A stretch of 64,000 nucleotides of DNA from Plasmodiophora brassicae (GCA_036867785.1 CP145418.1:1178001-1242000), one strand, 5' to 3'. Shown: positions 1-64,000, counted from the first letter of the stretch. A program made the numbers and translations. Notes: generated from the letters alone by a model not told the origin.

Positions 1-3000
1 CGTCGTCGGCTACCGTCGTCATTGACAAGAGCACGTCGTCGGCGTTCTCAGTTGGCGTCGGCGGTGCCCTGACCGACGCGATGCTGCTGATGGTCACGAC
101 GACAGGTGTATTGCAGGTCGGGGACACCCTGGTCTCAGATTTGTCGGTTGTCGGGTTTGACCGATCGACACGTTCGGAGTCGCTGCTCAGCCTGCGGGCT
201 TCGAATTCCGTGACGTTCTCCACGTCGGCCACGACCGTGTACGCGAACCTGTACGTGTCCACGGCCGGCAACGTCGCTGTCAACACCGCGCTGCACGTGC
301 CGAACGGGTACGTCCAGATCTTCGCGGATAACGATGCCAACCTGGCTGGCTCGTTTACCGTCGCGGCGTCGACGACGATCACGGTGTCGCTGGCGCTGAC
401 GAGCTTTTCGGTTTCGTGCGCCGACGTCGTCATCGGCAACGGCGCATCACTGGCCCTCTCTACTGCAAGCGTGTCGATTTCCAGCACGAGCACGTTGCCG
501 ATCCAGTTTGGCGGGTCGTCGTCGTCTGGCACCTGGGTCGACATATCGTCGACCGAGGCGGCATCCATCACGACGTCGACGTCGTGGAAGCTGATCAGCA
601 AGATTATCACGATCCGGGCGCTGTCGTCCGGCACAGTTGTCGGGTCGGTCGAGCTGGACGCCCGTGTTTCCGGCGGGCAGATTACGTTCAGCGCGTCGTC
701 CGTCTTCGACAGCCTGAATGCGACCGCTGAGGCCGGGCTGGCTGTCAACGCCCCTATAACGACTATCGTCGGGCAGCTCGCTCTGGATGGCGATTACGAT
801 CCGACGTCGGGCGGGCGGACTGCATTCGCCGCCAGCGCCACGCTTTCGGCTAAAGCGAACCTGCTGCTGTGCCCGAGGTCCCGCAGCGCCATCGACGTGG
901 TTGCCCCTGCGACCTGGTCCGCCCAGGGCAACGTCCAGTTGTACACGGGTGTGCGCACGACCGGCAGCGGGTCGACGCTCTCCATCCTAGCGGACAGTGC
1001 CGCGGCTGGCTCTGGTCAGCTGATCTTCGCTGGCACGGCAAACATATCGGTTCAAGCCCCGGTCGTCAGCACGGTCTACCTTCGCGCCAGCGCCATGCAG
1101 TGGTCGACAGGGTTCCGGCTATCGGCGTCGTCGGCTACCGTCGTCATTGACAAGAGCACGTCGTCGGCGTTCTCAGTTGGCGTCGGCGGTGCCCTGACCG
1201 ACGCGATGCTGCTGATGGTCACGACGACAGGTGTATTGCAGGTCGGGGACACCCTGGTCTCAGATTTGTCGGTTGTCGGGTTTGACCGATCGACACGTTC
1301 GGAGTCGCTGCTCAGCCTGCGGGCTTCGAATTCCGTGACGTTCTCCACGTCGGCCACGACCGTGTACGCGAACCTGTACGTGTCCACGGCCGGCAACGTC
1401 GCTGTCAACACCGCGCTGCACGTGCCGAACGGGTACGTCCAGATCTTCGCGGATAACGATGCCAACCTGGCTGGCTCGTTTACCGTCGCGGCGTCGACGA
1501 CGATCACGGTGTCGCTGGCGCTGACGAGCTTTTCGGTTTCGTGCGCCGACGTCGTCATCGGCAACGGCGCATCACTGGCCCTCTCTACTGCAAGCGTGTC
1601 GATTTCCAGCACGAGCACGTTGCCGATCCAGTTTGGCGGGTCGTCGTCGTCTGGCACCTGGGTCGACATATCGTCGACCGAGGCGGCATCCATCACGACG
1701 TCGACGTCGTGGAAGCTGATCAGCAAGATTATCACGATCCGGGCGCTGTCGTCCGGCACAGTTGTCGGGTCGGTCGAGCTGGACGCCCGTGTTTCCGGCG
1801 GGCAGATTACGTTCAGCGCGTCGTCCGTCTTCGACAGCCTGAATGCGACCGCTGAGGCCGGGCTGGCTGTCAACGCCCCTATAACGACTATCGTCGGGCA
1901 GCTCGCTCTGGATGGCGATTACGATCCGACGTCGGGCGGGCGGACTGCATTCGCCGCCAGCGCCACGCTTTCGGCTAAAACGAACCTGCTGCTGTGCCCG
2001 AGGTCCCGCAGCGCCATCGACGTGGTTGCCCCTGCGACCTGGTCCGCCCAGGGCAACGTCCAGTTGTACACGGGTGTGCGCACGACCGGCAGCGGGTCGA
2101 CGCTCTCCATCCTAGCGGACAGTGCCGCGGCTGGCTCTGGTCAGCTGATCTTCGCTGGCACGGCAAACATATCGGTTCAAGCCCCGGTCGTCAGCACGGT
2201 CTACCTTCGCGCCAGCGCCATGCAGTGGTCGACAGGGTTCCGGCTATCGGCGTCGTCGGCTACCGTCGTCATTGACAAGAGCACGTCGTCGGCGTTCTCA
2301 GTTGGCGTCGGCGGTGCCCTGACCGACGCGATGCTGCTGATGGTCACGACGACAGGTGTATTGCAGGTCGGGGACACCCTGGTCTCAGATTTGTCGGTTG
2401 TCGGGTTTGACCGATCGACACGTTCGGAGTCGCTGCTCAGCCTGCGGGCTTCGAATTCCGTGACGTTCTCCACGTCGGCCACGACCGTGTACGCGAACCT
2501 GTACGTGTCCACGGCCGGCAACGTCGCTGTCAACACCGCGCTGCACGTGCCGAACGGGTACGTCCAGATCTTCGCGGATAACGATGCCAACCTGGCTGGC
2601 TCGTTTACCGTCGCGGCGTCGACGACGATCACGGTGTCGCTGGCGCTGACGAGCTTTTCGGTTTCGTGCGCCGACGTCGTCATCGGCAACGGCGCATCAC
2701 TGGCCCTCTCTACTGCAAGCGTGTCGATTTCCAGCACGAGCACGTTGCCGATCCAGTTTGGCGGGTCGTCGTCGTCTGGCACCTGGGTCGACATATCGTC
2801 GACCGAGGCGGCATCCATCACGACGTCGACGTCGTGGAAGCTGATCAGCAAGATTATCACGATCCGGGCGCTGTCGTCCGGCACAGTTGTCGGGTCGGTC
2901 GAGCTGGACGCCCGTGTTTCCGGCGGGCAGATTACGTTCAGCGCGTCGTCCGTCTTCGACAGCCTGAATGCGACCGCTGAGGCCGGGCTGGCTGTCAACG

Positions 3001-6000
3001 CCCCTATAACGACTATCGTCGGGCAGCTCGCTCTGGATGGCGATTACGATCCGACGTCGGGCGGGCGGACTGCATTCGCCGCCAGCGCCACGCTTTCGGC
3101 TAAAGCGAACCTGCTGCTGTGCCCGAGGTCCCGCAGCGCCATCGACGTGGTTGCCCCTGCGACCTGGTCCGCCCAGGGCAACGTCCAGTTGTACACGGGT
3201 GTGCGCACGACCGGCAGCGGGTCGACGCTCTCCATCCTAGCGGACAGTGCCGCGGCTGGCTCTGGTCAGCTGATCTTCGCTGGCACGGCAAACATATCGG
3301 TTCAAGCCCCGGTCGTCAGCACGGTCTACCTTCGCGCCAGCGCCATGCAGTGGTCGACAGGGTTCCGGCTATCGGCGTCGTCGGCTACCGTCGTCATTGA
3401 CAAGAGCACGTCGTCGGCGTTCTCAGTTGGCGTCGGCGGTGCCCTGACCGACGCGATGCTGCTGATGGTCACGACGACAGGTGTATTGCAGGTCGGGGAC
3501 ACCCTGGTCTCAGATTTGTCGGTTGTCGGGTTTGACCGATCGACACGTTCGGAGTCGCTGCTCAGCCTGCGGGCTTCGAATTCCGTGACGTTCTCCACGT
3601 CGGCCACGACCGTGTACGCGAACCTGTACGTGTCCACGGCCGGCAACGTCGCTGTCAACACCGCGCTGCACGTGCCGAACGGGTACGTCCAGATCTTCGC
3701 GGATAACGATGCCAACCTGGCTGGCTCGTTTACCGTCGCGGCGTCGACGACGATCACGGTGTCGCTGGCGCTGACGAGCTTTTCGGTTTCGTGCGCCGAC
3801 GTCGTCATCGGCAACGGCGCATCACTGGCCCTCTCTACTGCAAGCGTGTCGATTTCCAGCACGAGCACGTTGCCGATCCAGTTTGGCGGGTCGTCGTCGT
3901 CTGGCACCTGGGTCGACATATCGTCGACCGAGGGCGGCATCCATCACGACGTCGACGTCGTGGAAGCTGATCAGCAAGATTATCACGATCCGGGCGCTGT
4001 CGTCCGGCACAGTTGTCGGGTCGGTCGAGCTGGACGCCCGTGTTTCCGGCGGGCAGATTACGTTCAGCGCGTCGTCCGTCTTCGACAGCCTGAATGCGAC
4101 CGCTGAGGCCGGGCTGGCTGTCAACGCCCCTATAACGACTATCGTCGGGCAGCTCGCTCTGGATGGCGATTACGATCCGACGTCGGGCGGGCGGACTGCA
4201 TTCGCCGCCAGCGCCACGCTTTCGGCTAAAGCGAACCTGCTGCTGTGCCCGAGGTCCCGCAGCGCCATCGACGTGGTTGCCCCTGCGACCTGGTCCGCCC
4301 AGGGCAACGTCCAGTTGTACACGGGTGTGCGCACGACCGGCAGCGGGTCGACGCTCTCCATCCTAGCGGACAGTGCCGCGGCTGGCTCTGGTCAGCTGAT
4401 CTTCGCTGGCACGGCAAACATATCGGTTCAAGCCCCGGTCGTCAGCACGGTCTACCTTCGCGCCAGCGCCATGCAGTGGTCGACAGGGTTCCGGCTATCG
4501 GCGTCGTCGGCTACCGTCGTCATTGACAAGAGCACGTCGTCGGCGTTCTCAGTTGGCGTCGGCGGTGCCCTGACCGACGCGATGCTGCTGATGGTCACGA
4601 CGACAGGTGTATTGCAGGTCGGGGACACCCTGGTCTCAGATTTGTCGGTTGTCGGGTTTGACCGATCGACACGTTCGGAGTCGCTGCTCAGCCTGCGGGC
4701 TTCGAATTCCGTGACGTTCTCCACGTCGGCCACGACCGTGTACGCGAACCTGTACGTGTCCACGGCCGGCAACGTCGCTGTCAACACCGCGCTGCACGTG
4801 CCGAACGGGTACGTCCAGATCTTCGCGGATAACGATGCCAACCTGGCTGGCTCGTTTACCGTCGCGGCGTCGACGACGATCACGGTGTCGCTGGCGCTGA
4901 CGAGCTTTTCGGTTTCGTGCGCCGACGTCGTCATCGGCAACGGCGCATCACTGGCCCTCTCTACTGCAAGCGTGTCGATTTCCAGCACGAGCACGTTGCC
5001 GATCCAGTTTGGCGGGTCGTCGTCGTCTGGCACCTGGGTCGACATATCGTCGACCGAGGCGGCATCCATCACGACGTCGACGTCGTGGAAGCTGATCAGC
5101 AAGATTATCACGATCCGGGCGCTGTCGTCCGGCACAGTTGTCGGGTCGGTCGAGCTGGACGCCCGTGTTTCCGGCGGGCAGATTACGTTCAGCGCGTCGT
5201 CCGTCTTCGACAGCCTGAATGCGACCGCTGAGGCCGGGCTGGCTGTCAACGCCCCTATAACGACTATCGTCGGGCAGCTCGCTCTGGATGGCGATTACGA
5301 TCCGACGTCGGGCGGGCGGACTGCATTCGCCGCCAGCGCCACGCTTTCGGCTAAAACGAACCTGCTGCTGTGCCCGAGGTCCCGCAGCGCCATCGACGTG
5401 GTTGCCCCTGCGACCTGGTCCGCCCAGGGCAACGTCCAGTTGTACACGGGTGTGCGCACGACCGGCAGCGGGTCGACGCTCTCCATCCTAGCGGACAGTG
5501 CCGCGGCTGGCTCTGGTCAGCTGATCTTCGCTGGCACGGCAAACATATCGGTTCAAGCCCCGGTCGTCAGCACGGTCTACCTTCGCGCCAGCGCCATGCA
5601 GTGGTCGACAGGGTTCCGGCTATCGGCGTCGTCGGCTACCGTCGTCATTGACAAGAGCACGTCGTCGGCGTTCTCAGTTGGCGTCGGCGGTGCCCTGACC
5701 GACGCGATGCTGCTGATGGTCACGACGACAGGTGTATTGCAGGTCGGGGACACCCTGGTCTCAGATTTGTCGGTTGTCGGGTTTGACCGATCGACACGTT
5801 CGGAGTCGCTGCTCAGCCTGCGGGCTTCGAATTCCGTGACGTTCTCCACGTCGGCCACGACCGTGTACGCGAACCTGTACGTGTCCACGGCCGGCAACGT
5901 CGCTGTCAACACCGCGCTGCACGTGCCGAACGGGTACGTCCAGATCTTCGCGGATAACGATGCCAACCTGGCTGGCTCGTTTACCGTCGCGGCGTCGACG

Positions 6001-9000
6001 ACGATCACGGTGTCGCTGGCGCTGACGAGCTTTTCGGTTTCGTGCGCCGACGTCGTCATCGGCAACGGCGCATCACTGGCCCTCTCTACTGCAAGCGTGT
6101 CGATTTCCAGCACGAGCACGTTGCCGATCCACTTTGGCGGGTCGTCGTCGTCTGGCACCTGGGTCGACATATCGTCGACCGAGGCGGCATCCATCACGAC
6201 GTCGACGTCGTGGAAGCTGATCAGCAAGATTATCACGATCCGGGCGCTGTCGTCCGGCACAGTTGTCGGGTCGGTCGAGCTGGACGCCCGTGTTTCCGGC
6301 GGGCAGATTACGTTCAGCGCGTCGTCCGTCTTCGACAGCCTGAATGCGACCGCTGAGGCCGGGCTGGCTGTCAACGCCCCTATAACGACTATCGTCGGGC
6401 AGCTCGCTCTGGATGGCGATTACGATCCGACGTCGGGCGGGCGGACTGCATTCGCCGCCAGCGCCACGCTTTCGGCTAAAGCGAACCTGCTGCTGTGCCC
6501 GAGGTCCCGCAGCGCCATCGACGTGGTTGCCCCTGCGACCTGGTCCGCCCAGGGCAACGTCCAGTTGTACACGGGTGTGCGCACGACCGGCAGCGGGTCG
6601 ACGCTCTCCATCCTAGCGGACAGTGCCGCGGCTGGCTCTGGTCAGCTGATCTTCGCTGGCACGGCAAACATATCGGTTCAAGCCCCCGGTCGTCAGCACG
6701 GTCTACCTTCGCGCCAGCGCCATGCAGTGGTCGACAGGGTTCCGGCTATCGGCGTCGTCGGCTACCGTCGTCATTGACAAGAGCACGTCGTCGGCGTTCT
6801 CAGTTGGCGTCGGCGGTGCCCTGACCGACGCGATGCTGCTGATGGTCACGACGACAGGTGTATTGCAGGTCGGGGACACCCTGGTCTCAGATTTGTCGGT
6901 TGTCGGGTTTGACCGATCGACACGTTCGGAGTCGCTGCTCAGCCTGCGGGCTTCGAATTCCGTGACGTTCTCCACGTCGGCCACGACCGTGTACGCGAAC
7001 CTGTACGTGTCCACGGCCGGCAACGTCGCTGTCAACACCGCGCTGCACGTGCCGAACGGGTACGTCCAGATCTTCGCGGATAACGATGCCAACCTGGCTG
7101 GCTCGTTTACCGTCGCGGCGTCGACGACGATCACGGTGTCGCTGGCGCTGACGAGCTTTTCGGTTTCGTGCGCCGACGTCGTCATCGGCAACGGCGCATC
7201 ACTGGCCCTCTCTACTGCAAGCGTGTCGATTTCCAGCACGAGCACGTTGCCGATCCAGTTTGGCGGGTCGTCGTCGTCTGGCACCTGGGTCGACATATCG
7301 TCGACCGAGGCGGCATCCATCACGACGTCGACGTCGTGGAAGCTGATCAGCAAGATTATCACGATCCGGGCGCTGTCGTCCGGCACAGTTGTCGGGTCGG
7401 TCGAGCTGGACGCCCGTGTTTCCGGCGGGCAGATTACGTTCAGCGCGTCGTCCGTCTTCGACAGCCTGAATGCGACCGCTGAGGCCGGGCTGGCTGTCAA
7501 CGCCCCTATAACGACTATCGTCGGGCAGCTCGCTCTGGATGGCGATTACGATCCGACGTCGGGCGGGCGGACTGCATTCGCCGCCAGCGCCACGCTTTCG
7601 GCTAAAACGAACCTGCTGCTGTGCCCGAGGTCCCGCAGCGCCATCGACGTGGTTGCCCCTGCGACCTGGTCCGCCCAGGGCAACGTCCAGTTGTACACGG
7701 GTGTGCGCACGACCGGCAGCGGGTCGACGCTCTCCATCCTAGCGGACAGTGCCGCGGCTGGCTCTGGTCAGCTGATCTTCGCTGGCACGGCAAACATATC
7801 GGTTCAAGCCCCGGTCGTCAGCACGGTCTACCTTCGCGCCAGCGCCATGCAGTGGTCGACAGGGTTCCGGCTATCGGCGTCGTCGGCTACCGTCGTCATT
7901 GACAAGAGCACGTCGTCGGCGTTCTCAGTTGGCGTCGGCGGTGCCCTGACCGACGCGATGCTGCTGATGGTCACGACGACAGGTGTATTGCAGGTCGGGG
8001 ACACCCTGGTCTCAGATTTGTCGGTTGTCGGGTTTGACCGATCGACACGTTCGGAGTCGCTGCTCAGCCTGCGGGCTTCGAATTCCGTGACGTTCTCCAC
8101 GTCGGCCACGACCGTGTACGCGAACCTGTACGTGTCCACGGCCGGCAACGTCGCTGTCAACACCGCGCTGCACGTGCCGAACGGGTACGTCCAGATCTTC
8201 GCGGATAACGATGCCAACCTGGCTGGCTCGTTTACCGTCGCGGCGTCGACGACGATCACGGTGTCGCTGGCGCTGACGAGCTTTTCGGTTTCGTGCGCCG
8301 ACGTCGTCATCGGCAACGGCGCATCACTGTCCCTCTCTACTGCAAGCGTGTCGATTTCCAGCACGAGCACGTTGCCGATCCAGTTTGGCGGGTCGTCGTC
8401 GTCTGGCACCTGGGTCGACATATCGTCGACCGAGGCGGCATCCATCACGACGTCGACGTCGTGGAAGCTGATCAGCAAGATTATCACGATCCGGGCGCTG
8501 TCGTCCGGCACAGTTGTCGGGTCGGTCGAGCTGGACGCCCGTGTTTCCGGCGGGCAGATTACGTTCAGCGCGTCGTCCGTCTTCGACAGCCTGAATGCGA
8601 CCGCTGAGGCCGGGCTGGCTGTCAACGCCCCTATAACGACTATCGTCGGGCAGCTCGCTCTGGATGGCGATTACGATCCGACGTCGGGCGGGCGGACTGC
8701 ATTCGCCGCCAGCGCCACGCTTTCGGCTAAAGCGAACCTGCTGCTGTGCCCGAGGTCCCGCAGCGCCATCGACGTGGTTGCCCCTGCGACCTGGTCCGCC
8801 CAGGGCAACGTCCAGTTGTACACGGGTGTGCGCACGACCGGCAGCGGGTCGACGCTCTCCATCCTAGCGGACAGTGCCGCGGCTGGCTCTGGTCAGCTGA
8901 TCTTCGCTGGCACGGCAAACATATCGGTTCAAGCCCCGGTCGTCAGCACGGTCTACCTTCGCGCCAGCGCCATGCAGTGGTCGACAGGGTTCCGGCTATC

Positions 9001-12000
9001 GGCGTCGTCGGCTACCGTCGTCATTGACAAGAGCACGTCGTCGGCGTTCTCAGTTGGCGTCGGCGGTGCCCTGACCGACGCGATGCTGCTGATGGTCACG
9101 ACGACAGGTGTATTGCAGGTCGGGGACACCCTGGTCTCAGATTTGTCGGTTGTCGGGTTTGACCGATCGACACGTTCGGAGTCGCTGCTCAGCCTGCGGG
9201 CTTCGAATTCCGTGACGTTCTCCACGTCGGCCACGACCGTGTACGCGAACCTGTACGTGTCCACGGCCGGCAACGTCGCTGTCAACACCGCGCTGCACGT
9301 GCCGAACGGGTACGTCCAGATCTTCGCGGATAACGATGCCAACCTGGCTGGCTCGTTTACCGTCGCGGCGTCGACGACGATCACGGTGTCGCTGGCGCTG
9401 ACGAGCTTTTCGGTTTCGTGCGCCGACGTCGTCATCGGCAACGGCGCATCACTGGCCCTCTCTACTGCAAGCGTGTCGATTTCCAGCACGAGCACGTTGC
9501 CGATCCAGTTTGGCGGGTCGTCGTCGTCTGGCACCTGGGTCGACATATCGTCGACCGAGGCGGCATCCATCACGACGTCGACGTCGTGGAAGCTGATCAG
9601 CAAGATTATCACGATCCGGGCGCTGTCGTCCGGCACAGTTGTCGGGTCGGTCGAGCTGGACGCCCGTGTTTCCGGCGGGCAGATTACGTTCAGCGCGTCG
9701 TCCGTCTTCGACAGCCTGAATGCGACCGCTGAGGCCGGGCTGGCTGTCAACGCCCCTATAACGACTATCGTCGGGCAGCTCGCTCTGGATGGCGATTACG
9801 ATCCGACGTCGGGCGGGCGGACTGCATTCGCCGCCAGCGCCACGCTTTCGGCTAAAACGAACCTGCTGCTGTGCCCGAGGTCCCGCAGCGCCATCGACGT
9901 GGTTGCCCCTGCGACCTGGTCCGCCCAGGGCAACGTCCAGTTGTACACGGGTGTGCGCACGACCGGCAGCGGGTCGACGCTCTCCATCCTAGCGGACAGT
10001 GCCGCGGCTGGCTCTGGTCAGCTGATCTTCGCTGGCACGGCAAACATATCGGTTCAAGCCCCGGTCGTCAGCACGGTCTACCTTCGCGCCAGCGCCATGC
10101 AGTGGTCGACAGGGTTCCGGCTATCGGCGTCGTCGGCTACCGTCGTCATTGACAAGAGCACGTCGTCGGCGTTCTCAGTTGGCGTCGGCGGTGCCCTGAC
10201 CGACGCGATGCTGCTGATGGTCACGACGACAGGTGTATTGCAGGTCGGGGACACCCTGGTCTCAGATTTGTCGGTTGTCGGGTTTGACCGATCGACACGT
10301 TCGGAGTCGCTGCTCAGCCTGCGGGCTTCGAATTCCGTGACGTTCTCCACGTCGGCCACGACCGTGTACGCGAACCTGTACGTGTCCACGGCCGGCAACG
10401 TCGCTGTCAACACCGCGCTGCACGTGCCGAACGGGTACGTCCAGATCTTCGCGGATAACGATGCCAACCTGGCTGGCTCGTTTACCGTCGCGGCGTCGAC
10501 GACGATCACGGTGTCGCTGGCGCTGACGAGCTTTTCGGTTTCGTGCGCCGACGTCGTCATCGGCAACGGCGCATCACTGGCCCTCTCTACTGCAAGCGTG
10601 TCGATTTCCAGCACGAGCACGTTGCCGATCCAGTTTGGCGGGTCGTCGTCGTCTGGCACCTGGGTCGACATATCGTCGACCGAGGCGGCATCCATCACGA
10701 CGTCGACGTCGTGGAAGCTGATCAGCAAGATTATCACGATCCGGGCGCTGTCGTCCGGCACAGTTGTCGGGTCGGTCGAGCTGGACGCCCGTGTTTCCGG
10801 CGGGCAGATTACGTTCAGCGCGTCGTCCGTCTTCGACAGCCTGAATGCGACCGCTGAGGCCGGGCTGGCTGTCAACGCCCCTATAACGACTATCGTCGGG
10901 CAGCTCGCTCTGGATGGCGATTACGATCCGACGTCGGGCGGGCGGACTGCATTCGCCGCCAGCGCCACGCTTTCGGCTAAAGCGAACCTGCTGCTGTGCC
11001 CGAGGTCCCGCAGCGCCATCGACGTGGTTGCCCCTGCGACCTGGTCCGCCCAGGGCAACGTCCAGTTGTACACGGGTGTGCGCACGACCGGCAGCGGGTC
11101 GACGCTCTCCATCCTAGCGGACAGTGCCGCGGCTGGCTCTGGTCAGCTGATCTTCGCTGGCACGGCAAACATATCGGTTCAAGCCCCGGTCGTCAGCACG
11201 GTCTACCTTCGCGCCAGCGCCATGCAGTGGTCGACAGGGTTCCGGCTATCGGCGTCGTCGGCTACCGTCGTCATTGACAAGAGCACGTCGTCGGCGTTCT
11301 CAGTTGGCGTCGGCGGTGCCCTGACCGACGCGATGCTGCTGATGGTCACGACGACAGGTGTATTGCAGGTCGGGGACACCCTGGTCTCAGATTTGTCGGT
11401 TGTCGGGTTTGACCGATCGACACGTTCGGAGTCGCTGCTCAGCCTGCGGGCTTCGAATTCCGTGACGTTCTCCACGTCGGCCACGACCGTGTACGCGAAC
11501 CTGTACGTGTCCACGGCCGGCAACGTCGCTGTCAACACCGCGCTGCACGTGCCGAACGGGTACGTCCAGATCTTCGCGGATAACGATGCCAACCTGGCTG
11601 GCTCGTTTACCGTCGCGGCGTCGACGACGATCACGGTGTCGCTGGCGCTGACGAGCTTTTCGGTTTCGTGCGCCGACGTCGTCATCGGCAACGGCGCATC
11701 ACTGGCCCTCTCTACTGCAAGCGTGTCGATTTCCAGCACGAGCACGTTGCCGATCCAGTTTGGCGGGTCGTCGTCGTCTGGCACCTGGGTCGACATATCG
11801 TCGACCGAGGCGGCATCCATCACGACGTCGACGTCGTGGAAGCTGATCAGCAAGATTATCACGATCCGGGCGCTGTCGTCCGGCACAGTTGTCGGGTCGG
11901 TCGAGCTGGACGCCCGTGTTTCCGGCGGGCAGATTACGTTCAGCGCGTCGTCCGTCTTCGACAGCCTGAATGCGACCGCTGAGGCCGGGCTGGCTGTCAA

Positions 12001-15000
12001 CGCCCCTATAACGACTATCGTCGGGCAGCTCGCTCTGGATGGCGATTACGATCCGACGTCGGGCGGGCGGACTGCATTCGCCGCCAGCGCCACGCTTTCG
12101 GCTAAAACGAACCTGCTGCTGTGCCCGAGGTCCCGCAGCGCCATCGACGTGGTTGCCCCTGCGACCTGGTCCGCCCAGGGGCAACGTCCAGTTGTACACG
12201 GGTGTGCGCACGACCGGCAGCGGGTCGACGCTCTCCATCCTAGCGGACAGTGCCGCGGCTGGCTCTGGTCAGCTGATCTTCGCTGGCACGGCAAACATAT
12301 CGGTTCAAGCCCCGGTCGTCAGCACGGTCTACCTTCGCGCCAGCGCCATGCAGTGGTCGACAGGGTTCCGGCTATCGGCGTCGTCGGCTACCGTCGTCAT
12401 TGACAAGAGCACGTCGTCGGCGTTCTCAGTTGGCGTCGGCGGTGCCCTGACCGACGCGATGCTGCTGATGGTCACGACGACAGGTGTATTGCAGGTCGGG
12501 GACACCCTGGTCTCAGATTTGTCGGTTGTCGGGTTTGACCGATCGACACGTTCGGAGTCGCTGCTCAGCCTGCGGGCTTCGAATTCCGTGACGTTCTCCA
12601 CGTCGGCCACGACCGTGTACGCGAACCTGTACGTGTCCACGGCCGGCAACGTCGCTGTCAACACCGCGCTGCACGTGCCGAACGGGTACGTCCAGATCTT
12701 CGCGGATAACGATGCCAACCTGGCTGGCCTCGTTTACCGTCGCGGCGTCGACGACGATCACGGTGTCGCTGGCGCTGACGAGCTTTTCGGTTTCGTGCGC
12801 CGACGTCGTCATCGGCAACGGCGCATCACTGGCCCTCTCTACTGCAAGCGTGTCGATTTCCAGCACGAGCACGTTGCCGATCCAGTTTGGCGGGTCGTCG
12901 TCGTCTGGCACCTGGGTCGACATATCGTCGACCGAGGCGGCATCCATCACGACGTCGACGTCGTGGAAGCTGATCAGCAAGATTATCACGATCCGGGCGC
13001 TGTCGTCCGGCACAGTTGTCGGGTCGGTCGAGCTGGACGCCCGTGTTTCCGGCGGGCAGATTACGTTCAGCGCGTCGTCCGTCTTCGACAGCCTGAATGC
13101 GACCGCTGAGGCCGGGCTGGCTGTCAACGCCCCTATAACGACTATCGTCGGGCAGCTCGCTCTGGATGGCGATTACGATCCGACGTCGGGCGGGCGGACT
13201 GCATTCGCCGCCAGCGCCACGCTTTCGGCTAAAACGAACCTGCTGCTGTGCCCGAGGTCCCGCAGCGCCATCGACGTGGTTGCCCCTGCGACCTGGTCCG
13301 CCCAGGGCAACGTCCAGTTGTACACGGGTGTGCGCACGACCGGCAGCGGGTCGACGCTCTCCATCCTAGCGGACAGTGCCGCGGCTGGCTCTGGTCAGCT
13401 GATCTTCGCTGGCACGGCAAACATATCGGTTCAAGCCCCGGTCGTCAGCACGGTCTACCTTCGCGCCAGCGCCATGCAGTGGTCGACAGGGTTCCGGCTA
13501 TCGGCGTCGTCGGCTACCGTCGTCATTGACAAGAGCACGTCGTCGGCGTTCTCAGTTGGCGTCGGCGGTGCCCTGACCGACGCGATGCTGCTGATGGTCA
13601 CGACGACAGGTGTATTGCAGGTCGGGGACACCCTGGTCTCAGATTTGTCGGTTGTCGGGTTTGACCGATCGACACGTTCGGAGTCGCTGCTCAGCCTGCG
13701 GGCTTCGAATTCCGTGACGTTCTCCACGTCGGCCACGACCGTGTACGCGAACCTGTACGTGTCCACGGCCGGCAACGTCGCTGTCAACACCGCGCTGCAC
13801 GTGCCGAACGGGTACGTCCAGATCTTCGCGGATAACGATGCCAACCTGGCTGGCTCGTTTACCGTCGCGGCGTCGACGACGATCACGGTGTCGCTGGCGC
13901 TGACGAGCTTTTCGGTTTCGTGCGCCGACGTCGTCATCGGCAACGGCGCATCACTGGCCCTCTCTACTGCAAGCGTGTCGATTTCCAGCACGAGCACGTT
14001 GCCGATCCAGTTTGGCGGGTCGTCGTCGTCTGGCACCTGGGTCGACATATCGTCGACCGAGGCGGCATCCATCACGACGTCGACGTCGTGGAAGCTGATC
14101 AGCAAGATTATCACGATCCGGGCGCTGTCGTCCGGCACAGTTGTCGGGTCGGTCGAGCTGGACGCCCGTGTTTCCGGCGGGCAGATTACGTTCAGCGCGT
14201 CGTCCGTCTTCGACAGCCTGAATGCGACCGCTGAGGCCGGGCTGGCTGTCAACGCCCCTATAACGACTATCGTCGGGCAGCTCGCTCTGGATGGCGATTA
14301 CGATCCGACGTCGGGCGGGCGGACTGCATTCGCCGCCAGCGCCACGCTTTCGGCTAAAACGAACCTGCTGCTGTGCCCGAGGTCCCGCAGCGCCATCGAC
14401 GTGGTTGCCCCTGCGACCTGGTCCGCCCAGGGCAACGTCCAGTTGTACACGGGTGTGCGCACGACCGGCAGCGGGTCGACGCTCTCCATCCTAGCGGACA
14501 GTGCCGCGGCTGGCTCTGGTCAGCTGATCTTCGCTGGCACGGCAAACATATCGGTTCAAGCCCCGGTCGTCAGCACGGTCTACCTTCGCGCCAGCGCCAT
14601 GCAGTGGTCGACAGGGTTCCGGCTATCGGCGTCGTCGGCTACCGTCGTCATTGACAAGAGCACGTCGTCGGCGTTCTCAGCTGGCGTCGGCGGTGCCCTG
14701 ACCGACGCGATGCTGCTGATGGTCACGACGACAGGTGTATTGCAGGTCGGGGACACCCTGGTCTCAGATTTGTCGGTTGTCGGGTTTGACCGATCGACAC
14801 GTTCGGAGTCGCTGCTCAGCCTGCGGGCTTCGAATTCCGTGACGTTCTCCACGTCGGCCACGACCGTGTACGCGAACCTGTACGTGTCCACGGCCGGCAA
14901 CGTCGCTGTCAACACCGCGCTGCAACGTGCCGAACGGGTACGTCCAGATCTTCGCGGATAACGATGCCAACCTGGCTGGCTCGTTTACCGTCGCGGCGTC

Positions 15001-16690
15001 GACGACGATCACGGTGTCGCTGGCGCTGACGAGCTTTTCGGTTTCGTGCGCCGACGTCGTCATCGGCAACGGCGCATCACTGGCCCTCTCTACTGCAAGC
15101 GTGTCGATTTCCAGCACGAGCACGTTGCCGATCCAGTTTGGCGGGTCGTCGTCGTCTGGCACCTGGGTCGACATATCGTCGACCGAGGCGGCATCCATCA
15201 CGACGTCGACGTCGTGGAAGCTGATCAGCAAGATTATCACGATCCGGGCGCTGTCGTCCGGCACAGTTGTCGGGTCGGTCGAGCTGGACGCCCGTGTTTC
15301 CGGCGGGCAGATTACGTTCAGCGCGTCGTCCGTCTTCGACAGCCTGAATGCGACCGCTGAGGCCGGGCTGGCTGTCAACGCCCCTATAACGACTATCGTC
15401 GGGCAGCTCGCTCTGGATGGCGATTACGATCCGACGTCGGGCGGGCGGACTGCATTCGCCGCCAGCGCCACGCTTTTTCGGCTAAAACGAACCTGCTGCT
15501 GTGCCCGAGGTCCCGCAGCGCCATCGACGTGGTTGCCCCTGCGACCTGGTCCGCCCAGGGCAACGTCCAGTTGTACACGGGTGTGCGCACGACCGGCAGC
15601 GGGTCGACGCTCTCCATCCTAGCGGACAGTGCCGCGGCTGGCTCTGGTCAGCTGATCTTCGCTGGCACGGCAAACATATCGGTTCAAGCCCCGGTCGTCA
15701 GCACGGTCTACCTTCGCGCCAGCGCCATGCAGTGGTCGACAGGGTTCCGGCTATCGGCGTCGTCGGCTACCGTCGTCATTGACAAGAGCACGTCGTCGGC
15801 GTTCTCAGTTGGCGTCGGCGGTGCCCTGACCGACGCGATGCTGCTGATGGTCACGACGACAGGTGTATTGCAGGTCGGGGACACCCTGGTCTCAGATTTG
15901 TCGGTTGTCGGGTTTGACCGATCGACACGTTCGGAGTCGCTGCTCAGCCTGCGGGCTTCGAATTCCGTGACGTTCTCCACGTCGGCCACGACCGTGTACG
16001 CGAACCTGTACGTGTCCACGGCCGGCAACGTCGCTGTCAACACCGCGCTGCACGTGCCGAACGGGTACGTCCAGATCTTCGCGGATAACGATGCCAACCT
16101 GGCTGGCTCGTTTACCGTCGCGGCGTCGACGACGATCACGGTGTCGCTGGCGCTGACGAGCTTTTCGGTTTCGTGCGCCGACGTCGTCATCGGCAACGGC
16201 GCATCACTGGCCCTCTCTACTGCAAGCGTGTCGATTTCCAGCACGAGCACGTTGCCGATCCAGTTTGGCGGGTCGTCGTCGTCTGGCACCTGGGTCGACA
16301 TATCGTCGACCGAGGCGGCATCCATCACGACGTCGACGTCGTGGAAGCTGATCAGCAAGATTATCACGATCCGGGCGCTGTCGTCCGGCACAGTTGTCGG
16401 GTCGGTCGAGCTGGACGCCCGTGTTTCTGGCGGGCAGATTACGTTCAGCGCGTCGTCCGTCTTCGACAGCCTGAATGCGACCGCTGAGGCCGGGCTGGCT
16501 GTCAACGCCCCTATAACGACTATCGTCGGGCAGCTCGCTCTGGATGGCGATTACGATCCGACGTCGGGCGGGCGGACTGCATTCGCCGCCAGCGCCACGC
16601 TTTCGGCTAAAACGAACCTGCTGCTGTGCCCGAGGTCCCGCAGCGCCATCGACGTGGTTGCCCCTGCGACCTGGTCCGCCCAGGGCAACG
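1..16690 (+). repeat. Coding tandem array, 1125-bp unit, ~14.8 near-identical copies
   Basis: The same sequence recurs every 1125 bp (ORF starts 416, 1541, 2666...). Only a few substitutions and six 1-2 nt insertions separate the copies. A diverged copy follows at ~16691-17815. Confidence 0.98.
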
Positions 16691-19600
16691 TGCAGCTGTA
16701 TACTGGTGTCCGCGCGACCGGTACCGGGGCCTGCCTGTCGGTTATAGCTGACAGCGACGCGTCTGGTTCCGGCTCCTTATTGTTTGCAAGCTCCGCAAAC
16801 ATCACCGTTGGTTCTCCCGTGGTGTCTTGTGTCTATCTTCGTGCGGCCACGCTGCAATGGTCTGCTGGGTTTGTCCTGTCGGCTTCAACGGCCGCGGTCG
16901 TCATTGATCGCAGCAGTTCCGGTGCGTGGTCATTCGGCGCCGGTGGCTCCGTGACGAGCACGTTGCTGGCGATGATAACAACCAGCGGTACACTTCAACT
17001 CGGCGACACGCTGATTTCGGACCTGACCATCACCGGGTTCGACCGGTCGTCGAGCCAAGAGTCTCTGCTGAGCATCTGTTCCAGTTCGTCCGTCACCTTG
17101 TCGTCGGCGGCGACCACTGTCTTCGGAAACCTGTACATAAGGACGCCTGGCAGTGTATCTATCAACGCGGACCTGCATGTTCCGAACGGCTATGTGCAAA
17201 TCTTTGCTGATTCCGATGCCAACCTGAACGGGGCGTTCGTCGTGGCGGCCTCTACCAGCGTCATCGTCTCTGCGTCGCTGACATCGTTTTCCGTTTCGTG
17301 TGCTGACGTCGCGATTGGCAATGGGGCGTCGCTGGCCCTTTCGACCGCCAAGGTGTCAATATCGAGCACCAGCACTCTGCCGATCCAGTTTGGCGGTTCT
17401 CCTTCGTCGGGTTCCTGGGTAGATATCTCGTCGGCGGAAGCTGCTTGCATAACAACATCGACGTCGTGGCTGCTGGCAGCCAAGACGATCACTATTCGAA
17501 GCTTGGCGTCGGGCGTCACGCATGGCTCTGTCGAACTGGATGCCCGCGTTTCCGCTGGCCAAATTACGTTCAGTGGCAATTCTGTTTTTGACAGTCTCAA
17601 TGCGACTGCAAGTGCAGGCATTTCTGTGCTTGCTCCGGTTACAACGATTGCTGGGCAGTTAGCATTAGACGGGTGCTATGATGGCGGCGGAATTTCTGGG
17701 ACATCCATTGCGTCTGGGCAAACCCTGTGGGCGTTTTCTAATTTGCTTCTTCACCCGAGATCCTTTGGTTATGTGTCCGTTAGTGCCCCTCTTGCAATTC
17801 GTGCTAACCGCGATGTCCGTCTGTATGCCAATCTCGTCGTTATTGGAACTGGGGTGCTCAACGTTAGCGCGGATTATCTTGCGGCAGGTGTCGGCAGTTT
17901 CCTTTGTCAATCGGCTGGCAATGTGTCAGTTCTGTCGTCGTCCGTGGATGGTGTTTCAGTCAGTGCCGCAGACTATGTGCTTGGATCCTCCTGCGTCGTC
18001 GATGCTGGTGTTTCGAGTCTTACTGTGATGTCTTCTGGGGTGTCGGGCATGTTCTTTGGATCTGCTCCCGGTCTTTGTCAGCTCTCTAACATGGAGGTCA
18101 ATTTGCTCGTGACGAGCGGAACTCTAACGCTTGGTGGCCCATTCGTTAATAACGTCACACTGTCTGCCGTTAACTATCTGCGACCGGCAGCAGGTGTCGC
18201 CGTTCATACCTCTGCTACTAGCCAAAGCTCCATCATTGTCGCTGGATACTTCAACGTCTCGAGTAGTGCAACCGCCTCGCTTCGCCTTGTTTCCGCCAAC
18301 GTTGTCGTCAATTCGTCGGTCTTCTGTTATGGCCACATTTTCTTTGTTCCCTCTGTCGTATCCAACATTTCTATCGGCTCGTTTCAGGGCAGATTCGCTT
18401 TTCCAGCGACTGCTCTGAATTACGTCATGTCTACAAACACGTTTACAATTGGAGGTGCTCTTGCGCAGGCGGTGTCTATTACACCTACGGTGTATGCGTG
18501 CGGGTCTGGTACGCTGGAGGTGTCTGCTCGTGATGAGCTTCCATCGCTCGGCATCGCGCTCGATGCAAATTCGTTGACGGTCTTCCCTAGTACCTCTGCG
18601 AATGCGATCCCGGCATGGCAGGTTGCGTCGACTTGGTCCATGGCATTAAGTCTGTCCGTTCCCGGGCATCCGTCGAATGCCGGGGCGTACAATTGTACAG
18701 TGTCGTGCTCGTTTGGATCTCTTGCTGTCAACTATACGTCGTCATCGCAGTCTGCAGCTTCCAGTTCGTTGACGTTCTCGGGGTCGCTTGCCCAAGTGCA
18801 GTTCTCTTTATCCACGCTTAAATACTCGCGAAACCGCACTCTATTTGGTGGAGATGCAGTTGTCAGTACGTTGTCCTTGGCGCAAGGGGCTACTCCTAAT
18901 GGTATTCAGAGTCGTACTACCGAAATCCGTTTCGACGATGGTGCTCTGGACGGGTTGCTCTCCACGTTGAGCGGCTCGTTTTCTTCAGGGAAAAGCGATG
19001 GCCTTGGACCATTGGGACATTTGGATAATCCTTGGGGAATCGTCATGGATTCAGGTCGTTCCCGGCTATATGTCAGCGACACTAACAACAACCGACTATG
19101 TGCAGTCGACGTAGAATCTGGCAACCTAACTACTTTTGCGGGGTCCTCCTCCGGATTTGTCGACGGGCCCGGTTATCTCGCTCGGTTCAGCCGCCCCAGA
19201 GGCATGTTCCTTCGTTCCGATGGTTATCTTGTTATTGCTGATACGGAGAACCATGCTATTCGTCTGGTGTCTCCAGTCGGTGTCACAACGACTCTTGTTG
19301 GTGGCGTTTATGGGGCTCCGCTGAGTCGCCCGTCCGGAGTGTGTGTGAACGCCTCCAATGCCGTTGTATTTATTGCCGACACAGAGAACAACCGTATTCT
19401 GACGTTATTGTCAAATGGGACGCTATCAGTCTATGCTGGTTCGGGTCAGTACGGATACGCAGATTCTCTCAATCCTCGTACTGCTCGGTTTAGGCACCCG
19501 TCGGCTGTCGCCGTCGACTCCCTTGGTAATCTGTACGTTGCGGACTCTTTGAACCACTGCATACGCAAGGTCTCCACGTTAGGCGCTGTTACGACACTGG

Positions 19601-21675
19601 CCGGGTCGCCATATCTCCATGGCTTCGCTGACGGGACAGGTGCAGCAGCTCGGTTCCATAAGCCGCTATCCGTCGTTATTGATTCCTCCGATGTGCTCTA
19701 CGTATCGGATACGTTCAACCATGTTATCCGGCAGGTGACGACGTCGGGTTCGGTTACTACCATTGCGGGAGACACCCCGGGGTCAAGCGACGGTTCGTCT
19801 CTTCTTTTCGGGCGGCTTCGCTTCCCCGGCCAGGTTGCTGTAGCGCCTACCGCCGTTGACGTTTTCATCGCGGATACTGGCAACCATGCCATTCGCCGCG
19901 TTCACTTGGTTGGATCCGTCCCTGTTGTTACGGCAATCTCGCCCTCGGGTGGCACGAACCTGGGTGGAACCGTTGTCGTCATCACCGGCTCGTTCACCGC
20001 GTCGCCACAGGATCTGTTCTGCAGCTTTGGGACATCTACCTTATATCCTGCCATAGCTGTTACATCGTCCACGGTCACCTGTACGACTCCTCCGCATGCG
20101 ACCGGCAAAGCCTTAGTTCGCGTGATCAATACGTTCACTTACAACAATCTCTACGTCCCGCAGACGTACTTCTACTCGAGTAACAGCGTCACGTTTTATT
20201 ATTCGCAGTCGTCGCTGCTTGCAAGCGTTAAAAGGATTGCCCCCCAGATTGGTCTCGTGTCTGGTGGCACTCAAGTCACTGTGTTCGGATCCAACTTCTA
20301 CGCCACGTTGCAACTACGGTGCGCGTTTGGTAGCACAGCAAACGCCGTTCCAGGATGGCGCTGGTCACCGAGCATGATTGTTTGTGTGTCGCCTCCGCAC
20401 GCAGCCGGGCAGGTTTACGTTTCGTTGACGTTTGACGGCCAACAGTATACGAGCGGCTCGCCCGCCACGTTCACCTATGCGCCACGTCCTGTCGTTTCGT
20501 CAATATTCCCGACATCCGGGCCGACCTACTACCGGACTCTTGTCAGTATCACAGGGAGCGGGTTCGTCGCCGGCGATTCTGGCTGCTGTTACTTTGGTAT
20601 CGATCGCGTGCCGATCGTGTTCTACTCGTCTACGTCGATAGCGTGCGTCACGCCGTCCCGTATCAGTTCCTTGACGGACCCGCTGGTCGTCACCGTGAAT
20701 GGTAACTGGGAAGAGGGTTCGTCGCCCCCCTCGTCGTTTACGTTCCTCAAGCCCATCAGGACGTTTACAATTTCGCCGGCACTGGGGCCGTCGACAGGGG
20801 GCACCATCGTCAACATCACTGGAGCGAATCTGGGCGCCAACAGCAGCACGATCTGCGCCTTCGGGTCCGGACCACCTGTGCCTGCTCTTGAGGTTACATC
20901 GACATGGGTGACCTGCCGGACTCCTGCGCAGGGGGAGGATCTCGTGCCGGTTCTCCTGGGGGCACCCGGTACCGCCCTGTCACGAACCAACAGTGTGTTC
21001 CGATTCGTCGCTCCGGTCGTCGTCCTTTCCGTGTATCCCCACTTCGGCCCAATCACAGGTGGGACGCCCGTGACAGTATCAGGCGCGAACTTCCTTAGTG
21101 AGGCCACCGAGTTCTGCTCCTTCTCGGGACTCGGGACCGTGGACGCGAGGCGACTGTCCACGACCACCGTCCTATGCTATTCGCCGCCAACGTCGTCGCC
21201 AACGTCCTCCGTGGTACGAGTCACGAGCAACGCGGTTGATTACTCGACGACGTCGGCCGTGTTTTCGTACAAACCCGTCGTCACGCTGGCCTCGATAACG
21301 CCCGCGGTTGGCATGACGTTCACCGAGACGGCTGTCACCATTACGGGCGCCAACTTTGTATTCTCGGGGCTGCTACGCGTCCAGTTCTCGGAATTCCTGC
21401 TGGTCCGGCCACAGTTCGTCAGCAGTTCGCTCCTGATCTGCGTGACGCCATCCGCGCGCGCCCCCGCCAACTCCACTGTCCGCGTCCTGAACAACGGCCT
21501 GCAAGCGTCGGCATCCGCCCTCGTCTTCCAGTTCGTGGACGCGGTCGACGTCGTCTCCGTGTCACCGTCGAGCGGCCCCAACGTCGGCGGCACCACCGTG
21601 TACGTCAACCTGGGCCAGGCCCTGTCCTGGCAGTCGTGGACGTGCGCGTTCACGGCCGTCAACGACAGCACCTGA
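1..21675 (+). CDS. Giant repetitive putative surface/secreted protein, 5' end outside the window: ~15 x 375-aa Ser/Thr/Ala/Val-rich repeats, diverged repeats, NHL repeats, 6 complete + 1 partial IPT/TIG domains; broken by 6 small insertions
   Basis: ORFs 81-4106, 3883-6777, 6722-12403, 12039-13109, 12712-14961, 14927-15622 and 15529-21675 encode the same repeat in shifting frames. NHL motifs (PWGIVMD..LYVSDTNNNRL, PSAVAVDSLGNLYVADSLNHCIR) at ~19000-19910. IPT motifs (PVVTAISPSGGTNLGGTVVVITG..CSFG) at ~19920-21672. No introns seen. Confidence 0.85.
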
Positions 21676-22003
21676 CCCACCCCCGCCTATCGGTCAGCCA
21701 GGCGCCTGTCCGAACTCATCGAATAATACAACAACACGTCGTATCGTTTACTTGGAGTGTACAACAATATCGTTCAGAGGTGGTTCATCATCATCGCCCC
21801 GCAGGGGTCGATCGCGCAGCTCAGTGTAGAGGGGTACATAGTTGTGTCGGTCGTCTGCCCCGTCGATCGGACAGACGGGCGCGGCCGCCCCCCCGATTGC
21901 AGACAACAGTGGCCGGGCGGGTGGCAGTGCGACTGCGGGGCTGCAGCTTGCGGCGCGGTAACGCCCACGTCCACCCCCATCGGTGTTGGACGCCGCACGC
22001 GCG

Positions 22004-23458
22004 ATGACGGCGACAACGTCGCCGCTGTCCATACGTCGCCTGACGGTCATGCGATCGGGCGAGTGGTTCGTCGCGTTCGCCGACGGCGTCTGCCTGTACG
22101 TCGGGGCCGACGCCGCCGACGCCGTCCTGGTCGACGACGCCGGCCGGCGGCGCCGCGTGCGCCCGGCGTTCGCCCCGCGGACGGTGGTGGCGTGCCGCGA
22201 CCGGCTCCAGGCCGCCGTCGCGCTGCGCAACCGGCATTGCCCGGCGCCGATCGCGCTCGCCCACCTCGCCGACGACGTCGTGGACGACGACGTCGACGCC
22301 GGCTGCGTTCGCTGGCGGCGACCGCCGGCGCCGGCCACGTCGATCTCGTCCCGCTGCGGCCGCTTCCACCTGTCGATCGTGTCGCGCCCGACGCGCATCT
22401 GCTCCATCCGGTTCCCGTTCCCGGTGCGGGATCACCCCGGCGCGGCCGTCGTCGTCGTCGTCGACCAGGTCCTGCCCGTCGACGTCCTCCCGGGCGCCTG
22501 GCGCCGCGTCCTGGCCCTGCTGCTGGACGACGCGGACGACGCCACCGACGACGACGACATCTGCCTGGACATGCGCCTGGATCCCATCGCGACGCCCGCC
22601 TCGCCCTGGTCGTGCGAGCGCCTGGCGGATCGGTGCCGCTCCATGCAGACGCTGGACGCCGCCCTGCCCGACGACGACGACGACGACGCCGTCGCCGTCG
22701 ACTGGACGCGCACCGCCGTCTGGCACGTCGTCGACGACCTGGTCCTCTGCCGGTTCCACAGCGCCGACGACTCGGTGCTGCGGCCGTCGTCGTCGTCGTC
22801 GCTGTCCCTGTTCGAGCACGTCCGCGTCGACGGCACCACGACGCTCCACAGCAGCGACGTGGCGATGTCGGGCCCGGACCCGTTCTCGGCGTCGCACCCG
22901 ATCGGCGCGTCGGTGCGGCACGCCCACCGCCTGGCGCGCCTGTCCGCTCGTCGTCGTCTGCCGGCGGCGGCGGTGGCGCGCGTCCCGTCGTCGTCGTCGG
23001 CGCCGTCCAGCGCCGTCCGGGAGGCGTGCACGGTGCCGTCGCTGGGCGACTTTGTCGCGTTCGCCGACGGCCGCGTCACCGGCCGCTTCTTCGACCGCAC
23101 CCTGGTGCACGTTGGCGGCGAGGGCGACGCGGCGCCCCGGGTCGTGCGTCGCGACGGGACGACGGGGCCGCCGGCGCGCGACACCGACCAGGCGTACGTC
23201 GACGTGTGCAACGAGTTCCGCGCCTGGGCGCTCCTGTCCGTTGAGGAGCGCGCCCGGCGCCACGCCCAGGCGCGCCGGCGCCAGGACGCGGTCGACGACG
23301 AGATCGCGCGCAGCGCCTCGTTCCTGGGGCGCCCGTCGGCGCTGTTCGCCGCCGCCGCCGGCGACGACCTGGACCGGGTCGCCCGGGCGACGCTGCTGGC
23401 GAACGAGGCGTTCCTCGAGCGCCTGTCAACGGGTAAACGACGAGGGCACCTGCCCTGA
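22004..23458 (+). CDS. C5orf34-like protein (DUF4524/DUF4520-like)
   Basis: Single-exon ORF with coding-like codon bias. N-terminal RLTVMRSGEWFVAFADG...RLQAAVALRNRHCPAP and C-terminal VPSLGDFVAFADGRVTGRFFDRT resemble the two conserved C5orf34 blocks (recognised from memory). Confidence 0.6.
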   Translation: MTATTSPLSIRRLTVMRSGEWFVAFADGVCLYVGADAADAVLVDDAGRRRRVRPAFAPRTVVACRDRLQAAVALRNRHCPAPIALAHLADDVVDDDVDAGCVRWRRPPAPATSISSRCGRFHLSIVSRPTRICSIRFPFPVRDHPGAAVVVVVDQVLPVDVLPGAWRRVLALLLDDADDATDDDDICLDMRLDPIATPASPWSCERLADRCRSMQTLDAALPDDDDDDAVAVDWTRTAVWHVVDDLVLCRFHSADDSVLRPSSSSSLSLFEHVRVDGTTTLHSSDVAMSGPDPFSASHPIGASVRHAHRLARLSARRRLPAAAVARVPSSSSAPSSAVREACTVPSLGDFVAFADGRVTGRFFDRTLVHVGGEGDAAPRVVRRDGTTGPPARDTDQAYVDVCNEFRAWALLSVEERARRHAQARRRQDAVDDEIARSASFLGRPSALFAAAAGDDLDRVARATLLANEAFLERLSTGKRRGHLP

Positions 23459-23489
23459 GCGACGACGACGACGACGACGACGGTGCGGT

Positions 23490-24419
23490 TTATTCGGACA
23501 GGAGCTCGTCGTGGAACACGGTGTCGAGGTCGCCGGTCAGGTCGGCGAACGACGCCCGCTTGTGCAGGAGGGCGACGGCGTGGCGCGCCCGCTCCCTGTA
23601 CTGGTCGGGGCGGGCGCGCGCCCGTTTCGCGCGGGCCCGGGCGGCGGTCGGCGTGACCCAGGCCGGGTTGGCGTAGAGCGTGTCGCCCTGGAAGCTGCCG
23701 GCGAAGATCTTGATGGGTTGCAGGCAGAAGCGCGGGCCGATCTCCACCAGCGTCGGGTCCGGCGCCGTCGTCGCCGCCCCCTTGCCCGCGTACACGACCT
23801 GATAGTTGCGGAACCAGATGCGCCCGTCCAGGTGGTAGAACGCGAACACGTGGTCGACGAACGGCTTCGTGTTCGGGTGGCCCCGCGGGCTGCCGAACAC
23901 CTGCACGAACATCTGCTTCAGCAGGGCGAGGTGCGGCTGCGCGTCGAACGACGCGTCGAACGAGAGGACGGGGCGGGAACCCTTGAGGCAGTTCCCGGTC
24001 AGCTTCAGCTCCTCCATCGTGTGGATGTTCTGGACGAGGAACTTGGCCGACGGGCCGTGCGGCGTCTTGCTGACCCACAGGTACAGGTCGGTGGATCGGC
24101 GCGCCTCGAAGAACAGGCAGCTGTTGCAGTTCTTCATGTCGCAGACCTCGTTGACGCCGGCCAGGTTGCCCTTGTCGTCGTACTTCGAGTCCTTCTTGCT
24201 GTGCGGCAGCAGGTCGCGCAGGTCGCCCATCAGGTGGCGGTCCCGGTGCCGGATACCCTGCGTCGAGAACACGAGCGTCCGCTGCTTGTTGTTGTAGGCG
24301 GTCCTGGGTGCCCGGCCCAGCGCCTGCCGCTCGTCTTCCCCGACGCCAACCTTCGACTTCTTCGCCGCCGCTGCGCTGTCGTCCGGGCCGGCGCCCATCG
24401 CCATCTTGCGCTTGTACAT
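23490..24419 (-). CDS. BRX1: Ribosome biogenesis Brix-domain protein
   Basis: NKQRTLVFSTQGIRHRDRHLMGDL, GPSAKFLVQNIHTMEELKLTGNCLKGSRP, KPFVDHV, IWFRNYQ, LVEIGPRF. Confidence 0.95.
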   Translation of the reverse strand: MYKRKMAMGAGPDDSAAAAKKSKVGVGEDERQALGRAPRTAYNNKQRTLVFSTQGIRHRDRHLMGDLRDLLPHSKKDSKYDDKGNLAGVNEVCDMKNCNSCLFFEARRSTDLYLWVSKTPHGPSAKFLVQNIHTMEELKLTGNCLKGSRPVLSFDASFDAQPHLALLKQMFVQVFGSPRGHPNTKPFVDHVFAFYHLDGRIWFRNYQVVYAGKGAATTAPDPTLVEIGPRFCLQPIKIFAGSFQGDTLYANPAWVTPTAARARAKRARARPDQYRERARHAVALLHKRASFADLTGDLDTVFHDELLSE

Positions 24420-25983
24420 AGCGACGAGGCTCTGCTGGTCGACGATGGTTGCCTGGGCACCACTGCGCTGTACTCCGTGAAGTCCGTGGCGGAGTCCGCG
24501 ACGGCCGCCGCCCCTTCGTCGATGCGATGCCCCCAGGGCAGCTGGGCGGCGGCGCACCGCTTTGCAGCGCCGCCGGGCGGCACCCCGATAGGTCGCTGTG
24601 GGAGGACATGGTCAACGCATTCCTTATCAGACGACCATCCTGCAAGGGCGCCCTCATGTGAAACGCCGCTATTGTTCCGGTGTCAACGTCATTGCTGCGA
24701 AGCGCGCCTTTATCGGAGCCTTTGAGGAGCTGGTCGTGCCAGCAGATCATACGCAACGTCGCCAGTGTGCTGCGGACATGCTGGAGAGCACGACGTGGCT
24801 CCATCGGTACACAGTGACGCGCATCGATTTGGCATCGTGTAGATCGGCAAGCAGTTGGGCGTGACTCGAAGATCATGGCCCGGAAGATGAATCGTCTGCC
24901 TGATGGCGCCACCGCTGGTGGTGGTTGGCGAACCGCATTGAGCGCGCCTACGTGTTGCGACATGGACCGCGGCGTGATACAACCATGCCAGCAAAGAATA
25001 CTACACTGAATTATCTGCACCGACGGCGATTGCTAACGCGTCGCGTTCAGTCGTGGCGGCTCTCGTTCGAACGGACACGGTGCGAAGCGGCCTCCACGGG
25101 TACTCAGCGTCGGGCGTCCGGGCTGTGGCATGCATCTGGTGCTGACAGGCCAGGTGCGCGTGCTCGTCTCGCTGTACGTTCCGGGGAACCCTGCACGTGG
25201 CGGCGTGCTTGCGATGCTGAGCGAGACATTCTCCGCATCCCAAGCGTAAACATGGAAGGCGCCGCCTACGGTCAGTTAGGCTCTGGGCGACGGGCGCGTC
25301 CCACGTCGATCGATAGGCTCGATTCATGGTCCGTGCCCAGTAGTCGTCCACGTTGAACGAAGAAATGGAACCACCGCAGAAATGGCACCACGTTGTCAGG
25401 TTGTTGGATGCCCCGCTACCGTCGGGCGACGACGCTCCGTCTGCTCGTGTGGCCTGTACGACAACGCCTTCGCTGTAGCCAGGCCCGGTGCCCATGACTC
25501 ATCAACAGCTTGCCAGCGCGCGACAAACGATGCGTCTGTCGCATGCAATTGTCCAGCATTGCCAGGTGATTGCTTTCCTTCGAGTCGCATCCCTCAGGGC
25601 AATAGACGTGCTCGGGCGCAATGACGCTGCCGGTGCGGTGGCCTGTCAACACATCGAAAGAAAACGCGACCAGAGGCCGACGTACTCAACGAGGACGGGC
25701 TTTCAGGTTCTCCAGGCGCCCCTGGCAACACGCCGGCCGGTTCGGTCGACCAGTGTCAAGTACGTCCCCCGGACGACGACTACGACAACCATGCAGTGAA
25801 TGTCTTCGACCGTTCTCTCCGTTGGGCTACGCGTAGGCGCCCGGAATCAAGGTAGCGATAAAGGAGCGATGCACGCTCGCTTGCCTGCGCTTTGTCTCGA
25901 GCAGAACATGAGCCAGGGCCATGCATGCTTCGTCGTTGCGCCGAGAGCCGCCTGGAGTAAAAAGCATGGATCGTACAGGCCGA

Positions 25984-26068
25984 TGCGTTCGGCAGGATTC
26001 GAACCTGCGCCCCCCGAAGAAGACTAGAACCTGAATCTAGCGCCTTGGACCAACTCGGCCACGAACGC
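25984..26068 (-). tRNA. tRNA-Leu (anticodon CAG)
   Basis: Cloverleaf: acceptor GCGTTCG/CGAACGC + discriminator A, D-arm GCCGAGTTGGTCCAAGGC, anticodon stem CTAGA/TCTAG with loop TT-CAG-GT, long variable arm, T-arm GCAGG-TTCGAAT-CCTGC; T5 run ~20 nt downstream. Confidence 0.95.
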
Positions 26069-26623
26069 GGTGCAGCTGTTCTCGCCGGGTAATCTGACGT
26101 GCTGTGCAAATAGATCGAATAGACAGCAGTTCGAGGCAGCAGGCTGGCAGCGTCAGCACGCGCCGCCAGGTCAATGCGATTCGACATAAACGTCGGATAC
26201 TTCTGATACATGCTGGAAGCTGATAGGCGAGCTGGCGGCACCGGCATTCGGTTCGCAGAGTCATTCTGCTCATCGCACTGCTGGGGGCGGGTGGCCCCCC
26301 GGAAACTGGCGCCGAGTTGCTGGACGATTCGACAGCGGTACCATACCGTGGGCACCTAGAATCGCCGTTGCATACCGCTGGGGCCCCGCGTCCAGGCAGG
26401 CAATCGCCTGAAGACCGCAACGGTTCATGGACAAAGTCACAAATACAATTCTCGTAGGGTAGCCCGGTGCAGCCGCGCTGATCATTCGCGGCAGGGACCC
26501 TCTGCCACAAATAGAGCCGCTGGCATACACAGGGCCGACGTGCCCTGTCAGCGCCGCGCAGTTTCATCCGACTGCAGCCCCCTCTCCGGACAGCCGACCG
26601 ACCTGACGATCACCTGCTAGCTA

Positions 26624-27889
26624 ATGCCGCCGTTCAAGTCCCCTGTTATTGTCATCAATGTCGCGCTGCTGTTCGCCGCCGCGTCTGCCGCGCCGCTGAA
26701 CGTTGTCATGATCGGCGTGGACGGTTGCCATCCCGACTGGGTCACCGAGGCGCACACGCCGAACCTGGTGCGCCTCGCCAACCAGGGCATTATGGGCCAC
26801 ATGACGCCCGTGTTCCCCACGCTCACGTTCCCCAGTCAGTTCTCCATCGTGACCGGCCTGTACCCCGATCACCACGGCATCGTCGCCAATGAGTTCTACG
26901 ACCCCAAGGAGCATGCGTCCTGGACCTATCGGAACGATAACCTCGCAGCGGAGCCTCGATGGTGGTCGGGCGTACCCATCTGGGCGGTCGCCAAGACACA
27001 AGGCCTGCCGACGGCCGTTGCCAACTGGCCCACGTCCCGCGTGCAATTCCAGGGCACGTTCCCGGACCATTTCGTGGAGACGTTCACGCCAAAGTACTCG
27101 GCCGAGCAGGCGGCACGGGATACGCTGCGCTGGATCGATCAGATGCGCGAAGAGAAACCGGACAAGCCGTTCCTGGCGCTGATGTACATTGACGAGGTCG
27201 ATCGAGTCGGGCATCGTCCCGGGCCGAAGTCCAACGAGATGGCTGCCGTTCTGGAGCGCATCGACGGCGTCATCGGCGAGGTGGTCCAAGCCCTGGAGAA
27301 GCGCTCCCTGATGGATACGACGGCGATCCTGGTCGTGTCGGACCATGGCATGACGCAGCTGTCGGATCAGAGGCGAGCCGAGCTCGGCGACCTCGTCGAC
27401 ATGGCCCTGATCGAGCGCCATTTCGAGTATGTGTCCATGGTGCAAATCTGGCCCAAGGACGGGTGTCTCGAGGATGTCTACAGGCAGCTGAAAGCGAAGC
27501 AGACCGATTCGACGTTCCGCGTCTACCTGAAGCAGGACCTTCCCGATCGTCTGCGTTACAAAGTCAATCGGCGGATCGCCCCGATCGTCGTCATGTCCGC
27601 CCCTGGGTTCTCCATCCTGGTCCCGGGCGTCCTCAAGAAATGGGGCGGGTCGGTGAATGAGTACGGCGCGCACGGGTACGACAACGCCTACCCGGAGATG
27701 ACGTCCCTGTTCATAGCGCGCATCCCTGGATCGAAGCGCGCCTGGATGTCGAACTCGCACACCGATCGTCAGGCGCGCCTCATGCCGTTCGACAGTGTGC
27801 ACGTGCACAACCTGCTCGCCCGACTCCTGGGCGTTGCACCTGCGCAACCCAACGACGGCACCAGCGCCCTCATCGACCAGGTGCTGTGA
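26624..27889 (+). CDS. Secreted type I phosphodiesterase/nucleotide pyrophosphatase (ENPP family)
   Basis: Hydrophobic N-terminal signal; IGVDG, PVFPTLTFPSQFSIVTGLYPDHHGIVAN (catalytic Thr motif), SDHGM, GAHGY. Confidence 0.92.
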   Translation: MPPFKSPVIVINVALLFAAASAAPLNVVMIGVDGCHPDWVTEAHTPNLVRLANQGIMGHMTPVFPTLTFPSQFSIVTGLYPDHHGIVANEFYDPKEHASWTYRNDNLAAEPRWWSGVPIWAVAKTQGLPTAVANWPTSRVQFQGTFPDHFVETFTPKYSAEQAARDTLRWIDQMREEKPDKPFLALMYIDEVDRVGHRPGPKSNEMAAVLERIDGVIGEVVQALEKRSLMDTTAILVVSDHGMTQLSDQRRAELGDLVDMALIERHFEYVSMVQIWPKDGCLEDVYRQLKAKQTDSTFRVYLKQDLPDRLRYKVNRRIAPIVVMSAPGFSILVPGVLKKWGGSVNEYGAHGYDNAYPEMTSLFIARIPGSKRAWMSNSHTDRQARLMPFDSVHVHNLLARLLGVAPAQPNDGTSALIDQVL

Positions 27890-28174
27890 TCACACGCGCG
27901 CCGGCGCCCCGGTCATTAAACGGCCAGGTCCTACCGATGCCGGTAGCACCCTCCCCCCTCTGTCAGTGGGTACCGTTTGAGGGCGCCGCCGCTCCGATGT
28001 GTAACACCTGTCTCCGGTGGGCGAACTGCACACGTCCGCTGTGTTGCCGGCGGCATTGGTTTGTCAGTGGCGTTGCCCCGTGTCTCGCAACTGCGCGCGC
28101 CGTCGCCGTCGGGGAGCTGCCCGACCGTGAGAGGCGTGGCTTACAAGGCGCAGGGGTCGGCAAGCGAGCGAGGG

Positions 28175-30223
28175 ATGTCCGGGGCGGACGTCGTTGCCGA
28201 GGACGAGTGGCCGGCGCGCTGGGCGTCACTGCGAACTGCCCTGACGAGGTCATCGGCGCTGACGCCGCCAAGTACGTTGGCAGGCGCGGGTCCGCCAGTG
28301 CCGCTTCGTCTGACCGACCTGTGCTATAGCATTCCGTGCGGGTCGGCAGGTGATCCCCGCGTCGGATGACCGCGGCAGCGTTGTGTGATGACTCGGGGGT
28401 CGCATGCGCATAGAACCTGGCGACGCTGTCCGGCGAACGGAAGGTCCTTGTGGTCGGGGCCGGTGGCCTGGGCTGTGAAATCCTCAAGAACCTGGCCTTG
28501 TCCGGATTCGCCGATATCCATGTATAGTCGTGTCGGCCGGCGCACGTGCATCTGCCGCGTCGTCTCATTCCCCGGTGTGCGCCCCAGGTCGTCGACATTG
28601 ACACCATCGAGCTGTCGAACCTCAACCGCCAGTTCCTATTCCGGTGCGCCCCCTGGAGGCGTTGTACCGTGGCCTACTGGACTAACCTGGTGTTCGACGG
28701 TAGGCAGTCGGATATCGGCCGGCCTAAGGCGGATGTTGCCGCCGAGTTTGTTATGCGGCGGTGCCCCGGCGTCAGGATCACCCCGTATGAAGAGATCCCC
28801 GATCGCATCCGCCGACAAGGGGGCTCATCACCGTTCGCACAGGCACTGTAAGAAGATCCAGGAGTTGCCGAAAGACTACTACAGCCAGTTCTTCATTGTC
28901 ATTGCCGGCCTGGATAATGTAGGCTGTGGCGCTCTGCGGCGTACCGTCGTTTGATTGGCCGACGAACAGGTGACCGCACGGCGCTGGCTGAATGCCACCC
29001 TTGTTGAGCTGGTTCGATTGACGATCAGACTCCTGCAAAGCGCCCACCGTGCTGACCTCTGTCCGGTCGCAGGTCGAGCTGGATGACGACGGGGATGTCG
29101 ATGTGGACTCCATCATCCCGCTGATCGATGGTGGCACGGAGGGGTTCAAAGGTCAAGCGAGGCTGTTCTTCCCCAGGATCACGTCCTGCTACGAATGCAG
29201 GTATCGCCGTTATCCTGTTTATCGACGCGCTTGCGTGACAGCGCTTCTCGTGTTAGTGTTGGGACGCTACCGACGCAGCGCCGGTTCGCCATCTGTACGC
29301 TGGCGAACGTTCCTCGACTGCCCGAACATTGTGTCGCGTACGCCCTCGAGGTCGAATGGCCGAAGCGTATGCCCGTGTGGTGCAGGCGTCGTTCGTCTCG
29401 ATCTGACATCTGACCCAGTTGCTTACTTCAAGAGCAGCTCCGACTTCGGGTTCGTTTCGGATCGCGACAGCGACAGTGCCGATGGGGCCGTCCAACTGGA
29501 CACCGACAACGTCGAGCACATGCGGTGGCTGTTCGAGCGCGCCGCCCGACGAGCCGTGGAGTACAACATCGGCGGTGTCACGTACTCGCTAACGATGCAG
29601 GTCGTCAAGAACATCATTCCCGCTATCGCCGCGACGAACGCCATCATAGCCGGTCGGCGATGCTGTGTGGTCTGGCGCCTGGTCGTCTGACGAATTGCCC
29701 ACGCAGCGGCGTGTGTGAACGAGGCCCTGAAAGTCGCCACGTGGATGTCGCAGCCGCTCAGCAACTACTTCATGTTCAGCGGCCACGAGGGCGTGTACGC
29801 GCGCACGTTCGACTTTGCACGCAACCCCGATTGCATCGTCTGTGGCGCCCGCCAGGCCAGCGTCGACATCTGCCGTTCGTCGACAGTGCTGGCGTTGGTC
29901 GAGCGCCTGCAGACCGATCCCGTCCTGTACGTTCGTCCCCTGTACTGCACCATTGCCTGCTAAGCAACGTATTACGGGGCAGGAAACTGGCCGACCCTGC
30001 GCTGGCCACTGAGCAGAGCGTCCTGTGGATTCCCAGCCGGTCCGTCCGCGCCATGTACGAAGCCAATCTGGACCGCACGCTGGAGGACGCCCTGGGCCTG
30101 CCGCCCGCCGCCGCATCGGCGACGGTCTACGCGACCGACAAGCAGACGCTGGGCGACAATCGCGTCGTGATCCGCATCCGATTCACAAGCGACCCCGTCA
30201 CCATTGGCAGTAGTGCAGCCTGA
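28175..30223 (+). CDS. UBA3: NEDD8-activating enzyme E1 catalytic subunit (multi-exon)
   Basis: Exons joined across short GT-AG introns give [89 protein letters not shown]. Confidence 0.9.
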
Positions 30224-30334
30224 TACAAGTAAAACGTGACGACAATCGCTGCTGAATGTCATGCAGTCCCAGTGCCCTGCCTGCCAGGCGACTCGTCCGC
30301 CAATCGTCCATCGCCCCATGTCCGGCGCTGGGCG

Positions 30335-31361
30335 ATGACCAGCGACGACCACCATGTTCGTACCGTCCTGATTGGCGGCCGCCCGGTCGGCGTCGTCATG
30401 CAGTCTAGGAATGGGCCGGTAGGATTGTGCCCATCGTGCCATGACCCGCGAATGGGCTACCGAACGAACCCCCTGACGTCGTCGCCATTGTGCAGTGCCC
30501 GTTGCTGGCCATCGTGAACGTCCTGTCGTTGCGCGGCCGGGCCAAGATCGCGTCGTTGAACACGGCCACGAGCCAGGACCTGTGCAACCTGGTCGCTGAG
30601 GTCATCATGAACCGGCCGGGGGCGACGGACGACGACCAGACGGGCCCGATGGTCAACGACGCCCTGGAGCGGCTGCCGAGGCTCGTCGGCGGCCTCGACG
30701 TCAACGTCGGCTTCGACTCGATATCGTCGTTCGAACGCGACCCGTCGCTGCACGTCTTCGACCTGCTGCAGATCCCGCTGGTGCACGGCTGGATCGTCGA
30801 CGCCGACGACCCCGCCCGGTCGGCGGTCACCGGCCTGTTCTACAACGACCTCGTCGTCAAGGCCGTCCGGACGCCCAGGAACAACGCGGACGACGACGAC
30901 AGCGACGTCGGCAGGCGCATCGGCGACTTCCTGGGCCGGACCGCCACCCAACTGACGCAAACGGGCCTGTCCGCCCTGCACGCCCTGGAGGACGACGCGC
31001 CCTGCGTCTTCTTCCGGAACAACCACTTCAACGTCATGGTCCAGTCGGGCGGCGCCCTGTACGTTCTCGTCACCGACGACGCGTTCGTCGACACGCAGGA
31101 CGTCGTCTGGGAGCGTATCGACTCGGTACGCGCAGCGACGGGGCGGGTCTGCCCGCCGACGGCTGACCAGGCATCGTTTGGCGGGGACAGGTGCTGGGCG
31201 CCACCGAGTTCGTCGACGGCGGGTTCCGCGCGACCCAGTTCGCCAGCGAGTCGGCCAGGGACCTCGCACGGCGACGATCGAGCCTGAGCGACATACGGGA
31301 GGCGCACGCGACCGGGACGGACAGCGGCGCCGCTCCCCGGTCATCGTGTGGCGTCCAGTAA
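30335..31361 (+). CDS. MINDY-1/2 (FAM63) family deubiquitinase with C-terminal CaaX; 2 introns
   Basis: QSRNGP|intron|CPLLAIVNVL (catalytic Cys), IPLVHGW, VFFRNNHF (His), LVTD. The last exon, read after a GT-AG intron, ends ...SCGVQ* at 31359-31361. Confidence 0.85.
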
Positions 31362-31675
31362 CAATCTGCATCTGCCCCACCCTATTCTTACGCGTAAACC
31401 GGGGCGCACCACCGGCAGTAGATGTACCGTTGAGCGGGGGGTGCCCGAGGGGGAGCGACCTGGAGCGACGGCGCGCCTCAGCAGGTAGTCGTCACGGCGT
31501 TTGACGACCTGCGGCGCACTGGTCCTGGTCTCAACAGTGTCAGGTCGGTCGGGGGTTAGAGACGCGGTAACGCGACGCATTTCGGTGGTCCGCCGCGCAG
31601 GTTGCTGTTGCGTGGGACGAGGGAGGAAGGGGGGCGCATCGTCCATCCGTCGCAACCCGCGGCATCGTCGCCATC

Positions 31676-34069
31676 ATGGCCGAGGTCGCCTACCCCGACT
31701 ACGCCGAGGAGCTGACGCGATGCGCGCGCTTCCTGACGCAGTTCGAGCAGGAGGTCAGCGAGCGCGAGCGCCTGGAGCGCCCGGATCGCACGACGAAGAA
31801 GTACATGGACGCCCTGCAGGACGTCGCCGACCGCAAGCAGCGGCACATCACCGTCGAGCTGGACGACGTCGTCAGGGACGACCCGGGCCTCGCCGAGTCG
31901 ATCGCGGCGAACGCCGCCCGGTACATATCGCTGTTCGAGGTCGCCATCGACGAGATGATGCCGCAGCCGTCCGTGCCGCTGGCCGACGTCGACGTCGACG
32001 AGGTCATGCACCAGCATCGGCAGCTGCTGCTCGAGCAACGCGACCGCGACATCCCCAGGGACGAACGCAACGCTCTGCCCCCGGAGCTGACCCGGCGCTA
32101 TGAAGTGTCAGTTGGAGACAACGGCGCCGTTCCCGTCCACTAACGTCCCACCCAGGTACCTGAAGGCGACGAGCGCCCAGAAGCAGCTGGCGATGCGGGA
32201 GATCAAGGCGCGCGAGATCGGGCGCCTGGTGAAGGTGTCCGGCATGGTGACGCGCATCTCGGACGTGCGGCCGCTGGTGACGGTCGCCACGTACGTCTGC
32301 GACGACTGCGGCAACGAGATCTACCAGGTCGTCCAGGCGAAGCAGTTCCTGCCCATCTCCGAGTGCCCGTCGGAGACGTGCGTCAAGAACGGCGTCAAAG
32401 GGCACCTGAACCTGCAGACGCGCGGCTCGAAGATGGTCCGGTTCCAGGAGATTCGCCTGCAGGAGCTGCCCGATCAGGTCCCCGAGGGCAACATCCCGAG
32501 GTCGATCACCGTGCACGCGCGCGGCGAGATGACCCGTCGTTGTACGGCCGGCAACCAGGTCGAGCTGTCGGGCATCTTCCTGCCGATCCCGTACACGGGC
32601 ATGCACGCGCTGCGCGCCGGCCTGATCAGCGACTCGTACGTGGCGGCGCAGTCGATCACGCTGATGAACACGTCGTACGAGTCGATGGAGATGAGCGACG
32701 AGCAGCGCGCCGCCATCGACGAGATCCATTCCGACCCGGACCGCCTGCAGATCCTGTACCGGTCGCTGGCGCCCGAGATCTACGGGCTCGACGACGTCAA
32801 GGAGGCGCTGCTCCTGCTCCTGATCAGCGGCGTGACGAAGACGCGTCGTGATGGTACGTTCCGCCCGTTGTTGCAAGCGCCCCCGCCCGCTGATGATGGT
32901 CGTCGTGGCACACAGGCATGCGCATTCGTGGCGACCTGAACGTGCTGCTGATGGGCGACCCGGGTGTGGCGAAGTCGCAGCTGCTGAAGCACATTGCGAC
33001 GGTGGCGCCCCGCTCGGTGTACACGACCGGCAAGGGGAGCTCCGGCGTGGGTCTGACGGCGGCCGTCATCAAGGACACGCTGACGAACGAGCTGGTGCTC
33101 GAGGGCGGCGCCCTCGTCCTCGCCGACAACGGCATCTGCTGCATCGACGAGTTCGACAAGATGGACGATGCCGACCGCACGGCGATCCACGAGGTCATGG
33201 AGCAGCAGACGGTGTCGATTGCCAAGGCGGGCATCACGACGACACTGAACGCGCGGACGTCCATCATCGCTGCTGCCAACCCGCTCTTTGGACGGTACAA
33301 GATCGACCTGTCGGCAGAGGTGCGTGCGCGCGTCCTCGCGTCTCCACAATCGACCGCCTCTAAGTGCTTTGCGTTTCGACAGGCGAACATCAACCTGCCG
33401 CCGGCGCTCATGTCCAGGTTCGACCTGATCTTCGTGCTGCGCGACGTTCCCAACACGGAGAACGACGTCCGCCTTGCCGCCCATATCCTGTACGTGCACC
33501 AGAACCTGAAGCAGCCCGAGGACACGCACGAGCCGGTCCCGATACCCATCCTGCGGGCCTACATTGCCGAGGCGCGCAAGAAGGAGCCCGTCATTCCAGC
33601 GCAGCTGACCGGCTACATAACGGAGGCCTACCTGCAGATGCGGAAGGACGGTGCCGACGCCAGCAAAGACGACCTGCCGTGCACGCCGCGGACGCTGCTC
33701 AGCATTCTTCGCCTGGCGCAGGCGCTTGCCCGTGTGCGACTCGACACCGAGGTCGCCTACACGGACGTCGAGGAGGCCATCCGCCTCATGTACGAGAGCC
33801 GGCGGTCGAGCCGGGTCGCGTCGGATAGCGCCCTGCCCATGTTCCAGCTTCGCGATTACCAGACCGGCATCTGGGAGCTGATCAAGAGCCAGGCCCAGCT
33901 GCACAACACGCAGCGGTTGCAGAAACGCGTCCTGCTGGACCAGGCCAAGCGCAAGGGGTACACCGAGGCGCAGTTCGAGGAGACGCTCGACGAGTATAGC
34001 CAACTGCAGATCATCGCCACGACGCACAACTCCGTCATCATCGTCGACAACCCGCAACGGGTCGGGTAG
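31676..34069 (+). CDS. MCM7: DNA replication licensing factor MCM7 (3 introns)
   Basis: [11 protein letters not shown], Zn finger [68 protein letters not shown]. Confidence 0.95.
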
Positions 34070-34551
34070 GCTCGCGACGATGCCCCTCCCGTTATTGTAT
34101 ACACGACTCCGCCGTGGCCTTGCCCCATCGGCTACCCACATAGGTCAGGCTCTGCGCGTCGAACCGGGCCGCGAACTCCACCTGGATCTCCAGCTCGTGG
34201 CCCGCTGTCCGTACAATGGTCGAATGGGGGTCATGCATCGCCGACGTCGCCCCGCTCTGTATATCATTTCTGGGACAACCCTCGCATGCGGACCAAGGTT
34301 CCCTGGGAGCCGCCTTCTTTGCGATATCAGTATAGGCAACTCGACATCCAAGCCGCCGATGGCGTCGTCAGGGGTAGTGGCTGGCCCAATGCACTTTGGT
34401 GGTTGCCCGATTTGTGCACAGGTGGAAGCAGCGCTGTGGGAACCGTACGACTGGAGTGCTACGTCTGCCTACAACCTGCCCTGGTACAACAAATGTCGGG
34501 GAGAGCGTCCCTGTGGAGAGGCAGCGCAGCATAGTGTATGTGCCAGAAGGG

Positions 34552-34797
34552 TCAGTACGTGCGTCGCCTCAGCATAGGCGACGTGATCGTTTCAGATGGT
34601 GATGTTGGCACGCTCGGTGACGAGGCACGACGACGACGACGACGTTGCCGGAAGCCGAGAAGGTTGGCGGCCCATGGGAGCTGGCACGACGGCAGCAGCA
34701 GGCGCATGGCCTCCCGATCCCGGGCTTGACTTCCGCCACACACGATGGTCGGCATCACGACGCCGACGGCGTTCAGCGCGCCCATCAGCACCACCAT
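34552..34797 (-). CDS. Internally deleted paralog of the secreted ankyrin gene (signal peptide fused to basic C-tail, 81 aa); may be a pseudogene
   Basis: Aligns by eye with 38346-38525 and 39036-39107; 513 bp (171 codons) are missing in frame. Confidence 0.6.
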   Translation of the reverse strand: MVVLMGALNAVGVVMPTIVCGGSQARDREAMRLLLPSCQLPWAANLLGFRQRRRRRRASSPSVPTSPSETITSPMLRRRTY

Positions 34798-35291
34798 GCC
34801 TGCTATACCAACGGCCACGGCAACGTCGGGTCGGGCATGGGCCCGTGGGGCACACAAGCGGCCGGGACGAGCTGGTCATCGACACCAGTCACGTCACCGC
34901 GTCACGCTGCATCTGATTGGCGAACTCGAACAGCGACAGCATCCCGCTGGACGTGGTCCTGATCGTACCGGTCGGCCTCCTCGTACAGGCGCTCGGTCGA
35001 CCTTGGCAGTGGAGAACTGCACCTTGGGCCTGTAGTCCGGGGCCCTATTGTTAGCTCCTCATCACCTACGTCAGCATCAGCATCCTCCAGAGATTCATGT
35101 GTCGAGATATGCGGGGATCGAGAGCACGCAATCACGTACGCCGCTGGTGGGAGAGCGGGGTACAGGATCGATGGTGGATAAACGGCATTCGTCTATTGTG
35201 TCACCCGAGTTCGACGGAAGACACTACAGTGGCCACTACGTGTCGTCTACGTTGATTCCCCGTGAACGACACCGAACGACGACGATACGAC

Positions 35292-36211
35292 ATGGAGCCA
35301 AGCAGCTCGACAAACGCTGTGGTCGTGACGACCGCCGATGCGAGCATCCTACCCAAGGCGAACAACCTGGATTCTACATCGATCTTGGCGCTGCGCAAGG
35401 CGTACAACCGCTATGTCGCCATCTTCGAGGATCGGGAGGCGCAGCAGCCGCGGGGGCGCCGACTTCGTCCGCAAGGCATCCGGCTGTGCCTCACCGCCGT
35501 GCAGCTGAAGGCGATCGCCGAGAACCACTTGTACATGGATGGCGGCGTGGACGCATTGACCGACGAAGCGCTGGACGGATGGATCCGGGACCAGATCAAC
35601 TCATTGCCGACCAGTCACGGGCTGCGAATTCAGGACATCGAGTCCAAGATTGCGGATGAGTTGTCGATGGGCACCACGATGGCGACTCTTCGTGGCCAGA
35701 TCGCGTCGATCGCGGACCAGCTGACGGCCATCCAGGACCGCCACGGTTGGAAGCTGAGCGAGACCGCTGGAGGACGCAAAGCCATGGGGCGCCTGATCGC
35801 TGACTCGCTCCAGCCCGGCTACCTCCGCGGTCACGTACAGGCATGGGTCAAGGAGGACAAAGCCGAACGCGAAGGCGATACCAAGGCGATCGTTCGCGAA
35901 GCCCAGGATTGGGCGAAGCACTTCGTCGCGATCGGACGCGCCCGCAACGCATCGTTCAAGCGTCCTCGGTAGACGTGCTCCGAAGCAAGCTGACTCCTGC
36001 ATGCAACAACTTCAGGTGGACGACGCGTACCAGCCCATCGCCCTGTGCCTGCCACCGGCAATCGGGCCCACATCCAGCGCCCGTGAACGCTCCCAAGCGC
36101 AATCGCGAGCCGACGGCGACAAGCGACAGCAGCCAGATGACGGGGACGACGGATGGCGAGCGCGAGATCAAATGCTGGCACTGCTCTGGGCCACATAAGA
36201 TGTCTGTGTGC
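35292..36211 (+). pseudogene. Gypsy-type gag (frameshifted) with zinc knuckle CWHCSGPHKMSVC
   Basis: ORF 35292-35972 resembles protist/oomycete Gypsy gag (LTDEALDGWI..ELSM..LIADSLQPGYLR). A CX2CX3HX4C knuckle at 36173-36211 lies in the -1 frame. Confidence 0.65.
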
Positions 36212-36310
36212 CCAGAGAAGCCAACGAAAGAGAGGCGCAATGAGCTCGCACGTGACGTGCGAGCTCATTGCGCCTTTCTTTCGTTGGCTTCTCTGGGCAC
36301 ACAGACATCT
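36198..36310. repeat. Near-perfect palindrome: 56-bp arms, 1-nt spacer, 1 mismatch
   Basis: agatgtctgtgtgccc...gagctcgcacgt-g-acgtgcgagctc...gggcacacagacatct. Confidence 0.97.
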
Positions 36311-36875
36311 GGTGGGAGAGCGGGGTACGGGATCGATGGTGGATAAACGGCATTCGTCTATTGTGTCACCCGAGTTCGACGGAAGACACTACAGGTCAGG
36401 CCAGCCTGCCCAGCTATCGTGGCAGGCATGTCGGCAGGCGTCGTGTGGCACGACCGTCCGCGACGTGGGGACTCGCCAGCGCAGGGCACGACTTCGGTGC
36501 CGGCGTCGTCCATGCCTGGCCCGGTGGGCGCGAGTTCGCCGCAGACGCGATGCGGCGACGGCTGGAACGCGATCAGCAGCCAGACCGGCGACAGGGGCAG
36601 GGGCTTCGAATGGAAACGCGCGCCAGAACATGGGACGAGACGGGCTAAGCGGAATAGGGAACCCGTAACGTTTCTCTACCTTGGTGGCGACCTGGATGTC
36701 CGCCCCCTGTGGACCGTCAGTCGCAATTTGAAGAGGTTCCGGAGGGTTGGAGTCGACGTCGGCATCGTCGTCCCGTTCGCGCGCGAGACTCGCCCCCGAA
36801 GGTCGCACAACTTCTGGCGCGGGTACCACAGCGCCGTGTACGTCCGAACGTTCCGTATGGTCCGATATCAACAGG

Positions 36876-37184
36876 ATGACCGCCGGTGATCAGGAGTGCT
36901 GGCCGCTCATCGGAGCCTTCGCCCTCGCGGTGGCCGTCGTTCCCGTCCTAGCGGCCCAAAACCTGGTGGACGAGCGCACCCTTCAAGTCGCATCCGCTGT
37001 CGTACTCGCTCTGGCGGTGCTCCTCGTTATCCTATACAAAGCAGTTATCATTCTAAGCTGGGTACGGCAAGTCCTGGGCCATCCTGCAGGCGGCCCCCGG
37101 CCCCAGCACAACGTCCACGGCCGCCAGGAGGACGACTCTACTCAACTGCTGAGCGACCGTCACGCGCAAGGCGACGACACGTAA
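36876..37184 (+). CDS. Small hypothetical membrane protein (two hydrophobic segments)
   Basis: WPLIGAFALAVAVVPVLAA and VASAVVLALAVLLVILYKAVIILSWV. Confidence 0.45.
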   Translation: MTAGDQECWPLIGAFALAVAVVPVLAAQNLVDERTLQVASAVVLALAVLLVILYKAVIILSWVRQVLGHPAGGPRPQHNVHGRQEDDSTQLLSDRHAQGDDT

Positions 37185-37371
37185 CCAAGCCATTGTGGGG
37201 CACTGTTTATGGAGGAAGGAAATAGCTTGGTTACGTGTCGCCGCCTTGCGCGTGACCGTCGCTCAACAGTTGAGTAGAGGCGTCCTCTTGGCGGACGTGG
37301 ACGTGGTGCTGGGGGCCGCCGCTCGTCCACCAGGTTTAGGGCCGCTAGGACGGGCATGACGGCCACCGCGA
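36925..37371. repeat. Inverted duplication of the small membrane-protein gene with an internal deletion
   Basis: 37225-37371 is the diverged reverse complement of 36925-36975 joined to 37089-37190; 34-nt spacer at 37191-37224. Confidence 0.9.
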
Positions 37372-38345
37372 TTGTCCGAGATCGTTAATGCGCTAAAGGC
37401 CTGATGAAGGTTCCACGCTGGAGTCGCCAGTGCTTGTCGAATGGTGGCTCGACTACGCTGCTCAGCCGGGGACGCGGATCGGAGGCGGTAGCCAAGTTGG
37501 CACTGTTCGCTCTGAGCCGGTCGGGATGCTCCAACCTCGAAACCAGGGACCCTTATCAGCACGCGACTTGGCAGTACGACCTTCGTGCGTCCGCTGACAG
37601 ATAATGGCCTATGCATCGCCGCCCATAGCAGGTCGGCGCTGAGGGAGATCGACGCCTGGATTATGCGAACGAACGTCGATTTGCTCGGCAGGCATCGTAA
37701 CCGGTCGATCTCGATGACACGCTATGCCGCCATCGACCGGATGGCGGCCTGCTCCACCTGAAGGGGGCGCGTCAGCGCAACGCAGTACGACAAGAGGAAC
37801 CCTGCCGTCGCCCTGGAGATGATTGACGTCCAGCTGAATTGACCCGGCGCCGATTGTGGCCCATATACTGCCGCCTTGCCTCATGAAGCATGCCGAACCC
37901 GAGAGCGTCAACCTAGCCGATGAGCGGGCAGCAGCGGCGATGGCTGAATGCGACGAGGACAAGTCAACGGGGCGGCCATGTCATAGCGCCTGCATTGGCG
38001 AACCGCTCGCCGTCTCCAAACAGGGACTGGCGTGTCGTTCGGCGGCTTGTGCCGCCATGGACGTCGGCCCGTGATTGGCGAACGACCCCCTCGTTCCAGG
38101 CGTTTACGATGCCGTCGAACGTGAACTCGTATTCGCTTGGAGTGGGCACGTCCTCGTGCGGCAGTACACACCGCACACGTATGCCATGGGGTATGGTATA
38201 TCGTACTTGTGCATGGACGCTATGCGAGCGCGACGGCGCCCAGTATCTACCTTACAACATGCGCTCGTACAGCATGTGTCGGGGAGGTCGACATCTCTGT
38301 GATTGCCCCTAGGGACAACGCAGCATAGTGTATGTGTCAGAGGGG

Positions 38346-39107
38346 TCAGTACGTCCGGCGCCTCAGCATAGGCGATGCGATCGTCTCTGATGGTGATGTT
38401 GTCACGCTCGGTGACGAGGCACGACGACGACGACGATGATGTTGCCAGAAGCCGAGAAGTTTGGCGGCCCATGGGGGCTGGCGCGACGGCAGCAGCAGGC
38501 GCATGGCCTCCCGGTTCCGGGCTTGCGTCGCCATGTCCCCCGGGCGGTTCCCGTCGACGTCCCGGACGCGACGGTCAGCGCCCGACTCCAGCAACGCCTT
38601 CATGGCGTCATACGACCCGGCGAACGTGGCGTCGTGCAGGGGCGTGTGACCGAATACGGTGACGGCGTTGACGTTGGCGCCGTTGCCAATCAGATGTTCA
38701 ACGACGTCCACGTGATTCCTCGCCGATGCGACGTGCAGGGCGGTGCGACCCTGGTCGTCCCGGGCGTTAACGCGGCAGACGCCGACCTTGACGAGATCGT
38801 CGATCAGGTGCGCGTGGCCCTCCCGGGCAGCGATGTGCAACAGGGGATCCTCTGCGGAATCCACCACGTTCATCGGCAGACCGCCTGCCAGATCCGACGA
38901 CAGCAGCAGGCGGATCAGTTCGTCCCGGTGGCCCGCCCGGCAGGCCGCGACCAGATTGACGCACCGTCGCTGACCGGCGCCGACGTCGACCGCCTCGCCA
39001 GGCCCTACAACGGTCCGCAGGCTCAACGGCAACGACTGACTGCCGCCACACACCATGGTCGGCATCACGAGGCCGACCGCGATCAGCGCGCCCATCAGCA
39101 CCACCAT
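38346..39107 (-). CDS. Secreted ankyrin-repeat protein (candidate effector)
   Basis: Hydrophobic N-terminus MVVLMGALIAVGLVMPTMVCG; ankyrin repeats PLLHIAAREGH, GRTALHVASARNH, GHTPLHDATFAGS; Arg-rich tail. Alternative start at 39149. Confidence 0.85.
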   Translation of the reverse strand: MVVLMGALIAVGLVMPTMVCGGSQSLPLSLRTVVGPGEAVDVGAGQRRCVNLVAACRAGHRDELIRLLLSSDLAGGLPMNVVDSAEDPLLHIAAREGHAHLIDDLVKVGVCRVNARDDQGRTALHVASARNHVDVVEHLIGNGANVNAVTVFGHTPLHDATFAGSYDAMKALLESGADRRVRDVDGNRPGDMATQARNREAMRLLLPSRQPPWAAKLLGFWQHHRRRRRASSPSVTTSPSETIASPMLRRRTY

Positions 39108-39232
39108 GCCTGCTATACCAGCGGCCCACGGCCACGTCGGGTCGGACATGGGGACGCAACAGGCCGACCCGACGCAACGGCCATTTCGTGTCGGCTCGTG
39201 ACGAACCCAATGCATCGGGCAGTCTTCGTTCA

Positions 39233-40021
39233 TCATCGGTCGTACTGGTCGCGCAGGGCGCTGGCCCGCCAGCCCGTTTCGAACTTGAACTCGAGGCTGG
39301 GCACGAACTTGAGCGGGCAGCCTCTGGCGACGGCGTGGCGCAGGGCGCCCTGGATACGATCGAGGCGGTGCTGGACGCGGCCCCGGTCGCGATCGTCGGC
39401 CGTCCAATACACGTGCGCGATACGAAGGTCATTCGTCATCGACACGCCGATCACGTCGAGGTGCTCGCCGAGGACGGCGTCGTCGACGACGACCTCGTCC
39501 AGCGTGTTCATGATCGCCTGCGAGACCCGGCACAGGCGGCGTTGACTTTGTGGCGTCTTCTCGAACAACGACGACGACGAGTGCGAGGACGCGCCCAGCT
39601 TGTCGCGGGGGACGATGACGCGCCCGTCGGGCATCTGGACGGCGTTCCGCTCCATGTACCGGTGCGTCTTGTTCTGGTACCGGGCGCGTTGGCGCAGGCC
39701 CTGATCCCGCTCGTCGTCGTCGAATAGGCGATCGAAGCGGCGGCGCTCGCAACGGGTTACTCGCTCGCCGTCCTGCACCGCCTGCTTATGGGCTTCGGCA
39801 TCGGCGGTCGTCGCCTTGTCCAGCTCTGAAATCATCTTCTTGAACTCGTCGACGTTCGGCGGTGCGTCGCGTTCCGGACGGTCGCGCGGCGTCGGTGCCC
39901 GTATCTGCGACAGCATCTCCTTCAGCTCGTCCATGCCGGGCAGCGCGCCGCCATGGTCGGCATTGCCCGACGGTGACCGCAGCACGCCCATCCAGCGGCG
40001 ACAGACCCGCCGTATCGCCAT
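39233..40021 (-). CDS. RBFA: Ribosome-binding factor A, probably mitochondrial
   Basis: C-terminal VIGVSMTNDLRIAHVYWT...LRHAVARGCPLKFVPSLEFKFE; Arg-rich presequence-like N-terminus. Confidence 0.75.
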   Translation of the reverse strand: MAIRRVCRRWMGVLRSPSGNADHGGALPGMDELKEMLSQIRAPTPRDRPERDAPPNVDEFKKMISELDKATTADAEAHKQAVQDGERVTRCERRRFDRLFDDDERDQGLRQRARYQNKTHRYMERNAVQMPDGRVIVPRDKLGASSHSSSSLFEKTPQSQRRLCRVSQAIMNTLDEVVVDDAVLGEHLDVIGVSMTNDLRIAHVYWTADDRDRGRVQHRLDRIQGALRHAVARGCPLKFVPSLEFKFETGWRASALRDQYDR

Positions 40022-41283
40022 CGCGACACGCCGACCACGATGGACACTCCGTGGCTCTGCCCACTGCGATGTGTAGCTCCCAAGTGGCGCGACACGTCAT
40101 GCGTGGGCGCCCCCCGTGTCGTCTGCGCAACCTCCTCTGAGTGCATTCAGTCGGGTACAGATTCTCTATCATTATCTTTAAATGTGCGGATATACATCTG
40201 GATATGGATCACTGGTGGAGATGCTCTTAGGCACAGTATCGTCCAGTACTTCGCCTATCATTACTCGAACAGTGTGGTGTCAACGATTCGCGTCGCACTG
40301 TCCCAGGCCTGACACGCGAAAGCGCTGGACGAAACGGTATTATGATTGGAGCAGTGTGCACTTGGTGCTGTTTGCGAGCAACGACACCTTCGAGTAAGTC
40401 CTACATGCTCGGTTGTTGCCGGCACACTACTCCTTGGTACATTGTTCGTGCTGGAACATCACGTGCAGAGAAACAGTTCATGCGTTGGGTCATCCTGTTC
40501 GTGCTGGAACAACTGGGACTACGTTCGTACTGGAACCACAACTCGACAATCGATGCGAACGATCCCCCCTTTCCAGGCGTATACGATGCCGTCGAACGTG
40601 AACTCGTACTTTGTGGCGAACAATCGCTTGGAGACGACGGGCGTCTGACTCGACGGGTAATGGGTGTATCGGATCTTGCCGTTTGGACCGGTCGCCTTCA
40701 TGTCCATGATGCGAGTGGAGTTGTCCACTGACGTGAACATTATCACGTTCCAGGACCAGACAGCCGTACGTTGGGAATTCAATGAAGCACAAGGGCGTTG
40801 GCTTGTCCTCGTACGTGAATGTGCAAGTTGATCGGGCCGTCCGCGCCCACTGGTACCATCACTGGCGCCGTCGACGCCACAACCTGCGATTCGCGTAGCG
40901 CGCGCGAGTGTATACGCGTCCATATACGAAGTTGCTGCCGGGTTGCACATCGACGTCGGCGTGACATGCGCTCGACGTGCACCGCTGCGCTTGCAATGAC
41001 GCTACGGTAGTCTCGACAGCGACGAACGGCTTCATCTGAGGGCGGCCCTTAAATGCGGCACAAGCTCGCTGCTGCGGATCGCTGCTGGCAGAGCAGCGCT
41101 GCGCTGCAAGGCTGCGGCCCGCTGACCTTGCAGACCCGGACCAAAAAGTCCGACCTGCCTTGACACTGACACGTCACACAAAACTCCGACCTGCGGATCG
41201 CGCTGATCTGACGCGGTGTCCGGCGAATCATCGTTGCCGTTTCCGTCATTCGTTGGTGGCCGGCCGATTGCTGCAATCGTGGA

Positions 41284-41682
41284 ATGGCGGTGATGCGGGC
41301 GCTCCTGTCGTTGGCGGCGATCGTCATCCTGTGCCTTTGCGTGGTATCCGCCGGGGCGGAACTTCAACGGGATCGCAGCAACTCTCACGATCCGGATGAC
41401 ATGCCGATCAGGCCGCCGGTGTTGCGCCGACAGAACGCGTTCATCGGCGAGCTGCCAAGGCAATGGAGCGATGTCGATGGGAACCCTGCGGGCCGCCCGG
41501 CGTATGCCCGCGGTTGGGTACCGCAGCTGCGCCGACAGAACGCGTTCATCGGCGTGAGACCCGCAGACCGACGCTATTCGCGACAACCCCGTTTGGACGA
41601 TCCGATCGAGGAGGGCTCTGAGTTGCCGGTCACCGATACTGAAGAGGCCAGCAGCCCCAGCCAGACACAACCCATAAACTAG
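41284..41682 (+). CDS. Small secreted disordered protein with two PxLRRQNAFIG motifs (candidate effector)
   Basis: Clear signal peptide MAVMRALLSLAAIVILCLCVVSAG; single exon of 132 aa; repeated motif at 41422-41448 and 41527-41553. Confidence 0.8.
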   Translation: MAVMRALLSLAAIVILCLCVVSAGAELQRDRSNSHDPDDMPIRPPVLRRQNAFIGELPRQWSDVDGNPAGRPAYARGWVPQLRRQNAFIGVRPADRRYSRQPRLDDPIEEGSELPVTDTEEASSPSQTQPIN

Positions 41683-41860
41683 CAGGCGGCAACCGCACCC
41701 GGTACCGTTCGACCGGCGCTCGTTATTCGGTTACGACGGCGAAGAGGCCGACTCGGGTAGCGTTGAACAGGAAGCGCTGGCCAGGAGCCGCCGAGGGCAA
41801 CCGGTGGCGTAATAGTCCACCAAGGTCGCGGCAGGCGGTGTGACGTCAGAGTCGCTGGCG

Positions 41861-42450
41861 ATGAACCGGTACCGCGCTGAACCCTTGTCGACGACCGGGC
41901 GCTGCGGCACGAAGCAGGCCGTCCCGATCGCGTCGTCCACTGCCGACCATCGCCAACGTCGCATACTCGGTGACATCTCGCCCGCCCCATCCTGGAGCAA
42001 CTTCGCCGGTCTACGTGCTGAGGTGCGTCTGGCAAACGCCGCCGTTGGCCGCATCGCATCTGACGTTCGACGACCGACGTAGATGAAACGCGTCAGGGAG
42101 AAGATCATCGACATCAAGGCGCACCTGGACACGCTGGAGACGATGGCGGTCCGCCTGAGCCAGCGCGTAGACGAATGCGATGTCGTCGCCGATGGTGCTG
42201 AGCAGTCCTCAAGCAGTACGGCGACAAAGCGCAGGAACCGCTTGTTGTTCACGGATGAGATCGACCCGTGCATCGTCGAGAGCCCGCCGTTGCAAGCCGC
42301 GTCAGGACAGGGACCCGTACCACGACGCTGACCAGCAACGACGAGATCCACATCGATGAGCTACTATTTAAAATACAAGACAGCAGTGTATTCGCGTTCA
42401 ACACCGTTCCCTGTTCGGACGAGGTCAACCCGTTCGTCGTAGACAGGTAG
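41861..42450 (+). CDS. Hypothetical protein with a coiled-coil-like segment (2 predicted introns)
   Basis: ORF pieces join across GTGCGT..TAG and GTGCAT..CAG introns; no recognised family. Confidence 0.45.
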
Positions 42451-42494
42451 GGCAGGGGGAGCCCGTGGCGCGACGTTGGACGAATTCGTACGTC

Positions 42495-43793
42495 TCATCG
42501 GCCAGCGCCGGCGAACGATTCCTGGAATCGCATCCACGTGTATCTCGAATCGTACTGCATGTCGTACCTGCAATGAAGACTGGAATTATTATTCCGACCC
42601 ATTGGACCACGTCGTGGTAGTAGTGGCGAACGAACCAGAAGTTAACGGCAATGCATCTGCCTTCTGCATCAGGAGTCTGGCCGACACGATGGTACCACAG
42701 CGATGGCAGGTACAGGACATCGCCGGCTTCGACAGCAACCTAACCCGGTCCTGACTCAGTGGACGCCGGTTACCTAACGTCAGGCGAGACATTCGACCTC
42801 AATCGGCGATGCGTGCTCGTATAGCGGGAACTCGTCCAGCGACACGTCTGGCGGATCCACCGACACCCAGACGACGTTCTCCCCACAGTCCTCGATTCGA
42901 AATTCCCCTGTCCAGCAACTGTCGGTTGCACATTGCACAGCACGCCCAGGGAGGCCGACCTGACGAATCTCGAGCATATTGGCCCCTGGCATATTGCCTT
43001 TGATACAGGAACGGCAGGTCGGTGGGAGGGAACAGGGTCACGTGTTTGACGCCAGCAACCACACAGAGAAGGTTCTCGTATGCATCCGAGTGAACGGCAC
43101 TGTAGGCGCGGCTGTCTCCGATCCAGACGTTTGCAGCGTCCAGATGTGTAAACAGGTCTCTGCCGATGCCCAACTCTGGCACATCGTCGCACAGCCGCCC
43201 AAATTCCTCGTGCAGGCTGTCGCACTGCTTCTGTGCCACAGCACGGTCAACCCTAATCCCGTTGGATGAACATCTGTTGCCATACCTGAATATATGGGAT
43301 GGCATTCGAGCCAGGATCCGTCAGCACGTGAAAGAACCGTTCCAGTGACATCTGCTCCTCGTATGGCGATACGTAGCGTCCGTCGACCAGACAATCACCA
43401 CGACCGTCAGGTGTCAACGCGACAGAAACAGGCGACGTCGCCATGCGTTCGACGAGGAAGGCATTCGTCCACTTCCGAATCGCTGGCCAGTGACGGCACC
43501 CGCCTGATGGAAGCATTAGCAGAAGTCAAACGTATGCAAACACGACATGGTGGTCACCCCGGATCAGTGCAGGAGTATTAGGGCCGACATACCGGCGGTG
43601 GAACTCGAGCGGCGTCACCTCGAACGCGTCAACGGCGGGGACTCGCCGAGGCACCCACAAATCTGAACGTCCCGTCAGCGCAGTGAGCGATCGCCGCCCG
43701 CGTACACACACCTCGAGCCTCTTGCGCCATTGCAACCCAGGCCGCTGCCAGCTGGCTGGTGACGCGTGCCGATACCTTGGCCAGCGTCGGCAT
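42495..43793 (-). CDS. JMJD7: JmjC-domain (cupin_8) hydroxylase, JMJD7-like (multi-exon)
   Basis: TPLEFHRRYVGPNTPALIR, HWPAIRKW, VSVALTPDGRGD, DAANVWIGD..AVHSDAYENL, GDVLYLPSLWYHRV, IAVNFW|YDMQY. Confidence 0.85.
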
Positions 43794-43993
43794 TGCACGT
43801 CGCCAGCGCTAGAACGGGATGTGCGCGAGCCAAGTGTGGCGTCGTGCCTGGAGACCTGTGAGCGTGCCCCAACTGCGATCGCGTCGTGAGACACGCTGGT
43901 GGACCTTGTCGTGGGTGGCACACACACGCGTATCGTGTCGGATAGCAACGGCGAAATAGGTTATCAGTGTAGATAGCGATGGTGCTGCCCCTG

Positions 43994-45111
43994 TTAATGC
44001 AACCGCTGCTGCATCAACCGGACGCGTTTCAGCTCGGAACGGAACCGAGAGACGGTGCGCCGGGCCCAGGCCTCCAGGTTCCTGCCAAAGACGGGCCACA
44101 GCTTGGACGGCGGCGTGCCCGTCGACGCGAACGTCGTCCAGTCGGTGGACTTCACCTCGAGCCACAGGCTCTCGAATTCGACCAGGCGCTGAACGGCCTC
44201 GGACGTGATCCGGTCGATGCTGGTGCGGAACTCGTTCTGGGTCGCCGGGTCCAGGCTGGGCGCCGCCTCCATCGTCAGTATCAAACCTTGAAGCTGGGGC
44301 AGGAATTGCATCAGGTGATCCGACGCCGACGAAAGCCGATCATACAGACTGCCGGAAGACAGCTGACGATCAGACCACGAAGCAACGCGAACCAGTTCGG
44401 GCAACCGACGTACATGATGATCCGAGTACGGGTCGGGTCCAGCCGCAGGCGCTTCTCGAATTGCCACGCGTTGATCATGCGAGCACAATCGCTACAGAAC
44501 AGATGGTTCTGGATGGACGCTACACGATCACGTTCTCAGTGCCAGCGAGGCGGAAGCACACGACATGCACTACAGGGCAGATCGCAGACGGCCGCGACGT
44601 CGCCTATCGGGAACGACACGCACGACTGGCATTTGTCTTGGCCACATCTGCCAACGTCGACGTGAATCAACAACGTGGACGATCAAGGGCGTCATGACGT
44701 ATTACGCAGGGCATAACTTGGGGGCACCGTCGCCGCGTGCACTGGTGTACGCCCGGCCGCAGGTCGTGCACGAACGGCCCATGGCGGCCGGCGCTCGCAT
44801 CGACGCCTCGGTCATGCTGTTGAACGCACGAACGAACGGGTCGTGCGCAGGCGACGACACCGGGGACATCTACAGCAGCGTCGAGTCACTGGAAGACACC
44901 TGATGGAGGCGCGCGACCCCACAATGAGCTGTTTCAGCAGTTGCAGCCGTTGGCTGCTGTCGAACGTGTCCTGGCGGTACCGTTGCCGTCGGGCCTCCAG
45001 GAACGCGCTGGTCAGGTCGGTGCACGTCGCGCGTCGACAGGCAACGCCGGCGTCGTCAGCGGGCGCCGGCGTCGGCGTCGACGACCCAACGACGCCGACG
45101 GTATTGCCCAT
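43994..45111 (-). CDS. Hypothetical multi-exon protein, possibly a divergent rabenosyn-5/Vac1-like protein with a degenerate FYVE-like finger
   Basis: MGNT start; DLTSAFLEARRQR block; inferred exons with CTTC..CPxC..CQSC; then LYDRL..FLPQL helix. Exon structure is uncertain. Confidence 0.4.
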
Positions 45112-45252
45112 GGCGGCGGCGCCCACGACCAATTATTGTCCGTAAGGTGGTCAGGGTGCCAACGTAACGAACGGGACGGCCGACGCCGATCCCTCGACGG
45201 CGCTCTACGCGCGCTCCGCCTTCCTTCTTTGCCTCTGACAACCGTCGTAGAA

Positions 45253-45421
45253 ATTTGGGATCACGCGCCGTCGACTGTAAGGACGGCCGCCTTTCAAGTT
45301 TTCTTCGAGGGCCCCACATCATAACGAGACTGGACGGGCTTGTGTGTCCCACAACTGGAAATTTGGGCCGTCCTTACAGTCGCCGGCGCGTGATCTCAAA
45401 TCTCCAGTTGTGGGACACACA
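45253..45421. repeat. Interleaved inverted repeats A-B-A'-B'
   Basis: A 45253-45288 pairs with A' 45366-45401; B 45341-45365 pairs with B' 45397-45421. Confidence 0.9.
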
Positions 45422-46418
45422 TTCCCGCCCTGTGGTGGCTTCATTTCGAAAGTCGACGTCCGTTGCCGTAAACGTTGTGTCTTCGTGCCTGGTGGAAGTC
45501 TGGGTAAGAGACAATCTTCGCGTGCACACTGCACAGCGTTTCCTATCCAGAGTTAGAATACCTGGACAGCGTACCTCGGATAGGAGTACGCGACCCTGAG
45601 CCGCAAAGGCATTGGATCATATCATGGGCAGGCGAACAAATTCGAGAGAATCCGACGGGTGTCAGACTCAGGGAAACCGATGGCGTCAATCACCTGGGAG
45701 AAATGTGGTACCGATAGTCGTCCGACAGGAACGAGGCGCGGGCAAATCCGAATCCTGACAGGGGAACGAGAGCTGGACACCAGGGGTACCAAAGTACGCA
45801 GGACCCGCTGTACTTGAGCGAGTCAAGCGGGGCAGTCGCTGCATGACTTGGCCCGAACGATCCCTTCGCAATAGCACGACAGGTCTCTCGCACCAGACCC
45901 AGGCCGCCAGGGCAGCAGTGATGGAAGGCACAAACATGAAAGAATTTGCCGGCCTTGGCAACGCCTGCCTGAGTACATACGCTTCTGCGTCAGATATATC
46001 CAACGGAGACAGGCATGGCACTTCTCACCCCGTACGACACCAATAACCCCTGCTTCGCACAGATACGATGGTGACCATGGAGACATCGAGATGGAAACGA
46101 TGCCGGCCAAGCGATCAGCAGGACGAACCAGATAGAGCAACACCGTCGTCGACGTTCGCGAACTGGGCGTTGCCATGGGGAACGAACACCTTGTGCCACC
46201 ATTTCGTGGTCAAGATCGCACCTCCGGCGAATGCGCCTTCCTCATATCGACGCTTCGTACGTTCATGCCATGCACGTAGGGTAAGCTCGAACGCAACCTG
46301 ATTCCGTGGTGGCGGGCCTCCGCCCTCCGGGCAACCTGTGAACGCAGGTTCCTCCGAATCGCCGTGACGATCATCTCTTTGCACTGACCGATTGTAATCA
46401 GAGCCGTGACATCGACTC

Positions 46419-46503
46419 GCGTTCGTGGCCGAGTTGGTCCAAGGCGCTAGATTCAGGTTCTAGTCTTCTTCGGGGGGCGCAGGTTCGAATCCTGCCGAAC
46501 GCA
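46419..46503 (+). tRNA. tRNA-Leu (anticodon CAG), identical to the copy at 25984-26068
   Basis: Same 85-nt cloverleaf, followed directly by a TTTT Pol III terminator. Confidence 0.95.
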
Positions 46504-46912
46504 TTTTGCCGATGGATGGCTGGAAAGCCCATTTTTTGTTTCGATTGCGGGGCCGGTTGGGCCGATCCCCTGATCCAGTTCTGATACGTAAATCGACCCG
46601 GCACGGGATGGCGCGCGGGATATCTACGGGATACCCAGTAAATTCGGTTTATCCTGGCACTGGATGCTGTGACCAGCCCGTCGTTATGTGTAACAGCGGT
46701 GCCTGAGCACAGCTGTATGGGCAGCGCGACCTTGTGGTTCCCAACGACGATTTTTCTGGGTGTCGGGATGGGTTCCATTGTAACGCGACGGGGACACTGC
46801 CACAGTGGCTGGGGCCATCGTCCAGACGGGGACCGGGCTGGGACAGGCTGAGGGGGGGGGGGGGGGGGAGGCTCTCAACAAAGCATTCGATGGTATACTA
46901 ACGAGAGGTTGT

Positions 46913-47289
46913 TGTGTCCATCAGCAACAATGAATGGAAAGCGTGCTGCCCCAGAACCATCGCCGATGATTTCATGGGCTGAGGACGGCAAGATGGTCCT
47001 GAATCCCAACGCGCGGTTGCCACCATCGCGGTCCAAACATCCGACCCGCCCAATCCTGCAGGCGGCCAGCGCGTTCGCCGCCGACTTCCTGTCGGGAGGG
47101 CACCACGCGACCCGGGCCCCGTCGCCATACATCCGACGCCTGTCGTCGTGGACCTCGGCTGTATTGTGGGCCGCGATGGTGGCAACGGCGCGTTGGGATT
47201 CAGGACCATCTTGCCGTCCTCAGCCCATGAAATCATCGGCAATGGTTCTGGGGCAGCACGCGTTCCATTCATCGTTGCTGATGGACACA
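46913..47289. repeat. Long inverted repeat: ~123-bp arms, ~131-bp spacer, ~5 mismatches
   Basis: 46913-47035 is the reverse complement of 47167-47289; both strands encode PMISWAEDGKMVLNPNA. Confidence 0.95.
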
Positions 47290-47773
47290 TCCGTGCCGTT
47301 CCGTCCCGTGCCATATCCCGTACGTTCTTATAATGAGCCAGAGTACCTACCGCTCTCAAGGGTTTACCGCAGCTGCGAGTTATGATATACCTACAGGTCA
47401 TCAACATGGCAAAGGCATGACGCCAGCACCTTCAACAACCTGTCGAGTTCGAAGGACACCGCCGATGCTGCAGTGCTGACGAGTCAGATGTTGCTGCTGG
47501 CCTGAGCGCCTTCTTCGAGATTTACGTACAGGGTTGCAAGCTCCACCTCCTTGTGCAGCGAGGAACTGTGGTTCATCATGGCCATCACGCATATGCGGCA
47601 GGTCGACGTTCGGCGTGGCCCCTAGAGCCTACATACACAACCCAGTTTGTGAAGGCTTGTTGTCGTTCTGACGTCTCCGTACCTCTAACAGGTGGGCACA
47701 ACCGTTCTGCAATATAGGCAGCAATCTGGATGACTATTAACATCTCTGCTGGACCGGTTTACTCATACATATT

Positions 47774-48968
47774 CTATGTTCGCCATATGACATCAACTTC
47801 ATCTGCCACAGGGATTAGGCGGGGGATCCTGTGATGGAGGACGCGCGAGTACCTGTTCGAAAGCGCTGCGTCGTCGTCGTCTCGTCCAACGGCGTGCTCA
47901 ACCCGGCTCGGTACATCAGGCAACCGGCATGCGCAATCATGGCGCCGTTATCGATGGCGTACCTGTTCGCAGACGCCGCACTCAGGACAACGCTGCTAGT
48001 ACGACACATGTGCTGCATGCAATACACGCCCACCTGTCATCAATGGTGCAGACCGTAGCACCCCGTTGCTTGCACATATCGCCCATCATCTGCTGCAGCC
48101 GCTGGTTGCACCCAACGCCGCCGACGATCAGGACGCTGTCGTGCCCGCAATGCGCCATTGCCCGTTCGGTAACTTCGACCAGCATCGCGAAGATCGTCTC
48201 CTGCAGCGAGTAGCACAAATCGGCTTTCGTGCACTCGCCAGCCTTCAGCATCGTCTTCGCCGTGCCCTACACAGCGAACGGTCGTAAGCCGCCAGAATGC
48301 CGATCCAGTAAACTCTGCAGGACGCAGACCTGAATAAACGTGAGCAGGCCGGCGAAGCTGACGTCCATGCCCTTCACAATGTAGGGCAATTCAATGAGTT
48401 TGGCGCCGCCTTGGCGCGCCAGCAACTCGATATTGTACCCGGGCGAAGGATCATTCGAGAGGCCAATTTCGCGCGCGAATCGATCCAAGCAATTGCCGAC
48501 GGCGATGTCGATGGTTTCGCCAAAGATCCGGTACCGTCCAGCCGAGTACGATATGATCTGGGTGTTCCCGCCTGACACATAGAGCACGGCCGGGTTATCG
48601 GCACCAGTTACACATCGCCCCATCTCGATGTGCCCAATGCAGTGGTTCACCGCAATGATCGGCTTCTTCCAGATCTGGGACAAAACGCGTACGACAACCG
48701 CAACGGCCTGCAAGGGCGCTCCCATGCCTGGGCCTTTTGTGTACGCTAACAGGTCAATCTGGTCGGGCCGCAGGCCGGCCTGTTCCAGCGCCTGCTTCAC
48801 CAGTGGTATCGCCCATTGCTGATGGTGTTGAGCGGTCTCCCGAGGCAGGAACCCTGTACCGGGCGGCGTTATGAACGTGTGACGCACGTTGGCATAGATC
48901 TTGCCGTGTTCGTCTACAATGCCGACACCGAGCTTGTTTGCCGACCCTTCCAGGCCGATGACATACAT
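47774..48968 (-). CDS. KAE1: tRNA N6-threonylcarbamoyltransferase, KEOPS subunit (multi-exon)
   Basis: [93 protein letters not shown]. Confidence 0.95.
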
Positions 48969-49677
48969 GACGAGGACGGCAAGTCCGCGACGGACTCCGT
49001 CACGGTCTTCGCCAATCCCCACTTAACGACGCCACCGTGATAGGTACCTACCGGCCACGATGCTCTGCCACGGTCGCAGAACGTTCGCATTGGAACGGTC
49101 GTACACACGTACCGTCCTGTCCGTGCCGTAGCAGTTCATTGTCAGTGGTGTGAGCACCTCCTGTGCGGCATCCTCTGGCCTCCGTCTCCAGAACGTCGTT
49201 GTAGCCAATGATCATGGCCATGAGGTGTCCTTGTTCGCAGATACGTATCACATGTCAATGCAAGTTACGGCGAATGTTCAAGGTCTGATGTCGTCCTTGA
49301 AACCGCGTCCGGCCAGTTCCCGCGGATGAAGAAGAGTCATGAGGCGCCGGCGATAGCCTTGCTGATGATGTGTACCCGCGCGACATGGCTCGCCCCGAAG
49401 CATTGGTGCCCCGTCGTTCCCACAGGCCGCATGCCATTGAATAATGTCCTTCATGCCGACAGGTCATATTCTCTAGTTGTGCAAGACTTCGTTGATTTTC
49501 GCGGAGTTCCGCGTGCAACCGCATCCCCTGTCTTCGGTGATAGCTTCGTCGACAATAATAGATCGTGTGGACGGCTATAATCGGTTGCGGACGGCGGACT
49601 GCGCCACGGCCGGGTGCAGCTCTTGCGTGCGTGGTTCGTGCGGGGCACCGCACTCGACCGCCCGAATCGGAACGTCG

Positions 49678-52600
49678 ATGTCGAATGCCGTCAGGGACAG
49701 CCGGGAGGAGGATGAGGTGGAAATAGTGGAGGAGGAGGCGGCATTGTCCGCCTCCATGCCGGTGACGCTGGCCAATTACCAGACCGTGGAAGGGCCGCCC
49801 GCCAGCGACAATTACCTGCACAGCGTCTGGAACGTGCGCCCGTCGCATCAGACCATTGAGCTGGGCGCCATGCGCACCCGCGGCGATACGGATTCGCTAC
49901 ACGCCAGTCAAGAGTTACTCGCTAAGCAGAAGTCGCAGCGACGATTCGGCACTATTGATGGCGTTGTTGTAAGCTGGCGCACGAACAACGGACTGGTGCC
50001 CCTAGCTTGCTGATCGATGGCGTCTGGCTTCCTAGGTGCATTGCCTGCTGACTATATGGGGTGTCATGCTGTTCGTCCGCATGGGATGGATTGTCGCCAA
50101 TGCAGGTGTGTCGGGGTCGCTGATCATCGTTGGCGTCGCCTTCGTGACGACGCTCATCACGGCGCTCTCATTAAGTGCCATCTGTACCAACGGCGACATT
50201 GGTAATCCGGCTGTCTGTAAAGCGCACGCTGCCATTGTCACTGACGACATGCGGGGCAGGCGCCGGTGGTACATATACGCTGGTCGCCAGGACGCTCGGG
50301 CCGGCATGGGGCGCGTCGATCGGCATCGTGTTTTCGTTCGCGAACTCGGTTAGCGTCGCGCTGTACTCTGTCGGATGTAAGGCCGCCATGAGCTGGCTAT
50401 GGGACGTCTGGCGCGTCTAACGTCGCGTCGTCCAGGTGCCGAGACGCTCCAGCGCCTTCTCCACGACGTGGGCGTCCGTCTCCCGGTCGACGACCTGAGT
50501 CAGATTCGCATGCTGGGCGCGATTGTGCTCTGCACGGTCCTGCTCCTGTGCATGTTCGGCGTCGACTACATGGTCAAGTTCGACATCTGGCTTCTGGTCA
50601 TCATCGTCGTCACGCTCGTGTTCTTCGTGATCGGCACGTTCACGACGGCGCCGAACCCGGCCATTGCCTTCACCGGGTACTCGGCCAAGACGTTCTCCAA
50701 GAACTGGCACGCGCAGTACGAATCCGGCGAATCGTTGCTGACCGTATTCTCCGTCTTCTTCCCGGCGATGGTCGGTCCAGTGCGCATTGTCGGCCCCCCG
50801 TCGAATGTGTGTGCCTGACAGCGTCTCCCCAGACCGGCATGATGGCCGGCGCGTCAATGTCGGGCGACCTGAAGAACCCGCAGGTCAACATCCCGCATGG
50901 GACGCTCTGGTCGATAACGATGAGCACGGTCGTCTACGCCGCCGTCATCTGTATCCTGGGCGCCACCGTCGAACGGCTTGCGCCCGACGACACGCGCGGC
51001 CTGTACCATAACTTTTACGTCATGGTGGACGTGGCGCCCTGGAAGTGGCTCGTGTTCTTCGGCATCCTGTGCTCGACGTTCTCCAGCGCCGTCGCGTCGA
51101 TCATCGTGGCGCCGCGTATCCTGAAGGCCGTCTGCGACGACGGCCTGTTCCCGTACCTGTCGTACTTTGCGCGAGGGCGCGCCTCCGACAACGAGCCGAT
51201 TCGCGGCTACCTGCTGTCGTTCATCGTCGCCCTGTTCTTCATCATGATCGGCGAGATCAACCTGTTGGTGGGTGCCGCGTCCTCGTTTCTGCCGCTGGCG
51301 ACCGGGGTCCCTGACCCGACGGTGTCGCATAGGCGCCGTGGATCACGAACTTCTTCCTGGCCAACCGCACGCTCGTCAACGTTGCCGTCTTCGTGGCCAG
51401 CAAGAGCCACTCGCCGGGGTGGCGCCCCTCGTGGCGCTACTACCACCCGCTGCTGTCGCTGGCCGGCGCCGTGTCCTGCGTCGTGCTGATGTTCGCGCTG
51501 GGCTGGAAGTCGGCGCTGGCGATCACGCTCGTCTGCATGGTCATCTTCCGGATCGTGTCGCACCGGGCGCCCAAGGTCGGCTGGGGCGACTACCGGCACT
51601 CGCGCCTGTACCTGTCGACGACGAAGGGCATCCTGGACCTGCAGAACGCGCCGTCGTACGCCAAGAACTTCCGCCCGTCGTTCCTCATCGTCACCGACTC
51701 GTCGTCGTCGTCGTCATCCGCCGACGCGCTCCTGCACTTTGCGGATCTGATGCGCGCCGGCCGCGGTCTCGTCTTCGTCGGCGAAGTCGTCCAGGTCGGC
51801 AAGCCGCTCTCTGTGTGTGTGCGTCGGCAATCGTCTGACATCGGACGGTGATGGCGCCAGGGCGCGTTCGAAGATTACGTGTCCGGAGCCAGCCGTGACG
51901 GTTCGCTTCGGATGATGCTGGCGGGCGGCACCGGGAACGTGGCGACGCCCGCGCCACCTGCGCCGCACCACCATCCTCGTGCACTGATCGTCCTGGAGCC
52001 GCCGTCCGAGTCGTCGTCGACGTCCATGGAGGGCGTCACCGTGTGCCAGCAGGCGGCGCGGCGCCCGCTCAACGCCTGCGTCGACCGGATCGTCGCGCCC
52101 GACTACCTGTCCGGGTTCCGCACCCTGTTGCAAACGTCGGGCGTCGGGTCGATCCGCCCGAACGTCCTCCTGATGCAGGGCGGCCCCGGCCTCGTGTCGC
52201 GTTGCCCGGAGGCGTCCCGCGCCCTGGTCGATCAGGTCTGGAGCGCCCTGCGTATGAAGTACTGCGTCTGCCTGCTCCGAGGCGCCGTCCCGAGCCAGCC
52301 TCGCGCGAACGCGACCATCGACGTGTAACCGATCACGTTTGCCCTGCAGGCGCGCGCCGCGCCGCATGCTGATGCTGGGGGATGTGTGTGCGACAGGTAC
52401 TGGCTGGTGGATACGGGCGGCCTGACCCTGCTCCTGCCCTACCTGCTGATGCGGCACCCTCGGTGGGCCTCGTCCGGCTGCTCCCTGCGCCTGTTCCTGC
52501 ACGGGTCGCGATTCCGCTGCCACGACGCCGACATGGTGCGCCTGGTGAAACAGTTCCGCATCGACGTGAAGGCCGTCCACCACATCGACCTGGACGAGCC

Positions 52601-52868
52601 GCCGCCGGACGCGTCCTGGGACGCCTTCCCGGGCATCGCTGACCTGCAGCACCGCGTCAAGATGGCCCGGTACCTGCGCCTGGGCGAGTGCATTCGCAGC
52701 GAGTCGGCCGACGCCGCCGTCGTGTTCGTCACGCTGCCGTACCCGCGCCGCCTGCTGTTCACCGAGCAACAGATCGCGCAGTGGCTCGATGCGATCGTGG
52801 CGGGCGTGCCGGCGCCCGTCGTCTTCGTGCGAGGCAACCAGGAGAACGTGCTGACCCTAAGAGCGTAA
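49678..52868 (+). CDS. SLC12 cation-chloride cotransporter (multi-exon)
   Basis: FGTIDGV..CLLTIWGVMLFVRMGW, SLSAICTNG, FSVFFPA|TGMMAGASMSGDLKNP, PGWRPSWRYY, KNFRP, WLVDTGGLTLLLPYLL, VRGNQENVLT. Confidence 0.92.
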
Positions 52869-52930
52869 ACGATATGCCCGAACCCGTCTATATAAGAACG
52901 AGCCATAAGTCCTGTCCGCCGCCCCTCGGC

Positions 52931-54369
52931 TCACTTCTTGGCGGAGATGTGCATCTGGAGGCGTTTCTGGGACGATGCCAGCAGGCAGGTGGAGGCGGTC
53001 TTGCCCTGGACCCAGTCGTTGGCCAGGAACGCCTCCAGGCTCATCCGCTTGTTCGGGTCGTTCTGCAGCAGCTGCACGATCGTCTCCTTGGCTGGGACAG
53101 CACACGCTGCTGTCAGCCTCGCCGGCCAGACGGAACGCTGCCGACGAACGTACCTTCCTTCGAGATTGTCCTCCACTCGGGCTGCTGGAAGTCGTACTTG
53201 CCCTTGCAAATGTTGTCGATCAGGACCGGCTCGGGCGTGTCGCCGTACACGTCGAACGCTGCACGAAGGCGCAACGGTGTCAGCCAAGGGCGTCGACGAG
53301 CAGCACCCGCGCGCCCTACGATGGTATCCGGCGAGCATGATGAACATGAGGACGCCGAGCGCCCAGTTGTCGACCTTCTCCGTGTACGGGCGGCGGCTGA
53401 ACACCTCCGGGGCGCAGTACGCCCACGTGCCGATCACCGTGCTCATCATGCCCTGCGGGCTGTTCACGAACTTGGACAGGCCAAAGTCGACGACCTTGAG
53501 CGGCGAGTCCGGGTCCTTGGCCATCAGCAGCAGGTTCTCTGGTTTCAGGTCCCTGCGGGGCGAGTCTCAGTCGCCGAGGGACGCACCCCTCCCGCACCCG
53601 CCCGCACCGACCTGTGTGCAATCTTGTTCCGGTGCATGTGCTGGATGGCGGACGCCAGCTGTCGGAGCAGGTGGGAGGCGGTCGCCTCCGAATAGCTGCC
53701 CTGGTTGACGATCCGGGTGAACAGGTCGCCGCCCTTGCAGTACTCCATGACGATGTAGTAGGCGCCGCTGGGGTCCTCGAAGAAGTCGTGCAGCTGGACG
53801 ACGTTCGGGTGGGCGCCGACCGTCCTCAGCTGGCGGACCTCGTCGTGGACGGTGGCCGCGTTCTTCAGCGCCGACTTGGACAGCATCTTCAGGGCCCACT
53901 CCTGCCCGGTCGACTTCTCCCTGCAGACGTACACGACGCCGAAGCACCCGCGCCCGAGCTCCCGCCCGATCTCGTACCGCTCGTCGACGCGGCGCCTCTC
54001 CAGCGTCAGCGCCGGCGGCGGCGTCGATCGCGTCGTCAGCAGCACGCTGGCGCCATCGGGAACGGCGGCGACGGCCGGCGACGCGTGCGCGTCGATGCGG
54101 ATGTCCATGACGGAGATGGGCGTCGCCGTCCCCGCCTTCGTCAGCGGCCCCGCCTCGGCGCCGTCGCCCTTCGCCTTCACAGCGTCGCGGGCGCCATCGA
54201 CCTTGCCCTCGTGGGGCGCGTTCGCCGATGACGGGGAGACGGGTCCCCCGGCCGCCGGCGCCGGCTTGACGCCAGGTGCCGCACGCGGGTGCTCGTCGCT
54301 CCTGTTCGTGGCGGCGACCGCCGGGGCGTCGTCCGCCGCCGCCGGTTGCTTGCTGTTGCAGATCCCCAT
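52931..54369 (-). CDS. CAMK-group Ser/Thr kinase with N-terminal MGxC myristoylation/palmitoylation-like motif and no EF hands
   Basis: LGRGCFGVV, ALKM, AHR|DLKPENLL, DFGLS, GTWAYCAPE; short introns. Confidence 0.9.
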
Positions 54370-54582
54370 GCGGTCAGCGTGTCAGCAGGCCAGCAACGGT
54401 CGAAGGGCACGCGCGCGCCGATTGTGTCGTGTGGCGTTGGCGAGTCGCAACGGGATACTGGGCGGTGCGGTGGGCGCGTTCGGCACGAGTTGGCCGAACA
54501 GCCGAACAACCGGACCAGGGGTGTATTGATCGGAACCCAACGAAGAAGACGAAGGAGGAAGACGTCGGGGGGAGCAAGTCGC

Positions 54583-55858
54583 TCAGACGGCCGGAAGCTG
54601 GACAGTGTAGAACGAAGGCGGCTTGGCACGAGCGTCCCTGCGCCTGATCCAGACCTGCATGGCCAGCACGGTGCCGACGACGCCCAAGACCAGACCGACC
54701 GCCGCCCCCACGATCTGTACTGTTGGTCCCGCCAGCGCGCCGCTGACCGGTGAACCGCCAGACTGGACGCGTACATGCTCGCCGTTCGTCGTCGCGACCC
54801 GACGACCCCAGGACGACGTCTTCGATGGGGGCTGGCGGAGAGGCGTTGGCGACGGCGATATCTGGGCATGGGCGCTGGTTCGGTACCCGTTGCTGTCGTA
54901 CGTCTGGCAGCCTTTCCACTCGGTGCCCAGGTCGCAGGTCTTGACGATGCCCTCGAAATCCTGCGCGTTTGTCGCGGCACAGGAGGAGGTGGCAGACTTG
55001 ATGACAGGACACCCACCCGACCCTGCGGTGGTGTACTCGGCGGCGAACACGGGCTTGCCCGCCTGGATGAACGGGGCATACTCAGCACAGTCGCCCGAGA
55101 ATTCGGCGCAGGACTCGACGATGGCAAAGTCGAATACGGAGGCCAGGTTGTGGGCCTCGACCAGGTCGCCGCCGTTCTTCAGGCCAATGGCCATGCCCAG
55201 GTCGTGCACCGTCGTGGAGATCCAGGTCATGTAGTCGAGGGCGTCGGTAAGCGTCAGATCCGGCTTGGCCGGGGCGAACGTCTTCTCCGTGTACGTGTCC
55301 AGGTTGTCGGGCTCGATGCCGTCGCACCCGTACGAGGCCATGCGCTGGAATCGGGCCTTGATCAGCGATCGGGTCACACTGCTGCGGATGTCCAGGAAGT
55401 ACTCTCCGGGCCAATCGGGATATGCATTGCCAATGATGCTCTTTGGGAACGAGCCGGCGTCGTTCGCCCCCGTATCCAACGATCCCACTGTCGATACCGT
55501 GTCAGATGATCGTAGTGAAGGGCACCGCGGACGACGATACCGTTGACGTAGCAGATGACGTATCGATTGTGAGCCTTCAACGCGCTCATCAGCGTGGCAA
55601 TGTCACTCGCAGAGGTCAGCTGTTCCGGGTCGATGTCCCAAACGGGGACGTTCGGCGTTGCCACATTCGGGATCTTGTTGAACGACAGCACCCACTGAGC
55701 GGACACACAGCCTTGTCAGTCCCGACTCGCACGGTGCCGGCATACAGTGCACGTGCCTGCCAGCCCATGCCAATCTGTGGTGGCGTCCAGGTCGCATCGA
55801 TGAGGGCCGCCCCGTACAGGACGGCTGCCACGAAAGCCAATACACCCTTGATGCCCAT
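54583..55858 (-). CDS. GH114 endo-alpha-1,4-galactosaminidase-like protein, copy 1 (signal peptide, short stalk, C-terminal TM; 2 introns)
   Basis: [69 protein letters not shown]. Confidence 0.88.
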
Positions 55859-57414
55859 GACGAAAGCCAATGAAGAGTCACAAGATTTACCGGACCGGGA
55901 CGCCGGCTTCGATCGTGCTCCGGTGAATATCTCCACGCGGGACGCCTATTGCAGTATTTCTCATGCGACGGGTGTGCTGAGGAGATACCCGAAGGCCAGA
56001 TTCGGAGCCATACACCTAGAGATACTTTGCCTGCAGTGAACGCGGACACACACGCGAACACGCGGAAGTTCGGACGCATCTGCGAACCATCCGCCAGGAG
56101 CGGTGTACCCAGAACGACTCCACCCTGGGAATTGGCATCGTGAACCCATGCTTTGCAGCAGACTGCGCGGAAGGCTGCCCTCCCCGCACGTGAAGGACCA
56201 ATCGCTGGTGGCTGTGACGTTTCATATGTACGCATCCGTCTATACGCAGGACGTTTCCAGACAGGGCGTCGTTATATACGACCCGACCGTCGAGATCTGG
56301 TCAGGAGCGCAGGGTCAGCCTACATTACACGGCAAGGGAGTCGGATGATTTAAAAGCGAGAGCACAGATCAGCAAATGGGGCCGACGTAAGTATTGGCAG
56401 CGGTTTCTATGCACTCAGGGCATCGTTCGTCGAACAGAAAGTATGCGACATCCCAGAACAGCAAGCCTAGCCAGCACGTTTGTCGCCAACTGTTGATCCT
56501 CGTCAACTGCTGTAACAACCAGTACCAAGCAGGGCGCCCGCCAATTGGGGATCCGGCTCTGGCCATGCTAGCAACGAGGAACCAGGAACAGGCAATCTAT
56601 TGTGTTCGACCATGAATGTCCCATCGTTATTATGGCAGTCGGGTGCGCCAGCCTGCTCAGGCCATGCCAGTACGCTGTGGTACGAGCCACGTTCCCGTTT
56701 CAATAGGGTGTTGCCTGGGCGATATCCAATGATACCTATTACTGCTTGCCGCGTCATTCCATACAGGCTTTGAAGCTCAGCTCACGCGAAACAGTCGTCC
56801 GAGCATTATCGCGCTGTACTCTGCTGGCACGTACGCACTTAACCTGCCTGGCGCGGCCTGCACAGAACACCTGGGCGCAGGAACACTTGAACTGAAACAT
56901 GCCATCAGGAGTGCAATCGCGTCCGCAGGTAAACTGTTAGCGACGTGCACGATTCCGTTTACAGCGGCCTTCACCGTTTTCGTTACGATGGCGGACACAG
57001 CTCACGGCGGGCGCTAAAGGTGGTGGTATTGGACGTCGACTGCCATCCCCCTCTCCCCCAAATCGGTCAGGTATTTCGACCTGCATGCCGAGTGCATCGG
57101 GCTAACGTCTACGGGTCTTAATTCGACGTAGTAGTGTGCGCCAGTCTCTCTGGGCGCTGATTCCCAAATGGGGTGCCCTGCGACGCGTTTGGGCGAAACG
57201 TGGGCAAATTCCAGGTGCTTGCATCCCAGACTCTACCGTTGGGAAATCCCGCTTGCAGCGCGAGCGTATTGATAGAAAGTAGAGCTGTCGTCCGAGGTAG
57301 GACATTCCATCACAGTGTAGCATTGCGGTTTATTCGCAAAGTCCAAAGAAGAAAACGAAAACAGAGGAAGCAGCGGAGGAGATGAGATTCGATATCAGCA
57401 AGTGGCGTAGCAAC

Positions 57415-58989
57415 TCAGACGGCCGCGAGCTGAGCCGTGTTGTACAGGGTCTGCTTGGCCCGAGCGTCCCTGCGCCGGATCCAGACCTGAAACGCGAGCA
57501 TGGTGCCGATGATCCCGATGACGGCACCAACAGCAGCAGTCATGATGGTGGTAGACGATCCCGCCAACGCACCGCTGTTGTTCGAACCGCTGGACAGGGT
57601 GGCGGCCTGGTCGCGGCTCGACGTCGCGAAACGGCGGCTCCACGTCGACGACTTGGTTGAAGGACGTCGTACTAGACGAGAAGACATGTTCGGGCGATAC
57701 GCCGGTGTTGGCGCTGGACCTGGACCCTGTCCTGCAACCGGCGTTGGCGAAGGCGTCGGCCGTGGCGTTGGCGAAGGCGTCGGCCGTGGCGTGGGAGCAG
57801 GCGTCGGCCGTGGCGTGGGAGCAGGCGTCGGAGCAGGCGTCGGGCGAGGTGTTGGAGAATCCGTTGGCGTCGGCGTTGGTGAGGGGCGCGGTGCTGGAGA
57901 GTTCGTTGGCGCTGGGGTTGGTGAGGGACGCGGTGTTGGAGAGTTGGCCGGTGCAGGCGATGGGGTCGGAGACGGGGACATTTGGGGAGCAGCGGTCGCT
58001 CCTGCCCGGTACCCGTTGTCGTCGTACGTCTGGCAGCCTTTCCACTCGGCGCCCAGGTCACAGGTCTTGATGATGCCCTCGAAATTGGCGGCGTTCGTCG
58101 CGGCACAAGCACTGTCGGCAGACTTGATGACAGGACACCCACCGTCGCCTTTGGTCGTGTACTCGGCGGCGAACACGGGCTTGCCCGCCTGGATGAACGG
58201 GGCATACTCAGCACAGTCGCCGGAGAATTCCGCGCAGGACTCGACGATGGCAAAGTCGAATACGGAGGCCAGGTCGTGGGCCTTGACCAGGTCGCCGCCG
58301 TTCTTCAGGCCGATGGCCATGCCCAGGTCGTGCACCGTCGTGGAGATCCAGTTCATGTAGTCGAGGGCGTCGGTAAGCGTCAGATCCGGCTTGTTCGGGG
58401 CGAACGTCTTTTCCGTGTACGTGTCCAGGTTGTCGGGCTCGATGCCGTCGCACCCGTACGAGGCCATGCGTTCGAATCGGGCCTTGATCAGCGATCGGGT
58501 CACACTGCTGCGGATGTCCAGGAAGTACTCTCCAGGCCAATCGGGATACGCATTGCCAATGATGCTCTTGGGGAACGAACCGGCGTCGTTCGCCCCCGTA
58601 TCCAACGATCCCACTGTCGAGATCGTGTCAGAATGGACATGTTGAAGGGCAACGGGGGCGGACGACGATACCGTTGACGTAGCAGATGACGTATCGATTG
58701 TGATCCTTCAACGCGCCCATCAGCGTGGCAATGTCACTCGCAGAGTTCAGCTGTTCCGGGTCGATGTCCCAAACGGGGACGTTCGGCGTTGCCACATTCG
58801 GGACCTTGCTAAATGTCAACACCCACTGAGCGGCCACACCGCCTTGTCAGTCCCGATTCGGACGTTGCCGGCATGCAGTGCACGTGCCTGCCAGCCCATG
58901 CCAATCTGTGGTGGCGTCCAGGTCGCATCGATGAGGGCCGCCCCGAACAGAGCGGCTGCCGCGAAAGCCAATGCACCCTTGATGCCCAT
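57415..58989 (-). CDS. GH114 copy 2 with long Pro/Thr stalk and C-terminal TM
   Basis: Same motifs and intron positions as copy 1; PTPAPTPR repeats. Confidence 0.88.
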
Positions 58990-59925
58990 GACGAACGCCA
59001 ATGAAGAGTCACACGATTTTACCGGACCGGGACGGGTTCGATCGTGTCCCGGTGAATATCTCCTCGCGGGACGCCTATTGCAGTATTTCTCGTGCGTCGG
59101 GTGTGCTGAGGAGATACCCGACGGCCAGATTCGGAGCCATACACCTAGAGATACTTTGCCTGCAGTGAACGTGGATGCACAAGAGCGGCCACGTACGCAT
59201 CTGCTGGAGGGCGCCATCTGCCTGAACTGATGAATCCACCCTGGGAATGGCATTGTGAAAACCAGCCGCAGCAGACTGGGGGCGGAAGGCAGTCCACCCA
59301 GCACCTGAAGGATCAGTCGTTGGTGCCGTGCTATCGTTAGTCGAACAGAAAAAGTATTGGAAATCGCAAGCGAGCGAGTCTAGCCAGCACGGTTGTCGCC
59401 AACTGTTATTCCTCGTCAACGTCTCGTACCCGCCAGTTGCAGATCCGCCTCTGGCCATGATTTACCGAAACCGAGTTGACAGTAGCTTGGAAGTGGAAGA
59501 GGTCATCTTCTGTCACTACTGTGATCGACCGCTAATGCCCCATCGCTATGAAGACAGTCGGGGTGCGCTAGCCTGCTCGCGATTTCGAAAGGGTGTCGCC
59601 CTGGCGACTTCCATTGGTACCTGATATTGCTTGCCGTCGCATTCGATACAGGCTTGAAGCCCAGCTCCCACGAAACAGTCGTCCGAACGTCATCGCGCCA
59701 TACTCAGGCACAGGCAAACTCGGGGTGTTGTTGCATCTCAGACTCTACCGTTGAGCTATCCTACTTCCAGCGCGAGCGTATCGATGGCCAGTACAGCGGT
59801 CGGCCGACGTAGGCACATTCAATCACAGCGTAGCGTTGCGTTTTATTTGCAATGTCCAAAGAAGAAACGAAACAGAGGAAGCGGGGGAGACGTTGAAGTT
59901 CGTGTTCAGCAGGTGAGGTAGTCGC

Positions 59926-61547
59926 TCAGACGGCCGCGAGCTGGCCCGTGTTGTACACGGGCTGCTGGCCCATGTTGTACACGGGCTGCTGGCCTGTGTT
60001 GTACATGGGCTGCTGGCCCGGGTTGTACACGGGCTGCTTGGCTCGAGCGTCCCTGCGCCGGATCCAGACCTGAAAGGCGAGCATGGTGCCGATGATCCCG
60101 ATGACGGCACCGACCACAGCAGTGATAACGGTGGCAGACGATCCCGCGAACGCACTGCTGTTTGAATTGTTGGACAGGGTGGCCACCTGGTCGCGGTTCG
60201 ACGTCGCGAAACGGCGGCTCCACGTCGACGACCTTGTTGAAGCACGTCGTACTAGACGTGAAGACATGTTCGGGCGAGACGCTGGTGCTGGCGCTGGACC
60301 TGGACCCTGACCAGCGGGCGTTGGCGAGGGTGTCGGACGTGGCGTGGGAGCCGGTGTCGGACGAGGTGTTGGAGAGTTCGCTGGCGCCGGCGTTGGCGAG
60401 GGACGAGGTGTTGGAGAATTCGCTGGCGCCGGCGTTGGTGAGGGAAGAGGAGTTGGAGAATTCGCTGGCGCCGGAGTTGGTGAGGGACGCGGTGTTGGAG
60501 AGTTGGCCGGTGCAGGAGGTGTCGGAGAAGGGGACATTGGGGGAGCGGCGGTCGCCCCTGCTCGGTACCCGTTGCTGTCGTACGTCTGACAAGTCTGGTA
60601 TTCCGTGCCCACATCGCAGGTCTTGATGATGCCCTCGAAATTGGCGGCGTTCGTGGCGGCACAGGCGGTGGCGACAGACTTGATGACAGGGCAGCCACCG
60701 TCGCCTTTGGTGGTGTACTCGGCGGCGAACACAGGCTTGCCCGCCTGGATGAACGGGTTGTACTGAGCGCAGTCGCCCGAATATTCGGCGCAGGACTCGA
60801 CGACGGCGAAGTCGAATATGGAGGCCAGTTTGTAGGTTTGGACCAGGTCGCCAGTGTTCTTCAGGCCAACGGCCATGCCCAGGTCGTGCACCGTCGTGGA
60901 GATCCAGTTCATGTAGTCGATCGCGTCGGCAAGCTTCAGATCCGTCCCGCTCGGGGCGAACGTGGGGTACGTGTAGCTGTCCAGGTTGTCGGGCTCGACG
61001 GCGTGGCACCCGTACGACGCCATGCGCTCGAATCGGGTCTTGATCAGCGCCCGTGTCTCATCCCGCCGAATGTCCAGGAAGAACTCTCCAGGCCATCCCG
61101 GATACGCGTTGCCAACGATCGTGGGCTTGACAGCAGTGAACAGGTTCGCATCCGACTTGCCCGTGTCCAGGGAACCCACTGCAGGGCATGTCAGAACGGA
61201 CCGACAGTGCCATTGTTGATGGCAATGTTATATACCGTTGACGTAGCAGATAACGTATCGGTTGTTGGCGTGCAGGGCGTTCATCAGCGCGGTAATGTCA
61301 CTCGTAGAGGACAGTTGTTCAGGGTCGAGATCCCATACGGGGACGTTCGGTGTCGACACATCTGGTACAGTGCTGAAGGTCAGCCTCCACTAAGCAATGT
61401 TTAGGATACCAGTCCAGAAGGGGCATAAAGACATTTGATTACCTCCCAGGCCATGCCGACCTGTGGCCGGGTCCAGGTCGCTTCGACGTTTGTCACCCCA
61501 TACAGCACTGCCACTGCTGCCAATGCCAGCGCGCTCGTAGCACCCAT
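59926..61547 (-). CDS. GH114 copy 3 with Pro/Thr stalk, TM and repeated cytoplasmic tail
   Basis: Same motifs ([16 protein letters not shown]); start [17 protein letters not shown]. Confidence 0.88.
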
Positions 61548-61608
61548 AACGTCGACCACCCTGGCGACCAGCAAGATATGAAATGTCCATGAGCAGCGCT
61601 TCGCAGGT

Positions 61609-61932
61609 TGTAGAATATCTGATCTCGACGTGGGGATTGCAGCATATCTGACCTCGACGTAGGGTAATGTAGAATATCTGGCCTCGGCGTAGGGTGATGC
61701 GGAAATCTGAACACATTGAAGATCTCTGCACCTGCTGCTGCATCAGGTATCTATTTACTTTTGAAGGTGGAATCAGATCTCCTACGTCAGATTCGGGTCG
61801 ACGAGATCTCCTACGTCAGATTCGGGTCAACGAGATGTCCTACGTTAGATTCGGGTTAACGAGATCTCCTACGGCAGATTCGGGAGGTGCCGTATGCAGA
61901 TTCGGGAGGTGCCCTACGGCAGATTCGGGTCA
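61609..61932. repeat. Two short minisatellite arrays (~30-bp and 29-bp units) upstream of GH114 copy 3
   Basis: ~3.5 x tgtagaatatctgacctcgacgtagggtaa-like (61609-61710); ~4 x gagatctcctacgtcagattcgggtcaac plus two shorter variants (61775-61932). Confidence 0.85.
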
Positions 61933-62406
61933 TCCGCCGGGGTGGATATCTGGCCCATGCTGAACGTGGATATATACCAGAATACCATGTCGACCAGTAC
62001 ATATTGGTGGACGTCCAGTTGGGCATGTTTCGACTCGGTAGGAACACAAGCGTGTTCGAAGTACGGGCAGTGTCAACACCTGAACGGTGCTCGAGCTCCT
62101 TGTCGAAACCGGTGTTAGCTGCGAAAGCAGTCGAGCAGTACCTTTATCGGGCTGGGCTGTACAGTCACCTCTCCTGGGGCGTGTTTGCACGCTCGATGCA
62201 TTCGTACGTTGATACTGGTCCATGCCCTGGGCCGGACGAGTTCGGCTTCAGGGGTTGTCCCAGGTTACCGAGAGCTGTGCCAGTGCAGGTGCAATGGCAA
62301 ATCGGTACATGATTCAAACCGGGAATTTATTGACGTTCACAATAATAAGAGAAGAGGAAGAGCACGAAGACGCAGGAGTGCGCGCGCCGAGCTGAAGGCG
62401 AATTGG

Positions 62407-63283
62407 TCAGACGGCGGCAAGTTGGCCTGTGCCGTGCACAGCCTCTTTGGCACGAGCGTCCCTGCGCCGGGTCCAGACCAGGCCCGCGACCAGGGTGACG
62501 ATGACCCCAATGATCACACCGGCCGCTGCACTGATCACGGTGACAGACGAACCCGCAGACGTGCTGCTGTTCGAAGCGTTCGACTGGATAACCGCTTGCT
62601 GACGGTTCGTCGTCGCGAACCGGCGACTCCACGACGACGTCGTTGGCAACGGGCGGCGCACCGTTGGCAAACGTGTCGCCTGACGAGCGGATGTTGGCGA
62701 AGGCGCCGTTGGCGGTGGTGTTGGGGAGTTCCCTTGCGCAGGAGTTGGCGTCGGACGCGGTGTTGGCCTGTTGCCTGGCGTTGGACTGGGTGTCGGACGT
62801 GGTGTCGGCGAGGAGTTTGTCGGCGCTGGCGTGGGTGTCGGGCGCGGGGTTGGCGAGGATGATGCTGGTGCCGGCAATGCAGTCGGACCGGCCGTTGGTG
62901 CTGGGGTCGGCGATGGACGCGGCGTTGGTGCCGCCGGCGAAGGCGTTGGAAACAGAGGCACCGCAGATCCGGAAGGCGCCCCTTGTACGGTTCGGTACCC
63001 GTTGCGGTCGTACGTCTGACAAGCGTGGTATTCCGGGCCCAGATGGCAGGCCTTGACGATGCCCTCGAAATTGGCGGCGTTCGTGGCGGCACAGGCGGTG
63101 GCGACAGACTTGATGACGGGGCAGCCGCCGTCGCCTTTGTCGGTGTACTCGGAGGCGAACACGGGCTTGCCCGCCTGGATGAACGGGTTGTACAGAGCGC
63201 AGTCGCCCGAGTACTCGGCGCAGGACTCGACGATGGCAAAGTCGAACAGGGAGGCCAGGTTGTACGGCTGGACCAGGTCGCCG

Positions 63284-63351
<68 letters not shown>

Positions 63352-64000
63352 TTCTTCAGGCCAACGGCCATGCCCAGGGCGTGCACCGTCGTGGAGATCC
63401 AGTTCAGGTAGGCAATGGCGTCGCTCTCGGTCAGGGGGAATCCTGTCGTTTCCCCGTACGTGTCCAGGTTGTCGGGTTCGATGGCATGGCACCCGATCGA
63501 GGCCATACGCTCGAACCGGGCCTTCATCAGCGATCGGGTCTCCGCGCGACGAGTGTCCAGGAATTTCTCGTTGGGCCACCCCGGATACTGGTTGCCGATG
63601 ATCGTGGGCGTGACCGCAGTGAACAGGTTCGCATCCGAACGATTCGTCTCCAAGGAGCCGACTGCCGCGACCAGTCAGAGTACAGACAGGAACGATCTGT
63701 GCTGACGCCATGCTACCGTTGACATAGCAGATGATGTACCGGTTGTTGGCGTGCAGGGCGTCCATCAGCGTGGTAACGTCACTTCCAGTGAGTAGGTCCG
63801 GGTCGAGATCCCAGACGGGAACGTTGGGCGCTGTCACATTCGGCACGGTCGTGAAGGACAGCTCCCACTGAGGTCACGCCCGGATATCAGTGCGAATCGT
63901 CCCGGAGCCGCGTTGCACACACATACCTGCCAGCCCATGCCGATCTGCGGTCGGGTCCAGGTCGCGTCGACGCCTGACATGGCGTACAGGACGGACGCTG
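62407..64000 (-). CDS. GH114 copy 4 (5' end outside the window), frameshifted by a 65-nt poly(A) run
   Basis: Same motifs; T65 on the + strand at 63286-63350 between GLKN and CGDL. Confidence 0.8.

Follow-up and report, generated by a model that had tools for sequence, protein, structure and literature searches.

How does a protein built like a giant bacterial adhesin come to be encoded in an intron-rich eukaryote? The question is raised by the left part of a 64,000-nt stretch of Plasmodiophora brassicae DNA, the whole of which is referred to here as the window. A preliminary description had placed at positions 1–21675 an intronless gene for a protein of more than 7000 amino acids, and a literature search found no published description of it. 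This observation proved to be real yet overstated. The locus is probably a giant, intact gene for a surface fibre with a rod and an NHL/IPT-TIG head, in which the rod belongs to a family of ancient bacterial origin that has been homogenised in P. brassicae.

Positions 1–21675 of the plus strand are coding-like along their full length and run off the left edge of the window, and we infer that these roughly 7,220 codons make up the 3′ two-thirds of a single giant gene. They are not, however, a single uninterrupted ORF: as deposited, the stop-to-stop ORF list gives seven stop-free pieces in three frames (3–4106, 3775–6777, 6650–12403, 12012–13109, 12592–14961, 14843–15622 and 15361–21675, all on the plus strand), the longest of which has 2104 codons (15361–21675). 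The intronless protein of more than 7000 residues thus holds only if six frame changes are put down to sequencing error. The unique 3′ part is a single clean ORF, its 6.1 kb of coding sequence reading through without need for an intron. Neighbouring genes do contain introns, as had been noted, with MCM7 in at least three pieces, an SLC12 gene in four and a kinase gene in two; one MCM7 intron that was dissected measures 49 nt. A published account of the P. brassicae genome gives an average of four introns per gene (PMC4471660).

Most of the locus consists of a tandemly repeated unit of 1125 nt, or 375 aa. A blastn search with unit 1 recovers 14 full-length copies between positions 1 and 15757 (plus strand), 1125–1128 nt in length and 99.56–100% identical, which form a homogenised array of 14 complete 375-aa modules. 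The first copy starts with base 1 of the window, and on its upstream side the array extends beyond the window. A 15th, hybrid module (15758–16884, plus strand) is array-like over its first 971 nt (15758–16728; 98.97% identity to unit 1), with eight of its ten substitutions in the final 37 nt of the match, and then diverges. It is followed by a diverged 16th module (16885–17967, plus strand; phmmer domain 453–813 of P0001), which has 64% amino acid identity to the array unit and a profile match of 368 bits, and by a degenerate terminal part-module (17968–18500, plus strand) that marks the end of the rod; here the A1 profile match extends to residue 883 of P0001, with a weak extra match at 908–988 (i-E 6e-4). 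The rod therefore comprises no fewer than 16 modules of 375 aa in tandem, of which 14 are all but identical. Only four substitution sites are present in the 14 array copies, comprising three singletons and a shared G/A at unit position 855 that is common to eight copies and spread unevenly along the array, and the array edges grade into diverged copies on either side.

The six reading-frame changes lie between positions 3900 and 15500 of the plus strand (near 3.93, 6.68, 12.18, 12.73, 14.92 and 15.47 kb; ORF list and copy-by-copy alignment). In every case a homopolymer run exceeds that of the sister copies by one base (once by two), and deletions are absent. Introns were considered as their cause and ruled out, the flanks being the same as in unbroken copies. 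Homopolymer insertions of this kind are typical of long-read consensus error and not of mutation. As copies that otherwise agree differ at all six places in homopolymer length, the frame changes most likely stem from error in a long-read consensus, and the gene would be intact in the organism. The published P. brassicae e3 assembly is described as built from SMRT long reads into 20 contigs, including 13 complete chromosomes of 692,149–2,120,846 bp (PMC6823432); the gene models of the window are placed on a contig of 1,307,724 bp.

Were the frame changes real, the locus would be a pseudogene in decay, left over from a giant fibre gene that once functioned. Six frame changes within 15.8 kb of deposited sequence, an annotation in which the locus is divided among separate models (P0003, and P0004 at 16972–21672), a truncated last IPT/TIG domain and the lack of any paper mentioning the gene in our literature search all fit such a relic. 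We nevertheless judge it unlikely, given that the events are all homopolymer insertions without deletions and outnumber the three singleton substitutions, that no stop codon arises at any of the four substitution sites, that the copies are still 99.6–100% identical and that the 6.1-kb unique 3′ part remains one clean ORF. There is likewise only a small chance that the array is in part a construct of assembly (through collapse, expansion or polishing with multi-mapped reads), in which case the real gene might differ in length and have more varied copies. More than 16 kb of 1125-nt units at 99.6% identity or above poses difficulties for assembly, the short-read model PBRA_007092 of 2015 stops exactly at the start of the identical units, and the indels in the array are of the consensus type. 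Against this, the uneven G/A pattern at unit position 855 and the gradation into diverged copies at either edge of the array speak for the resolution of genuine copies, and an assembly effect would alter the length of the protein and not its nature.

The AlphaFold2 model of the unit has a pLDDT of 93.8 and a pTM of 0.92, with about 40 short strands and two short helices, and the unit is predicted with high confidence to stack its short strands into an all-beta, solenoid-like rod module. None of 66 Foldseek matches to this model reached E<=0.001 (best E 0.24, TM 0.29). The top rows, all of them non-significant, are beta-helices and other solenoids, and include the TPS domains of HxuA and HMW1, TibA, Ag43, a beta-helical antifreeze protein and tapirin. 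The strongest spectral peak of the unit's hydrophobicity is at period 2, and hydrophobic autocorrelation gave no coil period above that of shuffles; the unit has no sequence relative in the PDB and no Pfam or NCBIfam family. Of the beta-helical, filamentous-haemagglutinin (FHA)-like rod originally envisaged, the solenoid-type beta module and a similarity to the shafts of bacterial TpsA exoproteins (see below) are borne out, while the beta-helix itself, which in TpsA shafts is right-handed and parallel, has no significant Foldseek match; as a label for the modelled unit it would rest on secondary structure, the kind of the top Foldseek rows and homology. The proposal that the unit contains two related halves was upheld, with all four quoted strings found in the unit and the halves matching in profile–profile alignment (hhalign probability 99.5%, E 5e-23, 138 columns); plain pairwise alignment of the halves was not significant (score 61 versus 51.6 +/- 8.0 for shuffles). 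Every module consists of an internally duplicated sub-module of about 150 aa.

Beyond the rod, the three elements said to follow the repeats were all located. A linker (18501–18996, plus strand) contains a SLTFSGSLAQVQFSLSTLKY block (SLTFSG..., at 18766–18825); apart from the first NHL repeat, the linker has no Pfam family at E<=5, and the block matches none. Next comes an NHL-repeat beta-propeller (18997–19920, plus strand), recognised by Pfam NHL (PF01436; 5.5e-26, 89.7 bits against a cut-off of 20) and by TEN_NHL (4.4e-10, 39.5 bits). By its six blade motifs (19066–19902), this region is predicted to be a six-bladed propeller, and among PDB sequences it matches the NHL domain of SOQ1 (9e-30 over about 295 residues), a teneurin-like protein (1.3e-29) and NHLRC2 (1.9e-24). 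Membership of the teneurin family was considered and set aside: the Pfam list for P0001 includes the TEN_NHL profile only, with no YD or other teneurin domain. Six IPT/TIG (Ig-like) domains follow (19921–21543, plus strand; PF01833 in six stretches, 6.1e-55, 183.6 bits against a cut-off of 20.9), and match the IPT domains of plexin and Met at 9e-12 to 1e-5 among PDB sequences. The head as a whole resembles the NHL propellers of SOQ1, NHLRC2, teneurin-like proteins and TRIM71 and the IPT arrays of plexins and Met (E 9e-30 to 1e-5). None of those proteins has a beta-helical rod, and the IPT/TIG array of P. brassicae is C-terminal, without a transmembrane segment, and ends in a truncated domain. 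That domain is the first half of a seventh IPT/TIG (21544–21675, plus strand), cut in the translation by a stop codon at 21673–21675; no transmembrane or GPI-like tail was found at this C-terminus. The annotated model P0004 corresponds exactly to window positions 16972–21672 and the ATG of the following gene is at 22005, and there may be a short 3′ exon past 21675.

The 5′ end of the gene lies upstream of the window and is probably represented by P0005, a record named 'PBRA_007092, partial [Plasmodiophora brassicae]'. Model P0003, on a contig of the same length as that of the window's gene models, opens with the final 62 residues of P0005 before running into array units, and PBRA_007092 and the array were therefore counted as the same gene. 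PBRA_007092 starts with a signal-peptide-like helix, in answer to the suggestion that the upstream sequence be inspected for a signal peptide, followed by about 290 aa without an assigned fold and, after these, by a junction region bearing the motif GF[IV]E[IV]S...LLLDP. This motif, a feature observed among the matches described here and not a curated family definition, is at residue 503 in P0005 and at residues 395–488 in 11 other comparison proteins, seven of which were shown to carry a TPS domain. Residues 289–683 of P0005 align with residues 188–583 of P0074, and all eight other matches to the N-terminal 720 aa of P0005 carry the TPS domain family PF05860. In P0005 itself no TPS domain was found with Pfam (PF05860, E<=5) or NCBIfam (TIGR01901, E<=0.01), and scans of the same kind do find the domain in P0015 and P0074. 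A TPS-like fold may be hidden in the N-terminal 355 residues of PBRA_007092, for which the AlphaFold2 model has a pLDDT below 50.

The similarity to two-partner-secretion (TPS) exoproteins extends to the rod. Searched among 1.84 billion proteins, the unit gave 71 matches at E<=1e-3, of which 26 reach E<=1e-10. A TPS domain is present in four of 38 matches scanned with Pfam, namely P0015, P0035, P0048 and P0068 (E to the unit 4.1e-22, 7.9e-10, 2.8e-06 and 2.6e-04, respectively), and TIGR01901 is found in P0015 and P0074. On 12 targets the real unit scored 37–130 bits; none of 40 shuffles exceeded 6.9 bits, and the reversed unit reached -1.7 bits at most. At the level of sequence comparison, the modules are shown to be homologous to the shafts of bacterial TpsA (FHA-like) exoproteins, although the best bacterial-type matches are only 29–32% identical to the unit. 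A bona fide TpsA with its partner is seen at locus L001 (MAG record WLWY01000014.1), where a gene encoding ShlB and POTRA_2 domains lies directly upstream of an ORF of more than 5437 aa that carries a TPS domain. The window unit matches this TpsA with 41 bits, and residues 321–664 of the TpsA, directly after its TPS domain, match residues 383–719 of P0005 at 48 bits. The best-scoring non-rhizarian matches to the unit, P0012 and P0016 (4,400–4,700 aa; 108 and 91 bits), share in-register modules of about 330 aa and have the junction motif at residues 437–488, but differ in lacking a Pfam TPS domain, in their other N- and C-termini and in an identity of only 29–30%. They would appear to be bacterial, to judge from the 35%-identical TpsA in L001 and from an N-terminal motif that we take to be bacterial.

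In several respects the P. brassicae protein is like TpsA exoproteins of the FhaB, HMW1 and HxuA type, exemplified by L001: these are likewise giant, fibrous and Ser/Thr/Gly/Ala-rich with beta-strand repeats, have a functional domain at the far end of the rod, and share the post-TPS junction region and motif at a similar distance from the N-terminus. It differs in being encoded by a eukaryotic gene with a signal-peptide-like start, in its NHL and IPT/TIG head, and in 375-aa modules that are homogenised to near identity. Full membership of the TpsA class was considered; the shaft and junction motif are present, whereas a TPS domain and an adjacent TpsB were not found. On the downstream side, none of 18 coding-like ORFs at 21.9–60.6 kb encodes a TpsB (ShlB, POTRA or Omp85).

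The module also has rhizarian kin. P0013, the 4675-aa Bigelowiella natans protein jgi/Bigna1/144719, has six to seven in-register modules of about 350 aa that align over nearly the whole 375-aa unit, and falls within the same clan of the module tree as P. brassicae, likewise a rhizarian. It shares only 26% identity with the unit, its modules have diverged among themselves and are not homogenised, and it has a WSC domain near the N-terminus, no junction motif and, in Pfam, neither NHL nor IPT/TIG. In the tree of 52 modules, a branch with UFBoot 98 / SH-aLRT 96 separates the rhizarian modules from all 16 bacterial-labelled ones; 27 of the 52 have no source organism assigned, so that the tree does not define the eukaryotic range. 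The only named eukaryotes with the module are the two rhizarians P. brassicae and B. natans. In a survey of 185,579 bacterial and archaeal species (one genome each), which gave 164 pattern matches, tblastn found no close bacterial relative.

These results bear on the earlier suggestion that bacterial-like modules had been acquired horizontally. A direction from bacteria to eukaryotes remains plausible, because the family is collinear with a bona fide TpsA that has a TpsB neighbour; since the modules group with B. natans apart from the bacterial ones, any bacterial transfer would be old, and not a recent or parasite-specific event. It is very improbable that the parasite recently acquired bacterial adhesin modules or that the assembly is contaminated with bacterial DNA. 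Collinearity with bacterial TpsA proteins could be taken to favour such an event, as could 6.1 kb of unique coding sequence without need for an intron, against a reported mean of four introns per gene (PMC4471660), and the GC3 of the unique 3′ part (0.54–0.57), which is lower than that of neighbouring genes. But the best bacterial-type matches are distant, the search of prokaryotic genomes returned no tblastn relative, the modules side with B. natans against every bacterial-labelled one, and the head is matched best by eukaryotic NHL and plexin-type IPT structures. Contamination is contradicted by the intron-bearing eukaryotic genes that flank the locus on the same DNA and by the GC3 of the unit, which at 0.81 is like that of the neighbouring genes (0.77–0.91).

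We also regard as quite unlikely a family that is anciently eukaryotic, a transfer from eukaryotes to bacteria, or a convergence of Ser/Thr/Gly-rich beta-solenoids. The tree modules of unassigned origin could be eukaryotic, WSC, legume-lectin or Ig domains on some matches would suit such an origin, and solenoid repeats are able to converge. However, the shuffle and reversal control excludes composition as the source of the scores, and the similarity reaches into the junction region, which is non-repetitive and has a common motif equally far from the N-terminus. Moreover, the bacterial members are part of a secretion system that is complete and widespread and includes a dedicated partner, and the named eukaryotes are limited to two rhizarians.

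If the gene is, as we prefer, an intact fibre gene with an anciently bacterial rod, the rod family would have passed from bacteria into a rhizarian ancestor long ago and been fused to head domains of eukaryotic type. The TPS domain and TpsB partner would have been lost, with export proceeding via the ER by means of the signal peptide, and unequal crossing-over or gene conversion would recently have enlarged and homogenised the P. brassicae array. Counting PBRA_007092 as the 5′ end, the whole protein would be about 10,000 aa. A beta-helix rises 4.8 Å per coil and the FHA rod is 50 nm long; scaled from these values, the part in the window alone would form a stiff extracellular fibre of about 0.1–0.15 micrometre. 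Such a fibre might present the NHL/IPT head for binding, either as a surface fibril or adhesin of the zoospore or as a fibre of the resting-spore wall, a surface-fibre or adhesin function being suggested wholly by the architecture. In its most specific form, which we put forward tentatively as possible, an early rhizarian captured a TPS fibre gene, stripped it of its TPS domain, rerouted the product through the secretory pathway and fused to it the NHL and IPT/TIG domains, after which concerted evolution produced a protein of about 10,000 aa whose rod, more than 0.1 micrometre long, serves as an attachment fibre or spore-surface spine. If true, this would be the first filamentous-haemagglutinin-type adhesin at work in a eukaryote.

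Two minor observations concern the other domains met in these searches. Some matches to the unit carry WSC, legume-lectin or Ig domains. The DUF5649 repeat family (PF18886), considered as a home for the repeats, is absent from P0001, P0002 and P0005; DUF5649 repeats occur in the distant matches P0043, P0048, P0059 and P0067.

The giant gene (window positions 1–21675, + strand) is coding-like from its first base but occupies more than one reading frame, and a stop-to-stop listing of this strand resolves seven overlapping stop-free pieces in three frames (3–4106, 3775–6777, 6650–12403, 12012–13109, 12592–14961, 14843–15622, and 15361–21675). Most of it consists of units repeated in tandem every 1125 nt, which we analysed by offset identity and blastn. 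Shifted by this period, the sequence has an overall self-identity of 0.71, with 0.996–1.0 in most 500-nt bins. Tandem Repeats Finder did not report the array in the window because the period exceeds the longest (500 nt) that the program handles. Searching with unit 1 by blastn recovers 14 complete copies within 1–15757 at 99.56–100% identity, together with a 15th copy which is 98.97% identical over 971 nt. When the 14 copies are aligned one by one, only four substitution sites are found, none of which creates a stop, and a G/A difference at unit position 855 is common to eight of the copies. The same alignment reveals six indel events (near 3.93, 6.68, 12.18, 12.73, 14.92, and 15.47 kb) whose positions coincide exactly with the frame changes. 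In every case, a homopolymer run exceeds that of the sister copies by a single base, or in one instance by two, such that the indels are exclusively homopolymer insertions, six in number against three singleton substitutions. Introns were rejected as an explanation for these shifts because the flanking sequence equals that of unbroken copies, from which the broken ones differ only in run length.

Homopolymer changes that are all insertions are what one would expect of errors in a long-read consensus of near-identical copies. The six frame changes are probably an artefact of this kind, with the frame of the real gene unbroken. Passages of the paper describing the P. brassicae e3 assembly state that it was built from SMRT reads (PMC6823432). 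The 6.1 kb of unique coding sequence in the giant gene contains no intron either, which is notable because genes of this species average four 60-bp introns each, as given in a passage of the genome paper PMC4471660. The preliminary description of an intronless protein of more than 7000 residues stands only if the six breaks in the deposited frame are set aside as sequencing errors. There is a lesson here for annotation, in that a near-identical tandem array combined with long-read homopolymer errors leaves a single giant gene annotated as several 'hypothetical proteins'; PBRA_007092 (a partial protein, P0005) and the annotated models P0003 and P0004 are three such. On the opposite strand (1076–16550, −), an antisense ORF of 265–280 codons is present in 12 of the 15 near-identical units and is shorter in the rest. 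These ORFs were rejected as genes, being gone from the diverged copies after 16550, and most probably arise as a side effect of the repeat being GC-rich.

The last stop-free piece encodes P0001 (15529–21675, +), which includes the 15th unit and continues on the same strand through a 16th unit (16885–17967, 64% amino acid identity) and a degenerate part-module ending at around 18500. A linker follows which includes an SLTFSG... block (18766–18825) matching no Pfam family, then six NHL blade motifs (19066–19902), and finally a series of IPT/TIG domains starting at 19921, 20227, 20488, 20755, 21016, 21277, and 21544. This is the order of elements beyond the repeats that had been read from the sequence at the outset, and Pfam searches of P0001 confirm both domain types (NHL, 5.5e-26; TIG, 6.1e-55 in six stretches). 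PDB sequence matches of this head region include the NHL domain of SOQ1 (9e-30), a teneurin-like protein, NHLRC2, TRIM71, and the IPT domains of plexin and Met. The stop codon at 21673–21675 cuts the seventh IPT/TIG domain in half, and the annotated model P0004 corresponds exactly to 16972–21672. Only ~330 nt separate this stop from the start of the next gene, which encodes a C5orf34-like protein (22005–23455, ATG at 22005, GC3 0.94). Candidate splice sites for a 3' exon that would complete the seventh domain are present, and neither continuation is convincing. For the end of the gene, within 21544–22004, both a truncation and a short 3' exon missing from the annotation are possible.

The 375-residue unit has no match in Pfam, NCBIfam, or PDB sequences, and a profile of the module gives 0 matches to PDB sequences at E ≤ 1. 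AlphaFold2, supplied with a 37-sequence alignment, returns a confident model of the unit (pLDDT 93.8, pTM 0.92) composed of ~40 short strands plus a short helix at each of residues 25–30 and 183–187. A Foldseek search of the PDB with this model yields no significant match (best E 0.24); the top rows, none of them significant, are solenoids (the TPS domains of HxuA and HMW1, TibA, Ag43, a beta-helical antifreeze protein, tapirins, CsgA, RsaA, and LRR proteins). The two related halves proposed for the unit are borne out by profile–profile comparison (99.5%, E 5e-23), in which the second half carries 64 inserted residues. Plain pairwise alignment of the halves does not reach significance, and hydrophobicity autocorrelation shows no coil-length period above shuffles. 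The ESM Atlas returned clusters without a name and one with 22% DUF5649; recognition values were low (1666 and 1322), which makes this a lead only. The suggestion of a beta-helical rod is favoured by the confident, essentially all-strand model, by the kind of structures topping the Foldseek list, none of them significant, and by homology to TpsA shafts.

That homology emerged when a single unit was searched exhaustively with HMMER, 71 proteins being identified at E ≤ 1e-3. With P0001 residues 1–1100 of the rod as query, a word-indexed search for homologues found nothing beyond the genome's own models. Among 38 matches scanned with Pfam, four (P0015, P0035, P0048, and P0068) contain the TPS domain (PF05860), the N-terminal secretion domain of TpsA exoproteins, and four (P0043, P0048, P0059, and P0067) contain DUF5649 repeats. 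Other domains in this set are WSC (P0013), legume-lectin (P0040), and Ig (P0064, a weak match). Composition does not account for these matches: across 12 targets the real unit scores 37–130 bits, whereas 40 shuffles reach at most 6.9 and the reversed unit at most −1.7.

The best foreign match in the exhaustive search is P0005, deposited as 'hypothetical protein PBRA_007092, partial [Plasmodiophora brassicae]'. Its own repeats begin with a module that shares 49% identity with the array unit, and its final residues match the array exactly. We infer that PBRA_007092 is the 5' end of the giant gene, lying upstream of the window, because P0003 (a 2083-residue model on a contig equal in length, at 1,307,724 bp, to that of the window's gene models) shares its start with the C-terminal 62 residues of P0005 before running through five and a half array units. 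If so, the whole protein would comprise ~10,000 residues. Looking upstream for a signal peptide had been suggested as a check, and the N-terminus of PBRA_007092 provides a hydrophobic, signal-peptide-like segment that is helical at residues 16–30 in its AlphaFold2 model. This model is poor overall (mean pLDDT 48.5), with only residues ~400–690 reaching 63–88. Pfam and NCBIfam detect no TPS domain in PBRA_007092. In a search of 5.8 billion sequences, its N-terminal 720 residues match eight other proteins (E 1e-8 to 2e-4), all of which carry PF05860, and the alignment spans the region just past the TPS domain, within which lies the motif GF[IV]E[IV]S...LLLDP. At the sequence level, the similarity to TpsA proteins reaches beyond the repetitive shaft.

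For comparison, we fetched a locus from an alphaproteobacterial MAG (L001, from record WLWY01000014.1), in which, within L001 positions 1210–19428, a gene with ShlB and POTRA_2 domains lies directly upstream of a TpsA ORF. The latter encodes more than 5437 residues, the ORF continuing past the fetched locus, and has a TPS domain at residues 67–319. It matches the window unit at 41 bits, while its residues 321–664 match PBRA_007092 residues 383–719 at 48 bits. By gene order and sequence, this is a bona fide two-partner locus and distant kin of the P. brassicae junction region and shaft. The giant protein itself appears, on sequence grounds, to be a TpsA-type fibre in a eukaryote, with a predicted beta-helix. 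Unlike the bacterial fibres of this type, it belongs to a eukaryote, has no detected TPS domain or TpsB transporter (no TpsB-like gene was found in the 42 kb downstream of the giant gene), and bears an NHL/IPT head.

The fibre has a relative in another rhizarian: P0013 from Bigelowiella natans (jgi 144719) contains six to seven modules, aligned in register over almost the full length of the unit. We built a maximum likelihood tree from 52 modules, which comprise all matches spanning 270 or more of the unit's 375 positions except for duplicates from the genome of the window itself (P0002–P0004). One branch separates the nine rhizarian modules from all 16 bacterial-labelled modules (UFBoot 98, SH-aLRT 96) in a tree that is unrooted, has 27 of 52 rows without an origin label and many deviating in composition, and is built on repeats that are hard to align. 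A quick tree agrees with this split. A pattern scan of one genome per species across 185,579 bacterial and archaeal species gave no relative of the unit by tblastn. The GC3 of the array is host-like (0.81, against 0.77–0.91 in neighbouring genes). In the unique 3' part it falls to 0.54–0.73 (0.54–0.57 for 16885–19980, with T-rich third positions, much below both the array and the neighbouring genes). Low expression, or gene conversion biased towards GC within the array, might account for the difference. The Bigelowiella kin, the tree split, the species scan, and the host-like GC3 of the array together favour an ancient rather than a recent entry of the rod into Rhizaria, with bacteria as the presumed source. 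The preliminary description was largely right, and its suggestion that bacterial-like modules may have been acquired horizontally reflects a real link to bacterial TpsA; beyond the broken frame and the newly assigned 5' end, the correction is that this link appears old and is common to B. natans.

To our knowledge, P. brassicae is not culturable, and both the attachment of its zoospores to root hairs and the build of its durable spores are poorly known in molecular terms. The predicted signal peptide would route the giant protein into the secretory pathway, where the modules could stack into a stiff beta-solenoid rod. Beta-helical rods scale at 4.8 Å per coil, with 50 nm for FHA, and the ~6,170 rod residues in the window would give a rod of ~0.1–0.15 micrometre. 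At its far end, the NHL propeller and IPT/TIG stalk may bind a ligand, for which the WSC and lectin domains of relatives hint, by analogy, at glycans. Plausible roles would be to attach zoospores to root hairs or to form a fibre on the surface of resting spores. As a candidate for an extracellular fibre whose binding domains can be recognised, the protein is open to study with antibodies, proteomics, and recombinant fragments. If this is true, a beta-helical shaft that belongs to an outer-membrane secretion system in bacteria can work in a eukaryote without its dedicated transporter, and such a gene has been kept in two distant rhizarian lineages. In the literature searched (search listings and passages), we found no mention of PBRA_007092, nothing pairing Plasmodiophora with 'NHL repeat', and nothing relevant on a rhizarian adhesin or giant protein of bacterial origin. 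Papers listed for haemagglutinin-like proteins in P. brassicae were all irrelevant, as judged from their titles and the opening of their abstracts; those listed for filamentous hemagglutinin combined with eukaryotes, horizontal transfer, and beta-helices were all bacterial; and the passages of P. brassicae genome papers found by term do not mention the giant gene.

The neighbouring genes are ordinary eukaryotic ones (Brix, ENPP, MINDY, MCM7, RbfA, SLC12, a kinase, and GH114), several of which contain introns as originally noted, one MCM7 intron being 49 nt long (GTCAGT...CTAAC...CAG). The GH114-family glycoside hydrolase is present as four tandem paralogues (54500–64000, −) spaced at 2.4–3.1 kb and sharing blocks of 70–98% DNA identity; three of the four have a low-complexity stretch with a 42-nt period (~57.7–58.0, 60.3–60.5, and 62.7 kb). 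Two identical tRNA-Leu(CAG) genes lie inverted 20.3 kb apart (25984–26068, −; 46419–46503, +), and their identity (87 nt, 100%) ends with the tRNA itself. Direct repeats of 90–131 nt with 89–93% identity, ~3.8–4.3 kb apart (34517–34816 and 38311–39126), suggest two paralogous membrane-protein-like genes.
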